From an uncultured Candidatus Saccharibacteria bacterium (GTDB lineage: Bacteria > Patescibacteriota > Minisyncoccia > UBA6257 > 1-14-0-10-44-23), in the NCBI GenBank assembly GCA_964394435.1, contig CAYMXN010000002.1, forward strand, positions 206,196 through 270,195: a stretch of 64,000 bases of DNA, in the 5' to 3' direction. How positions within the stretch are numbered: the stretch's first letter is position 1; every line of letters starts with the position of its first letter. Below are positions 1 through 64,000 of the stretch, piece after piece. A model generated the notes under the pieces. That model saw nothing but the letters and a program-made list of their open reading frames with translations. It ran no database searches and was not told the origin of the DNA. A program made the translations under genes and the position numbers.

Positions 1-1173
1 GATATCCATAGTTTTTGGATTTTTCTCCTCGCGGAGAGTTGGGAGTGGCTTTTTTTCGGCTGCACGCTCAAGAGCGAAGCGTTCTTTGAGGGGGAGCGGA
101 GCGGCTTGCGGCTGCTCAACCGGTTCGTTTTGTTTGTTTGTAAATAATCCACTCATTGATGGAAGTTCGGCGGAGGCGCGCATAGTCTGATTTGTGCTAA
201 AGCCAGTGGCGATCAAGGTTACCTTAATAGCTCCCTTGCGAAGTTTTCGGTCTTGATATGCTCCAAAGATAATCTTTGCGCCTGGATCAACGTTGGCGGT
301 AATTTGTTTAGCAATTTCGTTAATCTCGGTCATCTTAAGGTCCCGTCCCCCGGATACGCCAAAGAGTACTCCTCGTGCGCCTTCGATTGAGAACTCGAGG
401 AGCGGTGAGTTGAGTGCCTGACTGACGCTACTACTGGCTCGATTGAGGCCACTGGCAACGCCAACGCCAACCAGCGCAGAACCAGCGTCTTTCATGATTG
501 CTTTGACGTCGGCAAAGTCGACGTTGATGATTCCAATTGAGGCGATCAGTTCAGTGATGCCACTAATCGCATCCCGCAAAATCTCATCGATTCGTTCAAA
601 CGCCTTGAGAATCGGCGTGTCCTTTTTGATTACGTGGAAGATGCGATCGTTTGGAACTACGATAAGTGCATCAACTTTTTCTTTTAGTTTTGTCATCGCT
701 TCTTCGGCGACTTTGCTGCGTTGTCCACCTTCAAACGTAAATGGACGAGTGACGATTGCGATAGTAAGTGCGCCACTTTCTCGGGCGATTTCAGCAACGA
801 TAGGGGAGGCGCCACTACCTGTTCCGCCACCAAGGCCAGCGGTGATGAATACAAGGTCTGCGCCCTTAGCTGCTTCGACAATTTCGGCACGATTTTCCTC
901 GGCTGCCTGCTTACCGAGTTCTGGATTCATACCCGTGCCTAATCCGCGGGTAAGATTTTTCCCGATATGAATTTTTTTGCGGACACTGCTCTTTTCGAGA
1001 TCTTGAGAGTCGGTATTGATTGCGACAAACTCAATACCCTTAAATTCTTGACTCTGATGCATTCGCGTAATTGCGTTGCCGCCTCCGCCGCCTACGCCGA
1101 AAACTTTAATATGCACTTTATAGACGCCATCGTTATTGCTGGTCGTTTTTTTAACCTGCGGCTTTAATGCCAT
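1..1173 (-). CDS. ftsZ: cell division GTPase FtsZ (3' partial; C-terminus runs past window start)
   Basis: Minus-strand frame from ATG (rc of 1171-1173) gives MALKPQVKK...IKVFGVGGGGGNAI. Tubulin signature GGGTGSGASP is encoded by rc of about 800-850. No in-frame stop before the window edge. Confidence 0.85.
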   Translation of the reverse strand, partial: MALKPQVKKTTSNNDGVYKVHIKVFGVGGGGGNAITRMHQSQEFKGIEFVAINTDSQDLEKSSVRKKIHIGKNLTRGLGTGMNPELGKQAAEENRAEIVEAAKGADLVFITAGLGGGTGSGASPIVAEIARESGALTIAIVTRPFTFEGGQRSKVAEEAMTKLKEKVDALIVVPNDRIFHVIKKDTPILKAFERIDEILRDAISGITELIASIGIINVDFADVKAIMKDAGSALVGVGVASGLNRASSSVSQALNSPLLEFSIEGARGVLFGVSGGRDLKMTEINEIAKQITANVDPGAKIIFGAYQDRKLRKGAIKVTLIATGFSTNQTMRASAELPSMSGLFTNKQNEPVEQPQAAPLPLKERFALERAAEKKPLPTLREEKNPKTMDI

Positions 1174-1179
1174 GAGTAG

Positions 1180-2412
1180 TTAAGGAATGAAGTAATTAGC
1201 TAGCTTTTTGAGAAATCCACTTCCTTGTTTTGGAGAGGCTTTTGGCTCAACCATCTGGTCGTTTTCGAAGAGAAGAAGGCCGATCGCCACTGCAAATTCA
1301 GGATCTTCAGCCTGAAGGCTGATTTCTCCGCTAAACGCAGAGAGTTCGCTTAGGTTCGGGATGCCGACTTGGGCGGCTAATTTGAGCTCCTGCCTAGCTA
1401 AATCGACGATATTTGGGAGTTTAACGCCCCCACCTACCAATACGATACCAGCAGGCAATTGGCTCGCCTTACCTACGCGTTTGACCTCATTATTAACCTG
1501 TTCGAAGATTTCTGCAAGTCTGCTCTCAATAATTTCAGCTACAAATTTTTTACTGACAATTCCTTTTGCGCGTGGGTCGATTTTGGGAAGTTCGATCGTG
1601 TCTCGGGCGGCTACTTCCTTGGCGATGGCTGATCCGAATGAAAGTTTGATAATTTCGGCGGCTTCGATAGGAATTCGGAGTCCAATCGCGAGATCGTTAG
1701 TAATATTAGCAGAGCCAATTGGAAGTACTGCTGCGTGTGAGAGACGGTTTTCTTCGTAAATACAAATTCCCGTTTTATGTGCACCAATATCAACTAATAC
1801 CACGCCCAACTCTTTTTGATTTTTTGATAGTACTGCGCGAGCTGCGGCGAGGGGACTAAGGACTGATGCGCTAATATTCGCACCGAGGGATTCGATTGTT
1901 TTCGTGTTGTTTTTTACTGCTGGGCCAAATGCATCAACGATCAAGGTGTTTACCTCGAGTCGCTTACCGATCATTCCGAGTGGGTCGCGGATGTTATCGA
2001 TACCATCGACGATGAATTCTTTGATGATCGCGTGAAGGACAGTGCGATTCGGCGGCATATTAATAGCTTGCGAGGACTGGATGACGCGGTTTACATCGTC
2101 TTCATAAATCTCATCATCGGCGCGCGATACGGCAACCACGCCATGTGAGGTTTGAATGCGAACATCGGAGCTGCCGACGCCTAAAATAATATTTCGAATG
2201 GCGCCTTTATTTATTTTTTTGATCTCGTTTAAAACATTTGCGATTGCGTGTGTCGCATCAGAAACATCATCAATAACACCCTTGCGGATTCCCGCAGAGG
2301 GCATTTTGAGAAGCGAAATGAGCGTTGGTTGGTTGTTGCGTTTTACTTCAGCAATCGCCGCTCGAATATTCTGACTACCAATATCAAGTCCGACAAAAAA
2401 AGGAGATGCCAT
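1180..2412 (-). CDS. ftsA: cell division protein FtsA (actin-like ATPase)
   Basis: 410-aa ORF; N-terminus FVGLDIGSQNIRAAIAEV is typical of FtsA; lies directly upstream of ftsZ on the same strand. Confidence 0.85.
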   Translation of the reverse strand: MASPFFVGLDIGSQNIRAAIAEVKRNNQPTLISLLKMPSAGIRKGVIDDVSDATHAIANVLNEIKKINKGAIRNIILGVGSSDVRIQTSHGVVAVSRADDEIYEDDVNRVIQSSQAINMPPNRTVLHAIIKEFIVDGIDNIRDPLGMIGKRLEVNTLIVDAFGPAVKNNTKTIESLGANISASVLSPLAAARAVLSKNQKELGVVLVDIGAHKTGICIYEENRLSHAAVLPIGSANITNDLAIGLRIPIEAAEIIKLSFGSAIAKEVAARDTIELPKIDPRAKGIVSKKFVAEIIESRLAEIFEQVNNEVKRVGKASQLPAGIVLVGGGVKLPNIVDLARQELKLAAQVGIPNLSELSAFSGEISLQAEDPEFAVAIGLLLFENDQMVEPKASPKQGSGFLKKLANYFIP

Positions 2413-2437
2413 AAAATAGGGGGGGGCACCTCAATCA

Positions 2438-2812
2438 CTAACTGTTTAGCTCGCTAAGCAGTTTTTCTTCAAGGCGCTCCATCACTATTCTATCAGATTT
2501 CTTGATGTGGTCATATCCGAGGAGATGAAGAAAACCGTGAATAAGTATGTATTCAAATTGCCACCCTTGTTTTTTAATTACATCCGGATTGAGGTATATC
2601 TCTCCGAGTGGTTTTTGCTTGGTGTGTGGGTGAGGAAATGCTGCGTCAGCAGGGAAGGAAAGGACGTTTTTAGGCATCGTTTTGCTATTAACCAGTGAGA
2701 TGTCTAAATAAAAATCGCCCTTGTTAAATCGTTTCATTAACCAGCGGGCGGTTTTTACCGTCTTCTTCTTATAGGAGATGTATTTTGAATCGAGTGCTTC
2801 GACGAGAATCAT
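2438..2812 (-). CDS. ybeY: rRNA maturation endoribonuclease YbeY
   Basis: 124 aa with the H-G-x-L-H-L-L-G-Y-D-H zinc-binding motif (HGFLHLLGYDH). Confidence 0.8.
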   Translation of the reverse strand: MILVEALDSKYISYKKKTVKTARWLMKRFNKGDFYLDISLVNSKTMPKNVLSFPADAAFPHPHTKQKPLGEIYLNPDVIKKQGWQFEYILIHGFLHLLGYDHIKKSDRIVMERLEEKLLSELNS

Positions 2813-3264
2813 TAGCCGAGCTTTTTCTTAACTAAATCAGTGACGATTGCGGCGTCCGCTTTTCCTTTAAGCTCTTTCATTACTTCCTTCATGGCTGGGC
2901 CGAACTCTTTGACGCTTAATGAAGCGAGGATTTTATCTACCGCTTGTTCGGTTTCTTGCGCTGACATCTGCTGGGGGAGGTAGGCGCTGATAATTGCGAG
3001 CTCATTTTTTTCTCCTGTGGCGAGATCTTCACGACCTCCCTGTTGGTAGAGTGCGATCGCGTCTTTGCGTTTTTTCGCTTCAGTCATAAGGGCGGACATC
3101 ATCTCATCGTCAGTTAATGTCTCCTCTTTGCCTGTTTTGGCGCGCTTTTCAATCGCCTTGTTGTTCAAGCAGGCGATTAAGCCACGGAGTACTGTTAATT
3201 TCTCGCTATTGCCCTCCTTCATCGCGGCTTTAATGTCCGCATTTATCTGCTCTTTAGTAGTCAT
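2812..3264 (-). CDS. GatB/YqeY-domain protein
   Basis: 150 aa, helical and Lys/Glu-rich; its position next to rpsU matches the common rpsU-yqeY pairing. Confidence 0.6.
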   Translation of the reverse strand: MTTKEQINADIKAAMKEGNSEKLTVLRGLIACLNNKAIEKRAKTGKEETLTDDEMMSALMTEAKKRKDAIALYQQGGREDLATGEKNELAIISAYLPQQMSAQETEQAVDKILASLSVKEFGPAMKEVMKELKGKADAAIVTDLVKKKLG

Positions 3265-3293
3265 ATGCTTATAGTATATACCAGAAGCTGGTA

Positions 3294-3506
3294 TTAGACG
3301 ATGCCAAGTTTTCGCTTTTTGGCGAACTCTTTCATCTGGGCGTCTCGGTGAATGGCAGAAAGCTTGATTTTGAGCTTGCTCGTATCGCGCTTTTTAAAGC
3401 GGCGCTTACGTGCTTCGCGTACAATACCGCTCTGCTTAATACGCTTGTTAAAGCGGTACATCAGGGCGCTTGCTGACTCTCCTTCGCGTTTTTTGACCGT
3501 AATCAT
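3294..3506 (-). CDS. rpsU: 30S ribosomal protein S21
   Basis: MITVKKREGESASALMYRFNKR... is S21-like. Start placed at the internal Met (ATG rc at 3504-3506) rather than the ORF-track start at 3545. Confidence 0.75.
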   Translation of the reverse strand: MITVKKREGESASALMYRFNKRIKQSGIVREARKRRFKKRDTSKLKIKLSAIHRDAQMKEFAKKRKLGIV

Positions 3507-3568
3507 AGTGGTTGTTATTTTACTACTAGCGGAGCTTTTTATCAAGTCCTTAGCGATTTGTGCCTGTT

Positions 3569-4879
3569 TTAGAGGCGCTTTTTGATTGAAGCGGCGAGTT
3601 TGCTGATTGGAACGGTTTCTTGCGCTCCTGTCTTCATATCGCGGATGATAATTGACTCTTCGAACGCTTCTTTTTGTCCAAAGATAAGAGCGAACGGAGC
3701 CTCGAGCTTGTCGGCAGCACGAAGTTGAGCGGCCATAGATTCTTTTCCGAGAGACTCAACGACATGAATATTCTCTTTGCGAAGTTCTTCGATAAGCGAG
3801 AGGCTCTTCTTTTTAGCGAGGTCGCCGATGTGAATTAAGAACAGTTTTGCTTTAGTGCGTGGCGTTGCGGTGATGTTGCGGCGCCGCATAACTTCAATAA
3901 GACGCTCGCATCCAAGCGCTGCACCAACAGCCGGCGTTGATTTGCCGCCGAGGGTTTCGACGAGATAGTCATATCTTCCTCCTCCACCGAGTGAGCCGAT
4001 TAGAGCTTCTCCTTCGACTGGGTCGAGTATGAATTCGAATACAGTTTTGCTGTAGTAGTCGAGCCCGCGTACGAGGTAGTTATTAAGGCTGTAGGGGAGT
4101 TTGAGGTTCTCGAGGTACTCAAGTACTTCTTTGAAGTGGGTTTTGCAGGCCGAGCAGAGGTGATCGAGGATCGTTGGAGCGCTCTCTTTAAATGGCTGGC
4201 AGTCTTCTTTTTTGCAGTCGAGCAGGCGGAGCGGGTTAGTCGTTAGGCGACGCTTACAGTCTCCGCAAAGGTTTTTCTCTTTTGGTTTGTAGTATGTCGT
4301 GAGTGCTTTGCGGTAGTTTGGTCGGCAGGTTTTGCAGCCGATCGTATTTACCTGGATAGTTACCCCCTTAATTTTTAGATCTTCAATGATCCGATAGGCG
4401 GTCAGAATAACCTGTGCATCGTAAATAGCGTCATTTTCATTGCTGAATACTTCGAGACCGATTTGAAAGAATTGGCGGGTTCGGCCAGCTTGTGGCTGTT
4501 CGTAGCGGAAGAACGGTCCGAAGTACGCTAGTTTGAGTGGGTGCGGCTGATGGCTCATGCCGTGTTCGATGTATGAGCGGGCTACGCCAGCAGTGCCTTC
4601 TGGGCGAAGAGCGAGTTGGTCACCACCTTTTGTTTTGATTGTGAACATCTCTTTCTCGACTACGTCGCTTGTTTCTCCGAGGCTAGCCGTGTAGAGATCT
4701 ATTGATTCGGTGATTGGGGTCGTGATTTGAAGAAAATTATAAAAATCACAAGCGTCTTTAAATGTTTTTTGTAGTTTTTCCCAAGTTGGTTGATCTGGAG
4801 GAAGGATGTCGTGCATTCCTTTTACTGACTGGACTCCTTTTGCTGATGACTGTTTTTTCGTGTTTGGTTTTGGTGACAT
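3569..4879 (-). CDS. hisS: histidyl-tRNA synthetase (class II), with a Cys-rich insertion
   Basis: 436 aa; class II motifs including FFRYEQPQAGRTRQFFQIG, and GGGRYD. Confidence 0.9.
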   Translation of the reverse strand: MSPKPNTKKQSSAKGVQSVKGMHDILPPDQPTWEKLQKTFKDACDFYNFLQITTPITESIDLYTASLGETSDVVEKEMFTIKTKGGDQLALRPEGTAGVARSYIEHGMSHQPHPLKLAYFGPFFRYEQPQAGRTRQFFQIGLEVFSNENDAIYDAQVILTAYRIIEDLKIKGVTIQVNTIGCKTCRPNYRKALTTYYKPKEKNLCGDCKRRLTTNPLRLLDCKKEDCQPFKESAPTILDHLCSACKTHFKEVLEYLENLKLPYSLNNYLVRGLDYYSKTVFEFILDPVEGEALIGSLGGGGRYDYLVETLGGKSTPAVGAALGCERLIEVMRRRNITATPRTKAKLFLIHIGDLAKKKSLSLIEELRKENIHVVESLGKESMAAQLRAADKLEAPFALIFGQKEAFEESIIIRDMKTGAQETVPISKLAASIKKRL

Positions 4880-4896
4880 AAGTATGGCGAGTGTGA

Positions 4897-5445
4897 TTAG
4901 TAGGCTGGGGACGTGAATGTTTGAAACTCTCCGAATGGGTAAATGCGCAGGCGAACGAGGCCGATAATTTCGTCTCGATGTACTGGTCCCCAGTTTCGCG
5001 AGTCAAAGCTATTACCCCTATTGTCACCCATTACAAAGTACTCATCTTTGCCTAGGAGGAGGTTTTTCTCTCCGGCAGTTTTAGTGGTTGCGGGCAGGTA
5101 TGTTTCGCTTAATACGGTTTTTGTTTTGCCGTCAGTTGCAGTGATCGTAATAACGTCGTCTTTTAGATTTACGGTTTCACCTGGAAGACCGATGATGCGT
5201 TTAATAAAAAAGGAGGTTTCGTCGTTTGGATAGCGAAATACGATTGACTCACCGCGAGCCGGCTCTCTGAAGCGATAGGTTACTTCGTCAATTAAGAGGT
5301 AGTTGCCATTTTGGAAGGTAGGCTCCATACTGGCACCACTCACTAGAAAGGGCTGTACGATAAAGGCGCGAATGATAAAGACGGTAATCAGGGCGATTAA
5401 GATAACTTCGATAATCTCCCAGGCGCTTAATAAGAGGTTTTTCAT
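4897..5445 (-). CDS. lepB: signal peptidase I
   Basis: N-terminal TM; GASMEPT catalytic Ser box; GDNRGNSFDSR box. Confidence 0.85.
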   Translation of the reverse strand: MKNLLLSAWEIIEVILIALITVFIIRAFIVQPFLVSGASMEPTFQNGNYLLIDEVTYRFREPARGESIVFRYPNDETSFFIKRIIGLPGETVNLKDDVITITATDGKTKTVLSETYLPATTKTAGEKNLLLGKDEYFVMGDNRGNSFDSRNWGPVHRDEIIGLVRLRIYPFGEFQTFTSPAY

Positions 5446-5502
5446 AGGAGGAGGTGCGTAATACTGCTGATTTTACTATAATGGGTAAGGTAAATCAAAT
5501 AT

Positions 5503-5997
5503 ATGAATATTCGTGTTATTGCGGGTCTTGGTAATGAAGGAGGGGAGTACGAAAAGACGTATCATAATGTCGGCTCTTTTGCCGCCTCTTATTTTAAAAA
5601 GGCACATTTGGATGAATACCCTCTAGTGAAATTCGAAGATCAAATTGGCGGATATATGAATAGTATTGGTATTCCACTTTTTCGCTTAATTAAGTCGGCC
5701 GGTATTTCGCCTAGTGAGGTCGTGATTATCCATGATGACAGTGATCAGCTCGCGGGTGATTTTAAGCTTGTTTTTGGCGGGGGGAGCGGTGGGCACAAGG
5801 GAGTAGTGAGTGTAATCGATAATTTTCAAACTGATCAGTTTTGGAGGTTAAAAATTGGTATTCGCGATCCAAAAGAACAAGTCCGACAGAAGGCGGAGGA
5901 GTTTGTATTAAAGCACTGGTCCAAGGCGGAAGAGGAGGTCTTTGTTTCTGTGCTTGAGCGGGCGTGGGAGGAGTTGCGAGGGAAAAAGCTTGTCTAA
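5503..5997 (+). CDS. pth: peptidyl-tRNA hydrolase
   Basis: GLGNEGGEYEKTYHNVG matches the Pth N-terminal signature. Confidence 0.85.
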   Translation: MNIRVIAGLGNEGGEYEKTYHNVGSFAASYFKKAHLDEYPLVKFEDQIGGYMNSIGIPLFRLIKSAGISPSEVVIIHDDSDQLAGDFKLVFGGGSGGHKGVVSVIDNFQTDQFWRLKIGIRDPKEQVRQKAEEFVLKHWSKAEEEVFVSVLERAWEELRGKKLV

Positions 5998-7511
5998 AAC
6001 TCGAGCGAGGTTAGTTTGAATGTGAGAGAAAAGCTTACTGTTTGGTCGTTTTCTGTCTTGATTTGAGAAAGAGGAAGTACGACGTTAGTGATGTTTTTCT
6101 CTTCCGCGAGACGATTTTTAAAGTTGATTGCGGTAAGTTCGTTGGTTGCTTTGCCGACAAGTAGTACGGTTAGATTAGACTTGTCAGCGCTGACTTTTTC
6201 GATCGTGATGCCGGTTCCCGTAATCGCAGTAAGGCGGGTAAGGAATGGGGACCATGGTTTTCGTAGCGTCAGTGCTTTTTCAGTAATGCTTAATATTGTA
6301 TTGAAATTTTGAGCTTTATCACGCAGTGCGTTGATGGCGAGCGTGTCTTCGTTGTTGATTTGTTGAGCTGCGCGCATACTGATTTCTTTTTGGTATCGAG
6401 CGATGATCGTGTCGACAAATGTGGTCGCGCCCATAAGAAGTATGAGGCTTGCGATAATAATGGTTCGCCAAACCTGACCAAAGGTGACTAGGCGTCCTCG
6501 GTAGTACTCATTTTGCGCATTTCGTTCACTTAGGCTGATCGCGGTATCGGCCGAAGTTGATTGTATTCCCCTGATGGCCGCCCCGAGAGATACGTACCAA
6601 GAAGGAGAGAGTGGTTTGTCTGTTTCTCCTAGAGTGAGGTTTTTGATGAGTAGGTTAAAGTTCTCTTTTCCAATTTGTACAATTTCGTAATTAAAGAATG
6701 GTGAGATTAAGATAATTTCTTCAAGCCGTTTGTTTGCGTGGCTGGCGTAGAAGTTTAATACACGCTGGAGTTCTTGAGTGAGGAATGCTTTTACGTCTTC
6801 AAATGAGAGTGCTTCGTTGCGTGCCTTAATAGCGTCAGACCAAGGAGTGAAGTGGTTAAATGAAAGATTATTATTTTTTAAGATGATCGTAAGTACTCCT
6901 TCGGCGCTTAAATACAGGCCAAGATAGTGCTGACTCACGTTTATATTTTCCCAGCGGTCTTTGATGAGGCGGGCGAGTGAAAGCCCGGGAAATTCTACCG
7001 CGACCGTACTAAATCCTGCCGCAGAGAGCGCTTCGGTGTACGCGTCGATGTCTTTGCGCGTTGCAAACGCGCCAAGGAGGTCTGCGTGTCCAGCATCTTT
7101 ATTCTCTTTGATTTCTTGCCAATCGTAATAGCTTTCTTCTGGACGAGAAGGAGAGATTGTCTGGAGGTTAAGACTTATGGCTTCTTCGATTTTTGAGTCT
7201 TCAAGATAAGGGATATTAAATGATTGCGCATAAACTAGCTGGGATGGAACCACTAATACCACGTTGAGGCGTTTGGTAAGTGGTGCGATTTGAAGATGGA
7301 GAGACTGGAGTGCCGCGATGAGGTTTTTTTGATCTTTGATTTTTCCCATCTCGATTATTCCCGCGGGAAGTTTGAGTGAGGCTTGTAGGATGTTGCTTGA
7401 GTTTTCAATAGAGATAAACTTTAGTCCATTGGTTGAAATCTCAAGACCCGCAACCTTTGGTTGAGAGATGATGACATCTTTTATTTTTTTGAGTATATCG
7501 CTTATGTTCAT
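5994..7511 (-). CDS. type IV pilus assembly protein, PilM-like actin-fold domain fused to a PilN-like TM/coiled-coil region
   Basis: 505 aa; N-terminal actin-like ATPase segment, then a single TM (VWRTIIIASLILLMGATTF) and a coiled-coil tail; sits in the pilus locus. Confidence 0.5.
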   Translation of the reverse strand: MNISDILKKIKDVIISQPKVAGLEISTNGLKFISIENSSNILQASLKLPAGIIEMGKIKDQKNLIAALQSLHLQIAPLTKRLNVVLVVPSQLVYAQSFNIPYLEDSKIEEAISLNLQTISPSRPEESYYDWQEIKENKDAGHADLLGAFATRKDIDAYTEALSAAGFSTVAVEFPGLSLARLIKDRWENINVSQHYLGLYLSAEGVLTIILKNNNLSFNHFTPWSDAIKARNEALSFEDVKAFLTQELQRVLNFYASHANKRLEEIILISPFFNYEIVQIGKENFNLLIKNLTLGETDKPLSPSWYVSLGAAIRGIQSTSADTAISLSERNAQNEYYRGRLVTFGQVWRTIIIASLILLMGATTFVDTIIARYQKEISMRAAQQINNEDTLAINALRDKAQNFNTILSITEKALTLRKPWSPFLTRLTAITGTGITIEKVSADKSNLTVLLVGKATNELTAINFKNRLAEEKNITNVVLPLSQIKTENDQTVSFSLTFKLTSLEF

Positions 7512-7972
7512 AGCGCTTCTTCTTGTATGTTGTCGACAATAACTTCTCCGGTTGTTTGGTCTACGCTTAGTGTTGCAACCAGTTTATGTTTTTTAGTTAG
7601 CGATGCTCCAGTTGAACTGATTTCTGTTTTACCTGTGCCAGCGCAGCTGTCTTTGCAGATTGTAATTGTTGCGGTTCCGGTTGTTGTTTCGATCTGATAA
7701 CTACTTGGGCAGGCTGCGTTTGGGCAGGTTTTGTCTTGCACCACCTTAAGTATACCGTCTTCAATACCCGTTTGCGCAGCTGCTAGTGCCTGATCAGAGA
7801 GGCGATTGGCGTAGAGTGTATTGTTGAGGTAGTAGACGAGCAGTGCGCTTACGATTCCAATTTCGATAATAATGCCCCCAAATAAAAGGATCGCGGGTAA
7901 TGAGGCGATTCCTTTTGTACTTCGTAGCTTACAGCTGACAGCTTGTAGCTTTTTATAGAAGGGAAGCAGCAT
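7508..7972 (-). CDS. hypothetical membrane-anchored protein in the pilus locus (possible pilus-associated component)
   Basis: 154 aa; N-terminal hydrophobic anchor; Cys-containing C-terminal domain; gene-order context only. Confidence 0.3.
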   Translation of the reverse strand: MLLPFYKKLQAVSCKLRSTKGIASLPAILLFGGIIIEIGIVSALLVYYLNNTLYANRLSDQALAAAQTGIEDGILKVVQDKTCPNAACPSSYQIETTTGTATITICKDSCAGTGKTEISSTGASLTKKHKLVATLSVDQTTGEVIVDNIQEEAL

Positions 7973-8023
7973 AGGTATGGTTATATTTTACTACAAGCTA
8001 AGCAGTTGTGCGTTATGTACTCA

Positions 8024-9430
8024 CTACGGGCTCCAGCTGATCACGATATCGTCGACTTGAGGCGAGAGTGTTTTTTCGATATTTGACTCGAGGTATACGC
8101 GGTAGCGTACATAGCGATTATTGTCGTGATTGGTCCGGTTGGTACGGATTTGGGTATTTGGTCCAGCTGGTTGATAGAAGGTGCTTGCGCTGTTATCTGG
8201 TCCGATGTATGTCCATGGTCCAGATGATGAGTTTGATGTGGCGATTTGGAATTTTACATTTGTTCCAGCTGGTTGGGTTCCTTGCCAGAGCAGGCTGTTG
8301 TAAGCGGCTCCTCCTATAATCTGCGTGTCAAAAATACTTGAGGTTAATTGTGCTGATACGGTCGTCGTTGACCAGAGCGTCTTCACCTTATATGAAGAGG
8401 TTGCGCAGCTGCTCGTATTTTCGCAGCTAAAGCTAATCCAACCAATAACATCGTTCCATGCCCAACCGCTGAAATTTCCGTTAATATCAATCGTTACCCC
8501 GTAAGTGGCATCAATTGAACTTGAGGCGAAGCTAATCCAGCCGATTGTATCGTTCCACGCCCAACCAGAGAGGTTTCCGTTGCCGTCATTAACAACGCCA
8601 TATGGATGTGTGCAGCTCGGGGAGGGGGCTGTGGCGCAATCGAAGGCGATATATCCAACAGCGGAAGAGGCGTATCCAAGTAGCTGCGTGCTTGAAACGA
8701 CTACGGTATTAGTCGTGCTGAAGTCTATCCAACCAATAACGTCGTTCCAGGCCCATTTGTCTGAAGAGTCGATGTTGGTTGTGCTCGTACTACTGCTGGC
8801 GCTTAGATCGTTTATCGTAAGTTGCCCAGCGATGCTGTAGGTGATGTTTGATGAGCTACTAAAGCCCGTGGATGGACTCGTGTATGGTCCGTTATTACCT
8901 GGTCCGGCAGTCCAGTTTGTTTGTTGGAAGACGCGGCTTTTATTACGAGCGATATATTTTATTGCAGATACGTTTGCAGTTTCTCCGGCTTGTTGCCAGG
9001 TTGCGGTTGCTTGTATTTTAAGCGTAGAGGGATCGAGTGTGCCGCTGATTGCTATGGCTTCGTTATCGTCTCGATAAACGTCTTCAATGGAGAAGTAGCG
9101 AGTGTATGTTTGATTGCCTGACACAACCTCTTCACTTCCACTGGCAAGAGTAAAAAATGAATCAGCTTGGATGAGGTGGAATTGACTCGATGGTCCATGC
9201 GGAGTTGCGTCAGCGATTATGTGCCAGTCTGCTTGAGCGGCAACTGAAACTTGATCAAGCAATCCATTGGCGAGTTCGATCGCTGGTTGGCTATTTTGAT
9301 TTTGTCCGCTGATTCGCAGACTGACAACCATAATACCAATCGCCCCGGTTATAAAAATTGTTGCGATGCCTATGCCAATAAGCGTCTCGATCAGAGATTG
9401 CCCAAAGTTGTTTTTTATTAACTTTCTCAT
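8024..9430 (-). CDS. large pilin-like protein (class III signal peptide) with three WAWND-x-IGWI-x-F repeats; candidate pilus tip protein or adhesin
   Basis: Start set at the internal Met (MRKLIKNNFG|QSLIETLIGIGI), which has a prepilin-peptidase site with Glu at +5. The C-terminal region carries three near-identical WAWND[VT]IGWI[DS]F blocks. Confidence 0.6.
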   Translation of the reverse strand: MRKLIKNNFGQSLIETLIGIGIATIFITGAIGIMVVSLRISGQNQNSQPAIELANGLLDQVSVAAQADWHIIADATPHGPSSQFHLIQADSFFTLASGSEEVVSGNQTYTRYFSIEDVYRDDNEAIAISGTLDPSTLKIQATATWQQAGETANVSAIKYIARNKSRVFQQTNWTAGPGNNGPYTSPSTGFSSSSNITYSIAGQLTINDLSASSSTSTTNIDSSDKWAWNDVIGWIDFSTTNTVVVSSTQLLGYASSAVGYIAFDCATAPSPSCTHPYGVVNDGNGNLSGWAWNDTIGWISFASSSIDATYGVTIDINGNFSGWAWNDVIGWISFSCENTSSCATSSYKVKTLWSTTTVSAQLTSSIFDTQIIGGAAYNSLLWQGTQPAGTNVKFQIATSNSSSGPWTYIGPDNSASTFYQPAGPNTQIRTNRTNHDNNRYVRYRVYLESNIEKTLSPQVDDIVISWSP

Positions 9431-9470
9431 TCCTTTAAGCTTACCGCTAAATGTCAAAAGCTTAAAGCGT

Positions 9471-9986
9471 TTACTGGTAGTCAATTTTACCAGTGGTATC
9501 AATGCTAATTATGACTTGTGATGAGGTGCTTGATCCGGCTTGCAATATGATTGTTGAGCTCGTATTTGGAAGGCCGGTAAGTTTTGAGAACAGAATTGTC
9601 AGCGACTCTCCTGGAAGGGGGTTAGTAAATTCGATATTGCTTTTTGCGGAGTGTTGTTCGGTGATCAGGCCAGGGGCGGCTGCATATGTCGAGGAGCTTA
9701 CCAGGGCCTCGTCAGCCATAAAGAGTGCGTATGTGTCTCGCTCGGATTCGTTGTTTTGTATATATACCCCCCAACGACTCTCGTTGTCTTGGTGTCGACT
9801 TAACTCTCTCGCTGACTCGAGTAGTCCGCTAATCGTTCGGCCTTCATTTTCGAGGCTTTGATGGCTTAAAAATTGAAACAGCTCAACACTTCCCGCGACA
9901 GCGATGATTGTGGATATGGTGATTGAGAGGAGTACTTCAATAAAAGTGAATCCACGGGGTTGCTTGGTGTCTGATGGGCTGGACAT
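9471..9986 (-). CDS. minor pilin / pseudopilin (prepilin-type N-terminal cleavage/methylation domain)
   Basis: MSSPSDTKQPRG|FTFIEVLLSITISTIIAVAG is a canonical class III leader. Confidence 0.7.
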   Translation of the reverse strand: MSSPSDTKQPRGFTFIEVLLSITISTIIAVAGSVELFQFLSHQSLENEGRTISGLLESARELSRHQDNESRWGVYIQNNESERDTYALFMADEALVSSSTYAAAPGLITEQHSAKSNIEFTNPLPGESLTILFSKLTGLPNTSSTIILQAGSSTSSQVIISIDTTGKIDYQ

Positions 9987-10024
9987 TGAGTTGGGTGATT
10001 TCGGCTGCCGATTGTCGGCTTTTA

Positions 10025-11236
10025 TTAGAGTTGTCCGACGAGCTGGTAGATTGGGACAATTACTGCTAGTGCGACGGTGCCGATGATTGCTCCGATAAAG
10101 AGCAGCATGGTTGGTTCAATAAAAGTAATGGCGCTCTTAATTGAGGTATCGATTTCTGATTCATAAAATCTTCCGAGGGTTGCGAGGATTTCTTCGAGGT
10201 GCCCGGCTTTTTCGGATATTGCGATGAGGTTAGTTACCACTGCGGGAAACGCGTTTTCTCGACGAAAGGCTTCGCCGAGTGAGATGCCCTGGGCGACTCC
10301 TTGGTTGGCGACGCGAAATACGGCATCTTGGAGTTTTGGGTAGCCGATTGTTTGCGCGGTGATTGTTAGTGCGTCAATAATTGGCACTCCGGCACGTAAG
10401 AGCGACGAGAGCGTAGTCGCAAAGCGTTGTATCGCAAGTTGATACGAGATGCCTTTAATTATTGGGATGCGGACAAGCATACTCCTAAAGAAGTTCTTTC
10501 CGCTAAGCGTCCTTGAGAATATGAATATGGCGAGTCCGGCTATTACTCCGAGGCCGATAAACGCCCAAATGTATGTATTTATAAATAGACCGACTGCGAA
10601 TACGACGCGTGAAAATGCGGGCGGTTTAAATCCTCCGGATAGGAATATATTGGCGAGGCGTGGGAGGGCGAAGGTAGTTAAAAAGATCAAAATGAGTAAC
10701 GAGAGTCCGAGGAGAATCATTGGGTATACAAGCGCTCCGCGGATTTTTGAGCGCAGTGTTTTTTCTTTATCGAGCGCTTCGCTTAGATCCTCAAAGACGC
10801 GTTCAAGATTGCCCGAGGCTTCGCCTGATTTAACAAGATTGATAAAGATTGGAGAAAAATATTTTGGATAGCGCGTAAAGGTTGAGTAGAAGGGCTGACC
10901 GCGTTCAAGAGACTCTCGAATTTCAATTAACAATGCGCGTAGGGCTGGTTTTTCAAAGTCGGCGATTAATATGTTAATCGCTTGAAAGAGGTCGGTACCG
11001 ACTTTGAGCATAATCGCTAGATACTTTGTCAGAAATATCTTGTCGGTGATCGTAATTTTTTGTCCAAAGACATGACGGCCGGACTCACTCGCTTCACCGG
11101 TTTTCATTGCTTTAACGGAAACAGGGCGAAGTCCTTGGCTGGCAAGATTAATGAGTAGCTCCTGGGTGCTATTTGCCTCTGTCGTACCTTCGGTTATTTT
11201 CCCGCTTTGAGTTGATGCGACGTAGTGAAATTTCAT
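10025..11236 (-). CDS. pilC: type IV pilus inner-membrane platform protein PilC/GspF family
   Basis: 403 aa polytopic protein directly downstream of the PilB ATPase; GspF-like duplicated architecture. Confidence 0.75.
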   Translation of the reverse strand: MKFHYVASTQSGKITEGTTEANSTQELLINLASQGLRPVSVKAMKTGEASESGRHVFGQKITITDKIFLTKYLAIMLKVGTDLFQAINILIADFEKPALRALLIEIRESLERGQPFYSTFTRYPKYFSPIFINLVKSGEASGNLERVFEDLSEALDKEKTLRSKIRGALVYPMILLGLSLLILIFLTTFALPRLANIFLSGGFKPPAFSRVVFAVGLFINTYIWAFIGLGVIAGLAIFIFSRTLSGKNFFRSMLVRIPIIKGISYQLAIQRFATTLSSLLRAGVPIIDALTITAQTIGYPKLQDAVFRVANQGVAQGISLGEAFRRENAFPAVVTNLIAISEKAGHLEEILATLGRFYESEIDTSIKSAITFIEPTMLLFIGAIIGTVALAVIVPIYQLVGQL

Positions 11237-11338
11237 TCTAGTGAGTAGTTGGCCTTATACGTAGAAAGGGGCTTGGTATATGTATAAGTATATCAGATAA
11301 TTTGTTGCAAAAACGCCTGCATCTATGCAGGCGTTTGA

Positions 11339-13051
11339 TTATTCTCTGATGACACGAAGGATCTCGTCGATAGTTGTTGTTCCTCTAGTTACTTTGATGA
11401 GCCCGTCTTCAAACATTGTCTTCATTCCGGCTTTCTGCGCCATCTGGCGTAGACCGTCAATACTGAATTCCGGACTATGAATATACTGCCTTATTTCTTC
11501 GTTGACTTCGAGAATTTCAAAGATGCCTAATCTGCCACGGTAGCCGGTGTGTCCACATGACGGGCAGCCCTTTCCTTTGAATAGCGTCTTTGGCACTGGC
11601 GTTTTTTCTGGAGCGAGGCCAAGGTCTGCTATCTGGCGTTTAATGATGGCTACGATATCTGGGGTGATTTCATACGAGTATAAGCAGTCGAGGCAGATAC
11701 GGCGGACGAGTCGTTGTGCCAGCACTGCGTTTACTACTACTGCGATTAGAAATGGGGGAACTTTCATGTCTACGAGACGTGGAATCGCCGTTGGGGCGTC
11801 GTTGGTGTGGAGCGAGGAGAGTACGAGGTGTCCGGTTAGTGCTGCTTGGACAGAGATTTCAGCAGTTTCACTATCTCTAATCTCACCAACCATAATAATG
11901 TTTGGGTCTTGGCGGAGGATGGCGCGTAGGGCGCTGGCGAAGGTGATGCCAGCAGCTTCGTTGATTTGAGTTTGGTTGACGTATTTAATATCGTACTCGA
12001 TTGGATCTTCGACGGTTACGATATTAACTTCTGGTTTGTTGAGGAGGCTAAGTGTTGAGTATAGTGTCGTTGATTTACCTGAACCAGTTGGACCAGTTAC
12101 TAAAATCATTCCGTATGAGCGACTAATGTTTTCGGTGATGATTTTTATCATCTCGGGGAGCATGCCAAGCTCTTCGAGGGAGGGGACGTGTGAGTTTGAA
12201 AGGAGGAGGCGAAGCACGATTTTTTCGCCATAGAAGGTTGGAAGGATAGAGACGCGGATATCTACTGATTCGTTGCCAATCTTGTACTTAAAGCGTCCAT
12301 CTTGTGGATTGGTGTGTTCGTCGAGCTTCATCGCTGATAGGATTTTAAATCGAGCGACAACTGCCGGCAAAATATCTTTTTGGACGCGAATTATTTCATG
12401 TAAAATACCATCGATGCGGTAGCGGACTAAGATTTCTTTTTCGAGCGGTTCGATGTGTACGTCAGATGCGCGCAATGAGAGGGCGTAGGCGAGGATATTG
12501 TCTGTAATTGAGATAATGGGGACTTCTCCGGCCGCTTCAGAGTCTTTTTTACCAGCGAGCGTTAGCGATGCACGAATATTTTCCTGAATAATCTTCTTAA
12601 ATCCTTCTACGTGTTGTTTTCCATAGAAGGCGAAGATGCTATTGAGTGTTGTTTTGCCGGCTAAAAATGGTTTTACGTTGGATTGTAGTCTTGTTTCGAG
12701 AAATTCAATCGTATTTAGGTCGCTCGGGTCTTCCATGGCAACATCGACGGTGCCATCAGCTTCTCTTTTGAAGGTGATCACCCGGCGACTGCGAGCGTAA
12801 TCTTCGGGGATGAGGTTGAGTGTTTCAGCATCAATACTAGCTGGGTCCAGATTAGCCATTTGCACGCCAAAAAAATCGGCGAGCAGGTTATTATAATACT
12901 CATCGGTGATGATGCTTTTTGAGATGAGCATGTCGGCGATGCCTTGCCCCATGCGCTTACTCTCCGCTTGATATGCGTCAAAGTCTTCAGCAGAGATAAT
13001 TCCATCCTGTGTTAAGCTCGTTTTAAGTTGTTCGGCGGGGATTTGAAACAT
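11339..13051 (-). CDS. pilB: type IV pilus assembly ATPase PilB/GspE
   Basis: 570 aa; Walker A VTGPTGSGKSTT; His box; tetracysteine motif CLDC...CPSCGHTGY typical of GspE ATPases. Confidence 0.9.
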   Translation of the reverse strand: MFQIPAEQLKTSLTQDGIISAEDFDAYQAESKRMGQGIADMLISKSIITDEYYNNLLADFFGVQMANLDPASIDAETLNLIPEDYARSRRVITFKREADGTVDVAMEDPSDLNTIEFLETRLQSNVKPFLAGKTTLNSIFAFYGKQHVEGFKKIIQENIRASLTLAGKKDSEAAGEVPIISITDNILAYALSLRASDVHIEPLEKEILVRYRIDGILHEIIRVQKDILPAVVARFKILSAMKLDEHTNPQDGRFKYKIGNESVDIRVSILPTFYGEKIVLRLLLSNSHVPSLEELGMLPEMIKIITENISRSYGMILVTGPTGSGKSTTLYSTLSLLNKPEVNIVTVEDPIEYDIKYVNQTQINEAAGITFASALRAILRQDPNIIMVGEIRDSETAEISVQAALTGHLVLSSLHTNDAPTAIPRLVDMKVPPFLIAVVVNAVLAQRLVRRICLDCLYSYEITPDIVAIIKRQIADLGLAPEKTPVPKTLFKGKGCPSCGHTGYRGRLGIFEILEVNEEIRQYIHSPEFSIDGLRQMAQKAGMKTMFEDGLIKVTRGTTTIDEILRVIRE

Positions 13052-13093
13052 AGGCGATTTCTGTTATTAGTTTACCACGACCGCTTCAGGTTG

Positions 13094-13681
13094 TTATCCT
13101 CCGTACAGGCGTAGCTGCGCTAATGTGCTGATTTTGAGAATAAAGCTACCGAGCAGTAGCGTGGCTATAGCGAATGGAATCCAGTAGCGGTAAAAAGAAA
13201 CGCGCTGCTTTTTTTGGGAGATTGATTTAGTAATAGTAATGAGTACGTAGAATAATAGTGAAAGGCATAGATACGCTATCCAAAGCGGGTGTCCTACGAG
13301 AAATATACATAAAGCGATAAGTATTGTTTCTTCTGGTTCAAAAATCGCTGCTCGTTTTGCTTGAGGAAGCAGTTTGATAAGTCCGAGCAGTACTGTGCTG
13401 ATGGCGAGTGCGATTAGGTATGTGCTAACTATTTGCGTCCACGCGGTGTGTAGAAAATAGGTCACGGGTGCGTAGGGTGGGGCGAGGTATTTTAATGGTG
13501 GCTCGCTGGTTTGCCAAGCGAGGAAGAGGCGGTGTGCTTTGACGCATATCGCCCCTATGACAACTAGCACGAGCGCTAAGCTGATAGACTTTTGATTTTT
13601 AACCAAAAAGGGACGCAGCTTGAGCTGCATCCCCCAAAGGATTATCAGAAGACTTAGATTGATGAGGGTGATTTGATCCAT
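13094..13681 (-). CDS. polytopic membrane protein, putative prepilin peptidase (A24-like)
   Basis: 195 aa; 5-6 TM segments; lies between pilB and the pilin genes; C-terminal IPFAIATLLLG resembles the A24 IPFGPFL motif. Catalytic Asp residues not confidently identified. Confidence 0.35.
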   Translation of the reverse strand: MDQITLINLSLLIILWGMQLKLRPFLVKNQKSISLALVLVVIGAICVKAHRLFLAWQTSEPPLKYLAPPYAPVTYFLHTAWTQIVSTYLIALAISTVLLGLIKLLPQAKRAAIFEPEETILIALCIFLVGHPLWIAYLCLSLLFYVLITITKSISQKKQRVSFYRYWIPFAIATLLLGSFILKISTLAQLRLYGG

Positions 13682-13687
13682 TATCGC

Positions 13688-14263
13688 CTAGAGGTCGAGT
13701 CCTGCGTCAGTGCCGGTTTCGTATACGTCGGCGCTGTTGCCGCCGTCGGTTGATTCGAAGTCATCCGAACCACCGTTTTGATAGCGAGCAGACTCCATAT
13801 TGGCGTTTAACTCGAACGTCTTGTTCGTGTTGTCGCAAGAATAGCCGTAGTAGTACGTTGTGCCAGTAGTGACTGGGTCGCGTGGTAATACCGCGAGTGG
13901 GGAGCCACCAGTGGTTGAGGCGAGGTTAACTGCGGCCCAACCAGCACCGTCAACGGTGAAAACCCCAGCGTGTGCGATGGTTGCGGCGGTCATGGTTGAT
14001 GAAACACCCGCTTTGTCTGATCCAAAGTTGGTTCCACAGGTGAATCCCGCGCCGCCCTGAAGGGATGGAGAGGAGACGGTGGTCAAGTAGAGGGTGATCG
14101 CGCTCTTTAGGTTGCCTAAGTCGGTGATACGCTGACTGTCACGAGCTTGAGCAAAGAGCTGCGCTGGGTTAAGTACTAAGACGGTTACGGTTGCTAAGAT
14201 GGCTAAGATGGCGATGACGACGAGCAGTTCGATGAGTGTAAATCCTTTTTTAGTTGGGTTCAT
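13688..14263 (-). CDS. type IV major pilin (PilA-like), copy 1
   Basis: MNPTKKG|FTLIELLVVIAILAILA is a classic prepilin leader plus N-methylated hydrophobic helix. Confidence 0.85.
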   Translation of the reverse strand: MNPTKKGFTLIELLVVIAILAILATVTVLVLNPAQLFAQARDSQRITDLGNLKSAITLYLTTVSSPSLQGGAGFTCGTNFGSDKAGVSSTMTAATIAHAGVFTVDGAGWAAVNLASTTGGSPLAVLPRDPVTTGTTYYYGYSCDNTNKTFELNANMESARYQNGGSDDFESTDGGNSADVYETGTDAGLDL

Positions 14264-14340
14264 ACGTATTAATTATTAAGTTATGTCCTAAGCATACCGC
14301 AGTATGTCTTTGCTCGATAGCAGGGATAATGTGGATAACA

Positions 14341-14368
14341 AAAAACCCGCATATTTTGCGGGTTTTTT
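14341..14368 (-). terminator. rho-independent terminator downstream of pilin copy 2
   Basis: aaaaacccgcatattttgcgggtttttt: GC stem plus T-tract, A/T-flanked and bidirectional. Confidence 0.7.
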
Positions 14369-14379
14369 GTTCTATCGTC

Positions 14380-14946
14380 TTAGAGATCGAGCGCTGGGTC
14401 GGTGCCGGTTTCGTATACGCTGGCACTGTTGCCGCCATCGGTTGATTCGACATCGTCAGAGCCACCGTTGGCGTAACGCGTTGACTCCATATTGGCGTTT
14501 AACTCGAACGTCTTGTTCGTGTTGTCGCAAGAATAGCCGTAGTAGTACGTTGTGCCAGTAGTGACTGGGTCGCGTGGTAATACCGCGAGTGGGGAGCCAC
14601 CAGTGGTTGAGGCGAGGTTAACTGCGGCCCAACCAGCACCGTCAACGGTGAAAACCCCAGCGTGTGCGATGGTTGCGGCGGTCATGGTTGATGAAACACC
14701 CGCTTTGTCTGATCCAAAGTTGGTTCCACAGGTGAATCCCGCGCCGCCCTGAAGGGATGGAGAGGAGACGGTGGTCAAGTAGAGGGTGATCGCGCTCTTT
14801 AGGTTGCCTAAGTCGGTGATACGCTGACTGTCACGAGCTTGAGCAAAGAGCTGCGCTGGGTTAAGTACTAAGACGGTTACGGTTGCTAAGATGGCTAAGA
14901 TGGCGATGACGACGAGCAGTTCGATGAGTGTAAATCCTTTTTTCAT
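14380..14946 (-). CDS. type IV major pilin (PilA-like), copy 2
   Basis: MKKG|FTLIELLVVIAILAILA; protein identical to copy 1 except the last ~30 residues. Confidence 0.85.
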   Translation of the reverse strand: MKKGFTLIELLVVIAILAILATVTVLVLNPAQLFAQARDSQRITDLGNLKSAITLYLTTVSSPSLQGGAGFTCGTNFGSDKAGVSSTMTAATIAHAGVFTVDGAGWAAVNLASTTGGSPLAVLPRDPVTTGTTYYYGYSCDNTNKTFELNANMESTRYANGGSDDVESTDGGNSASVYETGTDPALDL

Positions 14947-15108
14947 AGAAGTGGTTAATGTTATGTTGTGTGGCTGTATGCTAATGCGCGTATCAGCCGG
15001 TGAAAAAGTACGACCGTTTGATTGGATCGACCAACGGATATACGTGTACTTATTTAGTAAGTATACACGGGTTAGTATTTTCCTACCTATCTAATGTGGA
15101 TAAGTAGT

Positions 15109-15516
15109 TTATTGCGGAGTTGTTTGGCTTGGCTCGCTTGTCGGATTAAGAAATCCTTTGATGCGTTTGATGAGGTCGTCAATCAAGATGCGCGCTTTAA
15201 TGAAATAATCGATAGCCCCTAGTTCTTTGGCTTTTTGAATATCGCTATCTTGACCAAGATTGCTAATAACCATAAACGGTGTTTTGCTCGTTTTGGGGTC
15301 TTTTTGAATCTCTTCCATAACTTCAAACCCTAGTTTTTTTGGAAGAATGATATCGATTAAGACGAGGTCTGGCTTGAATGTCCTAAGCGTTGAGAGTACT
15401 TCTTCTCCGTCTTTGGCGACCTGGACGTCGAAACTTTCTCGTTTGAGACGGTTTTTGATAAGCGTTGAAAGGAACTCGTCATCTTCGGCTACAAGGATTT
15501 TTTTGAGGTCGGGCAT
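15109..15516 (-). CDS. stand-alone response-regulator receiver (CheY-like)
   Basis: MPDLKKILVAEDDEFL...DLVLIDIILP...ISNLGQ...KELGAIDYF. Start set at the internal Met (ATG rc at 15514-15516); the longer track ORF would read through the terminator. Confidence 0.8.
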   Translation of the reverse strand: MPDLKKILVAEDDEFLSTLIKNRLKRESFDVQVAKDGEEVLSTLRTFKPDLVLIDIILPKKLGFEVMEEIQKDPKTSKTPFMVISNLGQDSDIQKAKELGAIDYFIKARILIDDLIKRIKGFLNPTSEPSQTTPQ

Positions 15517-15570
15517 ATAAGCGATGAGTATTGGTAGTAGTATAGCAGGGGATGGATTAGTTTCAAAACA

Positions 15571-15596
15571 AAAAGCAGCCATTCGGCTGCTTTTTT
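15571..15596. terminator. bidirectional rho-independent terminator between the 16S 3' end and the receiver gene
   Basis: aaagcagcc-attc-ggctgc-tttttt; U-tract on both strands. Confidence 0.7.
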
Positions 15597-15754
15597 GCAT
15601 CAGTATGATCAAATACTTTGTAGTTGCCCCAACCATACAATCTCCCAAACCTTGCGGTAAGGGGAAGGTGTCGTGACTTAAAAGCTCCACGACCAACACT
15701 TATTTGTTTTATCAAAATCGACACTCCTTTAATCTCCGAAGAGAAAAAAGAAAA

Positions 15755-17292
<1,538 letters not shown>

Positions 17293-17765
17293 AAAGTATT
17301 TATTTGTCATATGGTTCCTTGCGGAGTCATATGACATCCAAATACTAGACATTGGGACAACTACAAATTATTTGATCTAGTCATACCTTCATATCCATGA
17401 AGGTATTTATTGTGTGCTTCTAAAACCGACTCGCTAGTCATTTTAGAGAGCACTACCTCATCACAACCGATGCTGTGGTTGATGATGAAGCTATCTTGTC
17501 TCACATCTTTCGATAGAGACGTTTTTTCAATGAACTGACGGTGGACTCCTTTTGGTAAAAGGAATACACCTGCCTTGAGGTCCTAGCTTTGATAGGGCTC
17601 CAGGGCAGATGTATCTGGTATATGTTTTGTATTCAGTTGTCTAAAGGCGAAGAGTGCTTTTTGCCTTTTATTGAGCCATGTCTGCAGCAGAAGAAGACTT
17701 GGTTCAACTCGTGAGTACTAGTATAGTCGGGGCGAAATAAATGTCAAGCAGGTATTTGTGAAAAA

Positions 17766-17794
17766 TTAAAAACCGCCTGGATGGGCGGTTTTTA
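17766..17794 (-). terminator. rho-independent terminator downstream of the DoxX gene
   Basis: aaaaaccgcctggatgggcggttttt. Confidence 0.7.
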
Positions 17795-17804
17795 GCTGAT
17801 AGTT

Positions 17805-18368
17805 TTAGTGTTTTGGTTCTACCTTGCAGACACCGCCGGAACACTTGTTGTCTTTGCAGCAAGAGTTGCAGGCTCCATCTGTGCAGCAGCCGTCAGCGCA
17901 GCCAGAACCTCCCATAAGCGCCCATTTGCCTGGGCCGGTAATCATAAGCGAGAAGACGCCGGCTCCGAGAAGCAGGGCGAGCTCTGGACCGCCGTTGTTA
18001 ACGAAGAATCCGTGGCCAAGGTGCGCGGTAAAAATCGCAACGAGCATATCAATAAGCAGCGCCTTGCTGACCAAGTGGGTGAGTATGCCGAGGATTAAAG
18101 CGATACCACCGAGAAACTCAACCCAGGTAACTACAAATGCGAAAAATGTGGCTGCAGGAATACCGAGCGTGGTAAAAAATCCGGCAACGCCGGCGTTACC
18201 CATTTGTACTTTTTGCCAGCCGTGTAATGCGAACGAGAGACCGATGACAACGCGCAACACGAGGGGAGCAAATGAACTCCAGCTTTTGGCGCACTTACAG
18301 CTTAGAAGACCTTTCAGCATACAGTTGATAATGTAAATAGTAATTAATAAATAAGTAATCGACTTCAT
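17805..18368 (-). CDS. DoxX-family membrane protein with a C-terminal Cys-rich tail
   Basis: DoxX-like TM core (LVLRVVIGLSFALHGWQKV...); C-terminal GCADGCCTDGACNSCCKDNKCSGGVCK carries 9 Cys in 27 aa. Confidence 0.55.
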   Translation of the reverse strand: MKSITYLLITIYIINCMLKGLLSCKCAKSWSSFAPLVLRVVIGLSFALHGWQKVQMGNAGVAGFFTTLGIPAATFFAFVVTWVEFLGGIALILGILTHLVSKALLIDMLVAIFTAHLGHGFFVNNGGPELALLLGAGVFSLMITGPGKWALMGGSGCADGCCTDGACNSCCKDNKCSGGVCKVEPKH

Positions 18369-18434
18369 CTAGTATAGCGTATGAAAATAAAACTGCGCCA
18401 GCGTTTCGCAGGGAAACGGTGGCGCAGGGGGGGG

Positions 18435-18881
18435 CTAAGCTGCGGGGCGAACGGGGCGACGGGGGACGATGGGGACTACAGCGAGACGACAAATCGCTTC
18501 TTTGAGGGCGCTGTTCCCGTAGGCTCGGGCGTCGACTGTCCAGTTGACGGTCCTGGGGTCGGCGCAGAGACTACTGATCATTCGCGACTCGATGAGCGTG
18601 TATCCTTCGTATCCGACGAGTAGCACCGTAGGGATGTCGTGCTCGACATTCTGACGCTGCAGGGCGATGCCGTGGAGCCCCATGCTCCCTGGATCGTCTC
18701 TGTGGCGCCGGATGTCGGCGGCGATAATGATCCCGGTCGGGGACTTGATCGCCTGCACTTCATCGATGCACGTCGCGACTACCACTTCTGCCGCTGGGAG
18801 TATGCCCTTCAGCTCTACTCCTGCCTGCTGCGCGACCTTTTTGAGAGGTAGCGCAACGACGATCTTCGTGAGAATGCGCAA
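18435..18881 (-). CDS. hypothetical protein in a GC-rich islet (TTG start, strong SD)
   Basis: 148-aa ORF in a segment of about 60% GC. AAAGGAGGG lies 7 nt upstream of the TTG start. Followed by terminator hairpin CTGCGCCA..TGGCGCAG plus TTTTATTTT. Confidence 0.4.
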   Translation of the reverse strand: MRILTKIVVALPLKKVAQQAGVELKGILPAAEVVVATCIDEVQAIKSPTGIIIAADIRRHRDDPGSMGLHGIALQRQNVEHDIPTVLLVGYEGYTLIESRMISSLCADPRTVNWTVDARAYGNSALKEAICRLAVVPIVPRRPVRPAA

Positions 18882-18982
18882 GGCACCCTCCTTTATCGGC
18901 CTAGGGGATTACGCTAGGCACGCAGGAATAAGTAAATATCGTTTGAGTAGGCGTTGTCAAATCCACATCTTTGGGTTGAAAA

Positions 18983-19010
18983 TTGACAAATTTTAGTCTT
19001 TCTATATAAT
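18983..19010 (+). promoter_or_regulatory. sigma70-type promoter for rpmE (TTGACA-16-TATAAT)
   Basis: ttgaca at 18983-18988 and tataat at 19005-19010; ATG at 19022 leaves a 5' UTR of only about 5-6 nt. Confidence 0.55.
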
Positions 19011-19021
19011 CGAAAGCACTT

Positions 19022-19285
19022 ATGAAACAAGATATCCACCCTACATATTTCAATAAAGCGACTGCGACTTGTGGTTGCGGCAAGGTGTACACGCTCGGCT
19101 CTACGGTTGAGAAGATTAGCGTAGACATTTGCGCGAACTGCCACCCATTTTTTACCGGCAAAGAGAAGCTTATCGATACGGCTGGTAAGGTAGAGAAGTT
19201 TAAGGCTCGTCGTGCGACTGCGGCGGCTGCTCCAAAGAAAGAGAAAAAGGTGCGCGTTGCGAAAAACAAGAAAGACGTTAAGTAA
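19022..19285 (+). CDS. rpmE: 50S ribosomal protein L31 with Lys/Ala-rich C-terminal extension
   Basis: MKQDIHPTYF...CGCGKVYTLGSTV...CANCHPFFTGK has the L31 Zn-ribbon motifs. Confidence 0.85.
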   Translation: MKQDIHPTYFNKATATCGCGKVYTLGSTVEKISVDICANCHPFFTGKEKLIDTAGKVEKFKARRATAAAAPKKEKKVRVAKNKKDVK

Positions 19286-19286
19286 T

Positions 19287-19318
19287 AAAAATCCCGCCAG
19301 TTGGCGGGATTTTTATTT
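19287..19318 (+). terminator. rho-independent terminator after rpmE
   Basis: aaaaatcccgccagttggcgggatttttatttt. Confidence 0.7.
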
Positions 19319-19764
19319 TATTTCTTCTTATTAAATGGTTTGAAGTTCATTGTTTTTTGCATGCGAATCGCTGGGCCAGCAGGGTTGATCGCGTCTTCGA
19401 TACGCTGGCGATGCGTCGGGATAAGCGAAGCGGGGAGTTTGTCGAGCGGGAAAAATCCAACAGCCAGGGTTTCGTCTGATAGTTTTTGCCGTCCGCCAAT
19501 GATCTCGCCACGGAAGGCGAGGACGATATTATTGGCCTTGCGTTTTACATAGATGCCGGTGAGCTTTTGAATCTTTACCTTAAACCCGGTTTCCTCGTAG
19601 ATCTCACGGGCGGCACAGTGTTGTGGCCACTCTCCATATTGGAGTCCGCCACCAGGAATCGCCCACTTGCCATTATCTTCACGCTGAATTAGCAGTACCT
19701 TGCCTCTCTTGATAACAATCGTGAAGCAGCCAATGGTAAATTCCGGTTGTTTGCCGATATTCAT
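19318..19764 (-). CDS. NUDIX hydrolase
   Basis: Nudix box GGGLQYGEWPQHCAAREIYEETG; start taken at internal Met MNIGKQ (ATG rc at 19762-19764). Confidence 0.8.
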   Translation of the reverse strand: MNIGKQPEFTIGCFTIVIKRGKVLLIQREDNGKWAIPGGGLQYGEWPQHCAAREIYEETGFKVKIQKLTGIYVKRKANNIVLAFRGEIIGGRQKLSDETLAVGFFPLDKLPASLIPTHRQRIEDAINPAGPAIRMQKTMNFKPFNKKK

Positions 19765-19769
19765 AGCTT

Positions 19770-21383
19770 TTACGCTTTGGCGATGCGGACGTGGAAGGTG
19801 GAGCCTTTGTTGCGTCCTTCTGATTCTGCCCAAATCTCGCCATGATGAGCGAGCATAATTTGCTTGGCGATATATAAGCCCAATCCAGTGCCTTGGATTT
19901 TTTTAGCGACCCCAGCTTCACGATGGAATTGCTCAAAGAGGGTAGGGATGATGGCTGGGTCCATGCCACCACCCGAGTCCTTAATAGTGATGAGGATACT
20001 CTTTTGCTCTTCGGCGATTGTTACATTGATAAATCCAGTTTCGGTGTACTTAATTGAGTTGTCGATTAGGTTTTCGATAACCTGGCGCATTTTGATCGTA
20101 TCAATCGAAGCGTTTAATAGTGGAGCGCTGGTATTAAAGTTGAGCTCGAGCCCTTTTTGTTTGGCGACTGGCTTAAAGTCTTCAACAATGCCGCGAGTAA
20201 AGGCGACCATGTCTTTGAGTTCGAGGTTGTATTCCATTTTTCCCTCTTCAAGCTTGCGGATGTTTAAGAATTCATCAACCAGACGAATCGCACGATCACC
20301 CGTACTTTTGATTTTGTAGGCGGTATCAAGAATTTGAGCCTCTTCGTTGTAGGTCTTGTCATAGATTAAGCTCGCCCATTGTTTCATCTTAGAAACAGGG
20401 GACTTGAGGTCGTGGCTAGCAAAGGAGAGAAACTCGTCTTTTTGCTTGTCGAGTTCTTTGAGCTTCTCGTTGGCAATGGCTAAGTCGGTGGTCAGTGTTT
20501 GGAGCTTTTCTTTTTGTTCGATTTCGCGCCGAACTCCTTTAATAAGGAGGACGCCAAAACTCATAACGAGGCTGAATACGCCAGCACGGAAAATAACAGT
20601 TTCGATATTAGTAGAAAAGATAATTTCGATAAATGTAACAATGGCGAGCAAGACGGTAAGAATCTCGGTTGTTACTACTTTAACGTTAAGGAGGTGGTGC
20701 TTGATAATTGAGTAGTAGGTGAGGGCGATGAGTGGGAAAATAAAGACTGCACCGAGGGGGATGTAGCGACTATTGTCTAAAAATGCAGGAAGTACAAAGT
20801 TGAAAATGATATGAAGGGCGAATGTGATAACACCTCCCGCGATAATGAATGAGAACTTATGTCGTTCTTCTTTCGTAGCTCGGCGAGTGCGTAGAAAAAG
20901 TGAGCCGAAGGCGAGCGTTACTAATCCAAGAATAGCTGCGCCAAACAAGAAGATTCCTAGTCCGTTTTTAACATCTTCGATTCTGCCGGTCGCCGAGAAT
21001 GCTGTAATTTGCGTGAAAACAAGCGGGGTGAGGGTGATGGCTGAAATGATCGCGACGACTGGAGTGAGGACGCGGCGGTATATATTGGGGAAAATAAACT
21101 GCTCTTTAGGAAATACAAAAAAGAGACGAAAGAGGAAATAGGTATACCAAATTGCAAAAAATGCGTGAAGACGAAGGAGCCAAAGTGTTATTTCTGGTGA
21201 TTGGCTCGGTTGGTAGTAGGCGTAGTTAAAGATACTCCATATTGCTGCGGCGAGTGCGAAATAGAAAAACGCTCGGTTTGTCGTACTTTTTTGATTATTA
21301 AGAAATACAACAAATCCAAGAATACCTATGGTGGCGATAGCTATTCCAACTGAAAGAAGATCGAGATTTTGAAAGGCGCCCAT
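19770..21383 (-). CDS. sensor histidine kinase with N-terminal multi-TM sensor domain
   Basis: About 7 N-terminal TM helices; HisKA SFASHDLKSP; HATPase_c G-boxes DSGGGM and GTGLGLYIAKQI. Confidence 0.85.
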   Translation of the reverse strand: MGAFQNLDLLSVGIAIATIGILGFVVFLNNQKSTTNRAFFYFALAAAIWSIFNYAYYQPSQSPEITLWLLRLHAFFAIWYTYFLFRLFFVFPKEQFIFPNIYRRVLTPVVAIISAITLTPLVFTQITAFSATGRIEDVKNGLGIFLFGAAILGLVTLAFGSLFLRTRRATKEERHKFSFIIAGGVITFALHIIFNFVLPAFLDNSRYIPLGAVFIFPLIALTYYSIIKHHLLNVKVVTTEILTVLLAIVTFIEIIFSTNIETVIFRAGVFSLVMSFGVLLIKGVRREIEQKEKLQTLTTDLAIANEKLKELDKQKDEFLSFASHDLKSPVSKMKQWASLIYDKTYNEEAQILDTAYKIKSTGDRAIRLVDEFLNIRKLEEGKMEYNLELKDMVAFTRGIVEDFKPVAKQKGLELNFNTSAPLLNASIDTIKMRQVIENLIDNSIKYTETGFINVTIAEEQKSILITIKDSGGGMDPAIIPTLFEQFHREAGVAKKIQGTGLGLYIAKQIMLAHHGEIWAESEGRNKGSTFHVRIAKA

Positions 21384-21413
21384 ACAAATTAAGTATAGCG
21401 CATTTCATGAGTG

Positions 21414-22472
21414 CTATTTCGTTTTGTACTGGATACGTGGTGCTTGCTTTGATGAGCGTGCGGTTGGATCTCCGTCTTTGCCGATACGAAAGGTGATAGC
21501 GATCAGTTCTTTTGGATTTCCAAGGGCCTTTTGCGTTTCTTTGTATGCTTGGCGGATTACTTCTTGGTGTTTTTGTGAGAGCAGATTATTTAACGCGCCA
21601 GCAGCTACGCCCTGATAGAAAAAGAGCGTCCCAGTCATAAGGTGGCAACTAAGTTTGTATGTGGTTGCGATAAGCCAGATGCGTTGCATAAGCTGTCCGG
21701 CCGCAAGAAACGCCTCGTCGGCATCAGGTATGGTGATCGCACCGATGGCTGGTGTTTTTGCGTATGTCTTTGCGTTGCTTGCGGCGATGCCTTTTGCTGC
21801 GCCGATGTGATTAAGTAGGTTCATTAATTTCCATGAACGAAATAGCTTGAGTGCTAGGCGTTGTGGTGCCGCAAGCTCCATAGTCATAAGATAGAGGCCA
21901 CTCTTTTTTTGTTTTTCTTCAGCTTCAGTCCAAACAATTTCGCTTGTGAAAAGTTTGTGCAGTTCTTGATTTTCGAGAGTGATTATTTCATTAACACTCG
22001 CTGTCCGAGCTAATTCTTTTATATCTTGTGCAGCTTCGGCGAAAAGGAGCTTGCAGGAGTCAAACGGTTGGGCGGCGCTTAATAATTCTTGTTTAATAGT
22101 GGGGCTTAGCGCTTCTGTTTTATATGGCTTTCGATTGGTAGTGCGGCTAAAAATCGCTTCGTAGAGGCGTGTTGGATGCGCTTCGGTTTTTATGAGGTTG
22201 ATTGTGGCGGTGATATTCTGATTTGTTTTGTCTGGGAAGAGCTTGATATTTGCTTGATATCCGAAATGTTCAGCAGCGATGCGTATATTTTCGATTAGTG
22301 CTCCATGGGCGAAGAGGGTGCCGCGATTGCGAAAGTTGAGGACCGGGTGGTCTTTCTCTGGTTCGGCGATAACGGTTATCGCATTTTCAGAAACTTCAAA
22401 TCGCCATGGCTGTGAGTTGCTCCCTGATGGCGCCTGGCAGCCAGCTTCGATAATTTTTTGGATATCATTCAT
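21414..22472 (-). CDS. nitroreductase-superfamily oxidoreductase, two-lobed (SagB/McbC-like)
   Basis: 352 aa; AGCQAPSGSNSQPWRF matches the nitroreductase FMN-binding N-terminal motif. Confidence 0.6.
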   Translation of the reverse strand: MNDIQKIIEAGCQAPSGSNSQPWRFEVSENAITVIAEPEKDHPVLNFRNRGTLFAHGALIENIRIAAEHFGYQANIKLFPDKTNQNITATINLIKTEAHPTRLYEAIFSRTTNRKPYKTEALSPTIKQELLSAAQPFDSCKLLFAEAAQDIKELARTASVNEIITLENQELHKLFTSEIVWTEAEEKQKKSGLYLMTMELAAPQRLALKLFRSWKLMNLLNHIGAAKGIAASNAKTYAKTPAIGAITIPDADEAFLAAGQLMQRIWLIATTYKLSCHLMTGTLFFYQGVAAGALNNLLSQKHQEVIRQAYKETQKALGNPKELIAITFRIGKDGDPTARSSKQAPRIQYKTK

Positions 22473-22487
22473 ATTGTTTAGTATACC

Positions 22488-22514
22488 AAAAACCGCCCAT
22501 TTGGGCGGTTTTTG
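22488..22514 (-). terminator. rho-independent terminator between the ThiF-like gene and the nitroreductase gene
   Basis: aaaaaccgcccatttgggcggttttt. Confidence 0.65.
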
Positions 22515-22522
22515 GTTGGTTG

Positions 22523-23680
22523 TTATTTCTGATGCATCATTTTCCAGATGAACTTGAGGAGGGTTTTTTTACGAGAGAGTTTTTGGCTTATCGAGTTATA
22601 TCCGGAGATAAAGGTCGCCTCGGTGCTCATTTGGCGACGGCCAGACTTTATTTTCGGGTTTTTGAGAATGATTTCTCGGGAGAGGTAGGCGAGGATGGTG
22701 CCACACATATTAGCGGCGGTGCCAAGCTGCGGCCAGGAGTAGAGCGACGTGCCTACTTCGGCGACTGATTCGAGCATACGTGGGACTACAAGGTTTGCTC
22801 CGGCGATTTTTCCAGCAACTTTCGGTAAATCTTTCGGCGGCATATGTTTTAATCCTTCAGCTGAAAGTTTACCGGCGAGACCGTGGAAGATAGGGTAGGA
22901 CTTGCTGATGTCGTAGCGCTCAACGTCGGTAATTACGCCATCGCCATTGTCAGTCGCCATAATTGTGGCGATGCCGCGCTTACGTGCCTCTTCTCGAGAT
23001 TTAAATTTGAAATATGGATTATCCATCTCTTCGATAAAGACGTTTAGTCTTGGAGCTTCGAAGAACTCACTCATCATCGCTTCGGAAAATCCTTCGGTGT
23101 AGAGAATGATGTTGGCGTACGGGTTTAATTCGTAGATTGAGCGGGCGACAACCATCGCTTTATTTGTGCCGATGTTTTGTGCGCCGGTGCGGATGCGATT
23201 GAGGTTTGGTCCAGAAATTGTGTCGGGATCAGCGAGCTTAATGGTCTTTGCTCCGCCGGTCATCGCGATAGTGAGCGCCGCGTGGCTACCGACTGAAAGA
23301 CCAGCGATGCCAATTACTCCCTCATAGTAGGCTTCTTGTTCAGCTTTGGTGATTAGGAGTTTATTGCGACCGGTGCGCATCTCAAAATGCAGTTCTTCTG
23401 GGATGTAATGGACGAGTTGGTTATTCCACGGAAAGTAAAACCAGGTGCCGTCTTCGTCCGGGTTACGCTGATTGCGCTGTTGTTTTACGAAAAGCTCAAA
23501 GTCGGTCTGATAGTTTTTATCAAACTTATATTTTGGGTTACGGAGCAGAAACAGTTCTTCGAGTTGAGCGGTGTACTGGTCGACAATTTGTAGTTCAGGG
23601 TGTTCGGCCTGAAGTTTTTTAATGTCGGCAATGTTTATTTTGATCGGCTTCCAGTCGGTGCGATTGATTTGTTCCTGCAT
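22523..23680 (-). CDS. ThiF/MoeB/E1-like adenylyltransferase with about 120-aa N-terminal extension
   Basis: Rossmann motif IGIAGLSVGSHAALTIAMTGG...LADPDTISGPNLNR fits the ThiF family. Confidence 0.65.
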   Translation of the reverse strand: MQEQINRTDWKPIKINIADIKKLQAEHPELQIVDQYTAQLEELFLLRNPKYKFDKNYQTDFELFVKQQRNQRNPDEDGTWFYFPWNNQLVHYIPEELHFEMRTGRNKLLITKAEQEAYYEGVIGIAGLSVGSHAALTIAMTGGAKTIKLADPDTISGPNLNRIRTGAQNIGTNKAMVVARSIYELNPYANIILYTEGFSEAMMSEFFEAPRLNVFIEEMDNPYFKFKSREEARKRGIATIMATDNGDGVITDVERYDISKSYPIFHGLAGKLSAEGLKHMPPKDLPKVAGKIAGANLVVPRMLESVAEVGTSLYSWPQLGTAANMCGTILAYLSREIILKNPKIKSGRRQMSTEATFISGYNSISQKLSRKKTLLKFIWKMMHQK

Positions 23681-23688
23681 ACGATAGT

Positions 23689-25188
23689 TTATTTTTTAAC
23701 CCACTTCTGCTTAACACCTGGACGGAAATACGTCGGATCTTCGCATGGCCAGAACTGAAGCTTTGGCATTGCGCGGTCTCCTAGGTAGTTAGAGAGTTCG
23801 CGGAATTCGGAGTTTTTGTGGCGGAGGTTAGTAATGATACGGTGGAGGGCGAGCTTTTCCAATTTCTGATTAGCTTTTTTGCCTTTGCGGAGCTCGAGGT
23901 TTATTTCAAGATACTGGTCGTGTTTTTTATCAAAGCGGGTGATCATCGTGCACTTACCCGTGAGTGAGTCGGTGAGGGGCTTTTCGAGTAAGACTTCGCG
24001 AATCGTTTCCGGATAAATCTGGAGGCCGTAGAGCGTAGTTGAGAAGTCGGTGCGCTCATAGACGTGTACGAACGGGAGGCGATAGAGGCAGTCGGAAATT
24101 CCCGCATCTTGAGCGGCTTTTTCGATCGAGAGGCCTGATGAGGCGAGCTTTTTTTCCATTTCGGCAAAACTCGTTGAACCGCCATGGTCGCCGACTGCGT
24201 AGCGAATGAGCGGAATGGTGTTGTCGCCCGTTAACAGGATCTCGCCTTGCGGTGCCTCAAAGGTCATAAAGTACGGGTTGTATTGGGCAAGCGTCGGCGT
24301 CTTGCTGGCGGATGAAAATATTTTCTCAAAGAGTGATTTGTCTTTGATTGCTAAGCGGCGAAGCATAATTGACGTTGGTGTTTCAAACGCCATCGCGCCG
24401 ATATCAGCGGTTCCATAGATATTTAGTGTGTCGCGGCAAACGTTGCGGATGCCAGCTTTTTCTTTGAGATGGTCGCGGAGTTTTTCTGGGAACGCTTCAG
24501 CGGCGAATAAGAAGCGTGTGTTTAATTTTTTGAGATCAACTCCTTCGGTTTTTGCTTCATCGACAATGTCTTTAATGAATGGGGGATAGCCGACGATGAT
24601 GGTTTGTTCGTAGTTTGGGGCGATTTGGCGCAGGGCCTTAAAAATTTCTACTTTATTAATACCCGGGGTGAGGATAGAGACCGGATAGTTGTTTTCGCGA
24701 CCGGCGATTTCAAACGCTTGGTAGGTGATCAGTCCGCCAATCCACACGCCCATACCAAAGCCAATTAATACAAAGGTTGATTTATTAATACCGAGTGAGC
24801 TATTACGAAGGTATGAGTTTATGAGCGAGGAGTATTGCCAATCGAGCTGGTGTCCGCGGGGGAAGTAAAATGGCTCGCCGGTTGATCCGGAGGTTGAAGT
24901 AAATACGAGTGGGGTTTTGAGTGTGCCGTCCCAGCAGAGTTTTTCGAGCGGATACTGCTTGAGATAGTCTTTTTTAGATACAGTCGGAACTAATTGAAAA
25001 TCAGCGAAGGTTTTGATCTTATCAGGATTAACTTTGTTTTTCTTTAAAAAATCTTTATAGGCCGGGACGCGTTTGGCGGCGTCGTGAAACAGGGTGAGGG
25101 CGTTTTGTTCGCGTAGTTTTGCCCAAAATGCAGCCGGTTTTGTTTCTACTTGTTTAGCGATTTCGAGGGCAGATAGCTTTGGTTTCAT
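23689..25188 (-). CDS. adenylate-forming enzyme, PaaK/F390-synthetase/CapK-like (ANL superfamily)
   Basis: 499 aa; P-loop-like TSTSGSTGEPFYFP matches the ANL SSGTTG motif; fold-level similarity only. Confidence 0.5.
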   Translation of the reverse strand: MKPKLSALEIAKQVETKPAAFWAKLREQNALTLFHDAAKRVPAYKDFLKKNKVNPDKIKTFADFQLVPTVSKKDYLKQYPLEKLCWDGTLKTPLVFTSTSGSTGEPFYFPRGHQLDWQYSSLINSYLRNSSLGINKSTFVLIGFGMGVWIGGLITYQAFEIAGRENNYPVSILTPGINKVEIFKALRQIAPNYEQTIIVGYPPFIKDIVDEAKTEGVDLKKLNTRFLFAAEAFPEKLRDHLKEKAGIRNVCRDTLNIYGTADIGAMAFETPTSIMLRRLAIKDKSLFEKIFSSASKTPTLAQYNPYFMTFEAPQGEILLTGDNTIPLIRYAVGDHGGSTSFAEMEKKLASSGLSIEKAAQDAGISDCLYRLPFVHVYERTDFSTTLYGLQIYPETIREVLLEKPLTDSLTGKCTMITRFDKKHDQYLEINLELRKGKKANQKLEKLALHRIITNLRHKNSEFRELSNYLGDRAMPKLQFWPCEDPTYFRPGVKQKWVKK

Positions 25189-25193
25189 CGTGC

Positions 25194-26258
25194 TTATTTA
25201 GCTTTAGTTGTTTGTTTGTGAAATATCTCTTCGCCGAGTTCATCGGCGATGCGGCTTGGGGAGAGATGTTTCTTTTTCGAGAGGAATAAGATCGTGCTTA
25301 GGGTGTTTTTGACGTTTTCTACGCGGCGAAGTACTCGATTGCGGTCGTAGCCATTTGATTCGAGCTCGTCGACGACGTTGATGAGTCCGCCCGCGTTGGC
25401 GACGTAATCTGGGACGAACAAGATGTCGCGCTTAAAGAGTTCATCGCTAATTTCAGTTGAAGAAAGTTGGTTATTGGCTCCTCCGCAGACGATTTTCGCT
25501 TTAACTTCTTTGTGATTTTTTTCGTTGATGTCGTTGCCAAGTGCGCACGGTGAGAAGATGTCGACGGGAAGGGAGTGGATAGTTTCTACGGGAACTACTT
25601 CGAGATCAGGAATTTCTGCTTTTATTTTAGTGATAGCGTTTTCGCGAATGTCAGCGATGATGACGCGTGCACCGTCTTGTTTGACGAGGCGAACGAGCTC
25701 TCCACCTACCTTGCCGACTCCTTTAATGGCGATCGTGAGTCCTTTGAGCGTGGTAAGGCCTAATTTTTCTTGAACGGCGGTGAGGATGGAGTGGTAGGTC
25801 GAGAGGGCGGCGTATGGAGATGGATCGCCGGCGATACCTCTGCGACCGATAAAAAAATCAGACTCTTCGAGCATGATTTGTACATCATCCTCGGTGAGTC
25901 CGACATCTTCGCCCGTAATAAACCGTCCGTTTAACTTCTTAATAACTCGCGCATACGCTCTGATTAATGATTCGTTTTTGTCATGATCCGGATTTCCAAT
26001 GATAACCGCCTTGCCTCCACCGTGTGGTACGCCAGCAAGTGCGCATTTGTACGTCATCGCGCGCGAAAGGCGTAATGCATCAATAAGCGCTGTTTTCTCG
26101 TTTTCATATGGAAACATACGGGTTCCTCCGACTGCTGGGCCGAGGTTTTCATTATGAATGGCAATAAAGCCTTTTAGTTTTGTCTCTGGGTCTTTAAAAC
26201 TGACGACCATCTTGTAGTCATCAAGTGCTGGCAATTGTTCTATCTCAACGTCTTTCAT
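25194..26258 (-). CDS. Glu/Leu/Phe/Val-family amino-acid dehydrogenase
   Basis: GGTRMFPY...PHGGGKAVI substrate/catalytic Lys region; C-terminal Rossmann GVGKVGGEL. Confidence 0.75.
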   Translation of the reverse strand: MKDVEIEQLPALDDYKMVVSFKDPETKLKGFIAIHNENLGPAVGGTRMFPYENEKTALIDALRLSRAMTYKCALAGVPHGGGKAVIIGNPDHDKNESLIRAYARVIKKLNGRFITGEDVGLTEDDVQIMLEESDFFIGRRGIAGDPSPYAALSTYHSILTAVQEKLGLTTLKGLTIAIKGVGKVGGELVRLVKQDGARVIIADIRENAITKIKAEIPDLEVVPVETIHSLPVDIFSPCALGNDINEKNHKEVKAKIVCGGANNQLSSTEISDELFKRDILFVPDYVANAGGLINVVDELESNGYDRNRVLRRVENVKNTLSTILFLSKKKHLSPSRIADELGEEIFHKQTTKAK

Positions 26259-26290
26259 TCGAGTAATTACTTGGTTTGCTGAATATGGCT

Positions 26291-26318
26291 ATTGTAGCAT
26301 ATTTTTCAGATTTGACAA
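26291..26318 (-). promoter_or_regulatory. sigma70-type promoter (TTGTCA-16-TACAAT on minus strand) driving the dehydrogenase/ligase/E1-like genes
   Basis: rc of 26313-26318 is TTGTCA; rc of 26291-26296 is TACAAT; 16-nt spacer. Confidence 0.5.
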
Positions 26319-26367
26319 ATTCTCCCAATTCTTGGGTTTTATTATGTCCGCGTTATTTTCGTGAGGC

Positions 26368-27252
26368 TTAGTCGTAGATCGCGTTGGCGATAACAAATGG
26401 GACGTTGCCTGTTTCGAGAGGGATGTTGCTGGTAATGCCGTCGCTCCAGGCAAAGTCGCTTGTCGAGGCGATATAGACCGAGAGGCTATCAGTTGTGCCT
26501 TCGGCATTGGCGAAGTTACTTGAGTCGATGCGGACTTTAAATGTTTTTACTGTTCCTGGTGTTATAGAGAAGTTCGGGGTGAAGGTGACGGTGCACATAT
26601 TTCCGGTGGTCGGGGTGCAGGTCTGCGCGGTTGAGCCCGTGAGGCTTTTGAGACTTACGCTAAATGGCGTTGAACCGCTGGCTACTGCTCCGCCAGCAAA
26701 AGTGAGCGTGAATGAACTTAGCGTTGATACTGATGTTGGGTCGGCGGTCAGCGTCATAGTGCCTACATCGTCGACTGCGGCGCGTACGCGGCGGGTTGGG
26801 AGTATTGGCTGGCTTAAGGTAGTTCCGCTTACGGAGAGCGTTGGAGTTGCCGGGGTCGTTGAAACTGTTTGGGGTATTGCAGGAATAGGTGCGGCGGTGA
26901 TTGGTGTTGGCTCTGGAGTTGGGGTTGTTATGGGGGTTTGGACGATCTCGAGTTTAGCGAGGGCGCTGCGAGTGAGTGGACCGACTATGCCGATAGCCGG
27001 ACTGATCTTTTGATCTTTTTGAAACTGAATAACTGCTTCTTTTGTTTTTGTGCCGAAATAACCGATTGGCTCGGCGGTTAATAGATTTCTCTTAGCAAGC
27101 AGTTGTTGCAGGCAGAGTACGTCAGCGCCCTTGCTTCCACGTTGGAGGGTGCGCGTAAGAGGGCAGGTGGCGGCGCTGGAGGTTTTTATAAGCAGAATCG
27201 CGGCTAATGCCGCGAAGGTGAAGATTGCTATTTCTTTTCGGGTAGGGGTCAT
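26368..27252 (-). CDS. secreted protein with peptidoglycan-binding (PG_binding_1-like) domain, Pro/Thr linker and Ig-like C-terminal domain
   Basis: Signal peptide; LQRGSKGADVLCLQQLL...GYFGTKTKEAVIQFQ matches a PG-binding repeat; long PT-rich linker. Confidence 0.55.
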   Translation of the reverse strand: MTPTRKEIAIFTFAALAAILLIKTSSAATCPLTRTLQRGSKGADVLCLQQLLAKRNLLTAEPIGYFGTKTKEAVIQFQKDQKISPAIGIVGPLTRSALAKLEIVQTPITTPTPEPTPITAAPIPAIPQTVSTTPATPTLSVSGTTLSQPILPTRRVRAAVDDVGTMTLTADPTSVSTLSSFTLTFAGGAVASGSTPFSVSLKSLTGSTAQTCTPTTGNMCTVTFTPNFSITPGTVKTFKVRIDSSNFANAEGTTDSLSVYIASTSDFAWSDGITSNIPLETGNVPFVIANAIYD

Positions 27253-27344
27253 ACGTTTTTACTGTAACGCTTATATATTTAGAGTAGCATGGCTTTCTTT
27301 GTATATCCATTTCGGCTCTTTTGAATCGGGGATATAATTGATGT

Positions 27345-29162
27345 ATGAAATTGTTTAGTTTAGAGCTAGGCGGGGGGCCGCTTGCGCAGATGTTTCGAAA
27401 TATGATTCGGATTACTGCGATGGTTTGGCGCAAAAATAAGCGCTTGGTTCTTTTCTCTGCCTTAATGTCTGCGATTATGTCAGCAGCCCCTTTTTTCTTT
27501 GCTGGTTCGCGAGGGTTATTGATTGATGATTTGATCGCGCATACAGGGAGCGGGAGTTTTGCTTCCTCAATAGTGTTCTACTTAGCGCTAACTCTAGCGT
27601 CTGGGCTTTTAATGCCAATTTCTACGGCTGTTGCTGTTTATTTAGAGAAGTATTTTTATTTTGAGTTAGATGAGCAGTTTGAGTTTTTAATAATTAAGCG
27701 TCAGGCAGAGCTTGATATTGCTGTTCATGAGGATCCGACTTATAACGATCTTTTTAATAGAGTCAGGGAAAATGGTCTATGGCGCGTGCAGAATTTTATT
27801 AGTAGGGAGTTTTATATTTTTCAAAATATTCTAGAAATTATCATCGCATTTATTATTCTCGCGGCGGTGAACTGGTGGCTGATTGTTGTTCTTTTACTAT
27901 GCACAATTCCAGAGATGATAGTTCAGGTCAAATATGGAAATTATGAGTGGGGAGTTTGGGCTGGGCACTCTGAAGAGCGTCGACATTATTGGGTTGCGCG
28001 AGGCCAGTTTGATGTTGTTTCGTCGCTTATTGAGTTGCGTCTTTTTCAGAGTGTTTCATATTTTATTGCACGACTAAAAGAGCTTTTTGGTTCTGTGCGT
28101 AGCAAGCAGAGAAAGAATGAGCGGCGAAGGTTTATTCATCAGATGTTGGCGCTTATCCTTGGACAACTCGCCATTGCTTTTGCGATGGGTTGGTTTGTCT
28201 ATCTTGTGACTAAGGGAGAGCTGCTTATTGGTGCATTTACTTTCTTTTTAGCTTCGATAACTGACTTACGTCAATCATTTTCCTCATTGTTCGGAAACAT
28301 TGGAAGGCAGTATCAGGATAGTCTGTTCCTTACAGATGTATTTAGATTGCTTGATATTAAGTCTGTTATTTCTCAATCAACTCAGCCAATTCATCTTGAT
28401 AGCTCGCGTGCTCCGGCTATTGTTTTTGATAATGTTACGTTTCGGTATCCGAATACGTCAGTTGATGTCCTTAAAAACTTTTCACTTACGATTGAGTCTG
28501 GCGAAAAAGTGGCAATTGTTGGGGTTAATGGTGCCGGCAAAACAACATTAATTAAGTTGTTGTGTCGATTCTATGATCCAACCGAAGGAAGAATTTTGGT
28601 TGATGGATATGATTTGCGAGAGATAGATATTGAGAGTTGGTATCATGTCGTAGGTGCATTGTTTCAGGAGTATGTTAAATATGAGCTTGTTGTAAGCCAG
28701 GCAATTGCGCTTGGTAGGGTGGCGGATGTAAAAAATACTGAGCGTATCAAGCTTTCTGGTCAACAAGCAGAGGCGGATGTATTTATAAATGAGTGGGCGA
28801 ATAAGTATGAGCAACAACTTGGCAATCAGTTTAGTGGTGGGGTTGAGCCTTCGATTGGACAATGGCAAAAGTTAGCCTTAGCTCGTGCATTTTATCGTGA
28901 TCCGCGCGTATTTATTCTTGATGAGCCAACGTCTTCAATTGATGCCGAGGCTGAAGCCAAGATTTTTGAGAAGCTTGAGGGGTTGCCAAAAGATAGAACT
29001 GTTATTCTTATTTCTCATAGATTTTCTACAGTTAGGCAGGCAAATAAAATTGCAGTCATTGAGGGTGGCAAATTGAGTGAGCTTGGGACGCACAAAGAGC
29101 TGTTAAAAGAAAATGGAACATATGCGAGGTTGTTTAAAATGCAGGCGAAGGGGTATATATAA
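27345..29162 (+). CDS. ABC exporter, fused permease plus ATPase (MsbA-like)
   Basis: 6-TM N-terminal domain; Walker A GVNGAGKTTL; Q-loop and signature region; Walker B ILDEPTSSID. Confidence 0.85.
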   Translation: MKLFSLELGGGPLAQMFRNMIRITAMVWRKNKRLVLFSALMSAIMSAAPFFFAGSRGLLIDDLIAHTGSGSFASSIVFYLALTLASGLLMPISTAVAVYLEKYFYFELDEQFEFLIIKRQAELDIAVHEDPTYNDLFNRVRENGLWRVQNFISREFYIFQNILEIIIAFIILAAVNWWLIVVLLLCTIPEMIVQVKYGNYEWGVWAGHSEERRHYWVARGQFDVVSSLIELRLFQSVSYFIARLKELFGSVRSKQRKNERRRFIHQMLALILGQLAIAFAMGWFVYLVTKGELLIGAFTFFLASITDLRQSFSSLFGNIGRQYQDSLFLTDVFRLLDIKSVISQSTQPIHLDSSRAPAIVFDNVTFRYPNTSVDVLKNFSLTIESGEKVAIVGVNGAGKTTLIKLLCRFYDPTEGRILVDGYDLREIDIESWYHVVGALFQEYVKYELVVSQAIALGRVADVKNTERIKLSGQQAEADVFINEWANKYEQQLGNQFSGGVEPSIGQWQKLALARAFYRDPRVFILDEPTSSIDAEAEAKIFEKLEGLPKDRTVILISHRFSTVRQANKIAVIEGGKLSELGTHKELLKENGTYARLFKMQAKGYI

Positions 29163-29165
29163 AGA

Positions 29166-29771
29166 ATGAGTTCTTTGTTTTGGGATGAGATTTATGCGAA
29201 AGAGAGTCCATTTGGCGATGGGCCGATTCAGATTGTGCAAAAAGCACTTCTCTATCAGCGGGGAGGTAGAGCACTTGATTTGGGTGCCGGATATGGTCGG
29301 CACGCGATTTTTTTAGCTCAAAACGGATTTGCTGTTGATGCGATTGAGTACTCAAGCGTGGGGGCGCAGCGAATGCGCAGTGCTGCTCTTGAGAGACAGC
29401 TGCCGCTGACTGTTTTTGAACAAGATGTGCATCAATTTCAGCCAGCTCATGAGTATGAGTTGGTTGTAAACGCTTATGTGCTTCACGAGCTATCCCGCGT
29501 AGATGGTCTTGAGGTTGTTGCTAAGATGCAGCAACTTACTGTTCTAGGGGGATTGAATGTTATTACTTCGTTTACGCAATCCGGGGATTTTTTTGAAGAG
29601 TATCCAGAGACTGAAAAGTTGTATTTTAAACAGGATGAGCTTCGGGCGTTATATGCCGATTGGGAGATTCTTTCGTATGAAGAGATGCGGCGACAGGCGA
29701 TGGTGAAAAAGCCCGATGGAACGCGCAAGCATAATATCGTAGCGATGCTGTTGGCGCGAAAGAAATTTTAA
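29166..29771 (+). CDS. SAM-dependent methyltransferase (TehB-like)
   Basis: Motif I ALDLGAGYGRHAIFLAQNGFAVDAIE. Confidence 0.7.
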   Translation: MSSLFWDEIYAKESPFGDGPIQIVQKALLYQRGGRALDLGAGYGRHAIFLAQNGFAVDAIEYSSVGAQRMRSAALERQLPLTVFEQDVHQFQPAHEYELVVNAYVLHELSRVDGLEVVAKMQQLTVLGGLNVITSFTQSGDFFEEYPETEKLYFKQDELRALYADWEILSYEEMRRQAMVKKPDGTRKHNIVAMLLARKKF

Positions 29772-29831
29772 TAAAAATGGCCGAGACCGATGTGAGTCGG
29801 TTTCGGCCACCCCTTGGGAGGGGGAGGACGA

Positions 29832-29918
29832 CTAGTCGTCGTCCGGTCCGTCGTTCTTCTCGCCCGAACTTCCGTCGTTCTGGGCCGGCGGATCGCCACC
29901 GTAGAACTTGCGGTTCAT
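29832..29918 (-). CDS. 28-aa micro-ORF in a GC-rich islet with AAGGAAG SD
   Basis: Translates MNRKFYGGDPPAQNDGSSGEKNDGPDDD; SD 6 nt upstream; palindrome GGACGACTAGTCGTCGTCC at the stop; the ~110-bp GC-rich segment 29810-29920 is about 68% GC. Confidence 0.25.
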   Translation of the reverse strand: MNRKFYGGDPPAQNDGSSGEKNDGPDDD

Positions 29919-30005
29919 CGGATTGCTTCCTTGTTGTTGCGATTGCGCTCGCTAACTTTTGGCACGTTGCCGCAGTGAGCAGGAGCACTTTTATAATTAT
30001 CTAAC

Positions 30006-30587
30006 TTACCGGTTCTTGTCAATACGTGATTGACGTGCCAAGAAGGGAAGCACTCTTTTCTTTAGTCCTTCTCGAAACAGGGCGAAGCGACTTACATCGT
30101 GATATTTTCCTGCGTAGAATCGTGCTCCTCGGAATCGCCCTTCCTTTTTGAATCCGGCGCTAACCATCGTGTCGTGCGAGAGCTTGTTGTAGCCAAAGAC
30201 TTCGAAGTAGATCTTGTGAATAGGGAATGAGTCGAAGAGCCATCTGATAACGAGCGCTGTCGCGATTGCGCCATAGCCCTTTCGTTCATTTTCTTCATCG
30301 ATGAATGTGTTGATGAAGACATTCCCATTGGTTAGGTCGAGATTGAAAGAGAATATCGTTCCAATGGCTCGGTTGTCTCGTTTGCGGACAATTATGAATT
30401 GTGCGTGCCGCTGATTCGCAAATGCTTTTTTGATTTCGGCAGCAAACTCTTCTGGATTTACGGTATCTCGTCTCTGCGAAAGCAGCCTTAGCCAACGTTC
30501 GCTGTTGCGCCAATCTAGAAGCGTGGGATAGTCAGTTTCGTTGATTGGACGGAGGCCGACCGTTCTTGTTTCATGAACGAAGTTCAA
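30006..30587 (-). CDS. GNAT-family N-acetyltransferase (RimJ/RimL-like)
   Basis: GNAT motif A region KGYGAIATALVIRWLFDSFPIHKIYFEV. Confidence 0.75.
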   Translation of the reverse strand: MNFVHETRTVGLRPINETDYPTLLDWRNSERWLRLLSQRRDTVNPEEFAAEIKKAFANQRHAQFIIVRKRDNRAIGTIFSFNLDLTNGNVFINTFIDEENERKGYGAIATALVIRWLFDSFPIHKIYFEVFGYNKLSHDTMVSAGFKKEGRFRGARFYAGKYHDVSRFALFREGLKKRVLPFLARQSRIDKNR

Positions 30588-30691
30588 GGGATTCTCCTAT
30601 GATATGGGGGGTGATGTGTTCCGCCTTGATAGTACAACTATTTCTTGGGGTGTCAACAAAAATACCCGAACGGGTATTTTTGTTTGAGTTT

Positions 30692-31096
30692 TTACTTAGT
30701 TGGCGTCTGGGCGATCAGCTCTTGGACTTTGCGGACGATGGAGTCGAGTTCGTCGCTCTTACGCAAGAAGGTGATTGCGCCAAGTTCTTGGGCGAACTTG
30801 TCGTTTTCTTTTTTAATACCCGGCCACGGGTAGAGGAGGTTGCTGAAAAAAACGATTTGGATATTTTTTGTTTCCGGATTTTGCTTGAGGTCGAGTACCG
30901 CTTCGGTGCCATTAGTCCCTGGCATTTGGATATCCATAATAATCAGGTCAGGCAGAATGCTCTTGGCTTTAGTGATCGCTTCATTGCCGTCTTTGGCTTC
31001 AGCGATTGTTAGTCCCGCTTTGAGTAATTTAGCCGAGAGCACTTCCTTGAAGTCTGGGTCATCATCGGCAATGAGTACGAGTGGTGGGTTGTGCAT
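30692..31096 (-). CDS. stand-alone response-regulator receiver (CheY-like)
   Basis: LIADDD...DLIIMDIQMP...FFSNL...K signature. Confidence 0.8.
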   Translation of the reverse strand: MHNPPLVLIADDDPDFKEVLSAKLLKAGLTIAEAKDGNEAITKAKSILPDLIIMDIQMPGTNGTEAVLDLKQNPETKNIQIVFFSNLLYPWPGIKKENDKFAQELGAITFLRKSDELDSIVRKVQELIAQTPTK

Positions 31097-31132
31097 ATCG
31101 AGAGATAAATTATGAATTATGAGTAAGGAGGA

Positions 31133-31525
31133 TTAAGACAATTGCTTTAGGATTTCGTTGATGCGCGTTACGAGAAGGTCGAGATCGCCGCCTTTTTTAA
31201 AATAGTCGACAGCGCCAATCTGTTCAGAAAATCGTTTGTTGATGCCTGCGACCGCAGGGGAGGCGTCACCGAGGTTGGTTAGAAAGATAATCGGGATGTT
31301 TTTGGTTTGTTCGTTGGCGTGTAGGTCGGCAGTCGCTTCCATCCCATCTTTTTCGGGCATTTGTACGTCCATCAAGATTAAATCAGGCTTGATTTTCGTT
31401 GCTTTTTCAACAGCCATCGCGCCATTTGAGGCGGTCTGGACTGAAAATCCTTTGCTTTTGAGTTTTGCGCCAACGATATCGAGAAAGTCTGCGTCGTCGT
31501 CAGCGGTGAGAATAAGTTTAGCCAT
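31133..31525 (-). CDS. stand-alone response-regulator receiver (CheY-like), paralog of the adjacent gene
   Basis: LTADDD...DLILMDVQMP...FLTNL. Confidence 0.8.
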   Translation of the reverse strand: MAKLILTADDDADFLDIVGAKLKSKGFSVQTASNGAMAVEKATKIKPDLILMDVQMPEKDGMEATADLHANEQTKNIPIIFLTNLGDASPAVAGINKRFSEQIGAVDYFKKGGDLDLLVTRINEILKQLS

Positions 31526-31579
31526 ACTCCTTTACTTATAGAGTAGCATAGCATAATCTATTGAACTATAATTACCCAT

Positions 31580-32335
31580 ATGGTGGATGAATCAACAATC
31601 AATAAGTGTATTTTAGAAATTCGAGCGGGAGCTGGTGGAGACGAGGCGGCTATTTTTGCTGGAGATTTGGCGCGTATGTACCAACGCTATACCGCATCGA
31701 AAGGGTGGGGGTTTAAAATTTTTGATTATAACGAGACGGGGCAAAACGGATATAAGAGTTTTTTTGCGCAGGTTTCGGGTAGTGGTTGCTATCTTGCTCT
31801 GAAATTAGAGTCAGGCGTGCACCGCGTACAGCGTGTTCCAGCTACAGAGAAAGCTGGGCGCGTACATACTTCGACTGCGACGGTAGCGGTTTTGCCTGAA
31901 CTTGAAGCGAAAGAGATTGTGATTAGCCCAAATGATTTAGAGGTTACATTTTCTCGTGCCGGTGGTCCGGGTGGGCAAAACGTGAACAAAGTAGAGAGCG
32001 CGGTTCGTATTACGCACAAACCGACTGGGATTGTAGTCAGTTCACGCGCCGAGCGTGCGCAGGCGGCTAACCGTGAGGCGGCGATGTCGCTCTTGCGGGC
32101 GAAATTGTATGACTTGGAGCAGCAGCGTACGCAAGGACAGTTTGCGGCAGATCGTCGTGAGCTTGTTGGTACGGCTGACCGGAGTGAAAAGATTCGAACG
32201 TATAACTTTGCTGACGATCGCTTAACCGACCACCGCTTTGGTGTGAAGGTGCACGATATTGAAAGTATTTTAAACGGTGATTTGGATAAGTTGCTGAATA
32301 AGATTAAAAAATCTCAAGAGGGGGAGAAGAAGTAA
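31580..32335 (+). CDS. prfA: peptide chain release factor 1-like protein that lacks N-terminal domain 1
   Basis: PAT tripeptide anticodon motif ([15 protein letters not shown]); GGQ motif ([12 protein letters not shown]). Only 251 aa, against about 355 aa for typical RF1. Confidence 0.75.
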
Positions 32336-32399
32336 TATTCATAAATAAAAAGAAAAGGCCCACACGATCGGGGCCCTTTGATTTGCGGCGCACCTCCTC

Positions 32400-32633
32400 C
32401 TAGGGGTGCGCGTTATTTTGCTGGTTGTTGTTCTGCTTCTTCTTCGGGGCGACGGACTTCGCGAGTGACGTCAGGATGCTGGCAACCGTCTTGCGGACGA
32501 GGTTGATCGGCATCATGGCGAACACGGGCTTGAACTTCGCCTTCTCTCGAAGCGGGGTGAACAACATGTCCAACCCGAGCAGAATGATTTCGATGAGCGC
32601 GAACATCTGCAGGTAGTACTCAAACGTTGTCAT
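32400..32633 (-). CDS. 77-aa small membrane protein in a GC-rich islet (strong SD)
   Basis: CAGGAGGT lies about 9 nt upstream of the ATG; one or two TM helices then a Lys/Asn/Gln tail; terminator hairpin GGCCCCGATCGTGTGGGCC downstream. Confidence 0.4.
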   Translation of the reverse strand: MTTFEYYLQMFALIEIILLGLDMLFTPLREKAKFKPVFAMMPINLVRKTVASILTSLAKSVAPKKKQNNNQQNNAHP

Positions 32634-32746
32634 GGTCTGGTGACCTCCTGATGTATATTATATCACTAAAATATATAAAAGTCAATGAACTGATTTGGTT
32701 TATTTGGATACTAAAAACCCTCGTTACGCGAGGGTTTTTAGTATCT

Positions 32747-34975
32747 TTATTCTTCAGATTCTTGTTGCGGAGTTTCGCTCAAGTTGTTTTCGTCAACGAT
32801 ATAAACTTCGCGTGGCTTAGCGCCGTCGGCCGGACCGATGAGGCCTTTGCTTTCCATGATATCGATGATGCGGGCGGCGCGGTTATAGCCGAGACCGAGC
32901 CGGCGCTGGAGTAGGGAGGTTGAGGCTTTGCGTGCTTGCTTTACGACGTCGATGGCTTGCGGGAGCATCTCGTCTTCCTCTTCATTAGTTCCCATATAAT
33001 CATCAAAGACGTCGCCACCACCCGGAGTGTTGGCTTCGGCCTGACCTGGGTCGGTTGGCGGATTCATTGATTTGGCGAGCGCCTGGCTTTCGGCTGACTG
33101 CTCGGTTGGACCAAGTGTCTCGTTATTGTCGCGAATAAACTTTACGACATCTTTAATCTCTTCTTCGGTGACATAACCTCCCTGAATACGTTTCGGCTTT
33201 GAGTACTCGGCCATTGAGCAGCTAAAGAGTAAGTCGCCACCACCTAATAGTTTTTCAGCTCCGGCAGTGTCGATAATCGTACGGCTGTCGATCTGACTAA
33301 TAACCTTCAATGCTGCGCGGCCGGTGATGTTAGCCTTGATGAGTCCAGTGATGACTTCGACAGATGGGCGCTGAGTGGCGAGTACCAGGTGGATACCGGT
33401 AGCACGCGCCATTTGTGCTAAGCGTACAATGTAGCCTTCGATTTCTTTGCCGAAGTTGGCCATCAGGTCGGCCATCTCATCAATAACAATGACGATATAT
33501 GGAAGTGGGTCGGTTTTGTTTGCTTTGTTGTAACTCTTAATATCGCGACTGCCAGCCTGTTGAAGTGTTTGGTAGCGGCGATCCATTTCAGATAGTGCCC
33601 AGCGGAAGACAGCGATGGATTTTTTGCCTTCGGTGATAACCGGGGAGATGAGGTGAGGGATACCCTCGTAAATCGAAAGTTCGACACGCTTTGGGTCGAT
33701 TAAGATAAGTTTAAGCATCTCTGGCGAGTTCTTGTAGAGCAACGGCAGGATGATGGAGTGGATGAAAATAGACTTACCGCTACCAGTCGCACCGGCGACC
33801 AATAAGTGTGGAAGTTTTTCAATATCCATAAAGAGTGGCTCGCCGGTTACGTCGCGACCAAGTGGGAAGACGAGCTGTCCGCCAGCAGTAAAGTCAGGGT
33901 AGGAGAGGAGGCTACCGAGGCGAACGATTGAAGCGGCTTTGTTTGGTACCTCGATACCGACGAGTGATTTGCCCGGGATCGGTGCTTCGATACGGATTGG
34001 GTGTGCGGCAAGAGCGAGCGCGAGGTCTTGGCCAAGCGCGGTGATGCGAGTTATTTTAACTCCTTCAGCCGGCTTGAGTGTGTAGCGGGTTACCTTTGGG
34101 CCGATGTTAATCTCGCCCATTTCAACGTCGATACCAAAACTATCGAGTGTGCGCTTAATGATGTTCGCGTTCGCACGTAAGTCTCCCGGAGTTGGTTTTT
34201 CTACCGATGACTTAAGAAGATCAAATGGTGGTGGAACGTAGTTTTTTACTACCGCTGGCTTGCCCTTACCCTTAGCTTCACTGGCTGACATCGCAACCAC
34301 TGGCTCAAACTCTTCATCAGACTTCTTTTCCTTTGGCTTTTCAGCAGGAGCGGCAAGCTTTTTAGCTGCTTTGACCGGGGCTTCTTTTTCTTCGGCGATG
34401 AGTTCGTCGATATCGATTTCTTCATCTTCGTCATCACGGGCGTCCTCTTTGCGCTTCTTTTTCTCGATATCTTTTTCTTCTTGTGATTTCAAGAAGCTTG
34501 GCTTACGCAGGGTGATTGAGGCGTTGAGTGTAATGAGAAGCGCGGTGATAAGGAGCGTGATGAGTAAGATGATTGCTGCGCCATGGCCAAAGGGGACTTC
34601 GAGTGAGCCAACTACTCCACCCAAAAAGCCACCTTTGCCGGGAAAGAGAACGTCGATCAGTCCGAGGCCAGATAAAACGAAAAACGCCATCCCAAAAAAG
34701 ACGACGCCAAAGAATTTTTCTTCCCGGCTAATTAAGAAAAGTAGGCCGACGATGAACAGAATGGCTGGAAAGAGGTAGTATCCGAGACCGACGAGGCTAT
34801 TAAAGAGGCTAAAGATAATGTCTCCAGCTGGGCCGGCTCGGTGAAAGGCGGCGAGCAGCATAATGATTGAGACGCCGATTAAGAGAATGCCGAAAACGCT
34901 TTTTTTGGTTTCGTGTTTTATTTTCTGAAGCTTGAACGAGCTAGATTCAGAATCTTTAGTTTTTTTCTTTGCCAT
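32747..34975 (-). CDS. ftsK: DNA translocase FtsK/SpoIIIE
   Basis: N-terminal TM domain; acidic/Lys linker; Walker A GATGSGKS; C-terminal gamma-like domain. Confidence 0.9.
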   Translation of the reverse strand: MAKKKTKDSESSSFKLQKIKHETKKSVFGILLIGVSIIMLLAAFHRAGPAGDIIFSLFNSLVGLGYYLFPAILFIVGLLFLISREEKFFGVVFFGMAFFVLSGLGLIDVLFPGKGGFLGGVVGSLEVPFGHGAAIILLITLLITALLITLNASITLRKPSFLKSQEEKDIEKKKRKEDARDDEDEEIDIDELIAEEKEAPVKAAKKLAAPAEKPKEKKSDEEFEPVVAMSASEAKGKGKPAVVKNYVPPPFDLLKSSVEKPTPGDLRANANIIKRTLDSFGIDVEMGEINIGPKVTRYTLKPAEGVKITRITALGQDLALALAAHPIRIEAPIPGKSLVGIEVPNKAASIVRLGSLLSYPDFTAGGQLVFPLGRDVTGEPLFMDIEKLPHLLVAGATGSGKSIFIHSIILPLLYKNSPEMLKLILIDPKRVELSIYEGIPHLISPVITEGKKSIAVFRWALSEMDRRYQTLQQAGSRDIKSYNKANKTDPLPYIVIVIDEMADLMANFGKEIEGYIVRLAQMARATGIHLVLATQRPSVEVITGLIKANITGRAALKVISQIDSRTIIDTAGAEKLLGGGDLLFSCSMAEYSKPKRIQGGYVTEEEIKDVVKFIRDNNETLGPTEQSAESQALAKSMNPPTDPGQAEANTPGGGDVFDDYMGTNEEEDEMLPQAIDVVKQARKASTSLLQRRLGLGYNRAARIIDIMESKGLIGPADGAKPREVYIVDENNLSETPQQESEE

Positions 34976-35033
34976 CGTTTTGTATTCGTTTATTGGTATA
35001 GTATACCGCTAAATGATGATAGAATAAACAGCA

Positions 35034-36383
35034 ATGGGGCAGTCGATTTTTAAAGCGTACAATATTCGCGGAGCGTATCCGACCGAACTTAATGAGTCGA
35101 TGTTTTTCCGTATTGGTCGCGGATTAGCTGATATCTTTGACGGACGCGTTCTCGTTGGTCGTGATGGGCGACTTAGTTCGCCGGATTTATATGCTGCTCT
35201 TATAGCCGGGATGCGGGCGGCGGAGAAGAAGACGCTTATTATTGAAGCGATTGGTATCATGACGACGCCGATGCAGACGTTTTTAGTCCATCAATTTGCG
35301 TTTGCGGGTTCGGTAATGGTTACCGCGTCGCATAATCCAGCCGGAGATAATGGATTAAAGATTTTAAATAGCCAAGGGCGGGATGTACCGATGAGTGAGG
35401 TGGTGAGCGCGTATCAACGGTATGAGCAGTTGGCGATACCACGACAGGTGTCGGCAGTATCTGAAGCTGATAGTACGCCACACTTTGATGCGTATGTTTC
35501 GTTTTTGAAAAGTCAGGCGCGAATCAGGCGCCGGGTGCGCGTGGTATTTGATTGCTCGAATGGAGTTGTCGCGAGCGTCGTCTCTCGTTTGCAGAAGATA
35601 CTTACCGATGTTGATTTTATACTGCTCAATGAGCAGATTGATGGTCATTTTCCGGCTCATGGGCCAAATCCAAAAGAGGTTGGTGCGACTGAACAAGCGC
35701 AACGCACAGTGGTTGAGCAGCACGCAGATTTTGGCGTGGTATTTGATGGAGATGCTGATCGCGCGGTGTTTGTTGATAATCAAGGCAGGAGGATGAGTGC
35801 GGAGGCGACAACGATTTGTATCGCTCAACTTTTTACCGGTCCGATCGTGATTGAGCATACGCTTGGATATGTGGTGCGGGCGTTTGCTCGTCAGGCGAAT
35901 CGAGAAATTATTGAGACTAAAGTTGGCAGTTCGTATATTCATACGGCGATGCATGAGGGTGGGGCGGAGTTTGGTGCAGAGAGCTCATTCCACTTCTATT
36001 TCAAATCATTTTTTGGCAGCGATGATGGGCTGATGGCGTTTGTGTCGATGCTCACTATTGTTTCGGGAGGGGAGTTGTCGCTCAGTGAGTTTGTAGATGC
36101 GCTTCCTAAAACAATTCGGATGGATGAGCTCAACTTTTCATTTTCATCGCAAGAGCAGATCGCCGAGCTGCTGGAGACGCTTTTTATTACGTATGGTTCG
36201 CGGGCGAGTAACACTGTTCAGATAGATGGGATTAAATGTGAATTTATTGACCCGGCGTGGTGGTTTTCGGTGCGGCCATCGGCCAATGAGCCACTCGTGC
36301 GGTTTAACCTTGAGGCGCTCGATAGTGCGGTTTTTGAATCTAAAAAAGCAGAGATTCTATCGATTATTCGTCGATTTAAGTAG
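35034..36383 (+). CDS. phosphohexose mutase family (phosphoglucosamine/phosphomanno-mutase)
   Basis: Active-site TASHNPAGDNG; Mg loop FDGDADR; 449 aa. Confidence 0.8.
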   Translation: MGQSIFKAYNIRGAYPTELNESMFFRIGRGLADIFDGRVLVGRDGRLSSPDLYAALIAGMRAAEKKTLIIEAIGIMTTPMQTFLVHQFAFAGSVMVTASHNPAGDNGLKILNSQGRDVPMSEVVSAYQRYEQLAIPRQVSAVSEADSTPHFDAYVSFLKSQARIRRRVRVVFDCSNGVVASVVSRLQKILTDVDFILLNEQIDGHFPAHGPNPKEVGATEQAQRTVVEQHADFGVVFDGDADRAVFVDNQGRRMSAEATTICIAQLFTGPIVIEHTLGYVVRAFARQANREIIETKVGSSYIHTAMHEGGAEFGAESSFHFYFKSFFGSDDGLMAFVSMLTIVSGGELSLSEFVDALPKTIRMDELNFSFSSQEQIAELLETLFITYGSRASNTVQIDGIKCEFIDPAWWFSVRPSANEPLVRFNLEALDSAVFESKKAEILSIIRRFK

Positions 36384-36407
36384 GTTTAAGGGGGGGTTGA
36401 GGGGGTA

Positions 36408-36436
36408 TTGACTTTTTACTTATTTTATGCTATACT
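36408..36436 (+). promoter_or_regulatory. sigma70-type promoter (TTGACT-17-TATACT) driving the GC-rich micro-ORF islet
   Basis: ttgact at 36408-36413 and tatact at 36431-36436; preceded by G7/G5 tracts. Confidence 0.5.
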
Positions 36437-36459
36437 TTTCTTTGTCAGTACCTGAAATT

Positions 36460-36489
36460 GCGACCCGTTCTACGGGCTCGCTGGGAGGA
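36460..36489 (+). repeat. leader element copy 1 (hairpin GCGACCCG-TTCTA-CGGGCTCGC followed by GGGAGGA SD)
   Basis: About 85% identical to copy 2; sits 8 nt upstream of the ATG at 36498. Confidence 0.7.
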
Positions 36490-36497
36490 GATGCATC

Positions 36498-36662
36498 ATG
36501 GACGATATCGATATCCTCGTGCTAGTGGTCCTCGCGGTTGCCGTCGTGGCAGCCGTGATCGGCCTCTTCGCGGGGGCTACGGTCTACTTTTTCGGCAGTT
36601 TGGGCGTATTGCTGGCATACGTCGGTGTGGCGTATCTGGCGTACGTCACGTACGGCCGGTGA
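36498..36662 (+). CDS. 54-aa hydrophobic micro-protein (two predicted TM helices)
   Basis: Translates MDDIDILVLVVLAVAVVAAVIGLFAGATVYFFGSLGVLLAYVGVAYLAYVTYGR; GGGAGGAG SD; high GC3. Confidence 0.45.
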   Translation: MDDIDILVLVVLAVAVVAAVIGLFAGATVYFFGSLGVLLAYVGVAYLAYVTYGR

Positions 36663-36674
36663 CTGGAGGACGAT

Positions 36675-36878
36675 ATGAAGAAGGACATTCGAGAAGAGGT
36701 CGAGCGCCGTGTGCGCCGCCTACTGACCAAGATGTGCAGCTGCCAGCGGGCAGGCTGCAACATGTTGCACGTGTGCGACACGGACAAGATCGTCCAGGCC
36801 GCTCTCGCGTGCGACGTGTGCGGGGACATGCGACCGAACAAAGAGGATGGCACATGCCCCGGGTGCGGGAGTGCCTGA
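36675..36878 (+). CDS. 67-aa Cys-rich (8 Cys) small protein, zinc-ribbon-like, with amphipathic N-terminal leader
   Basis: Translates MKKDIREEVERRVRRLLTKMCSCQRAGCNMLHVCDTDKIVQAALACDVCGDMRPNKEDGTCPGCGSA; SD GGAGGA 5 nt upstream. Confidence 0.5.
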   Translation: MKKDIREEVERRVRRLLTKMCSCQRAGCNMLHVCDTDKIVQAALACDVCGDMRPNKEDGTCPGCGSA

Positions 36879-36902
36879 CTTTAAGTGAAACTCTGGAAAA
36901 AT

Positions 36903-36932
36903 GAGACCCGTTTCACGGGCTCGCCGGGAGGA
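36903..36932 (+). repeat. leader element copy 2 (hairpin GAGACCCG-TTTCA-CGGGCTCGC plus GGGAGGA)
   Basis: Direct repeat of 36460-36489; 6 nt upstream of the ATG at 36938. Confidence 0.7.
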
Positions 36933-36937
36933 TTCCT

Positions 36938-37093
36938 ATGGACGGCAAGATCAGCGTGCGTCACGAGGTCATCTCGGTCATCATCGTCTTCGGTGCGATC
37001 CTGGCCGCCATCCTGGTGCCGGGCAAGAAGCTCGACCAGAAGGCGGCGGACGCGATGGCGAAGGTCAGCGCGACGCTCTTCGGAGGGCGCTGA
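36938..37093 (+). CDS. 51-aa hydrophobic micro-protein (single TM)
   Basis: Translates MDGKISVRHEVISVIIVFGAILAAILVPGKKLDQKAADAMAKVSATLFGGR; its stop overlaps the next ATG as TGATG. Confidence 0.45.
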   Translation: MDGKISVRHEVISVIIVFGAILAAILVPGKKLDQKAADAMAKVSATLFGGR

Positions 37094-37127
37094 TGGACGA
37101 AGACAGGACAGAGAGAAGGTTCGTTTG

Positions 37128-37223
37128 ATGGTGGGGGTCGCGATCGCGATTCTCGTCATCGCAGTGATTGTCGCTTGCCAAGTGCGAGCGGCAATCAGCC
37201 CGGAAGGCTTCGGCTTTCCGTAG
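37128..37223 (+). CDS. 31-aa hydrophobic micro-peptide, translationally coupled
   Basis: Translates MVGVAIAILVIAVIVACQVRAAISPEGFGFP; preceded by an 11-codon ORF MDEDRTERRFV (37093-37128) linked by TGATG overlaps. Confidence 0.35.
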   Translation: MVGVAIAILVIAVIVACQVRAAISPEGFGFP

Positions 37224-37259
37224 AGGCGCTTTGTGCAAACAGAGCGCCTTAATTTTTTA
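37224..37259 (+). terminator. rho-independent terminator closing the micro-ORF islet
   Basis: aggcgct-ttgtgcaaacag-agcgcct followed by taatttttt. Confidence 0.7.
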
Positions 37260-37823
37260 TAACAAGTAGGTCTGGGTATCTACCGGAAACTCGATTGTTA
37301 CTTTTGTTGGAAGTTCTTTGTTGCGATCAGGTACTAATAAAAAGCCAAATTTTTTCGCTTTGTCATAAATTTCCTTGGTGATTTTTACATCGTTTTGGCA
37401 GTACTCTTTAAGTTCATCCATTTTTCCCGCGGCGTAGAGGATCGGAGCGGCGATGTTTTGATGGGTTTTGCCCATACCTAAGTTAGCTTTGGCGAGATTG
37501 TCGAGGCCGACTAAGCGACCAGTTTGTTGTTCGATTTCATTAGAGAGGTCGAGTTTTGGGTGATTAGTGAGATCGAGGCCAAGTGTGCGGCTTAAAATAG
37601 GGAGGTCGAATTTGTTTGAAGAGAAGCCGACGAGTAGGGCCGGGGGAGTGAGAAAAGTCTTGAGCTCGGCGAGCTGGGTTTCGTCAAAGCAGAAGTATTT
37701 ATTTTTGTTGTATGAGTAGATGCAACAAACCGACATCTGGAGCTGATCGAGATGGGCGCGGGTTTTTCCGCCGACGTCGGCGAAGGTGTTTTTAGTTTCG
37801 ATGTCGAGTACGAGGGTATCCAT
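37257..37823 (-). CDS. DEDD-family 3'-5' exonuclease
   Basis: Exo I LVLDIETKN; Exo II GFSSNKFDLPIL; Exo III Y..D region (YCQNDV). Confidence 0.6.
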   Translation of the reverse strand: MDTLVLDIETKNTFADVGGKTRAHLDQLQMSVCCIYSYNKNKYFCFDETQLAELKTFLTPPALLVGFSSNKFDLPILSRTLGLDLTNHPKLDLSNEIEQQTGRLVGLDNLAKANLGMGKTHQNIAAPILYAAGKMDELKEYCQNDVKITKEIYDKAKKFGFLLVPDRNKELPTKVTIEFPVDTQTYLL

Positions 37824-38007
37824 AGATAGGTATTTGCTAATGGCTTATAGCGTATAGGAAATAAGCGGAAATATCTACTTAATGTTATATTGACTTTATG
37901 TTTAAAAAATGCTATAAAATAAATCAGCAAGCCTAGGCATAGGCAAGCCCCTTAGCTGGCGGGTAGCCAGGAGTTTCCCGGCGATTAGTCGGGGAAGGGA
38001 TTTGAAG

Positions 38008-38601
38008 ATGAAGTTCGACGACCTGACGCACGGGCAGACCAAGGCACTTGTCACCAAGCTTGGTGGCGCGGATAAGGCCCTCGCCATTCTTCGTGGAGAG
38101 ATAGAGATGGTTGAAAAGCGTCTCACTCCGCCTCGTCCGCTTCGCCTTCTTCGTCCTACGGCGAAGTGTCGCTTCGCTGTTGAGGAGACTTTTTTTGGTA
38201 AGACGGCGGTACGGATTGACCATCGAGGCGATAGCTTCACGGCAGGGTTTAGATCTATTGTCGAGGAGCCTGTCCTCGAGGCGACTCTTGTCCCATTTGA
38301 TCTCAATCAAGCTGCATCTGACGGTGCGATTATTGCCGATTTGGGCGGTGAGGACCGTGCCGAGGTGGCGCTTTCCCAGGTTTGGAGACTCCTTGAGCGT
38401 CAGCCTAATGGCGAGGAGGGTGTTCTGCTCACTAGCGGGTACGCGAACATCTTTTACGTTCGTGACATTGCGGGGGCGTTGCGCGTCGTAACGGCCGTCT
38501 GGGTTGCCTTGAAGAACGGCTGGCAAGTGTACGCCAATTCTCTCCAGGGGCGTCCGCGCTTTTTGGACGGTGCCTGGCGTGTTTTCTCTTACAGCTCCTG
38601 A
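38008..38601 (+). CDS. hypothetical protein in a GC-rich single-gene islet (SD plus own terminator)
   Basis: About 58% GC; GGGGAAGGGA precedes the ATG; ORF about 197 aa; no recognisable motif. Confidence 0.45.
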   Translation: MKFDDLTHGQTKALVTKLGGADKALAILRGEIEMVEKRLTPPRPLRLLRPTAKCRFAVEETFFGKTAVRIDHRGDSFTAGFRSIVEEPVLEATLVPFDLNQAASDGAIIADLGGEDRAEVALSQVWRLLERQPNGEEGVLLTSGYANIFYVRDIAGALRVVTAVWVALKNGWQVYANSLQGRPRFLDGAWRVFSYSS

Positions 38602-38611
38602 TTCCTTGTAT

Positions 38612-38650
38612 CCTCGTGCGCGACTTGTCGCGCACGAGGATTTCTTTTTC
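38612..38650 (+). terminator. rho-independent terminator after the GC-rich gene
   Basis: cctcgtgcgcgac-ttgt-cgcgcacgagg followed by atttcttttt. Confidence 0.7.
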
Positions 38651-38664
38651 GATACTTACTTTAG

Positions 38665-39177
38665 TTAATCATTTTTCAGTCCGTGGCGGTCGGCAACTTT
38701 TGAGGCAGCGTATGAGTCGGGTTTGGTTTTGACCGAGAAGTTGTTGGCGCGAATCATGCCGGTGAGTTCTTGGATGATCGCTTTCGTCGCACCGTTTTCA
38801 CCGATGTCGATGTGGATTTCGAAGTCGTATTTTGGTAGTTCGACTGTTTTAGTCGCTTCTAAAAATTGCTGGGTGATGTCGAGCGAGAGTAGTACCTCGT
38901 TGGTGATGCGGTCGCGTAGCGTGTGAAACTTAGTGGTCGGAACGATACGACGCCAGAAGTAGCGGCCGCCGTTGCCGACACGGTGGACGACAATCGCAGT
39001 AACAAAGTCGGCTTTGCGGTCGTGAGTTTGCTCGCTGTCGGTACCAATCATAATCTTGTAGTCGTATTTTTGGTCAGCTTGCATATAGCCTAAAATCTCC
39101 CGTACTACTTGCACGGGAGTCATATTGAGGCCGGTTGAGCTTTGGAAGAGTATTGTTTCTGACTCCATACTCTCCAT
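38665..39177 (-). CDS. hypothetical protein, possibly DUF458/YkuK-like RNase H-fold
   Basis: IGTDSEQ motif and ~170-aa length resemble the YkuK family; weak. Confidence 0.35.
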   Translation of the reverse strand: MESMESETILFQSSTGLNMTPVQVVREILGYMQADQKYDYKIMIGTDSEQTHDRKADFVTAIVVHRVGNGGRYFWRRIVPTTKFHTLRDRITNEVLLSLDITQQFLEATKTVELPKYDFEIHIDIGENGATKAIIQELTGMIRANNFSVKTKPDSYAASKVADRHGLKND

Positions 39178-39206
39178 ATATACCAGCTTAGAGCGGGGGT
39201 TTCAAA

Positions 39207-40295
39207 TTATTCCTTTTTTAGGAGATACGCGGCGATTGCGGTGCTAATCGGTACCGCGAGAATGAGGGCGATGCTTCCAATGAGCGTTCGAACAATCTCT
39301 TCCACCATAAACTCGCTGCTTAACACCGTCCAAAGTGGGCGCGTGGCGATATTTGCCTTAAGTAGTAAGAGGAGTGATAACGAGCTTCCTGCGTACGCAA
39401 GAAAGAGTGTATTAACTAGTGAGGCGATATGTTCTCGGCCTACTGATAGTCCGCGGCGGTATAGTTCTTTGCGTGAGAGGGCGGGGTTTGCTTTTTGTAG
39501 TTCGTCGACAACTGCAGTTTGGGCGGTAGTGATGTCATCTAAAATACCAAGAGCTCCAATAATAATTCCTCCTAGCAGAAGTCCGCGAAGATCTAGCTTT
39601 CCAAAGGAGTTGATTTGTAAATAAAATGCAGTTTCTGATCCGAGTCCGAAGAGTTGCGTATATCGTATGGCGAGATGGGCGAAGAGTCCGGCAAGAGCGA
39701 GTGTTGTGATTGTACTAATAAGTGCGAGATAGGTACGTTTTTCAAATCCATGCGCGAGCAGTATCGAGACGATGGCGATTAATGCGCTGCTGGTAAGAAT
39801 TGTTGGTAGTGGAGCGGCTCCGGCAATTAAGCGGGGCATTAAGTAGGTGATAAGAATTGTAGCGCTGGCTATTAATCCAATGATTGCTCCGAGGCCTTTG
39901 CGTTTTCCGAGGAGTATGGCGAGTGTGAAAAAAATGCCGACTAAGAGGACGACTTGTGGTAGGCGGTAAAAATCTTCGAACGCGTATTGTTCGCCGTCAT
40001 ACGAGACGATAATTGTTTGTCCTAGTTGGGGTGTTTGTGTTTTGTCTTGCGCCAACCCTCCTTCGAAACGAATAGTTGTTGTTGCATTTTTATTTGGCCC
40101 GGATGTGACTACTGCTTCTATATCTCGGACAAACTGTTGTTGGCCGAGGATTGTTTCCGTTTTTAGTTCGCCAAGTCCACTTACTCGAGCTCGTGAGTAA
40201 GCGATGTTAGTTTGGGCGAGTGTTTGTGCGTGGGCATACGATACTCCAAAGTACCCAAGTATGCCTAAAAGTAGCGCGGCGATATATATACGCAT
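39207..40295 (-). CDS. polytopic membrane protein (YibE/F-like)
   Basis: Signal peptide, ~110-aa extracytoplasmic domain, then about 7 TM helices. Confidence 0.4.
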   Translation of the reverse strand: MRIYIAALLLGILGYFGVSYAHAQTLAQTNIAYSRARVSGLGELKTETILGQQQFVRDIEAVVTSGPNKNATTTIRFEGGLAQDKTQTPQLGQTIIVSYDGEQYAFEDFYRLPQVVLLVGIFFTLAILLGKRKGLGAIIGLIASATILITYLMPRLIAGAAPLPTILTSSALIAIVSILLAHGFEKRTYLALISTITTLALAGLFAHLAIRYTQLFGLGSETAFYLQINSFGKLDLRGLLLGGIIIGALGILDDITTAQTAVVDELQKANPALSRKELYRRGLSVGREHIASLVNTLFLAYAGSSLSLLLLLKANIATRPLWTVLSSEFMVEEIVRTLIGSIALILAVPISTAIAAYLLKKE

Positions 40296-40530
40296 ATCCT
40301 TACTTTAGCACATGCGTATTAGTGTCCGTGGTTGTTTTTCTGATGAACAAGGTAGCTGACCTGTTCTTGTATAAAGACGGAGAGAAAGCAGAGAACTACT
40401 GTACAAAAACCTAATTGATGTATTACTCGCCCCGCTTGTCGGTTGCGGGGCGGGTAATTAACTATGGAGTGTCGTGATGAAGCGACACGGGGTTTGCGCG
40501 ACCAGGTTGCGCAAGCCTTATAGAGATATT

Positions 40531-40554
40531 ATGCAACTTAGTTGCGATTGTCAA
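40531..40554. promoter_or_regulatory. palindromic operator-like motif ATGCAACTTAGTTGCGATTGTCAA (copy 1)
   Basis: Perfect inverted repeat GCAACT-t-AGTTGC; near-identical copy at 41939-41966. Confidence 0.5.
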
Positions 40555-40626
40555 TGCTGTATTTGTGAGCTACTTTTCCCTCATTATTTAAGTTATTGAA
40601 AATTATAAAACCGCACAACGGCGGTT

Positions 40627-41061
40627 TTATTGGCAGTCAGCGCATAGGCCGAAGAACTCAAGTGAGTGACTAAGGACTTTGAATTTTTTGGCGTGTTCTA
40701 TTTTTTTCTCTTCTATTTTAAAGGCGTCGCCTATTTCTACATCTTCAATGCGGTCGCAATTTTTGCAGATAATATGATGATGGTGTTTTGAATTTGATAG
40801 TTCATAACGTTTTTTACCTTCACGAAACTCTATTTCGTTAATACGATTTTGTTCGAGTAGTAGAGCGAGATATCGATATACTGTTGTTTTGTTTGTAGTA
40901 AGTTTTTTTTGTCGAAGCTCTTTGATGATATCTGGAACTGAAATAGGTTTTTTTGCATTCTCTAAGAGATGCATGAGTATGGCTCGCGTATTGGTATTTT
41001 TTAGTGCCGGCTTAGGTTGAGTCATTATCCTTTTTATATATAAATTTCTGCCATTTGTCAA
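40627..41061 (-). CDS. Fur-family metalloregulator (likely Zur)
   Basis: Winged-helix N-terminus; HHHHIICKNC...C..C metal sites; adjacent to the ZIP transporter gene. Confidence 0.8.
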   Translation of the reverse strand: MTNGRNLYIKRIMTQPKPALKNTNTRAILMHLLENAKKPISVPDIIKELRQKKLTTNKTTVYRYLALLLEQNRINEIEFREGKKRYELSNSKHHHHIICKNCDRIEDVEIGDAFKIEEKKIEHAKKFKVLSHSLEFFGLCADCQ

Positions 41062-41103
41062 AAATAAAGCGGCTAGGCAATCAGTATTGCCGAGCCGCTA
41101 GGG

Positions 41104-41916
41104 CTAATGCTTGTGTGCGCACTTTGGTGTCGGCGACGCGTGTTGGTGTTCGCCAATTAACTTTGTCGCGGAGGCGATCAGGGCTACCCCGAGGATGAGT
41201 CCGACTACTTGTGCTCCGTGCGCCTTGTGTTGCGCTTTATGCGAAGCAGCTCGTTGACGCAGAAGGGGAATGACGTCGCTTAGCGCAACGTATACAAATC
41301 CTCCTGCTGCTATCGGAAGAACTAGTTCCGCTGCGCTTTCTGCTTTTTCAGCAAAAAAGATCATACATCCTGCGCCGAGTAGCGCCGTGCAGGCAGAGGC
41401 GAGATTGATCGTTAGCGCCTTAGCCCTACTCCATCCACTTGCTCGAAGTGTCGCAAACTCCCCAATTTCCTGCGGTATCTCGTGGGCTGCTACCGCGATG
41501 GTGGTAGCAAGTCCTAGCTTCTGATTGGTGAGGTACACCGCGGCGATGAGTACTCCATCAACAAAGTTATGGATGGAGTCTGCGACGGTAATCATCACCG
41601 CAGTCTCATTTGCGCCCTTGTCTCCTGCGTGGTGGTGCCAGTGAACGATTTTTTCAAGGATCCAGAATCCGATAATGCCCCCGAGAACTTGGTATGGGGC
41701 GTTGGCGTTGTGATAAATCGCTTCGGGAATGAGGTGCAGGATCGCATTGGCGAGCATACAGCCTGCGCCAAGTGCGACCAGCAACTCCTGATGCCAACTG
41801 TTTGCGAACGGCTTTGCGGAGGGGAGTATCGTGAGCACAAACAGTGGAATTGCGCAGATCGTTCCCACGGCCACGAAAATGTCGGAGTACATACTGTCCT
41901 TCTGTCCTTTCGGCAA
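41104..41916 (-). CDS. ZIP-family divalent metal transporter (ZupT-like)
   Basis: HNFVDGVLIAAV and AHEIPQEIGEF conserved ZIP motifs. Confidence 0.8.
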   Translation of the reverse strand: MPKGQKDSMYSDIFVAVGTICAIPLFVLTILPSAKPFANSWHQELLVALGAGCMLANAILHLIPEAIYHNANAPYQVLGGIIGFWILEKIVHWHHHAGDKGANETAVMITVADSIHNFVDGVLIAAVYLTNQKLGLATTIAVAAHEIPQEIGEFATLRASGWSRAKALTINLASACTALLGAGCMIFFAEKAESAAELVLPIAAGGFVYVALSDVIPLLRQRAASHKAQHKAHGAQVVGLILGVALIASATKLIGEHQHASPTPKCAHKH

Positions 41917-41938
41917 GAGTTCGTTCGTAAGAAAGTCT

Positions 41939-41966
41939 ATGCAACCTAGTTGCGTTTGTCAAATTG
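41939..41966. promoter_or_regulatory. palindromic operator-like motif TATGCAACCTAGTTGCGTTTGTCAAAT (copy 2) in the divergent zupT/iscS promoter region
   Basis: About 25 nt upstream of the ZIP gene start and about 40 nt upstream of iscS. Confidence 0.5.
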
Positions 41967-42003
41967 AACAGTTGGCTTTAGGATATAAGCAACTTCCTTA
42001 TAT

Positions 42004-43260
42004 ATGAAGCAGACATCGATTTATCTTGATTATGCGGCGACGACTCCTGTTGATCAGCGGGTTATTGCGGCTATGCAACCTTACTTTTTTGATGAGTTTG
42101 GCAATCCGGGGTCGCTTCATCAATTTGGGCAGCGTGCTTCAGCAGCGGTATTTAAGGCGCGCCAGGAGATCGCCCAGGCTCTTAGTGCTCATTATTCTGA
42201 AATTGTATTTACTGGGAGTGCGACCGAGGCGAATAATTTGGCGCTCGGAGGCGTGATGCGTCGGTATGTGCGTGAGCAGGTGAAGATGAAGGCGAAACAT
42301 CCAATGCCGCGAATTATTATTTCCGCTATTGAGCACGAGAGTGTTTTAAAAACTGCGCAGGATTTAGCGTGCGACCCTTCGGTGGGCTCAGGGCTTAGTG
42401 GTGTTGAGGTAGTAATTATTCCGGTCTCAAAAGATGGAATTGTTGATCTAAAAAAGTTAACAGCGGCCTTGAACGAGCGGACTGCGCTTGTTTCGGTGAT
42501 GCTGGCGAATAATGAGACTGGCGTAATTCAGCCTATCGCCGAGATCAGTAAGCTCGTACGTGAGTTTCGGGGGGAGGGGCGCTGGCCGCTTGTTCATACT
42601 GACGCGGTGCAGGCGTTTCAGTATTTGGATTGTGATGTGAGTAAGCTTGGTGTAGATATGCTCACACTTTCGGCGCATAAGATTTGTGGTCCAAAGGGAG
42701 TTGGCGCGTTATATGTGAAAAATTATCAATTGGGTTCTAGGCGACCACTTAAAGACAGTGATATGTATCCGATTGATCCGTTGATTATGGGTGGCGGTCA
42801 GGAGATGGGATTGCGCAGTGGTACGGAAAACGTTTCGTATATTGTTGGGTTTGCAAAGGCTGTTGAGTTAGCTGTACTTGTTCGCGAAAAAGAGGCGAAG
42901 CGTGTTGCTGAACTACGTAACGTATTGCTTGCTGGATTGCGGAAGATCTATCCAGCGTTGCAGGTTAATGGTTCGTTGAAAGAAAGATTGGCGAATAATA
43001 TTAATATATATATGCCTGCGCACACGGGTGTGCCGGGGGTGAGTGCGGAGGAGTTGTTGGTGCGTTTGGATTTGGCTGGGGTGGCGCTTTCGTCTGGTTC
43101 GGCGTGTGCCGCGCGTAGCCTTGAGGCGTCGCATGTGCTTTTGGCGATGGGCTTTGATGAGGTGCGAGCTAAGAATAGTGTTCGTTTTACGCTTGGCCGG
43201 CAGACGACTAAGCAAGAGGTTGCCCGTGTTCTTAAGTTGATCGCTTCTTTCAAGGGCTAG
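42004..43260 (+). CDS. iscS: cysteine desulfurase (class V aminotransferase, IscS/NifS-like)
   Basis: PLP-Lys motif SAHKICGPKGVGALYV; C-terminal catalytic Cys loop SSGSAC. Confidence 0.85.
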   Translation: MKQTSIYLDYAATTPVDQRVIAAMQPYFFDEFGNPGSLHQFGQRASAAVFKARQEIAQALSAHYSEIVFTGSATEANNLALGGVMRRYVREQVKMKAKHPMPRIIISAIEHESVLKTAQDLACDPSVGSGLSGVEVVIIPVSKDGIVDLKKLTAALNERTALVSVMLANNETGVIQPIAEISKLVREFRGEGRWPLVHTDAVQAFQYLDCDVSKLGVDMLTLSAHKICGPKGVGALYVKNYQLGSRRPLKDSDMYPIDPLIMGGGQEMGLRSGTENVSYIVGFAKAVELAVLVREKEAKRVAELRNVLLAGLRKIYPALQVNGSLKERLANNINIYMPAHTGVPGVSAEELLVRLDLAGVALSSGSACAARSLEASHVLLAMGFDEVRAKNSVRFTLGRQTTKQEVARVLKLIASFKG

Positions 43261-43307
43261 TCTGTTTCGTTTATACTTAACAGAGTCGGATTGATAATTT
43301 TTATACT

Positions 43308-44567
43308 ATGAAGTTTCAAAAATACGCTTTTCCTGTTTCATTGCTCGTAATTGGATTTGCGCTTTGGTCAGTGGCCGTTTCTTCGGTCGCGTCCTCCTTT
43401 GGGCAGGCGAATGTGTTTAGTAATTTTTTAGATCGTATTTTTAAGGCGAACCCAGAGCTCCAGTCACTTGTACCGAGCGACTCTTCTATTTCCGCTAATG
43501 CCTACGAGTCTACTAATACGTATGAAGATGCGGTAATTCGCGCAGTTGAGCGTGTTTCTCCATCAGTGGTTGCGATTACGGTTTCGAAAAATGTTCCAGT
43601 GATTGGTAATTGTAAGTCTAATTCACTTGGTACGTTGCCAAGGGGATTTGAAGATTTATTTGGTGGTGGAATCGAGATTACTATTCCTTGCAGTACTGGA
43701 AAGACTCAACGGCAAGAGGTGGGTGGGGGAAGTGGGTTTATCGTTTCGGCCGATGGAATGATTCTTACAAATAAACACGTTGTTTCAGACGCGACCGCTT
43801 CGTATTCAGTTATGACTAATGACGGTAAGAAGTATGAGGCGAAGGTGTTGGCGCGTGATGGTGTTCAAGACTTAGCTGTATTGAAAATCGCCGCCTCTGG
43901 ATTGTCTGTGGCACCACTTGGCAATTCTGACACCGTTCGGTTGGGTCAGACCGCGATTACTATCGGCAATGCGCTTAGCGAGTTTCGTAATACTGTTTCA
44001 GTTGGTGTTGTTTCTGGTCTGGCGCGTAACGTAACAGCTGGGAGTGGTGGGTTTTCGGAAGAGCTCGAGGGCGTTATCCAGACCGATGCGGCGATTAATC
44101 CTGGCAACTCTGGTGGTCCACTCATTAACTTAAAGGGAGAGGTAATTGGCATCAATACGGCGATCGTTTCGGGTGCGCAGAATATCGGGTTCGCATTGCC
44201 GATTAATAACGCGAAGCGTGATATTGACTCGGTGAAGACGACGGGAAAGATTACGATTCCATTTATTGGTGTGAGATATCTTGTTATCACCCCGGAGGTT
44301 GCTGAACGTGAAAAGTTGGCGGTGGAATATGGAGCGCTTGTTCGTGGTAATACTGATGGGCCGGCAACCGTAAAGGGGAGCCCGGCGGATAAGGCGGGTA
44401 TCAAAGCAGAGGATATTATTACTCAAGTAAATGGAGTAAAAATTCTTGAAGAGCGTTCACTTCTTTCACTTATTCAGCGATATAATGTTGGTGATACGGT
44501 TAATTTGACCGTACTGCGCGGAGGTAAAGAGATTGTTGTTCCGGTTTTGCTTGAGGAGCGAAAATAA
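43308..44567 (+). CDS. HtrA/DegP-family serine protease with PDZ domain
   Basis: N-terminal TM anchor (FPVSLLVIGFALWSVAVSSVASS, residues ~8-30); catalytic triad context including GNSGGPLINLKGEVIGINTA; C-terminal PDZ. Confidence 0.85.
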   Translation: MKFQKYAFPVSLLVIGFALWSVAVSSVASSFGQANVFSNFLDRIFKANPELQSLVPSDSSISANAYESTNTYEDAVIRAVERVSPSVVAITVSKNVPVIGNCKSNSLGTLPRGFEDLFGGGIEITIPCSTGKTQRQEVGGGSGFIVSADGMILTNKHVVSDATASYSVMTNDGKKYEAKVLARDGVQDLAVLKIAASGLSVAPLGNSDTVRLGQTAITIGNALSEFRNTVSVGVVSGLARNVTAGSGGFSEELEGVIQTDAAINPGNSGGPLINLKGEVIGINTAIVSGAQNIGFALPINNAKRDIDSVKTTGKITIPFIGVRYLVITPEVAEREKLAVEYGALVRGNTDGPATVKGSPADKAGIKAEDIITQVNGVKILEERSLLSLIQRYNVGDTVNLTVLRGGKEIVVPVLLEERK

Positions 44568-44581
44568 AAAAGACCCACCTA

Positions 44582-45031
44582 TCAGCTTGCGGCTGATGCG
44601 GTGGGTCGGGGGAGTATGCCGATCGCTTCGAGAGCGTAGCGATGCGGCTTAAGGAGATCTTCCATCTCCTCAAGCTGCTTTTGCGAAAAAACGCCGACTT
44701 CTTCTCCTTCGTCACCCCGCTCTTTGAGGCCTTCGAGTGTGGCGACTTCGGCCGTGTAGAGGACGAAGGTGTGCTTTGTCCTCGGCTCGTTGTAGCTGAA
44801 GGTGAGCTGGAAGGGCGGGATGTTGATTCCCGTTTCCTCTAGTAGCTCGCGGGTCGCCGCGACATTGGGTAGCTCGTAGGGCTGGCTCTTGCCGCCCGGG
44901 AGCTTCCACAGGGGACGATTGAACTTCGGGTCGCGTACGAGCACGACCCCTTGAGGCGAGCGTACGAGTACGGCGACCGCGTAGTCGCTATACTGCATCT
45001 CGGCCTCATCTGAGCTGTCCTGCTTGCTCAC
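44582..45031 (-). CDS. NUDIX hydrolase encoded in a GC-rich segment
   Basis: Nudix box GGKSQPYELPNVAATRELLEETGI; about 58% GC; GTG start (ATG alternative 11 codons downstream). Confidence 0.7.
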   Translation of the reverse strand: MSKQDSSDEAEMQYSDYAVAVLVRSPQGVVLVRDPKFNRPLWKLPGGKSQPYELPNVAATRELLEETGINIPPFQLTFSYNEPRTKHTFVLYTAEVATLEGLKERGDEGEEVGVFSQKQLEEMEDLLKPHRYALEAIGILPRPTASAAS

Positions 45032-45087
45032 GATGTACTCCAGATGCGGGTTTTGGAACTTTTCTATAATAACTTAAATATATACTC

Positions 45088-45116
45088 TTGTCAAGGATTG
45101 ACGAAGCTGGTATACT
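45088..45116 (+). promoter_or_regulatory. sigma70-type promoter for clpB (TTGTCA-17-TATACT)
   Basis: ttgtca at 45088-45093 and tatact at 45111-45116; about 15-nt SD-less 5' UTR. Confidence 0.5.
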
Positions 45117-45137
45117 AGCAATAATTGAATATCTTAT

Positions 45138-47849
45138 ATGGCGATGAACAATAAAAATTTCAATCGGTTTACGATTAAGGCTCAAGAGGCGCTTCAGAAC
45201 GCGCAGGAACTTGCGGCGAGTAATAGCCATGGTGAGTTTCGGGCTATTCATTTGCTTTCTTCGTTAATTCACGACGATCAGTCTTTGGTTCGTCCTATTT
45301 TAGTTAAGGCGGGGGTGAGTGTTGATGCGCTTAGTCGTGAGATTGAGACGATTTTAACAGGCATGCCGAAGATTTTTAGTAATGCGAACGTTGGACAGCT
45401 CTATCTTTCACAGGAGCTTATGACTGTGCTTGATAAGGCGGCTAAGGTTGCACTTTCTCAAAAGGACGAGTTTATTTCTTGCGAGCACTTGTTGATTGCG
45501 ATTTTAGATATTGATTCGTCAGCGCGTGCACTTTTAGAGCGCATGGGGCTTCGTCGGGATGCGGCGTTTAAGATTTTAGCGAGTTTGCGAGGCAGCTCGC
45601 GCGTTACTGATGAGACGCCGGAGAGCAAGTTTCAGGTGCTCGAGAAATATGCGGTGAATTTAACTGCGAAAGCGAAAGAGGGGAAGCTCGACCCGGTTAT
45701 TGGACGTGATGAGGAGTTGCGCCGCGTGATTCAGATTTTGTCGCGTCGAACGAAGAATAACCCAGTACTTATCGGTGAGCCGGGTGTTGGTAAGACCGCG
45801 ATTGTAGAGGGGTTAGCTCAAAAGATTATTTCGGGTGAAGTTCCAGAGACCCTCAAGGGCAAGGAGATTATTATGCTTGATATCGGTTCGTTGATTGCCG
45901 GGACAAAGTTCCGTGGTGAGTTTGAGGATCGTCTCAAGGCGTTTATTAAAGAGATCCAAAATGCAGCCGGGCGCTTGATTTTGTTTATCGATGAGATTCA
46001 TATGATCGTGGGTGCGGGAGCTGCTGAGGGTGCGATTGATGCGTCAAACCTACTTAAGCCGGCGTTGGCGCGCGGAGAGTTGCACGCGATCGGTGCGACA
46101 ACGATTCGTGAGTATCAGCGTCATATTGAAAAAGATCCGGCGCTTGAGCGCCGCTTCCAGCCAGTGATGGTTGAAGAGCCTTCGCTTGAAGATGCGGTTT
46201 CGATTTTGCGTGGGCTAAAAGAGAAGTATGAGATTCACCATGGTCTTCGTATTTCTGATGCGGCTTTGATTGCGGCGGTTAATCTTTCGAGTCGCTATAT
46301 TAGCGATCGCTTTTTGCCGGACAAAGCGGTTGATTTGATTGATGAGGCGGCAGCTGCGGTTAAGCTTGAAACTGAAATTACTCCGACCGAGATTGATAAG
46401 CTTCGCCGTGAAATCACCCGATTAGAGATTGAGAAAAAAGCTTTGTTAGCGGAATCACCAGCTCCGCGGGCTTCACGTACGAGCGCGGACAAGAAGCGTT
46501 CTGCGCCTAAGGCGAAGACGGTGAATGAGAAGCGTATTAAGGAGATTGAGAAGCGCCTGGAAGAGCTTAAGGCTCAAAATGATGAGCTTTCTGGTCAGTG
46601 GCGCGGTGAGATGATGACGGTAGAAAAGTTTCATAACTTGCGTAAGCGCATGGATGATTTGAAAAAGGAGGCGGAGATCGCCGAGCGCGAAGGGGACCTA
46701 GAGCGCGTAGCACAAATTTTGTACGGTGAACTTCCTCAAGCAGAAAAGGAGTATAAGGCGTTTGAGAAGAAGTATTTTGCTGGCGATGCGAAGAAGAAAG
46801 GGGACGACGCTTTCTTGAAGGATTTTGTCGACGAAGAGGATGTTGCGGCCGTAGTTGCTCGTTGGACGGGTATTCCGGTTATGCGCATGCTTGAGAGTGA
46901 GAGCGAGAAAATGTTGCGTATTGAAGAGGAGCTTCATAAGCGTGTCGTCGGTCAAGACGATGCGGTTGTGGCGGTTGCAAACTCAATTCGTCGTTCTCGC
47001 GCCGGGCTTTCGAGTGAAAATCGTCCGATTGGCAGCTTTATGTTTCTTGGTCCGACTGGCGTTGGTAAAACCGAGTTGGCGCGTGCACTCGCTGAATTGA
47101 TGTTCAATGATGAGAAAGCGATCGTGCGTATTGATATGTCGGAGTATATGGAGAAGCATGCGGTGAGCCGTTTGATCGGTAGTCCGCCGGGGTATGTTGG
47201 GTTTGAGGAGGGTGGTCAGCTTACCGAGATTGTCCGCCACCGACCATATAGTTTGATTCTTTTTGATGAGATTGAGAAAGCTCATCCGGAAGTATTTAAC
47301 ATTTTACTCCAGATTTTAGACAATGGACGCCTGACAGATGCGCATGGAAAGGCGGTGAACTTTAAGAACTCGATCATTATTATGACGAGCAACGTAGGGA
47401 GTTCGTACTTTAAGCAGATGAGCCACCTTGGGTTTAGCGGTGAGCATGCGGAAAAGCTGGAGGTAAAAGAGGAGGAGTTTAAAGACCGCGTAAAACTCGC
47501 GCTGCGCGATCACTTTAAGCCGGAGTTTCTTAACCGTATTGATGAGCTTATTGTGTTTAACTCACTCAAGAAGGCTGATATCGAGCAGATCGTTGATATT
47601 CAAGTTGAGCAGATTAAGAAGCGATTAGCTGATAAGAATATTTCAATCTCGATTGATGCGGCGGCGAAGAAGTATATCGTTGATCACGGGTTTGACCCTG
47701 ATTTTGGCGCTCGCCCTATCGCTCGCCTTATCCAAAAGGCTATACTTGATAAGATGGCCGATAAAATGATTCGCGGCCAAATAAAAGATGGCGACAAAGT
47801 TAAAGTCAGTTTTAGCGACACTGAAAAATCAATTACCGTTGCTGCTTAA
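45138..47849 (+). CDS. clpB: AAA+ disaggregase ClpB
   Basis: 903 aa; Clp N-domain; two Walker A motifs ([16 protein letters not shown]); long middle coiled-coil carrying a basic insertion. Confidence 0.9.
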
Positions 47850-47851
47850 AG

Positions 47852-48534
47852 CGTTTCTGTTTGGAGCGCTTGTTCGCACGGTATATCTTAATCCTGCGCA
47901 AACTGGTCCGCTGGTAATCTTTTTGGTCGTAGCATTTTTGCTGTACGCCCAGCCGATTTTTCGTACATTTCGCCACCTTGGTTCACTCATTGTTTTGTGT
48001 GCGGTAAGTATCTTCGCTTCAGTTGTGTTCTCGGTTAATATTTCTCCGACGCTTGTGGCGCTGATTTTTGCCGTTTTGTTTTATTTACTTCTTGGTATTA
48101 AAACGATGCGATTAACTCGCCGTACCGAGTGGTATCTGTTGTTCCAGATTACGCTCTTTTATATTCTTTCTGTGCTGTTCTTTGCTTCTGACAAGGGAGA
48201 GTCGTTTGTCTATAAACTTATTGGGATGTTTTTCGTTTCCTGGTTTTTGCTGCGTGATTATTACCGGACTATTGATCGTCCACTTACCTTAGAGGTACGC
48301 ACTGTTTCTCTCGTACTCTCCGTTCTTATCGTGCAGGCGCTTTGGATGATTAGTATTTTGCCTTTTTCGTTTTTTGTTAGCGCGGGACTTATTTTGATGG
48401 TATTTTTTGTTCTGCAGGAGATTTCGCGGTTTTATTTGGCAAAACAACTGACGAGCAAAATGCTTTTCAGCTACGTATTCGCCTTACTCGTTGTATTTGG
48501 TGTTACGTTTGCACTTGTCCAGCTTCACTACTAA
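47852..48534 (+). CDS. polytopic membrane protein (start uncertain; track ORF begins at 47788 inside clpB)
   Basis: 6-7 TM helices; no motif recognised. Confidence 0.35.
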
Positions 48535-50426
48535 CGGGTAGTCCAGTCGATATCAGGGCGAAGTTGTTTGGCTACTGCCAGAAGTTTTTGGTATGCGGCA
48601 TCGTCGCCAAGTGTTTTGGCTGTTTTGAGTAATATGGCGATAAACTCGATGCGAGTTGGGGCTATTTCGAGCGCTTCCTTATACAGCGCTTGGTTGCGCT
48701 TCAGGTAGTCAGTTTGATTAAAGAGTATGCCTGCGCGTAGGTTAAGTCCGCCGTTGGTATATACATCTTTTAAGCCAGACATCTTAGAGCGGTTAGCATC
48801 AAACCACTGGTTAGCCATATCAACAACTGAACGAATTGCTTCGATCGAGATGTTTGGATTTGCCCGCGCAGTTCCTTCGATAATGTTGATGATGAAGCGG
48901 TTAAATGCGGCTACGGTTTCTTCTTGCCCGACTGGTGAGGGGAGGTTATATACGTGCTCAAATGCTTTGATGCCATCGTTTCCATTTGCTGAACGGTGGG
49001 CGTTTGCGAGGGCGAGATTTTTTTGGAATGGGAAGACGTCGGTAATGATAATACTTGTAATGAGTACGGTGGCTATCGCAAGTGTCGTGAGGAGTCCGGA
49101 TCCGGTTAGTTCGTAGTACTCTTCCGTCAGATCAACGGGTTGTCGATCGGTATTTATTACGCACACGATAAACGTATAGAGAATGATGTATACCGGCAGT
49201 ACGTCGAAGAGGAAAAATCCTTGCGTGAAGTAGGCGATTGGTAGGGCGAATAGGATTGATTTCCAGAGGTTGCGTGGATAGCGTTTTATCTCTTTGTAGT
49301 AAAAGAAAAATATCGCAAGGTAGGCGAAGAGCAGTGTTATACCTCCACTGATAAGATATTCGAGAAACACATTGTGGGTGCGGTCAAAGAATGATTCGAT
49401 GCCAAAGTGTTTCGGGTTGTAATACTTGTCGAATACGTATGGAAAATTTTCCGCACCCCAGCCTAGTAGTGGCCGTTCGATTACGCCAGCGACTGCTGAT
49501 CCCCACGTCCAAAGACGAGGTTGGATTTCTTTGAGTGCTCCTCCGATATTGAGAAACCGGTTTACGACGGGAATGTGTTGCCAAAAGCTCGCTTGGCTTG
49601 TTGCTACAAAGGTTATTCCGGCTATGCTGCAGGTAAGTAGTAAGCCAAAGGCGACAAGCCGTCCTTTACGTGTATGAGCAAACCAGATTTCGGCGATGAG
49701 TACGGTAAGTCCGGCGACCATTACGGCGAGGAGCGCTCCGCGCGTGCCGGTTTGGAGTAGTGCGAAGCTTTCAACTGCGAGTAGCGCACCCCAGAGCGTT
49801 TTTTGAATAGCAGTCTTAGATCGGCGCATCATATATATGATGAGTGCGATACTGATAATCAGATATCCTCCAAGATATGACGGGTTGCCGAGTGTTCCGG
49901 AGATACGCTTATCTGCAGCGATGATTTTGAGTTTGCCGGCGAGTTCTGGGTTTGGAAACTTATAAAAATATAGTTGAGCGAATCCGTAGACACATAAGAG
50001 TCCGCTTGTGATAATCGTCGCTTTAATTGTTCGGATGATTGTTTTTGGATCGGTAAATAGGATAGAACTTAGCAGGAAAAAGAGTGCGTAATGCATAATT
50101 TGAAATGCTCCTTCGCCTCGTTCGAAGTTTGACCAAAATGCTTGAGTTGGATTCTGTGAAATGAGCGCGGTGCTGACGGCGATGAGCGCAAAGAGTATTA
50201 CGCTTATGTTAATCGGGCGGCGAAGCTGTGTTTTAATAGTCTGAAGCAGCGCGCTTCGATTATTAGCGAGTAGTATGTGAGCAAGGAGAAAGGCGAGGGC
50301 GAGCTCGATAAGTATGCGGAAGATGATTGCTTTTCCGGCGATAAAGGGGAAGTAGAGTCCGTTGATTAATATGAGCGGCGTAAAAATTGCCGCAAGTGTA
50401 CAGAAGCGAGCGATTTTAATAAGCAT
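48531..50426 (-). CDS. O-antigen ligase (Wzy_C)-like polytopic membrane protein with C-terminal TPR-like soluble domain
   Basis: 631 aa; more than 10 TM helices with a large extracytoplasmic loop; helical C-terminal ~150 aa. Confidence 0.5.
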   Translation of the reverse strand: MLIKIARFCTLAAIFTPLILINGLYFPFIAGKAIIFRILIELALAFLLAHILLANNRSALLQTIKTQLRRPINISVILFALIAVSTALISQNPTQAFWSNFERGEGAFQIMHYALFFLLSSILFTDPKTIIRTIKATIITSGLLCVYGFAQLYFYKFPNPELAGKLKIIAADKRISGTLGNPSYLGGYLIISIALIIYMMRRSKTAIQKTLWGALLAVESFALLQTGTRGALLAVMVAGLTVLIAEIWFAHTRKGRLVAFGLLLTCSIAGITFVATSQASFWQHIPVVNRFLNIGGALKEIQPRLWTWGSAVAGVIERPLLGWGAENFPYVFDKYYNPKHFGIESFFDRTHNVFLEYLISGGITLLFAYLAIFFFYYKEIKRYPRNLWKSILFALPIAYFTQGFFLFDVLPVYIILYTFIVCVINTDRQPVDLTEEYYELTGSGLLTTLAIATVLITSIIITDVFPFQKNLALANAHRSANGNDGIKAFEHVYNLPSPVGQEETVAAFNRFIINIIEGTARANPNISIEAIRSVVDMANQWFDANRSKMSGLKDVYTNGGLNLRAGILFNQTDYLKRNQALYKEALEIAPTRIEFIAILLKTAKTLGDDAAYQKLLAVAKQLRPDIDWTTR

Positions 50427-50484
50427 ATCGCTAAGTATAATATGGAAATCTGTTTTGGGCTAAAAACCAGGTATACTAACCATA

Positions 50485-51693
50485 TTGATGAATATTTTTG
50501 AAGAACTGAATTGGTTTAGGGGGCGTTCAAACGCGTTTTTGCTCGCGGAGCTTATGGCTGATCGCGTGCGTGTTTCTGCGGTGCGTGTTCATACGGCAAC
50601 TCGTGAAGCGGTTGTGTTAAAGTCTCGCAGTCTCATGCACGATATGCTTACCGGTCCTGGATGGTATGGCGCGCTTTCGCGATTGCTTTCGAGTTTTTGG
50701 TTTTCGTCTGCGCAGCTTTATCTTTGTATTGATTCGTCGTGTGTAGCAACAGTTGCGCTCTCTCAAGCGTTTACTCGTACTGTTGAGCAGAGCGAGATTA
50801 CTGAAGCAGAGATTGAGCAGGTGATTGCGCAAACGCTTTGGAAGGCGTTTGATGCTGCTCGTCCAGATGCCGCACGTCGTTTGGGTGTTTTTGATACCGA
50901 GCTGTCGCTTGTTGATGCTCAAGCACTTAGGATTCGTCTTGATGGTCGACGCGTCGTAAGTCCGGTTGGATTTACTGCGCGCGAAATTGAGATTACCTAT
51001 CGACTCTCATTTGCTTCTAAAAAGGTTTTCGATCAGCTCCGCGCACTATGGCCACTCGAGCAGATTATTGCGATTGAGGAAGAGGGGTTTGGTTGGGCGA
51101 GTGCGCTTGGCCAAAAGTATGACCGTGAGGATTTTATTTTTGCGGCGGTGCTTCATGAGCAGACGCATCTTTTTATCAAAGATCGATCTTCGATTCGGTA
51201 TCTTGATTCGGTTCGATGGGGGCAAGCGCAGCTCGCTGCTCCACTGTCGCGTGAGTTTGGGGTTGATCAGGGCGTGGCTATGGATATGTTTCGGCGCGTC
51301 GGCTCCGGAATGACTTCGGAGAAGGTGAGTCGGCGTATTTCGGAGCTTATTTTACCTGAATTCCTAACGCTAATGCGCGCACTCGAGAATCAGCAGAGTC
51401 ATGGAAAGCCTACAGTCGCCTATATCGCTTCGAGCTTTGATGCGCTTAGCTCTCTTTTTACCCTTGGTCCGATTAAGCGCATTAAAAGTACTATACAATC
51501 CACTCCTGTTGATCAAGATTTTGTTGGCGAAAACTTCGGCTTTCGACTACAATTAAAGGACCAGGATGTTATTTTTGATCCTTCGCTTTTTGCGTTGCGC
51601 CTGGGAAGCCCAGCATTTTATTTATACGATTCGCATATTGATAAAGTAGTAAAACGGAGAGCTCGTTGGTTAACTCGACAAGATAATTCTTAA
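50485..51693 (+). CDS. hypothetical protein (possible divergent actin-fold / PilM-FtsA-like)
   Basis: 402 aa; weak N-terminal resemblance to actin-like ATPases; unverified. Confidence 0.35.
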   Translation: MMNIFEELNWFRGRSNAFLLAELMADRVRVSAVRVHTATREAVVLKSRSLMHDMLTGPGWYGALSRLLSSFWFSSAQLYLCIDSSCVATVALSQAFTRTVEQSEITEAEIEQVIAQTLWKAFDAARPDAARRLGVFDTELSLVDAQALRIRLDGRRVVSPVGFTAREIEITYRLSFASKKVFDQLRALWPLEQIIAIEEEGFGWASALGQKYDREDFIFAAVLHEQTHLFIKDRSSIRYLDSVRWGQAQLAAPLSREFGVDQGVAMDMFRRVGSGMTSEKVSRRISELILPEFLTLMRALENQQSHGKPTVAYIASSFDALSSLFTLGPIKRIKSTIQSTPVDQDFVGENFGFRLQLKDQDVIFDPSLFALRLGSPAFYLYDSHIDKVVKRRARWLTRQDNS

Positions 51694-51705
51694 ACGTTAT
51701 TCCTC

Positions 51706-53301
51706 ATGGAGAAAGTCAAAAAAATAATTGTTTCAAAAAGTGATGAGCCGACGCTTGTTGCTGAAAAATTGATTGATGCTGACGCCGAGACGGTTGTGCT
51801 TAGTATTCCTAAGGGATCACAGCTCGCAGGGGCGCTCGCTCATCTGAAGCTTATTAAGCGCGAGGCGACCTTGCTTAAGAAGAAGGTGATTGTTGAGTCG
51901 GTAGATGAGTCGATTCTTGAGTTATGTAAAAAAGCCGGCATTGAGTCTGTTGATCCTTTTTTTAGTAAAATGGGGAGTCGAAAAAAACTTTCTGATATTG
52001 TCGTTAAGCCGCGGGTTGATGAGACTGATAGCGTCGCTCAATCAGTTCCTTTGAAAATCACTGAATCTGAAGAAGCAGAGCCGATGACGGAAGTGATTAA
52101 GCCAGCTGCTCGTCCACGAAAAAAGTTTAAATTTAAGTTTCGTTTTTCGTTTCCTCGTATTTTCCGGAAAAGCACTGCGGTTGTCGTGGGGCTTCTCGTA
52201 TTAGTTGCCGCAGGAGGGTATGTCGCCTTAGTTGTCCTGCCGCATGCAGAGGTTGTCGCCACTCTTATTAAAGAGCCTTGGAATTTTTCTGCTCCGGTTG
52301 TTGTTGATAAAGCGATTTCTACTCCGGATGCGCTTTCGGCCCGTATTCCTGGTCAGGTTTTTGTTCAAAAAACGAATGCGACGCTTCAATTTGTTGCGAG
52401 TGGTTCCAAATCAATTGAACGGAAAGCTACCGGGAAGATCACGATTTATAACGCATTAAGTTCTAAACCGCAGAGTATTGTTGCTAACACGCGCTTTGAA
52501 ACGGCTGACGGTAAGGTATTTCGTATTACTAAGGGAATTACAATTCCTGGTGCCAACATTGAAGAGGGGAAGATTGTTCCTTCTTCGATTGTTGCTGACA
52601 TTGTCGCCGACCAGCCTGGTGCTGCTTATAATATCGGCCCGGTTGCTAAGCTTACGATCCCTGGATTTAAAGGGACACCGAAATTCGATACGTTTTATGG
52701 TGAGATCAAAGACCCAACCGCTGGCGGGTTAGTTGGCGTGGTAAAGGTTGCGACCGATGCTGATATTAAAACTGCTAAGGCTTCAGCCAGCAAAACAATC
52801 GAGGCGTCTGCGCAGACGCTTATTGCTACCCAGATTCCGGCCCAATTTAAAACTCTTCCTGGGGCTTCTAAATTTGTCATTACTAAGCAGACTGTTGCGA
52901 GCGAGGCGGATGCGAGCGGTAAGTTTTCAGTCTTTACTGAAGGGCAAATTACTACGCTCGCTTTTCAGGAGCGTGATTTGCTAGCGATGCTTTCAACTAA
53001 AATTAAAACTGAAAAGGGTGCTGACTATCAGTTTGAAAATCTAGGGTTAACGTATGGAACGGTGAAGGCGGATGATCCGGCTTCGGGCAAGATGAGCGTG
53101 GCGATTGAGTATCAGGCGCAGGCAAGTCGTATTGTTGACCAAGGCTCACTCATTGAAAAGCTTAAGGGGCATACGCGTGCTGAGCTCGAACCAATCACTA
53201 GTTCACTTCAAGGAATTCAAGGCTTAACAGTTTCGCTTAAGCCATTTTGGGTGCGTAGCATTCCAAGTGACAGTTCAAAAATTAAGCTCATCGTCGAGTA
53301 A
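51706..53301 (+). CDS. hypothetical single-pass membrane protein with large extracytoplasmic beta-rich domain
   Basis: ~85-aa cytoplasmic N-domain; basic patch KKFKFKFRF; TM VVVGLLVLVAAGGYVALVVL; ~360-aa Thr/Ala/Gly-rich ectodomain. Confidence 0.4.
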   Translation: MEKVKKIIVSKSDEPTLVAEKLIDADAETVVLSIPKGSQLAGALAHLKLIKREATLLKKKVIVESVDESILELCKKAGIESVDPFFSKMGSRKKLSDIVVKPRVDETDSVAQSVPLKITESEEAEPMTEVIKPAARPRKKFKFKFRFSFPRIFRKSTAVVVGLLVLVAAGGYVALVVLPHAEVVATLIKEPWNFSAPVVVDKAISTPDALSARIPGQVFVQKTNATLQFVASGSKSIERKATGKITIYNALSSKPQSIVANTRFETADGKVFRITKGITIPGANIEEGKIVPSSIVADIVADQPGAAYNIGPVAKLTIPGFKGTPKFDTFYGEIKDPTAGGLVGVVKVATDADIKTAKASASKTIEASAQTLIATQIPAQFKTLPGASKFVITKQTVASEADASGKFSVFTEGQITTLAFQERDLLAMLSTKIKTEKGADYQFENLGLTYGTVKADDPASGKMSVAIEYQAQASRIVDQGSLIEKLKGHTRAELEPITSSLQGIQGLTVSLKPFWVRSIPSDSSKIKLIVE

Positions 53302-53352
53302 AGTAGTAAGAGTTGACTTTTTGCTAGCCTTTCTGCTACTATAACCCAATCC

Positions 53353-53571
53353 ATGTCCGATACTAAGAAGGTTCGCCAAGAGGAGGGAGTGATTGAAGAA
53401 GCTCTTCCTGGAGCAACTTTTAAGGTGCGTCTCAAGGATAATCGTTTGGTGAACGGTCACCTCGCAGGAAAAATGCGAATGTACCATATCAAGATTATTC
53501 CAGGAGATCGCGTTACGATTGAGTTTGGTCCCTACGACGACGCTCGTGGGAGAATCACTCGCCGTCTTTAA
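53353..53571 (+). CDS. infA: translation initiation factor IF-1
   Basis: 72 aa; S1-like GKMRMYHIKIIPGDRVTIEFGPYD. Confidence 0.9.
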   Translation: MSDTKKVRQEEGVIEEALPGATFKVRLKDNRLVNGHLAGKMRMYHIKIIPGDRVTIEFGPYDDARGRITRRL

Positions 53572-53607
53572 CGCCACTACTTATTATTCGGAAAGGTAAT
53601 TTACATT

Positions 53608-53721
53608 ATGAAAGTACGTTCTTCGGTTAAAAAAATCTGTCAGAAGTGTCAGCTCGTCCGTCGCAAGGGGCGGGTTCGTGTTATTTGTGAAACGCCGAAG
53701 CACAAACAACGTCAGGGATAA
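53608..53721 (+). CDS. rpmJ: 50S ribosomal protein L36
   Basis: Translates [37 protein letters not shown] (37 aa; not in the ORF track because it is short). Confidence 0.85.
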
Positions 53722-53755
53722 TCAAGTATTAATTTTTATTTAACTACTCATCGTT

Positions 53756-54139
53756 ATGCGTATCGTTGGTGTCAATATTCCAGATAATAAGCGCGTTGAT
53801 ATTGCGCTTCGTTATCTTTATGGTGTAGGTCCAGTGCGTGCCGTAGAAATTATCACTGCGACTAAAATCGACCCAAAGAAGCGTGCAAAAGATCTTGACT
53901 CAACCGAGGTGAACAAGATTAAGGAGTACATGGAAAAGAACTTTAAGATTGAAGGTGAGCTTCGCCAGGTTATTAAGCAAAACATCGCGCTTTTGAAAGA
54001 TATGTCCACGTATCGTGGAGCCCGTCACCAGCGTCGTCTGCCGGTTCGTGGTCAGCGTACTAAGACTAACTCTCGTACGGTTCGTGGAAACACCCGTAAG
54101 ACAGCTGGTAGCGGTAAGCGTAAAGTTGAACTTAAATAA
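53756..54139 (+). CDS. rpsM: 30S ribosomal protein S13
   Basis: MRIVGVNIPDNKRVDIALRYLYGVG. Confidence 0.9.
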   Translation: MRIVGVNIPDNKRVDIALRYLYGVGPVRAVEIITATKIDPKKRAKDLDSTEVNKIKEYMEKNFKIEGELRQVIKQNIALLKDMSTYRGARHQRRLPVRGQRTKTNSRTVRGNTRKTAGSGKRKVELK

Positions 54140-54151
54140 TCGTTCTATACT

Positions 54152-54604
54152 ATGGGAAAGAAAAAAGTTGGAAAAGAAGATCAGGGAGAGATTCTCAAGC
54201 AGGCCGATAAGGTTGATACTGCGGTTGCCGCAGCGGGTGCGAAGAACGTCTCTAAGAAAGCTGAGCGTGGAAACGCTTATGTTAAAGCAACGTATAACAA
54301 CACGATTATTTCAGTTACCGATGAGAAGGGTAATATGCTCTTCTGGGGTAGCGCTGGCGGACTTGGTTTTACCGGTCCAAAGAAAGCGACTCCATTTGCT
54401 TCAAGTAAAATCGTAGCGGCACTTACCGAAAAGATGAAAAAGGCTGGCATGAGCTCACTCAATATCTTCTTAAATGGTATTGGTGGTGGTAGGGATAGCG
54501 CGGTTCGCTCATTTGTGAACCAGGGCTTCAATGTTCTCTCAATTCACGATGTTACTCCGATTCCACACAACGGTCCGAAGCCTAAGAAAGTTCGCCGTAT
54601 TTAA
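54152..54604 (+). CDS. rpsK: 30S ribosomal protein S11
   Basis: GNAYVKATYNNTIISVTDEKGN...GFTGPKKATPFA. Confidence 0.9.
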   Translation: MGKKKVGKEDQGEILKQADKVDTAVAAAGAKNVSKKAERGNAYVKATYNNTIISVTDEKGNMLFWGSAGGLGFTGPKKATPFASSKIVAALTEKMKKAGMSSLNIFLNGIGGGRDSAVRSFVNQGFNVLSIHDVTPIPHNGPKPKKVRRI

Positions 54605-54615
54605 TCCCTACGAAT

Positions 54616-55239
54616 ATGTTTGATACTAAAGAACGAAAAGAACGCGCCCTCGGTACTCGACTCTTTTTAAAGCCGAACCGTTCGAACTCTCCAAAGGCTG
54701 CTATTGTTCGCCGTCCATACCGTCCAGGTCTCCATGGAAAGGCGCACCGCCGTGCTGCTTCTGAATACGCTCTTCAGCTCGCTGAAAAGCAGAAATTTAA
54801 ATACACCTATGGTCTTCGCGAGGCTCAGATGAGAATCGCTTTCAAAAAGGCTATGAAGTCTCCTTCGACAACTGGTCCGCTCTTTGTGAGCTTGCTCGAG
54901 CGTCGTTTGGACAACGTCGTCTTCCGTCTTGGCTTTGCGCCAAGCCGTTCCGTCGCTCGTCAGGTTATCAGCCACGGACACATTTGGGTTAATGGTCGCC
55001 GTACAAAGGCTCCATCGTTTGCTGTTAAGCCAGGAGACGTTGTTACGATTCGTCCACAGTCTAAGGACCACCCAGTATTCCGCCCACTCGCTGAGACGAT
55101 TAAGAAATATGAAGCTCCAGGATGGCTCAAAGTTGACGCTGAGAAGTTTGAGGGTAAGGTAGTCACTTTGCCGAAAGATCTCGAGATTCCTTTTGACATT
55201 GCGCTTCTTGTCGATTATTATTCAAAAATCGTCAAATAA
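54616..55239 (+). CDS. rpsD: 30S ribosomal protein S4
   Basis: RLDNVVFRLGFAPSRSVARQVISHGHIWVNGRRT. Confidence 0.9.
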   Translation: MFDTKERKERALGTRLFLKPNRSNSPKAAIVRRPYRPGLHGKAHRRAASEYALQLAEKQKFKYTYGLREAQMRIAFKKAMKSPSTTGPLFVSLLERRLDNVVFRLGFAPSRSVARQVISHGHIWVNGRRTKAPSFAVKPGDVVTIRPQSKDHPVFRPLAETIKKYEAPGWLKVDAEKFEGKVVTLPKDLEIPFDIALLVDYYSKIVK

Positions 55240-55317
55240 GGCGGCACTATTACAGAGCGCCAGGCATGGATTAGTCCCCATGTCAGGATCTAAGCTCTTA
55301 ATTAACTATAAACAAGT

Positions 55318-56112
55318 ATGGAAAAGATTCGTTTGTCAGATGCAGTCAAAGTTCAGGTCGTATCAGAAACCGCAAACACCGGTGTTTTCGACATCGATGG
55401 GCTCTACAGTGGGTATGGTACTACGCTCGGTAACGCGCTTCGTCGTGTTCTTTTTTCGTCTATCGCCGGAGCTGCTATTACGAAAGTAAAGATTAAGGGT
55501 GTTGGACACGAATTCACGACAATTGAGGGAGTAATGGAAGATGTCGTGGAGATTATGCTTAACTTGAAGCGTCTTCGCTTTGCTTTTGATGTTGACTACG
55601 AGACCTATGAGCAGCCTGAAGTTTTGACCTTAAAGGCCAAAGGTGAGGGTGCTGTTACTGCCGCGAACATCGAAAACTCTGGCTTGGTTCGTGTTATCAA
55701 TAAAGATGCTCACATCGCGACCATTACCCAGAAGGGTGTTGAGTTCGAGATGGAGCTCACCATTGAAAAAGGCTTGGGCTATGTTCCAGCTGAGGCTTCA
55801 AAGTCTGAAGCGTTGCCAGTTGGCGTTATCCAGCTTGATGCTATTTTTTCTCCAGTTACGAAAGTTAACTTTACCGTTGAGAACATGCGTGTAGGTGAGC
55901 GAACTGACTTCAACAAGCTTCGCTTAGTTATTGATACCGATGGGAGCGTTGCGCCTTCAGTCGTGTTTACGAAGGCGGTCTCGATTTTACAGGAGCACTT
56001 CACTAAGGTGAGCGAACAGCTCTCTGGTGTTGTGGTCACAGCAGCTCCAGCTGTAGCTGAAGAGGAGGGTGAGACAAAGAAAAAGAAAGTATCTAAAAAG
56101 AAAGATAAATAA
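55318..56112 (+). CDS. rpoA: DNA-directed RNA polymerase alpha subunit, N-terminal domain only (no alpha-CTD), Lys-rich tail
   Basis: GTTLGNALRRVLFSSIAGAAITKVKIKGVGHEF; 264 aa ending ...EEEGETKKKKVSKKKDK; rplQ follows immediately. Confidence 0.85.
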   Translation: MEKIRLSDAVKVQVVSETANTGVFDIDGLYSGYGTTLGNALRRVLFSSIAGAAITKVKIKGVGHEFTTIEGVMEDVVEIMLNLKRLRFAFDVDYETYEQPEVLTLKAKGEGAVTAANIENSGLVRVINKDAHIATITQKGVEFEMELTIEKGLGYVPAEASKSEALPVGVIQLDAIFSPVTKVNFTVENMRVGERTDFNKLRLVIDTDGSVAPSVVFTKAVSILQEHFTKVSEQLSGVVVTAAPAVAEEEGETKKKKVSKKKDK

Positions 56113-56117
56113 ATTGT

Positions 56118-56450
56118 ATGCGTAAGTTCCACCGTATAACTGGCCGTCGTCGGCTATTCAAACAAGTTCTCGTCGCCAACTTCATCAAGAAGGGCAAGAT
56201 TACTACAACCATTGCTCGTGCGAAGGAGATTCGTCCGATTGTCGAGCGCTTTATTACGGTTGGCAAAAAGGGTAGTCTCGCATCGTTCCGTTCATTACTC
56301 GCAAAGCTTCCAAAGGAAGCTGCTGGAAAGATATTTTATGAGATTGCGCCAAAGTATAAGGACCGTAAGGGCGGATACACTCGTATTATTAAAACCGCGA
56401 AAGCTCGTAAGCGCGATGGTTCAGAAATGGCCGTAATTGAATTTGTCTAA
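56118..56450 (+). CDS. rplQ: 50S ribosomal protein L17
   Basis: MRKFHRITGRRRLFKQVLVANFI...GGYTRIIK. Confidence 0.9.
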   Translation: MRKFHRITGRRRLFKQVLVANFIKKGKITTTIARAKEIRPIVERFITVGKKGSLASFRSLLAKLPKEAAGKIFYEIAPKYKDRKGGYTRIIKTAKARKRDGSEMAVIEFV

Positions 56451-56454
56451 ACCT

Positions 56455-56820
56455 ATGACCACTACTACTAAAGAAAAAACACAGCACGTCATTGACGCCG
56501 AAGGACAAGTTCTTGGTCGCTTAGCGACTCAGATTGCTCGTATTCTTCAGGGCAAGCACCGCGTAAGCTATCTTCCACGTGAAGCGGGGGATGATGTGGT
56601 TATTGTTAAAAATGCCGCTAAGATTGTTACTACGAAAGACAAGGCTGAGAAAAAGATTTACTACCGCCACACTGGCTATATGGGTCACTTGAAAGAGCAG
56701 CCATTTAAAGCGATTTTTGAGCGCGATCCAGGTGAAGTTTTGCGCCGAGCAGTGTTTAATATGTTGCCGAAAAACTTCATTCGCCAGAAGCGTATGAATC
56801 GGCTTAAAATTGAAAAATAA
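56455..56820 (+). CDS. rplM: 50S ribosomal protein L13
   Basis: KTQHVIDAEGQVLGRLATQIARILQGKH; start moved to ATG 56455 to avoid overlap with rplQ. Confidence 0.85.
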   Translation: MTTTTKEKTQHVIDAEGQVLGRLATQIARILQGKHRVSYLPREAGDDVVIVKNAAKIVTTKDKAEKKIYYRHTGYMGHLKEQPFKAIFERDPGEVLRRAVFNMLPKNFIRQKRMNRLKIEK

Positions 56821-56822
56821 AT

Positions 56823-57287
56823 ATGACAACTGCTACTAAAAAAACAACTACGAAGGCGGTCAAGCCAAAGCTTGAGGTCAAGGCTTCTCCAAAGCAAGAG
56901 GGGCGTTACTATCAGGGTCTTGGTGGCCGTAAGACGGCGACTGCTTCAGTTCGTATCTATCCAAAAGGCACTGGCGTTACCGTAAATGGTAAAGAGCTCA
57001 AAGAGTACTTTAAGATGGCGAAGCATCAGAACGAGGTGCTCGCTCCGCTTGAGGTTGCTGAAATGGGTAAGTCACTTGGCGTAACGGTTAAGGTTTCGGG
57101 TAGTGGTATTCACGCTCAAGCCCAGGCTGTTCGCAACGGTATCGCGACTGCTTTAGTCGCGCTTGATAAAGAGTTAAAGAAGAAGTTGAAGCGCGTTGGC
57201 TTTATTACCCGCGATCCTCGTGTGGTTGAACGTAAGAAGTACGGACTCAAGGGTGCACGTCGCTCTCCACAGTGGTCCAAGCGTTAA
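56823..57287 (+). CDS. rpsI: 30S ribosomal protein S9
   Basis: C-terminal KYGLKGARRSPQWSKR. Confidence 0.9.
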   Translation: MTTATKKTTTKAVKPKLEVKASPKQEGRYYQGLGGRKTATASVRIYPKGTGVTVNGKELKEYFKMAKHQNEVLAPLEVAEMGKSLGVTVKVSGSGIHAQAQAVRNGIATALVALDKELKKKLKRVGFITRDPRVVERKKYGLKGARRSPQWSKR

Positions 57288-57399
57288 CATTTGGCGTATC
57301 GCTTTGTCATGGGACCCTCGGCCACGTTCGTCGTACGAATATGTACGCCTCGCGTGGCCGTTTCCCATTTCGCGCGCTACATCCAAATATATCTTTATC

Positions 57400-57432
57400 A
57401 AAAATCCCGGCTCTGGTCGGGATTTTTGTTTT
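57400..57432 (+). terminator. rho-independent terminator after rplM-rpsI
   Basis: aaaaatcccggctctggtcgggatttttgtttt. Confidence 0.7.
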
Positions 57433-57465
57433 GACGAGGAGCTGATAAATCGGTAGGGTAGATGT

Positions 57466-58518
57466 ATGCGTATTTTAGCTATTGAGACTAGTTGTGATGA
57501 GACGGCGCTTTCGGTCGTCGAAGCCTCTGGCGGAATCAAAAAACCGCAGTTTGTTGTTTTGCACAATATCATCTCGAGTCAGATTAAACTTCACGCACCG
57601 TTTGGCGGAGTGGTGCCAAATATTGCCAAGCGCGAACATATCGCTAACCTCCCAAAGCTGTTTAAGCAACTCGGGCTTTCGAATGACTTAAAGGAAATTG
57701 ATGTGATTGCGGTGACGGTTGGGCCGGGACTCGCCCCAGCGTTATGGGCCGGCATCGAGTTTGCGAAAGAGATTGCCGTGAAGTTTGATAAGCCGCTCCT
57801 AGGCGCTAATCATTTAGAAGGGCATATGTACAGCACTTTATTGCCGAGCGCGGCGGTAAAGCTTAAGGCTGGTGGTTTAAAGGTGAAAACTGCCAAGGCG
57901 AAGCAGCAAATTGAGTTTCCGGCTGTGGGACTCCTTGTGTCCGGCGGGCATACGATATTGCTTTCACTTAGCTCACTGACGAAGCGCAAGAAACTTGGAG
58001 AGACGGTAGATGATGCGGCGGGTGAGGCGTTTGATAAGGTGGCGAAGATGATGCAGTTACCATATCCGGGCGGTCCGCAGATTGAGAAGTTGGCAAAAAA
58101 TGGTGATCCAGCTGCGATCGTGTTTCCACGCCCGATGCTTAATTCGGGTGATTATGAGTTTAGTTTTTCTGGGCTAAAAACCGCAGTGCTGTATTATCTG
58201 CGTGATAACTCAAAGTATAATCCGGCGGACGTGGCGGCGAGCTTTCAGGAGGCGGCGACTGATGTGCTTGTCAAAAAAGCGGTGCGCGCGATGCGTGAGG
58301 TTGGTGCGCGTTCGGTGTTTTTGTGTGGTGGCGTAGCGGCAAATACATATCTGCGAAATAAACTCGAGAAGGCGGCGGCGGGTGAGGGGGCGAACTTTAT
58401 CGTACCGGAGTTTGTGTTTAATACGGACAACGCAGTGATGATCGCGGCAGCCGCCTATATGAATCAGCTCACAAAGAAAAAGTACAAGATCGAGGCGCAA
58501 CCGAATCTGAATCTGTAA
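57466..58518 (+). CDS. tsaD: tRNA N6-adenosine threonylcarbamoyltransferase TsaD (Kae1/Gcp family)
   Basis: MRILAIETSCDETALSVVE N-terminus; metal-binding His pairs. Confidence 0.85.
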   Translation: MRILAIETSCDETALSVVEASGGIKKPQFVVLHNIISSQIKLHAPFGGVVPNIAKREHIANLPKLFKQLGLSNDLKEIDVIAVTVGPGLAPALWAGIEFAKEIAVKFDKPLLGANHLEGHMYSTLLPSAAVKLKAGGLKVKTAKAKQQIEFPAVGLLVSGGHTILLSLSSLTKRKKLGETVDDAAGEAFDKVAKMMQLPYPGGPQIEKLAKNGDPAAIVFPRPMLNSGDYEFSFSGLKTAVLYYLRDNSKYNPADVAASFQEAATDVLVKKAVRAMREVGARSVFLCGGVAANTYLRNKLEKAAAGEGANFIVPEFVFNTDNAVMIAAAAYMNQLTKKKYKIEAQPNLNL

Positions 58519-58564
58519 AAGTTGAGCTCATTCGCGAGAAAAGGTACTATTAGACCATTGTGAT

Positions 58565-60736
58565 ATGGCTGAATTAGAGAAGAATTATAACCCGCAGGAG
58601 GCCGAACCTCGTATTTATAAGCTCTGGGAGGAGTCGGGGTATTTTAATCCGGAAAAGATGATTGCGGATGGGTTAACTAAGTCAGATGCTAAGCCGTTTA
58701 CGATTATGATGCCACCACCAAATGTGACCGGTGTGCTCCATATGGGTCACGCGATGATGTTAACGCTAGAGGATATTATGATTCGCTATCACCGTATGAA
58801 AGGTGATCGGACACTTTGGGTGCCGGGTACCGACCATGCCGCTATCGCGACGCAGGCGCGTGTAGAAAAAGATATTCAAAAAACCGAGGATAAGTCGCGT
58901 TATGACTTAGGACGCGAAGAGCTCGTAAAGCGTATTGAGGCGTTCGCGCTACAAAGCAAGCAAACTATTTTAGAACAGGTAAAGACGATGGGTGCGTCGT
59001 GTGATTGGAGCCGGCTCGTATATACGCTAGATGAGGGGCCTTCCAAAGCCGTTCGGATGGTGTTTAAGCAGATGTATGATGACGGACTGATTTATCGGGG
59101 TAATCGTATTGTGAACTGGGACCCGAAGGGTCAGACGACGATTGCGGATGATGAGATTGTGTATGAGAGTCGTAAAGCAAAGCTCTATACGTTTAAATAC
59201 AGTAAAAATTTTCCGATTGAGATCTCGACGACTCGTCCGGAGACAAAAGTAGGTGATACGGCAGTCGCGGTGAATCCGAACGATGCGCGCTATCAGCAGT
59301 ATGTTGGTAAAACATATGAGTTAGTTTTCTGTGGTGTACCACTCAAGATTAAGGTAGTTGCTGATGAGGGGGTGGATATGGCCTTTGGCACGGGCGCACT
59401 TGGCGTAACGCCGGCGCACAGTCAGATTGATTGGGAGATAGCGCAAAAGAATGATCTTGAGGTGAAGCAGGTAATTAGCGAGCGCGCCAAGATGATAAAT
59501 GTGGGCGGTGAGCTGGAGGGTAAAAAGGTACTCGAGGCGCGCGAGTTAATCGTAGCGTGGCTTAAGAGTGAGGGTTTGCTTAGCAAAGAAGAAGAGATTG
59601 ATCAGAATGTCGCAACCGCGGAGCGTACGGGTGGTGTTGTTGAGCCGCTTCCAAAGCTCCAATGGTTTGTGGCGGTGAATAAAGAGTTTAAGTCTCGCAA
59701 TCAGGGCTTCTTGAAGTCGCTTTTTGGCGGGAAGACGACGCTCAAACAGATTATGCGTGAGGCGGTTAGTAGCGGGCAGGTGGATATTATGCCCGATCAT
59801 TTTAAAAAGATTTATTTCCACTGGATTGAGAATCTACGTGATTGGTGTATCAGCCGTCAGATTTGGTTTGGCCACCGGGTGCCGGTTTGGTATAAGGGTG
59901 AAGAGATTGTCGTTGGCGAGGCTCCTGCAGGTGAAGGATGGAAGCAGGATGAAGACACCCTCGACACGTGGTTTAGTTCGGGTATGTGGACGTTTTCCGC
60001 ACTTGGCTGGCCAGACAAGCTTGATGACTTAAAGATTTATCACCCGACCGACGTGCTCGAGACGGGGTACGAGATTATCTTCTTCTGGGTGGCACGTATG
60101 ATTTTGATGAGTGGGTATGTGCTTGGTGAAGTGCCATTTAAGAAGGTTTATTTCCACGGGACGGTACGTGATGATAAGGGGAGGAAGATGAGTAAGAGTT
60201 TAGGTAATGGCATCGACCCGATGGATGTGGCAAAAGAGTTTGGAACTGATGCCGGACGTATGGCGTTGGTAATCGGAACTTCGGCGGGAACGGATCAAAA
60301 AATTAGCAAAGATAAAATTAAGGGGTATAAGCATTTTGCGAATAAGCTCTGGAATATCAGCCGGTTTGTGCTTATGAACGCAGATGGTTTGGATATGGCA
60401 GCCGCTTTATCTGAGAAGGATGCGTCTTTGATTAAAGTATTTGAGGGTATTAAGTCAGAAGTTGCTACTCATATCGAGGCGTTTGAGTTTCACTTGGCGG
60501 GAGAAAAGGCGTATCACTATGTGTGGCATACATTTGCTGATGTGATTATCGAAGAGAGCAAGGCGGCGTTGATGGGGGGTGATGAGACCGCGAAGCGTTC
60601 GGCGCAGCGTATGGTAATGGAGATTTTGACCGGTTCGATGAAGATACTGCATCCGTTTATGCCGTTTGTGACTGAAGAGATTTGGAGTAAGTTGCCAATT
60701 GTGGATAAGAAATTATTAATGGTAACTAAGTGGTAA
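58565..60736 (+). CDS. valS: valyl-tRNA synthetase, short form without C-terminal coiled-coil
   Basis: PPPNVTGVLHMGHA (HIGH) and KMSKSLGN; 723 aa. Confidence 0.8.
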   Translation: MAELEKNYNPQEAEPRIYKLWEESGYFNPEKMIADGLTKSDAKPFTIMMPPPNVTGVLHMGHAMMLTLEDIMIRYHRMKGDRTLWVPGTDHAAIATQARVEKDIQKTEDKSRYDLGREELVKRIEAFALQSKQTILEQVKTMGASCDWSRLVYTLDEGPSKAVRMVFKQMYDDGLIYRGNRIVNWDPKGQTTIADDEIVYESRKAKLYTFKYSKNFPIEISTTRPETKVGDTAVAVNPNDARYQQYVGKTYELVFCGVPLKIKVVADEGVDMAFGTGALGVTPAHSQIDWEIAQKNDLEVKQVISERAKMINVGGELEGKKVLEARELIVAWLKSEGLLSKEEEIDQNVATAERTGGVVEPLPKLQWFVAVNKEFKSRNQGFLKSLFGGKTTLKQIMREAVSSGQVDIMPDHFKKIYFHWIENLRDWCISRQIWFGHRVPVWYKGEEIVVGEAPAGEGWKQDEDTLDTWFSSGMWTFSALGWPDKLDDLKIYHPTDVLETGYEIIFFWVARMILMSGYVLGEVPFKKVYFHGTVRDDKGRKMSKSLGNGIDPMDVAKEFGTDAGRMALVIGTSAGTDQKISKDKIKGYKHFANKLWNISRFVLMNADGLDMAAALSEKDASLIKVFEGIKSEVATHIEAFEFHLAGEKAYHYVWHTFADVIIEESKAALMGGDETAKRSAQRMVMEILTGSMKILHPFMPFVTEEIWSKLPIVDKKLLMVTKW

Positions 60737-60740
60737 GTAT

Positions 60741-61058
60741 ATGGTTGAACGCACGCCATCGCCGGAAATTTCAGATGCCGAGCTTGTTGAGGCGCTTAGA
60801 TCACGTGGGATAAACGATTTGGAGGTGATTGGCCTGCTATTTAGTTGGACGATGCAGGAAGAGGCGAAGGTTGGAAGAGCTCCTCGTGACGGAGTTGAAT
60901 TTAATATTCGCAGAGGAAAGATTTATGTAGCTGCCGGGTATCACGAAGAGGCTCTCGAGATGTTTCAAGATGCTCTTTTACAGGCCGAGCAGGAAGTAAT
61001 TCCCGATCTCTGCGAGTATCTTGCGCTTGTCATTAAGACGATGAATGAACGGAGATAG
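60741..61058 (+). CDS. hypothetical 105-aa protein
   Basis: ORF with no recognisable motif; helical and acidic. Confidence 0.35.
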   Translation: MVERTPSPEISDAELVEALRSRGINDLEVIGLLFSWTMQEEAKVGRAPRDGVEFNIRRGKIYVAAGYHEEALEMFQDALLQAEQEVIPDLCEYLALVIKTMNERR

Positions 61059-61100
61059 GACAGAGGGCGCCGGTAGTTTCTGGGTGATATACTTATAGTA

Positions 61101-61793
61101 ATGCTGCATCCGTTTCTTATTACTGGACTCGGACTTTTGCCAAGCTTAATTTGGCTGATTTTCTATTTACAGGAAGACCGGAAACATCCCGAGCCGCTGC
61201 GTATGATTATATACGCCTTTGTCTTGGGTGGGCTGATGACTTTTTTTGCGCTTGTCTTACAGATTTTGTTGCGTTTGGTGCTGTATGAAAATGGCGTGCC
61301 CGCACATAGCGAGATAGAGCTCGCGGTGTTTTCAGTGGTTGAAGAGGTGTTGAAGTTTTTAGCCGTATTTATCTTTATTCGCAAGCGACAGGAGTTTGAT
61401 GAGCCACTGGATGCGATGATTTATATGATTATCGTCTCCTTGGGATTTGCAGCCGTGGAAAATATCGCCTCGCTTGGACAGTATTCGAATGGCGTGAGTG
61501 GGCTTATCGGGATTACTACGATGGAGGCGGTGGCGTTACGCTTTTTTGGCGCGACCGTGCTGCATAGCGTTTCTTCAGGATTGCTTGGGTATCATTGGGC
61601 TATGGGTATTGAGCGACGCAGGGCGGTTGGATGGTATATCGCCGTTGGTCTTGGGGTAGCTATCTCTCTGCACACGCTTTTCAACTATCTGATTATTAAG
61701 ACGGGGCCGGGGAGCTGGGCGATCGCGTTTACGGTCTTTATCGCATTTTTCCTTTTAGCTGATTTTGAGACGCTTAAGGCGACTGATGATTAA
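61101..61793 (+). CDS. PrsW-family intramembrane metalloprotease-like protein
   Basis: Polytopic; EEVLKF and FAAVEN motifs characteristic of the PrsW (CPBP-related) family. Confidence 0.55.
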   Translation: MLHPFLITGLGLLPSLIWLIFYLQEDRKHPEPLRMIIYAFVLGGLMTFFALVLQILLRLVLYENGVPAHSEIELAVFSVVEEVLKFLAVFIFIRKRQEFDEPLDAMIYMIIVSLGFAAVENIASLGQYSNGVSGLIGITTMEAVALRFFGATVLHSVSSGLLGYHWAMGIERRRAVGWYIAVGLGVAISLHTLFNYLIIKTGPGSWAIAFTVFIAFFLLADFETLKATDD

Positions 61794-61816
61794 TCTTTGA
61801 TGGTATACTTAACGTT

Positions 61817-62296
61817 ATGGATAATGACACGAAGAAATTTTTTGAAGAGTTAGCTTCTGGTGCTCATTTGAAGGCGAAAAAGGAGTCACGAGCCGAAGAA
61901 GAGCATAAAGAGGTTATTGAGCATACCGATGAGCCCTCGCTCGAGGGGAGTATTGCTGATGAGCGCGAGGGGCAGCTTACGATTGATGTGTATCAACGCC
62001 CGGATGCGATTGTGATTGAGTCTCCGATCGCGGGAGTGCGCAGTGATGACTTAGAAATTACGATTACCAGTGAGTCGGTGACGATTCGGGGTAAGCGGGA
62101 GCGGGAAGGGGCGATTAGTGATGAGGATTACTTTTATCAGGAGTGTTATTGGGGAAGGTTTTCCCGTTCGGTCATCTTGCCGCAGGAAATCGACCCGGAT
62201 AGCTCGGAAGCGAGCATTAAAAACGGGGTTTTGACCCTGGTGATGCCTAAAGTAAACAAGGCGAAGCAGAAAAAGCTTAAGGTAAAGATAGATTAG
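61817..62296 (+). CDS. small heat-shock protein (Hsp20/alpha-crystallin)
   Basis: alpha-crystallin domain DVYQRPDAIVIESPIAGVRSDDLEITI...GRFSRSVILP...NGVLTLVMPK. Confidence 0.8.
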   Translation: MDNDTKKFFEELASGAHLKAKKESRAEEEHKEVIEHTDEPSLEGSIADEREGQLTIDVYQRPDAIVIESPIAGVRSDDLEITITSESVTIRGKREREGAISDEDYFYQECYWGRFSRSVILPQEIDPDSSEASIKNGVLTLVMPKVNKAKQKKLKVKID

Positions 62297-62302
62297 TGGT
62301 GA

Positions 62303-62335
62303 AAACGCCCGCCAAATGGCGGGCGTTTGATTTTA
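62303..62335 (+). terminator. rho-independent terminator after hsp20
   Basis: aaaacgcccgccaaatggcgggcgtttgatttt. Confidence 0.7.
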
Positions 62336-62485
62336 GCTTAAAAAGCACCCTAGGATAGCCTAAAAACCTAGGTTTTAAGCGGTTCCTTGACGTTTTCTAT
62401 TGACAATTGTCTAATTATATGATAGGATAGAGCTACTAGCAGTAAGTCCCCGTGTATGTGAGGGGATTTTTTGTTAGACAAACCT

Positions 62486-62995
62486 ATGAAAATAAACAAC
62501 CTTTTAATCAGTCTTTCAGCGGCGATTAAGGCGAATTATAAGCCATTAACGGCTCTTATTCTCCTTTTAGTGGCTATCTCTGTGCAAATGGTTTCTGCGG
62601 CTCGCGAAAGCCAGTTTGCAGACAGTGAAGAGCTTCATGATGCGGTTACGCTTACTGCCGAGACCTCACTCGCTCCTAAACAGGAGGTGGTGAAGATCCG
62701 CGCAACGGCGTATAACGCTGATGCTGCGCAGACTGACAGTACGCCAGATATTATGGCGAGTGGTAAGAAGGTCTATCCTGGTGCGATCGCGTGTCCACGT
62801 CGTTACCCATTTGGTACGAAAGTAACGATTAATGGTAAGACGTATACGTGTGAGGACCGTATGAATCTTCGCTTCGATGCTTCCTTTGGAAACTCGAAGG
62901 ATGAGCGCTTTGATATCTTGATGGCTACCCGCAAAGAGGCTATCAACTGGGGTATCCGCCATGTTGATGCGACCATCACTATCTACGAGTCATAA
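62486..62995 (+). CDS. 3D-domain (MltA-like) cell-wall-binding protein
   Basis: ATAY..D..PD...G........P.GTKV.I....Y...DR arrangement of conserved Asp residues; start set at ATG 62486 (the track TTG start at 62471 lies in a U-tract). Confidence 0.6.
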   Translation: MKINNLLISLSAAIKANYKPLTALILLLVAISVQMVSAARESQFADSEELHDAVTLTAETSLAPKQEVVKIRATAYNADAAQTDSTPDIMASGKKVYPGAIACPRRYPFGTKVTINGKTYTCEDRMNLRFDASFGNSKDERFDILMATRKEAINWGIRHVDATITIYES

Positions 62996-63031
62996 TGAAA
63001 TTAAAACACCCTCTAACGAGGGTGTTTTAAT

Positions 63032-63511
63032 TTAGATGTTGGTAAATGCCTTTTTAAGAACAGCGTGCGTGAGGGGAAAGGTGACGAGAGTGTTTTTTGG
63101 ATTCTTGGTGGCAGTAGTTGCTAGGTGTTTGAGATCGTCCGGGTAGAGGAGTTCGATTGAGGCGGTTTCGCGTCGTGGTTTGATGAGGGTTAAGATGTTG
63201 TGCGGAACGGTTAGGAGGTGGGCGTGGAAGGTGCGGCCCGCGGTTTCGATGCGGGCTATCTCGTGTACATTTTTAATGTATCGTTTGATATGTTTAGCTG
63301 CGTGTTCGCCAAGGTGTAATTTAATCGCGCGCTCGAGAGCTTGATTTATTGTTTCTCCTTTTTTGACGTTCGCGTTGGCGCTGAGTTGAAGGACGCCGGC
63401 AAAGCGGCTTGGGCGTAAGTGTTTGTACGTTCCGCGTTTGTGTAAGATAGCGGCGATGCCTTTGCTGGGAATATCGGTAAGAATAAGGAGTCCGACGGAG
63501 AGTTTAACCAT
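63032..63511 (-). CDS. hypothetical protein, possibly degenerate NUDIX fold
   Basis: KKGETINQALERAIKLHLGE loosely resembles GX5EX7REUXEEXGU; weak. Confidence 0.3.
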   Translation of the reverse strand: MVKLSVGLLILTDIPSKGIAAILHKRGTYKHLRPSRFAGVLQLSANANVKKGETINQALERAIKLHLGEHAAKHIKRYIKNVHEIARIETAGRTFHAHLLTVPHNILTLIKPRRETASIELLYPDDLKHLATTATKNPKNTLVTFPLTHAVLKKAFTNI

Positions 63512-63576
63512 AGATATAGTGTAGCAAATAAAAAGCCCGCGCTACATCTTCTGTGATGTGCGCGGGCGGGGGACGG

Positions 63577-63999
63577 TTAGCGCTGGCTCCAAGGGGCTTC
63601 AAACGCCTGGCGGAGCTTATTGAAGAACTGGTTGTTGCTGATGTCGGCGATGAACTTCGCGCGACTGAGCACGATCCACCTCATCCAGAGCGCGATGACC
63701 AGGCAGATCGCTTCGTCTTCGGGGGCTTGGCGTCCGGAGAAGCCGACGAGTATCTGATTCGAGCAGCGAATCGCTCCCTGGTATCGCTCGAGCTGATCGT
63801 TGCGACTCTGGAACGACGACCAGTGGTCGGGGAAGCTGGCGAGGCGGCGTGGTTTCTCTTCGGCAAGCGCTCGGCAGCGCTTGGTCTTGCTCGGATCGGC
63901 GAGCTCTCCGATTTGTGCGCACTCAGCGGGCAAGTCCGGGAAAAGGACGAAGAGGTAACCACCTTTGCGTGTCTTGTCGGGGCTAAGTTCGGTCGCCAT
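63577..63999 (-). CDS. hypothetical protein in a GC-rich terminal islet
   Basis: About 62% GC; 140-aa ORF with ATG at the window edge; terminator hairpin GCCCGCGC...GCGCGGGC at 63532-63575; several overlapping alternative frames. Confidence 0.35.
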   Translation of the reverse strand: MATELSPDKTRKGGYLFVLFPDLPAECAQIGELADPSKTKRCRALAEEKPRRLASFPDHWSSFQSRNDQLERYQGAIRCSNQILVGFSGRQAPEDEAICLVIALWMRWIVLSRAKFIADISNNQFFNKLRQAFEAPWSQR

Positions 64000-64000
64000 T

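Follow-up and report, generated by a model that had tools for sequence, protein, structure and literature searches.

Classical genomic islands and islets are recognized by atypical GC content and codon usage, accessory cargo and a patchy distribution among relatives. Foreign DNA in such islands is usually AT-rich. Integron gene cassettes are small, modular, single-ORF units able to stack in tandem at one site. Phage 'morons' (the Hendrix/Juhala concept, defined in PMC4378225) comprise one or a few genes with their own promoter and terminator, placed between genes that are adjacent in relatives and unlike their neighbours in composition. Among CPR lineages, loss of the anti-Shine-Dalgarno (anti-SD) sequence is documented (PMC9297842, PMC10783764); a 16S rRNA lacking CCUCC is combined with SD-less genes in several subgroups, Parcubacteria, Wolfebacteria and Campbellbacteria among them (Tsurumaki et al. 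2022, PMC9297842; PMC10783764). These reports are not known to describe a minority of SD-led GC-rich cassettes in genomes of this kind.

At least seven GC-rich islets in a 64,000-nt stretch of a Patescibacteria (CPR) genome, the whole of which is hereafter called the window, share the listed traits of islands, integron cassettes and morons. They differ from genomic islands in being very small, dense and GC-rich, with no adjoining tRNA gene, integrase or flanking direct repeats; from integron cassettes in having their own promoters and terminators but neither attC-like sites nor an integrase; and from morons in residing in a core chromosome and not in phage or prophage DNA, in having proteins for which phage searches found no homologue, in being GC-richer than the host, and in carrying translation signals mismatched to its ribosome. 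The host itself resembles the anti-SD-less, SD-scarce CPR lineages, with a 16S rRNA without CCUCC and native genes without SDs. In our assessment, the islets are probably horizontally acquired, autonomous, moron-like mini-cassettes lodged in intergenic slots of a Patescibacteria core chromosome.

Composition and anatomy of the islets

The segments delimited in a first-pass annotation (18380-18900, 29810-29960, 32390-32640, 36440-37260, 37990-38650, 44580-45060 and 63580-64000) measure about 0.25-0.85 kb, and the seven fall within roughly 46 kb examined, with 16S rRNA, ribosomal-protein and ClpC genes among their neighbours. Sliding GC and GC3 checks found all seven to be GC outliers: in the same order, GC was 0.607, 0.596, 0.554, 0.593, 0.561, 0.588 and 0.603, versus 0.466 for the window outside the islets, each value being attained by only 0.06-5% of same-length windows (non-overlapping 300-nt windows had a GC s.d. 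of 0.045 versus a binomial expectation of 0.029). Outlier status was thereby upheld, with a measured range of 55-61% in place of the 58-62% originally given; a location between convergent genes, described as frequent, holds for only 3-4 of the seven. Islet ORFs had a mean GC3 of 0.77-0.78 (range 0.59-0.92) versus 0.48 (s.d. 0.06) for 59 native ORFs (Mann-Whitney p ~7e-6 to 7e-7). GC1 was also higher in islet than in native genes, and the Gly/Ala/Arg/Pro (GARP) fraction was 0.31 in islet versus 0.25 in native proteins (p 4e-4), as expected for proteins of higher-GC genomes. The features are as follows.

16S rRNA gene of the host genome: 15754..17293, (-) strand; Rfam RF00177, 1424.6 bits, full model 1-1533; context, outside the islets
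Cassette A: 18381..18960, (-) strand; -35 TTGACA 18955-18960, -10 TATTTA 18933-18938, terminator ~18385-18430
Cassette B (tentative): 29775..30022, (-) strand; promoter-like TTGACA-18-AATTAT 30022-29993, hairpin and T-tract ~29777-29812
Cassette C: 32345..32685, (-) strand; TTGACT-17-TATAAT with extended -10 at 32685-32657
Cassette D (tandem array): 36408..37258, (+) strand; promoter 36408-36436, terminator 37223-37250 and T-tract
Cassette E: 37890..38651, (+) strand; TTGACT 37890-37895, TATAAA 37913-37918, terminator 38610-38641
Cassette F: 44568..45094, (-) strand; TTGACA-17-TATTAT 45094-45066, leader with CTGGAG
Cassette G (truncated at the window end): 63530..64000, (-) strand; ORF 63577-63999, terminator ~63531-63575

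Sequence reading and consensus scans revealed a common plan. A consensus sigma-70 promoter is followed by a leader of 20-90 nt, often bearing a hairpin and carrying a GGAGG-type motif 5-10 nt ahead of the start codon; GC3-rich ORFs come next, between one and four in number, and an intrinsic terminator closes the unit. The promoters (TTGACA-17-TATAAT type) are rich in AT and resemble those of the host. Because the cassettes adjoin native terminators or stop codons, native transcription units are neither interrupted nor needed. Terminators had been proposed as a mark of the islets. Hairpin and T-tract structures are indeed present at islet 3' ends, but strong intrinsic terminators occur at native genes too (e.g. 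17767-17794, 19284-19317, 22485-22516, 30655-30684, 32706-46 and 40605-30), so this feature does not discriminate.

In cassette A, a leader of ~45 nt with a hairpin and the SD AAAGGAGGG (18886-18894, duplex energy -12.1) precedes a 148-aa ORF with a TTG start (18435-18881, GC3 0.72). Cassette B carries an SD-like AAGGAAG and a 28-codon ORF (29832-29918, GC3 0.83); no comparison supported this ORF, which is kept as tentative, and no Rfam match was obtained at E<=1. Cassette C has a short leader with the SD CAGGAGGT (duplex energy -11.0), a 77-aa ORF with a hydrophobic N-terminal stretch (32400-32633, GC3 0.87), and a GC hairpin (32388-32411) followed by a bidirectional terminator (~32349-32381) common to the release-factor gene. 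In cassette D, a leader with a hairpin and GGGAGGA (36455-36489) is repeated at 36898-36932 (repeat D11, 86% identity). The first copy is followed by ORFs 36498-36662 (54 aa, strongly hydrophobic, its product likely membrane-spanning) and 36675-36878 (67 aa, Cys-rich), and the second by ORFs 36938-37093 (51 aa) and 37128-37223 (31 aa), both hydrophobic. The structured leader of cassette E (~85 nt, fold z -2.2) ends in GGGGAAGGGA, is conserved in the sister L082 and precedes a 197-aa ORF (38008-38601, GC3 0.59). Cassette F encodes a 149-aa NUDIX hydrolase with an intact Nudix box (44582-45031, PF00293 4e-17, GC3 0.72), and its terminator hairpin (~44570-44612) is common to the convergent HtrA gene. 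The ORF of cassette G encodes the last 140 aa of a ~169-aa protein (GC3 0.76), its promoter and SD lying beyond the window.

The cargo is of an accessory kind and heterogeneous, comprising a NUDIX hydrolase, an orphan protein from a target family of diversity-generating retroelements (DGRs), small hydrophobic peptides, a Cys-rich peptide and others. Several of the small peptides have strongly hydrophobic segments and, by inspection, are probably membrane-spanning. The first-pass annotation had offered, as one alternative, a single mobile micro-gene family. A dedicated family of integron-like, miniature-transposon or toxin/peptide elements with its own recombination sites would be in line with the repeated leader of cassette D, with tandem stacking at one hotspot (D and an extra L082 unit) and with the recurrence of small hydrophobic peptides as cargo. 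However, cargo proteins are mutually unrelated; no repeat, inverted repeat or attC-like site common to different islets was found, no target-site duplication was visible at two mapped junctions, the window proteins scanned included neither an integrase nor a transposase, and the cassettes, unlike those of integrons, have their own promoters. Such a family is accordingly very improbable. A search for an insertion mechanism or recombinase for the cassettes likewise found none.

Translation signals and the host ribosome

The 3' tail of the 16S rRNA, read directly at the 3' end of the sole gene seen, is GGAUCAAUUAAACU, with AUUAA in place of the CCUCC anti-SD core, and no CCUCC occurs in this 16S rRNA, as the suspicion of a host ribosome devoid of anti-SD had anticipated. 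SDs were scored as duplex energy with the canonical anti-SD, which the window's own 16S rRNA does not have. Energies of -5 kcal/mol or lower were obtained for 8/8 testable islet ORFs versus 8/59 native ones, and of -9 or lower for 5/8 versus 0/59 (Fisher p 6e-6). The reported opposition between islet ORFs with SDs and native genes without them was borne out, GGAGG-type motifs being present in all eight testable ORFs. Many native genes have a -10 hexamer ending 5-8 nt before the ATG, and base -1 is T in 37/50; these genes look mostly leaderless or translationally coupled.

GC-rich, SD-led cassettes in a genome without an SD docking site constitute a translation mismatch. Since the cassette SDs are unable to pair with the 16S rRNA in the window, initiation on their leadered mRNAs would have to be SD-independent, and would probably be weak. 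Alternatively, the purine tract may serve another role, e.g. mRNA stabilization.

Conservation, gain and loss of cassettes

For ORFs 18435-18881, 38008-38601 and 44582-45031, sister species carry orthologues in the matching slots, at dS of about 0.5-1.0. Those of cassette A lie in L173-L176, between L31 and DoxX (dN/dS 0.17); the cassette E ORF shows a dN/dS of 0.34, and the cassette F orthologue, in the same slot of L082, has a GC3 of 0.73, a dS of 0.98 and a dN/dS of 0.15. GC3 of the three window/orthologue pairs was 0.72/0.73 (cassette F), 0.72/0.71 (cassette A) and 0.59/0.56 (cassette E). Synteny at such dS means that these three islets are not recent arrivals, contrary to the original description of recent acquisition. 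Retained cassettes evolve 3-10 times faster than native genes at non-synonymous sites (dN/dS 0.15-0.34 versus 0.01-0.09); these ratios and the NUDIX Pfam match show that islet ORFs are real genes under purifying selection.

Whole cassettes were found to differ between sisters, as the proposed comparison of related genomes had envisaged. In L173, a 690-bp cassette (promoter, SD, 177-aa ORF and terminator) separates two genes with just 5 nt between them in the window; L082 keeps the 3' end and terminator of cassette D, followed by an extra cassette of ~480 bp with three hydrophobic small ORFs; and L175 has another GC-rich segment adjoining L31. These extra cassettes, absent from the window, indicate gain and loss of complete units.

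Nothing beyond the compositional jumps speaks for assembly chimeras or for structured, GC-rich RNA genes misread as ORFs. Four independent sequencing runs gave contigs of 100% identity that cross islet/native junctions, related species carry orthologous islets, dN/dS is below 1, and no tRNA gene or Rfam family reached threshold in the islets. An artefact is thereby ruled out, its probability being practically nil.

A resident class of accessory genes, with high GC3 maintained by selection (e.g. on the structure or stability of leadered mRNAs, or on expression control through codons) or by GC-biased gene conversion, the latter because islet genes would often recombine between strains, is unlikely, though it accommodates part of the data. 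High GC would then not point to recent foreign origin. Syntenic orthologues hold their GC3 over a dS of about 1, coding sequences are less conserved than leaders and promoters, and mosaic recombination among L173-L176 has left ~330 nt identical (length by eye from the alignment) between diverged flanks. In addition, passive decay would need a very GC-rich start, the alternative being active maintenance of GC. By contrast, polarized substitutions in cassette A numbered 19 GC>AT versus 11 AT>GC (a small count, p about 0.2 versus 1:1), where decay to host GC predicts 19.1:10.9; they imply an equilibrium GC of 0.47, the native value. This pattern fits the foreign-cassette reading of the first-pass annotation. 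Also at odds with a resident class, GC1 and GARP enrichment reaches beyond silent sites into protein composition, whole cassettes come and go between sister genomes, and the SD motifs have no evident purpose given this 16S rRNA. Under horizontal acquisition, cassettes would drift slowly towards host composition after insertion.

Possible sources and the DGR-target family

Judged from GC3, GC1 and GARP, the source of the cassettes may be higher-GC genomes using leadered, SD-dependent initiation. The claim that the cassettes look foreign was supported by these properties and by the SD architecture, but the donor search yielded no homologue above about 50% identity outside the genus. AT-rich, host-like promoters, moreover, would not normally be expected on a fragment of a high-GC genome. 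The 148-aa protein of cassette A had no match in Pfam, PHROG, PADLOC or NCBIfam, and no homologue beyond the genus among 5.8 billion proteins. Homologues of the cassette G protein, which had no Pfam or PDB match, form 630 representative clusters of ~160-169 aa (best 86% identity, 169 aa, with the query aligned from ~residue 30).

Direct transfer from a high-GC host such as an actinobacterium to its epibiont, with host DNA integrated and kept, had also been suggested. It would be compatible with the GC-rich, SD-bearing, GARP-rich islets and with NUDIX tblastn matches on Streptomyces plasmids, which are weak (40-45% identity over 37-53% of the protein). It is nevertheless improbable: among NUDIX relatives from beyond the genus, the nearest ones that were placeable (43-44% identity) are in CPR-type contigs, two slightly closer matches (48%) being on unplaceable contigs of ~520 bp; members of the 197-aa family of cassette E reside in CPR DGR loci and on Bradyrhizobium conjugative plasmids, the latter alphaproteobacterial; no homologue of the 148-aa protein turned up beyond the genus among those 5.8 billion proteins; cassette promoters are of the AT-rich TTGACA-17-TATAAT type; and three islets are older than the species splits.

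CPR DGRs have variable proteins of C-type-lectin fold (e.g. PMC8144416, PMC11661182). The 197-aa protein (AF2 model pLDDT 85) shows a weak C-type-lectin/FGE-like fold, and in other Patescibacteria its family supplies the variable proteins that DGRs target: homologues in L087, L183 and L184 bear classic VR/TR pairs that mismatch at adenines of the TR, and adjoin RT and Avd genes. Cassette E is an orphan copy, neither an RT nor a TR being close by. At three DGR loci of other genomes, target genes exceed the accompanying RT and Avd genes in GC, and the family is GC-richer than its flanks in 6/6 genomes examined, including loci with host-like RT/Avd GC. This favours a resident class and suggests, tentatively, that GC richness may belong to the DGR-target family itself instead of marking a donor. 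In favour of horizontal acquisition, a homologue in L084, another SD-poor genome, again forms an SD-led islet with a GC3 of 0.86 in a different slot. Elsewhere in the window, the tail of cassette D (37192-37257) gave a weak match to Rfam BjrC68, of 32.2 bits, below the threshold of 39.

Composition and translation signals of the islets

The window has a GC content of 47.3% and core genes of Patescibacteria/CPR type, including those for L31, FtsK, phosphoglucomutase, ClpC, HtrA, the S13-S11-S4-RpoA-L17 cluster, S9, TsaD and LeuRS; type IV pilin-like genes are also present. Among species-representative genomes, ClpC had its best matches, at only 57% identity, in a genome labelled 'Patescibacteria group bacterium' and in a MAG labelled 'Candidatus Saccharibacteria'. 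Relatives sought for synteny through ClpC in genome contigs or FtsK in metagenome contigs showed only 55–57% identity and were too distant. A 16S rRNA gene was identified:

15754-17293 (-), 16S rRNA gene (Rfam, 1424.6 bits)

The 16S 3' end of other bacteria is GGAUCACCUCCUU. The tail in the window is GGAUCAAUUAAACU, and the CCUCC core of the anti-SD is missing. Such a tail and SD-free native genes are the marks of an anti-SD-less CPR ribosome, and both were found here; anti-SD loss is known in subgroups of Parcubacteria and in other CPR lineages (PMC9297842; PMC10783764). At native starts, a TATAAT/TATACT box often ends 5–8 nt upstream of the ATG and T occupies position -1 in 37 of 50 cases. 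Examples of leaderless-looking native genes with a box upstream of the ATG are:

21414-22472
48531-50426
61101-61793
61817-62296

Many other native genes overlap or abut the preceding gene. Judged from the sequence, this pattern suggests leaderless mRNAs and translational coupling. No LSU match and no tRNA gene were detected in the 64 kb, and the 16S gene is followed not by a 23S rRNA gene but, immediately downstream, by a response-regulator gene (15109-15699), so that the rRNA genes appear unlinked. Elsewhere, a release factor ORF (31580-32335) encodes only 251 aa and apparently has no N-terminal domain 1, because its PCRF domain match starts at model position 97; for the ORF upstream of it (31236-31541, +), which overlaps an opposite-strand response-regulator gene, Pfam gave no match.

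Seven small GC-rich segments, here called islets or cassettes A to G, lie among the native genes (promoters are included where identified):

18381-18960 (-), cassette A, 148-aa ORF; promoter 18960-18933 (-), TTGACA-16-TATTTA
29775-30022 (-), cassette B, tentative
32345-32685 (-), cassette C; promoter 32685-32657 (-), TTGACT-17-TATAAT
36408-37258 (+), cassette D, tandem array with a 35-nt leader present twice (86% identity), each time before an ORF pair; promoter 36408-36436 (+), TTGACT-17-TATACT
37890-38651 (+), cassette E, 197-aa ORF; promoter 37890-37918 (+), TTGACT/TATAAA
44568-45094 (-), cassette F, NUDIX ORF; promoter 45094-45066 (-), TTGACA-17-TATTAT
63530-64000 (-), cassette G, C-terminal 140 aa of an ORF cut by the window end

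The first-pass annotation described GC-rich, GC3-high, SD-led islets in an SD-free genome, and the statistics of GC, GC3 and duplex energy bear this out; the pattern is real and its statistical support is firm. Measured over the segments as delimited in that annotation, GC was 0.55–0.61 versus 0.466 in the rest of the window, each segment falling in the top 0.06–5% of windows of the same length. The GC3 of islet ORFs was 0.59–0.92 (mean ca. 0.78) versus 0.48 ± 0.06 for 59 native ORFs, and their GC1 was 0.62 versus 0.54; islet products were rich in GARP and poor in FYMINK. SD strength was assessed as the pairing energy of the -22 to -4 region with the canonical anti-SD, which the 16S of the window lacks. 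Five of eight islet ORFs reached -9 kcal/mol or lower, as against none of the 59 native ones (Fisher p 6e-6), for which the median was ca. -0.7 kcal/mol. The accompanying claim that native genes lack terminators was wrong, as strong intrinsic terminators are present, often bidirectional. Two tandem type IV pilin-like genes with an N_methyl motif (13688-14263 and 14380-14946; GC 0.54, GC3 ca. 0.60) were placed outside the islet class because their upstream regions are native-style, without SD.

Cassette anatomy and likeness to known elements

The islets that the window contains in full are all complete expression units. Consensus promoters are located 20–90 nt upstream of the start codon, the leaders are GC-rich, usually with a hairpin first and a GGAGG-type tract 5–10 nt before the start codon, and the 3' ends consist of a GC hairpin plus a T-tract. 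Boundaries formed by a consensus promoter and a hairpin/T-tract terminator were found for cassettes A, C, D, E and F, and likewise for an extra cassette in the sister-lineage contig L173. The first ORF pair of cassette D encodes peptides of 54 aa (hydrophobic, likely membrane-spanning) and 67 aa (Cys-rich), and the second pair peptides of 51 and 31 aa, both hydrophobic. A repeat comparison revealed no sequence or repeat common to different islets; a leader motif shared across loci was also considered and rejected, the motif occurring only in cassette D and in an identical copy (contig L089).

Assembly chimeras, which the first-pass annotation had named as a possible source of the islets, were ruled out: islet/native junctions are spanned by 100% identical contigs from four independent sequencing runs, and orthologous islets exist. 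Structured RNA genes were likewise rejected as the basis of the GC peaks. ARAGORN detected none, Rfam at the gathering threshold returned the 16S rRNA only, and E-value scans of the islets yielded only a sub-threshold BjrC68-like hairpin/terminator tail. In orthologue comparisons, dN/dS was 0.17 for the 148-aa ORF, 0.34 for the 197-aa ORF and 0.15 for the NUDIX ORF (native neighbours, 0.01–0.09), showing that the islet ORFs are under purifying selection.

The islets are a variant of a kind already known, that of foreign gene cassettes or morons. As in phage morons (defined in PMC4378225), the genes are enclosed by their own promoter and terminator and differ in composition from their neighbours, and the extra cassettes of the sister-lineage contigs L173 and L082 are inserted between genes that lie next to each other in related genomes. 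Unlike phage morons, they do not reside in a phage or prophage genome, their flanks being 16S rRNA, L31, FtsK, ClpC and S13-S11-S4-RpoA-L17. They differ from classical genomic islands in their small size (0.25–0.85 kb per unit), in the lack of tRNA genes in the window, in having no repeats in common that could count as flanking direct repeats, and in that a non-exhaustive scan of the proteins found no integrase. Integron cassettes are promoterless ORFs with attC and a nearby IntI, whereas those described here bear promoters, and no conserved, attC-like imperfect inverted repeat was common to them. The best-supported interpretation is that the islets are autonomous moron-like cassettes, acquired horizontally, whose carrier is a chromosome and not a phage.

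Age, turnover and origin of the cassettes

Patescibacteria genomes are thought to be small, streamlined and rather static. The window displays a dense layer of tiny cassettes, seven in the ca. 46 kb examined, with turnover between sister species. Two sister lineages were found through exact-protein look-ups. In the first (contigs L082/L083, ca. 80% nucleotide identity), cassettes E and F occupy the same slots, and their GC3 (0.56 and 0.73) is as in the window; dS was 0.46 for cassette E and 0.98 for cassette F, with native values of 0.66–2.0. In the second (L173-L176, ca. 82–87% identity), cassette A lies between the L31 and DoxX genes. Because of these same-slot orthologues, cassettes A, E and F predate the species splits. 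The proposal of recently acquired foreign cassettes is supported as regards the gain and loss of units and the foreign type of their signals, but not as regards a recent arrival of these three.

Gain and loss affected whole units. L173 carries an extra cassette of 690 bp comprising a TTGACA-17-TATAAT promoter, CCAAGGAGG, an ORF for a protein of 177 aa whose N-terminus is hydrophobic, and a terminator. It separates the stop codon of a histidine-kinase gene from the start codon of a NUDIX gene, two codons with a distance of 5 nt in the window. L082 contains an extra unit of three small hydrophobic ORFs directly after the cassette D terminator and before an exonuclease gene, and L175 shows a further GC-rich segment 3' of L31. 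The junctions fall at terminator T-tracts or stop codons, and neither target duplications nor recombinases were found. If the arrangement is genome-wide, GC3 plus SD would provide a simple marker by which to recognise the accessory genome of these uncultured lineages.

The source of the cassettes would be higher-GC, SD-using genomes, and after insertion they would decay towards host composition. When changes in cassette A were polarised with the window as outgroup, the branches leading to L173 and L174 showed 19 GC>AT and 11 AT>GC substitutions, and the per-site rates give an equilibrium GC of 0.47, equal to the native value; this small sample fits a slow drift towards host composition. According to the main rival explanation, high GC may instead be maintained in a resident class of accessory genes. 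This would agree with the constancy of cassette GC3 over a dS of ca. 1, and with the family of the cassette E protein, whose members serve as DGR targets in three other genomes, the target gene having a higher GC than the RT and Avd genes in each of the three loci. Recent transfer out of an actinobacterial host, suggested by the first-pass annotation, is not supported, and nothing positive speaks for a direct actinobacterial donor. Higher-GC relatives of the same clade were rejected as SD-using donors, since the FtsK-nearest genomes were SD-poor across 36–60% GC, by a method that is crude at high GC.

Two further observations concern the sister lineages. L173-L176 are identical, as judged by eye, over ca. 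330 nt, a stretch that takes in the 5' half of L31, the promoter and leader of cassette A and ca. 75 nt at the start of its ORF, and are 4–11% divergent on either side (region 17700-19330 of the window), which suggests recent recombination between these lineages. A 2.7-kb block (39222-41971) that encodes YibE/F-like, Fur and ZIP zinc-transporter proteins has no counterpart in the otherwise syntenic L082/L083; this accessory indel has no SD motifs and is uneven in GC (Fur 0.35, ZIP 0.54).

Leaders and cargo

The cassette SDs are unable to pair with the sole 16S rRNA seen in the window. A co-evolved SD matching the altered 16S tail was rejected: native upstream regions gave -1.79 kcal/mol with the real tail versus -2.17 ± 0.47 kcal/mol with 300 shuffled tails, and paired with the real tail no better than shuffled upstream regions. 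The sequence AAAGGAGGGUGCC is identical in four taxa, GGAG has been kept at the same distance in the NUDIX cassette, and the cassette E leader shows stronger conservation than the first part of its own coding sequence. Since SD tracts and leaders are kept between orthologues, the leaders are either relics or anti-SD-independent in role. It seems rather improbable that they are functional on an anti-SD-less ribosome, whether through a GGAGG role that needs no pairing or through a second, anti-SD-bearing rRNA. In the first case the tract would stabilise the mRNA 5' end or make an alternative ribosome contact; in the second, a specialised ribosome pool would serve imported genes. Another possible effect of the SD/16S mismatch is to brake translation, so that foreign genes can be kept at low dose. 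If the leaders are functional, the lineage would be a natural system in which SD function is separable from 16S pairing. The retention of SD leaders under apparent constraint without an anti-SD offers a natural test of a partnerless SD, and of whether mismatched translation signals limit or buffer horizontal gene transfer. The conflict between translation signals and ribosome is experimentally tractable.

The cargo, namely small hydrophobic, probably membrane peptides, a DGR-type binding protein and a NUDIX enzyme, is plausibly tied to host interaction. The cassette F product is a NUDIX hydrolase (Pfam PF00293, 62.9 bits, cut-off 21.1) with an intact Nudix box, read in translation as GKSQPYELPNVAATRELLEETGI (pattern GX5EX7REUXEEXGU); its closest relatives beyond the genus whose context could be examined (40–44% identity) were native-looking genes without SD in other CPR-type genomes. 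The 148-aa protein of cassette A has homologues within the genus only, and its AF2 model (pLDDT 45) was unusable, while the protein of cassette G is a member of a large family, uncharacterised so far, with 630 representative clusters. PADLOC and NCBIfam assigned the islet proteins to no defence system or named family except NUDIX. A phage origin was rejected, PHROG giving no significant match besides generic NUDIX; IMG/VR held no relatives of three islet proteins or of a degenerate motif of the 197-aa family, and INPHARED had no match for the 197-aa protein, the sole query.

The 197-aa protein of cassette E belongs to an unnamed family with 27 members detected. In three other genomes a homologue is a DGR variable protein, with a C-terminal VR, a nearby TR and RT/Avd genes, in complete or near-complete loci containing target gene, TR and RT:

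L087:1213-3777
L183:6001-8520
L184:6001-8466

Mismatches fell at TR adenines in every case within the 112-nt repeat of L087 (P0005), in 9 of 9 cases in L183 (P0016) and in 11 of 16 in L184 (P0017). An Avd gene is present in the L183 DGR, and an rve-type integrase adjoins that of L087. Cassette E resembles DGR variable proteins in having these homologues with adenine mismatches between VR and TR, but not in its locus, as blastn/tblastn found no TR-like repeat or RT in the 64-kb window, in L082 or in L084. The L084 homologue again forms an SD-led islet (GC3 0.86); the genome there is SD-poor and the slot is another one.

The 197-aa family also occurs on Bradyrhizobium conjugative plasmids (39% identity). 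The 3' tail of cassette D, with its hairpin and terminator (37192-37257), scored 32.2 bits against the whole model of BjrC68, a Bradyrhizobiaceae sRNA (threshold 39); together with the plasmid homologues of the protein from the neighbouring cassette, this may be a coincidence or a donor hint. A Bradyrhizobium link for cassette D itself was rejected, the plasmids giving no DNA or protein match. On one such plasmid (NZ_CP094524.1:131014-132276, L182), the 197-aa homologue starts 3 nt after an NYN-domain (RNase-like) gene, near tra, and the two genes may form a module.

Follow-up and report, generated by a model that had tools for sequence, protein, structure and literature searches.

The 64,000-nucleotide stretch of DNA analysed here (the window), from an uncultured Candidatus Saccharibacteria bacterium, carries a segment of about 0.8 kb between two chromosomal genes that is predicted to encode a series of very small proteins. 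On its upstream side lies a plus-strand gene (35034–36383) for a phosphohexomutase (PGM/PMM, GlmM-like), so assigned from the Pfam families of its identical counterpart in L003; the gene lacks an SD and is apparently leaderless. On the downstream side a convergent minus-strand gene (37257–37823) encodes a DnaQ-like 3'-5' exonuclease, which served as the synteny anchor. FtsK, an RNaseH-like protein, YibE_F, Fur and ZIP are also encoded in the neighbourhood. A sequence-only reading of the segment had described a promoter, five tandem small ORFs, a doubled hairpin-SD leader, TGATG overlaps and a terminator, and every one of these elements was recovered where that reading had placed it. The segment is indeed GC-rich (previously put at ~62%), with a GC content of 0.55–0.65 versus 0.42–0.47 in the flanks. 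The predicted products comprise three tiny membrane proteins (ORF1, ORF3 and ORF5) and one tiny Cys-rich protein (ORF2). Units of promoter, ORF and terminator with atypical GC content also occur at 32340–32685 and 37890–38640.

A sigma-70-type promoter is located at 36408–36436 on the plus strand and is one of only two promoter-like sites that a consensus scan detected within 3 kb. It consists of the −35 box TTGACT, a 17-nt spacer and TATACT, the latter being part of a TG-extended −10 element (TGCTATACT). Six nucleotides past the −10 box is a TGTCAG motif (36443–36448, plus strand), around which transcription would be expected to start. The pattern TTGACTTTT-N11-TGCTATAYT-N6-TGTCA is common to the window, L005, L010 and L012/L013; TGTCA is equally spaced in all of them and is extended to TGTCAG in all except L012/L013 (TGTCAA). 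A near-identical promoter is retained in four lineages, in which the neighbouring exonuclease is only 58–93% identical. When metagenomes were scanned with the promoter and TGTCA pattern, 89 loci were retrieved, nearly all of which proved to be strong promoters of a generic, unrelated kind; the sole informative matches were the L012-type relatives.

The leader element is present in two copies, both on the plus strand. Copy 1 (36455–36489) contains a hairpin (36460–36481) and the sequence GGGAGGA (36483–36489) 8 nt before the ATG of ORF1; copy 2 (36898–36932) has its hairpin at 36903–36922 and GGGAGGA (36926–36932) 5 nt before the ATG of ORF3. The hairpin had previously been described as one of 8 bp, whereas in copy 1 it is made of 9 bp with a one-base bulge. 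The two copies form a 35-nt direct repeat with 86% identity, and searches allowing up to 3 mismatches gave 2 matches in the window versus 0 expected by chance. In both the MFE and the centroid folds GGGAGGA is largely unpaired in the two leaders, the folds themselves being no more stable than those of shuffled sequence (z = +0.4 and −0.3). The sister species L005 carries the element once; it lacks copy 2, and a plain AGGAGGA precedes its ORF3 homologue. A differing hairpin is found directly 5' of the SD in L010, L012 and L109. Across lineages it is the predicted structure of the leader that is retained, and not its sequence. The hairpin was also considered as a plus-strand terminator and rejected, since it is not followed by a U-run. 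Combinations of a 5' stem-loop with a strong SD are known as mRNA stabilisers from the ompA 5' hairpin, the Bacillus aprE leader and the cryIIIA STAB-SD. The leader resembles these in having a short hairpin near the 5' end with a very strong SD-like sequence right after it, but differs in that one of its copies is internal, between cistrons, and in that the resident 16S rRNA does not offer the canonical partner.

ORF1 (36498–36662, plus strand; 54 aa) displays a hydrophobic stretch at approximately residues 6–51, with room for two membrane spans. The GC content at its three codon positions is 0.67/0.36/0.76, and the ORF was called by the gene caller on independent contigs. At the same position L005 encodes a different, 40-aa peptide, which has only a GVAYLA remnant in common with ORF1. 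ORF2 (36675–36878, plus strand; 67 aa) is preceded by GGAGG (36665–36669) and has a GC3 of 0.81. It appears soluble, with a charged N-terminal helix followed by eight cysteines in the arrangement CxC-x4-C-x5-C and CxxC-x11-CxxC. This ORF is an exception to two generalisations made earlier: it begins with MK, so that not all of the ORFs start with MD or MV, and at 67 aa it would pass the 60-aa filter that none of them was thought to pass. Among 5.8 billion proteins the only match to ORF2 was ORF2 itself, and a HMMER scan of 1.84 billion representatives added one marginal Cys-repeat protein (E = 3e-4) and no credible relative. Its AF2 model has two helices and a low confidence (pLDDT 65.7), and produced no match when compared with the PDB using Foldseek. 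The sequence does contain CDVC-x11-CPGC, two CxxC knuckles of the kind that a zinc ribbon would need; the model has only a short bridge there, and ORF2 gave no Pfam match. Its product would be a small soluble, Cys-rich and probably zinc-binding protein.

ORF3 (36938–37093, plus strand; 51 aa; GC3 of 0.92) is predicted to cross the membrane once and to end in a basic, amphipathic tail. It is alike TatA/Hcf106 proteins in its N-terminal span, Pro/Gly hinge (PGKKL) and basic amphipathic helix; however, it did not match that Pfam family at E≤10 and the hinge is not conserved in L005 and L007. Homologues of ORF3 are present in L005 (57% amino acid identity) and L007, and are separated by in-frame 3-nt indels. 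The dN/dS ratio is ~1.2–1.9 and substitutions are equal in number over the three codon positions, a pattern that alone would fit non-coding DNA. The end of ORF3 lies within the junction TTCGGAGGGCGCTGATGGACGAAGA (37079–37103, plus strand), in which an SD inside the last ORF3 codons (FGGR) is followed by a TGATG overlap and the initial codons of ORF4. All 25 nt of the junction are invariant in the window, L005 and L007, the surroundings being ~79% identical between the window and L005. ORF4 (37093–37128, plus strand) has 11 codons, and its stop overlaps the start of ORF5 (37128–37223, plus strand; 31 aa) in a second TGATG. ORF5 has one predicted membrane span, with hydrophobic residues at positions 1–24. 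In L005 a single 41-aa ORF, MDEDRERIRLMIGVA...SFGSP, covers both. As seen from this alignment, a 5-nt insertion near 37105–37112 has divided a single 41-aa gene into ORF4, the N-terminal remnant, and ORF5; the two had been taken for separate chained ORFs, and of that description the TGATG overlaps stand. The ORF4/5 sequence of the window is identical in four independent assemblies. ORF5 shares 77% amino acid identity with its L005 homologue (dN/dS of 0.20), and the hydrophobic spans are retained through conservative substitutions. The hydrophobic peptides of the operon have net charges of −2, +3 and 0, and their termini are acidic or mixed.

Only the two ends of the operon fold unusually well. 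At the 3' end, a UUCG-tetraloop hairpin (37201–37220, plus strand) overlaps the final codons of ORF5, and the fold of 37185–37262 has a z-score of −5.9. Over three lineages one pair of this hairpin is compensatory and two one-sided changes leave the pairing intact, with 96% of cells paired. The hairpin is followed by a strong intrinsic terminator (37223–37258, plus strand) with a 12-bp stem (37223–37250) and a T-run. The two 3' hairpins account for the sub-threshold match to BjrC68 (32.2 bits versus a gathering threshold of 39) which, together with a spurious miRNA match, was all that Rfam returned for the locus.

ORF length alone is not significant in DNA of 60% GC; by our calculation, a 68-codon open frame has P ~0.13 at this composition. 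The cassette is also open in other frames, and Arg-rich alternatives of 148, 112, 92 and 89 aa overlap the region. However, it is only in the named frames that the coding pattern GC1>GC2<<GC3 is found, with GC3 of 0.72–0.92, and the GC3 periodicity switches frame exactly with the ORFs. In addition, GGAGG is positioned 3–6 nt upstream of the start codon in four of the five ORFs. GC3 periodicity, SD placement and comparison with the relatives indicate that the ORFs are coding sequences; in the case of ORF2 it is composition and the SD that suggest this, comparison contributing nothing. The antisense 92-aa ORF, which the gene caller chose on two contigs, was rejected, since its GC pattern does not fit the frame and an SD is lacking.

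Searches with all peptides of the cassette against Pfam, PHROGs, NCBIfam and PADLOC did not place any of them in a family (for PHROGs, no match was below E=0.08), and with Rfam equally silent above threshold the earlier characterisation of the locus as not an obviously described system holds. Nothing useful resulted from tblastn and blastn of the cassette against phage and plasmid collections, and viral contigs scanned with the leader motif and the peptide profile gave no matches. A profile built from ORF3 and ORF4/5 retrieved only these sequences and the sister-species copy; for ORF2, ORF3 and ORF4/5 there was no credible homologue among the 5.8 billion proteins, phage/plasmid collections or viral contigs. 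SecG, SecE and TatA were not among the Pfam matches listed at E≤10, and sister species do not share conserved sequences here. Literature searches yielded no description of such a locus. Thus none of the peptides of the cassette could be matched to a known family of toxins, bacteriocins, holins or RiPPs, or to one from phages or defence systems.

Across lineages, the slot was taken as the interval between PGM and the exonuclease or, on contigs that did not include PGM, as the stretch adjoining the exonuclease. Small membrane-peptide genes occupy this slot in L005, L006–8, L009, L010, L011, L012/13, L108 and L109/110; L015 and L107 have just one small hydrophobic or marginal ORF there. Computed hydrophobic segments are present in nearly all of the slot peptides, which are unrecognisably different between lineages. 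In the deeper lineages there is a recurring core, in which a 50–65-aa two-span peptide is translationally coupled to a 45–70-aa single-span peptide with a charged N-terminus. L005 and L007 possess a second, three-gene cassette that is absent from the window, and for two of its three peptides dN/dS falls within 0.20–0.29, a range that includes ORF5. In L012 an IS element is inserted at the locus. ORF3 and ORF5 are open in related species and the leader occurs once in L005, but this sister species has neither ORF1 nor ORF2 nor a second leader. Taken by its predicted gene content, the locus is a hypervariable slot for small membrane proteins that at least eight lineages of Saccharibacteria-like Patescibacteria have between PGM and the exonuclease.

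We consider it somewhat better than an even chance that the ~0.8-kb unit is a genuine autonomous micro-ORF operon, leading from promoter through a predicted mRNA to terminator, and that it is the form taken in this strain by a small-membrane-protein locus with rapid turnover in the fixed PGM-exonuclease slot. The earlier proposal of translational coupling and duplicated hairpin-SD leaders is supported in this respect. Transcription would start near 36443, and the mRNA may be stabilised by the 5' hairpin beside a free strong SD and, at the other end, by the UUCG hairpin and terminator. Each cistron would be initiated at its own GGAGG or through termination-reinitiation at TGATG, giving coupled output. 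The hydrophobic products would then insert into the producer's own membrane, probably as a hetero-oligomer, our best guess being a membrane micro-protein complex at the cell envelope. Such a role at the envelope, at the interface with host or phage, would account for how fast the locus diverges and how readily genes are gained and lost. The doubled leader may mark a recombination join, by which an ORF1-ORF2 module was stacked ahead of an ORF3-ORF4/5 module.

The translation signals of the cassette set it apart from most of the genome. The 16S rRNA gene in the window does not contain the CCUCC anti-SD, and the core genes have no SD, many being apparently leaderless. In contrast, the cassette genes have canonical SDs and a GC3 of 0.72–0.92, compared to a genome mean of 0.50 (sd 0.08). 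The ribosomal-protein genes have a GC3 of only 0.41–0.48, and codon optimisation linked to expression was therefore rejected as the cause of the bias. Canonical SDs are confined to the GC3-rich genes, for which the duplex energies with a canonical tail are −10 to −14.8 kcal/mol, versus −3.2 ± 2.8 kcal/mol for 45 core genes.

These features raise the possibility, which we regard as less likely, that the cassette is a foreign, moron-like insert, acquired (perhaps more than once) from a donor with high GC and SD-based initiation, for example the actinobacterial host or one of its phages. A recombination hotspot downstream of a resident promoter would have received it, and the SDs and codons of the cassette would be signatures of the donor and not adaptations. 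Phage morons are promoter-gene-terminator units of atypical base composition; the cassette likewise is an autonomous unit of atypical GC with presence/absence among close relatives, and the IS insertion as well as the other atypical units in the window, described above, fit the same picture. On the other hand, the cassette is chromosomal and not in a prophage, its slot and promoter are conserved over deep divergence, and none of the collections searched with ORF2, ORF3 and ORF4/5 yielded a donor. High GC3 and SDs are also found in the cassettes of deeply diverged lineages and the junction is invariant, which argues for a maintained function and not for a decaying import. As this account concerns origin, it is compatible with the explanation of the products favoured above. 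An integron array is not indicated either: no integrase was found among the window genes scanned, and the repeat is a 22-nt hairpin with an SD and is not attC-like.

The likeness to small toxins, holins, bacteriocins or RiPP precursors suggested by the sequence-only reading failed each test that could be run. A membrane-damaging module (type I toxin, holin or pinholin), which would depolarise or permeabilise the producer's membrane and so bring about dormancy, lysis or abortive infection under the control of ORF2 or an RNA, appears improbable. Like small membrane proteins and type I toxins such as Hok, Fst, TisB and DinQ, which are often missed by annotation and evolve fast, ORF1, ORF3 and ORF5 are short (31–54 aa, versus 30–60 aa) with one or two hydrophobic segments and short charged termini, and the strain-specific content of the locus would also be in keeping with such a module. 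However, the cassette is a 4–5 cistron operon with a strong, constitutive-looking promoter and exposed SDs, the opposite of the tight translational repression of type I systems, and a consensus scan of 35500–38500 detected no minus-strand promoter-like site for an antisense RNA. Furthermore, it occupies a fixed syntenic slot clade-wide, unlike mobile toxin-antitoxin loci, there are no endolysin or phage genes within ~10 kb, and Pfam, NCBIfam, PADLOC and PHROGs gave no match to a toxin family.

Still less likely, in our opinion, are released antimicrobial or host-directed peptides of the leaderless multi-peptide bacteriocin or phenol-soluble modulin type, with the host or competitors as targets. 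In the psm-alpha operon and in leaderless bacteriocins such as aureocin A70, tandem genes for tiny peptides have their own ribosome-binding sites and encode no N-terminal leaders; the products, amphipathic and usually cationic, leave the cell through a dedicated ABC system. The cassette shares with them the several tiny tandem peptides, each with its own SD, and the lack of leader peptides; its high inferred expression and arms-race-like divergence would suit such a role, as would the life style of the group, known as epibionts of other bacteria (PMC9297842). What the cassette encodes, though, are plain, continuous hydrophobic spans with the charges given above, and neither cationic amphipathic helices nor double-glycine leaders. 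Neither an exporter (ABC with C39 peptidase) nor an immunity gene is adjacent (~10 kb), the only ABC transporter nearby (27345–29162) being 7 kb away and without a peptidase domain, and there was no family match.

That the GC-rich segment is a structured RNA or spacer and its ORFs chance open frames is very improbable. The frequency of such frames at 60% GC, with many overlapping alternatives, the even distribution of ORF3 substitutions and the antisense gene call would be expected under this view, but not the frame-specific GC3 periodicity, the correctly spaced SDs ahead of four consecutive ORFs, the conservative substitutions in the spans or the dN/dS of 0.2–0.3 for ORF5 and two genes of the second cassette; nor is there an Rfam family or unusual folding between the two ends. 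A RiPP locus, in which enzymes from elsewhere in the genome would modify ORF2 or the hydrophobic peptides as precursors, can practically be dismissed: small Cys-rich ORF2 (8 Cys in 67 aa) does adjoin other small peptides, but no radical-SAM, YcaO, LanM/LanC, protease or exporter gene lies within ~10 kb, a scan of genes between 13.7 and 57 kb detected no maturase-type domain, ORF2 as an orphan missing from the sister species does not behave like a precursor family conserved among producers, and its two CxxC pairs resemble a zinc knuckle and not a leader-core precursor.

How the GGAGG motifs of the locus work in the cell is puzzling, given a 16S rRNA gene without an anti-SD and core genes without SDs. 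Independent assemblies around the 16S gene, reached via the neighbouring DoxX gene, all break at the rRNA gene. The RF2 frameshift site, a probe of SD use, is not present, the release factor being a short, leaderless RF1-type protein. One study reports reduced anti-SD detection for a Parcubacteria subgroup only, not for Saccharibacteria (PMC9297842), and our literature searches yielded no report of SD/anti-SD loss in the latter. The SD-less core genes and the 16S tail without CCUCC are like those of SD-poor systems including that subgroup, but in this genome perfect SDs persist on a minority of genes, which are GC-rich. It is conceivable, if unlikely, that the cassette is part of a second, SD-dependent gene class in a bacterium that is otherwise leaderless/SD-less and has no canonical anti-SD. 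The GC-rich, SD-led operons may be read by an alternative interaction, for instance with an extended polypyrimidine 16S tail (...CUUUUCUUUUUUCUCUUC), in which case accessory operons would gain a separately controllable translation channel. More radically, the signals may be suited to a high-GC, SD-using actinobacterial host and not to the epibiont.

Most accessory genes in the tiny genomes of Patescibacteria lack an explanation, and the biology of these bacteria turns on the host-contacting envelope. With its position and promoter kept over deep divergence and its peptides almost fully replaced, the locus is a candidate host- or phage-interface locus and would make a compact knock-out target in Saccharibacteria that can be cultivated and transformed. 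Of separate interest is the occurrence of perfect SDs and GC3-rich codons on a few small orphan operons of an organism with a 16S gene lacking the anti-SD and an SD-less/leaderless core. If CCUCC occurs in other assemblies, the 16S end in the window would be an assembly artefact and the cassette would belong to an SD-using minority. If the mature 16S end is GGAUCAAUUAAAC... without CCUCC, the SD paradox would be real, and the organism would allow a direct study of initiation after loss of the anti-SD, and of whether the SD-bearing genes are a separately regulated or a recently imported class.

The cassette (36408–37260, + strand) lies between a phosphohexomutase (PGM) gene and a convergent gene for a DnaQ-like exonuclease (37257–37823, − strand), and its segment has a GC content of 0.55–0.65 versus 0.42–0.47 alongside. 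A TTGACT-17-TATACT promoter with a TG-extended −10 element (36408–36436, + strand) is followed by ORF1 (54 aa; 36498–36662), ORF2 (67 aa with eight Cys; 36675–36878), ORF3 (51 aa; 36938–37093), ORF4 (11 codons; 37093–37128) and ORF5 (31 aa; 37128–37223), with two TGATG overlaps, and by a terminator (37223–37250). A 35-nt repeat consisting of a hairpin and a GGGAGGA Shine-Dalgarno (SD) sequence was found in two copies (36455–36489 and 36898–36932), none being expected by chance. All these elements are present as described in the sequence-only reading, although the leader hairpin proved to have nine pairs with a bulge, not 8 bp; ORF2 begins with MK, not with MD or MV as was said of all the peptides, and at 67 aa would pass the 60-aa filter said to exclude every one of them. 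The second leader hairpin (36906–36920) is followed by the T-run CTCATTTTTC when read on the minus strand, where its score is terminator-like; it could stop antisense read-through from the exonuclease gene.

Using the exonuclease as an anchor, we retrieved its genomic surroundings from relatives. In lineages with an exonuclease 57–95% identical to that of the window, the same slot holds one to five tiny hydrophobic ORFs with SDs, stop/start overlaps and a terminator. The lineages counted, named by their contigs or MAGs, were L006–L008, L009, L010, L011, L012/L013, L015, L107, L108 and L109/L110, of which L015 and L107 are marginal, with one such ORF or a doubtful one each. The promoter TTGACTTTT-N11-TGCTATAYT-N6-TGTCA is conserved in four lineages, and a hairpin just 5' of the first SD is present in each lineage, different every time. 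Peptides of the deeper lineages have no recognisable relatedness, except for L010_b with L011_b; what recurs is a 50–65-aa two-span peptide coupled to a 45–70-aa single-span peptide with a charged N-terminus. An IS element is found at the locus in L012, where an rve-family transposase (5999–6874) separates the PGM gene from the cassette promoter; the sibling contig L013 is without it and has a second peptide that differs by an indel. We lean towards a real micro-protein operon, with three membrane-embedded products and one soluble Cys-rich product, as the local state of a syntenic, fast-turnover envelope locus.

The locus is 100% identical to the window in four independent assemblies. The sister species (L005) shares the promoter and has a single hairpin-SD leader, followed by different gene content: in place of ORF1 there is an unrelated 40-aa peptide, a 13-nt remnant being the sole likeness, ORF2 and the second leader are missing, and a single 41-aa ORF corresponds to ORF4 and ORF5. 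A 5-nt insertion in the window splits this ORF in two, and the second TGATG restart rescues the membrane span of the split gene. Downstream in L005 lies an additional cassette, which encodes three small membrane peptides and has a terminator of its own. The duplicated leader of the window may mark a recombination join between two modules. At the RNA level, the 25-nt junction TTCGGAGGGCGCTGATGGACGAAGA, which holds an SD within the FGGR codons of ORF3 together with the TGATG overlap, is identical in three lineages, versus ∼20% difference in the flanking sequence. The 3' end of the cassette folds into a UUCG hairpin and the terminator (z = −5.9); across three lineages these two hairpins show one compensatory and five one-sided pair-preserving changes, with 98% of cells paired.

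The cassette genes are outliers in both composition and translation signals. Their GC3 is 0.72–0.92 versus 0.50 ± 0.08 for the genes of the window, and cassettes of other lineages are likewise GC3-rich relative to their own flanks. The bias is not expression-linked, since the genes for S13, S11, S4, L13, S9 and RpoA have values of 0.41–0.48. Duplex energies with a canonical 16S tail are −10.0 to −14.8 kcal/mol for the ORFs of the cassette and for three further GC-rich ORFs, versus a mean of −3.2 ± 2.8 kcal/mol for 45 core genes. The core genes, including ribosomal-protein and rpoA genes, are without SD (for example 2812–3264, 19770–21383, 21414–22472, 48531–50426, 61101–61793, 61817–62296 and PGM, 35034–36383), and the same contrast with cassette genes that carry SDs is seen in L005, L010, L012, L108 and L109/L110. 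In 13 of 46 core genes a TAnAnT −10 box ends 5–8 nt ahead of the start codon, as would be expected if their transcripts were leaderless; the sequence suggests that leaderless mRNAs are widespread in this genome. The release factor gene (31580–32335, + strand) encodes PCRF and RF-1 domains with PAT and GGQ motifs in only 251 aa, the N-terminal domain being missing, and its mRNA appears leaderless because a TATAAT box sits 7 nt ahead of the ATG. The 16S rRNA gene (15754–17293) ends in GGAUCA-AUUAAACU (15754–15770, − strand), not in the GGAUCA-CCUCCUUU of the model, so the canonical anti-SD is missing; this is a single-assembly finding, since the independent contigs are interrupted at the rRNA gene. 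The polypyrimidine run CUUUUCUUUUUUCUCUUC comes after the 16S end, and there is no CCTCC downstream of that end. If the tail were a longer polypyrimidine stretch, which is speculation, its pairing energy with the cassette SDs would be −8 to −11 kcal/mol. Among CPR bacteria, reduced anti-SD detection has been reported only for a Parcubacteria subgroup (PMC9297842). That the cassette is an imported moron-like insert is a possibility to which we give limited credence; it concerns origin and is compatible with an envelope micro-protein operon, and phage, plasmid and viral collections gave no match.

Other GC-rich units and genes were seen in the window. A second autonomous unit (32340–32685, − strand) comprises a promoter (TTGACT-17-TATAAT), the SD AGGAGGT, an orphan ORF of 77 aa (GC3 0.87) with one hydrophobic segment and a tail rich in Lys and Asn, and a terminator. 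A unit at 37890–38640 (+ strand) has a promoter-like TTGACT...TGCTATAAA ahead of an orphan ORF of 197/199 aa (GC 0.56), which matches no family, and of a terminator; this unit is entirely missing from L005 and is found in L006–L008. A 148-aa ORF (18435–18881, − strand; GC3 0.72, no family match) has the SD AAGGAGGGTG ahead of a TTG start; at this site in the identical contig L111 a gene caller chose an 80-aa ORF on the opposite strand. A NUDIX hydrolase gene (44582–45031, − strand; GC3 0.72) and a 140-aa orphan (63577–63999, − strand; GC3 0.76) may fall into one compositional class with the cassette. Two tandem pilin-like genes (13688–14263 and 14380–14946, − strand) encode an N-terminal methylation motif, and their identical internal GC-rich stretches point to recent duplication.

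Searches with ORF2 and an ORF3+ORF4/5 profile against 5.8 billion proteins returned only themselves and the sister-species copy, and scanning 1.84 billion representatives in full with HMMER made no credible addition. Pfam, NCBIfam, PHROGs and PADLOC gave no match for the cassette peptides, Rfam yielded nothing beyond a match below threshold, which covers the two 3' hairpins, and the AF2 model of ORF2 was of low confidence, with no structural neighbours. The earlier judgement that the cassette does not correspond to any described system holds. The neighbourhood encodes FtsK, PGM, the exonuclease, an orphan, an RNaseH-like protein, YibE_F, Fur, ZIP, an aminotransferase, HtrA, NUDIX and ClpB, and upstream RF1, response regulators, GNAT, TehB and an ABC transporter; immunity, endolysin, peptidase-exporter and integrase genes are absent from it. 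The functional analogies first drawn from the small hydrophobic and Cys-rich peptides are not supported, with neither a family match nor partner genes nearby: a toxin or holin-like module appears unlikely, and released antimicrobial peptides more doubtful still.

In DNA of 60% GC open frames by themselves say little, and Arg-rich alternative frames of 89–148 aa overlap the locus. Non-coding DNA is nevertheless very improbable, as composition, start signals and comparison with relatives all favour the named frames as coding. These frames follow GC1>GC2<<GC3 (0.67/0.36/0.76, 0.59/0.49/0.81, 0.62/0.40/0.92 and 0.66/0.44/0.72), a pattern not seen in the alternative frames or antisense ORFs, and four consecutive start codons are preceded by GGAGG at 3–6 nt. 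ORF3 and ORF5 are also open in L005, whose PGM is 90% identical at the amino acid level, and ORF3 indels are multiples of three. The dN/dS ratio is 0.20 for ORF5, and 0.24–0.29 for two of the three peptides of the second cassette (L005 versus L007); for ORF3 it is 1.2–1.9, the hydrophobic exchanges being conservative. Comparison with relatives gives no support for ORF2, so its coding status is judged from composition and SD. Reading the peptides as RiPP precursors is scarcely tenable, there being no maturase gene in the neighbourhood.

In the micro-protein operon that we favour, the hairpin-SD leader, embedded SDs, TGATG overlaps and 3' hairpins would serve to stabilise the mRNA and to couple translation. 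The small hydrophobic products would insert into the membrane, where they may form a hetero-oligomer and might act at a host or phage interface. We place the locus among the small membrane-protein operons; what sets it apart, in an unusual and testable way, is its translation signals.
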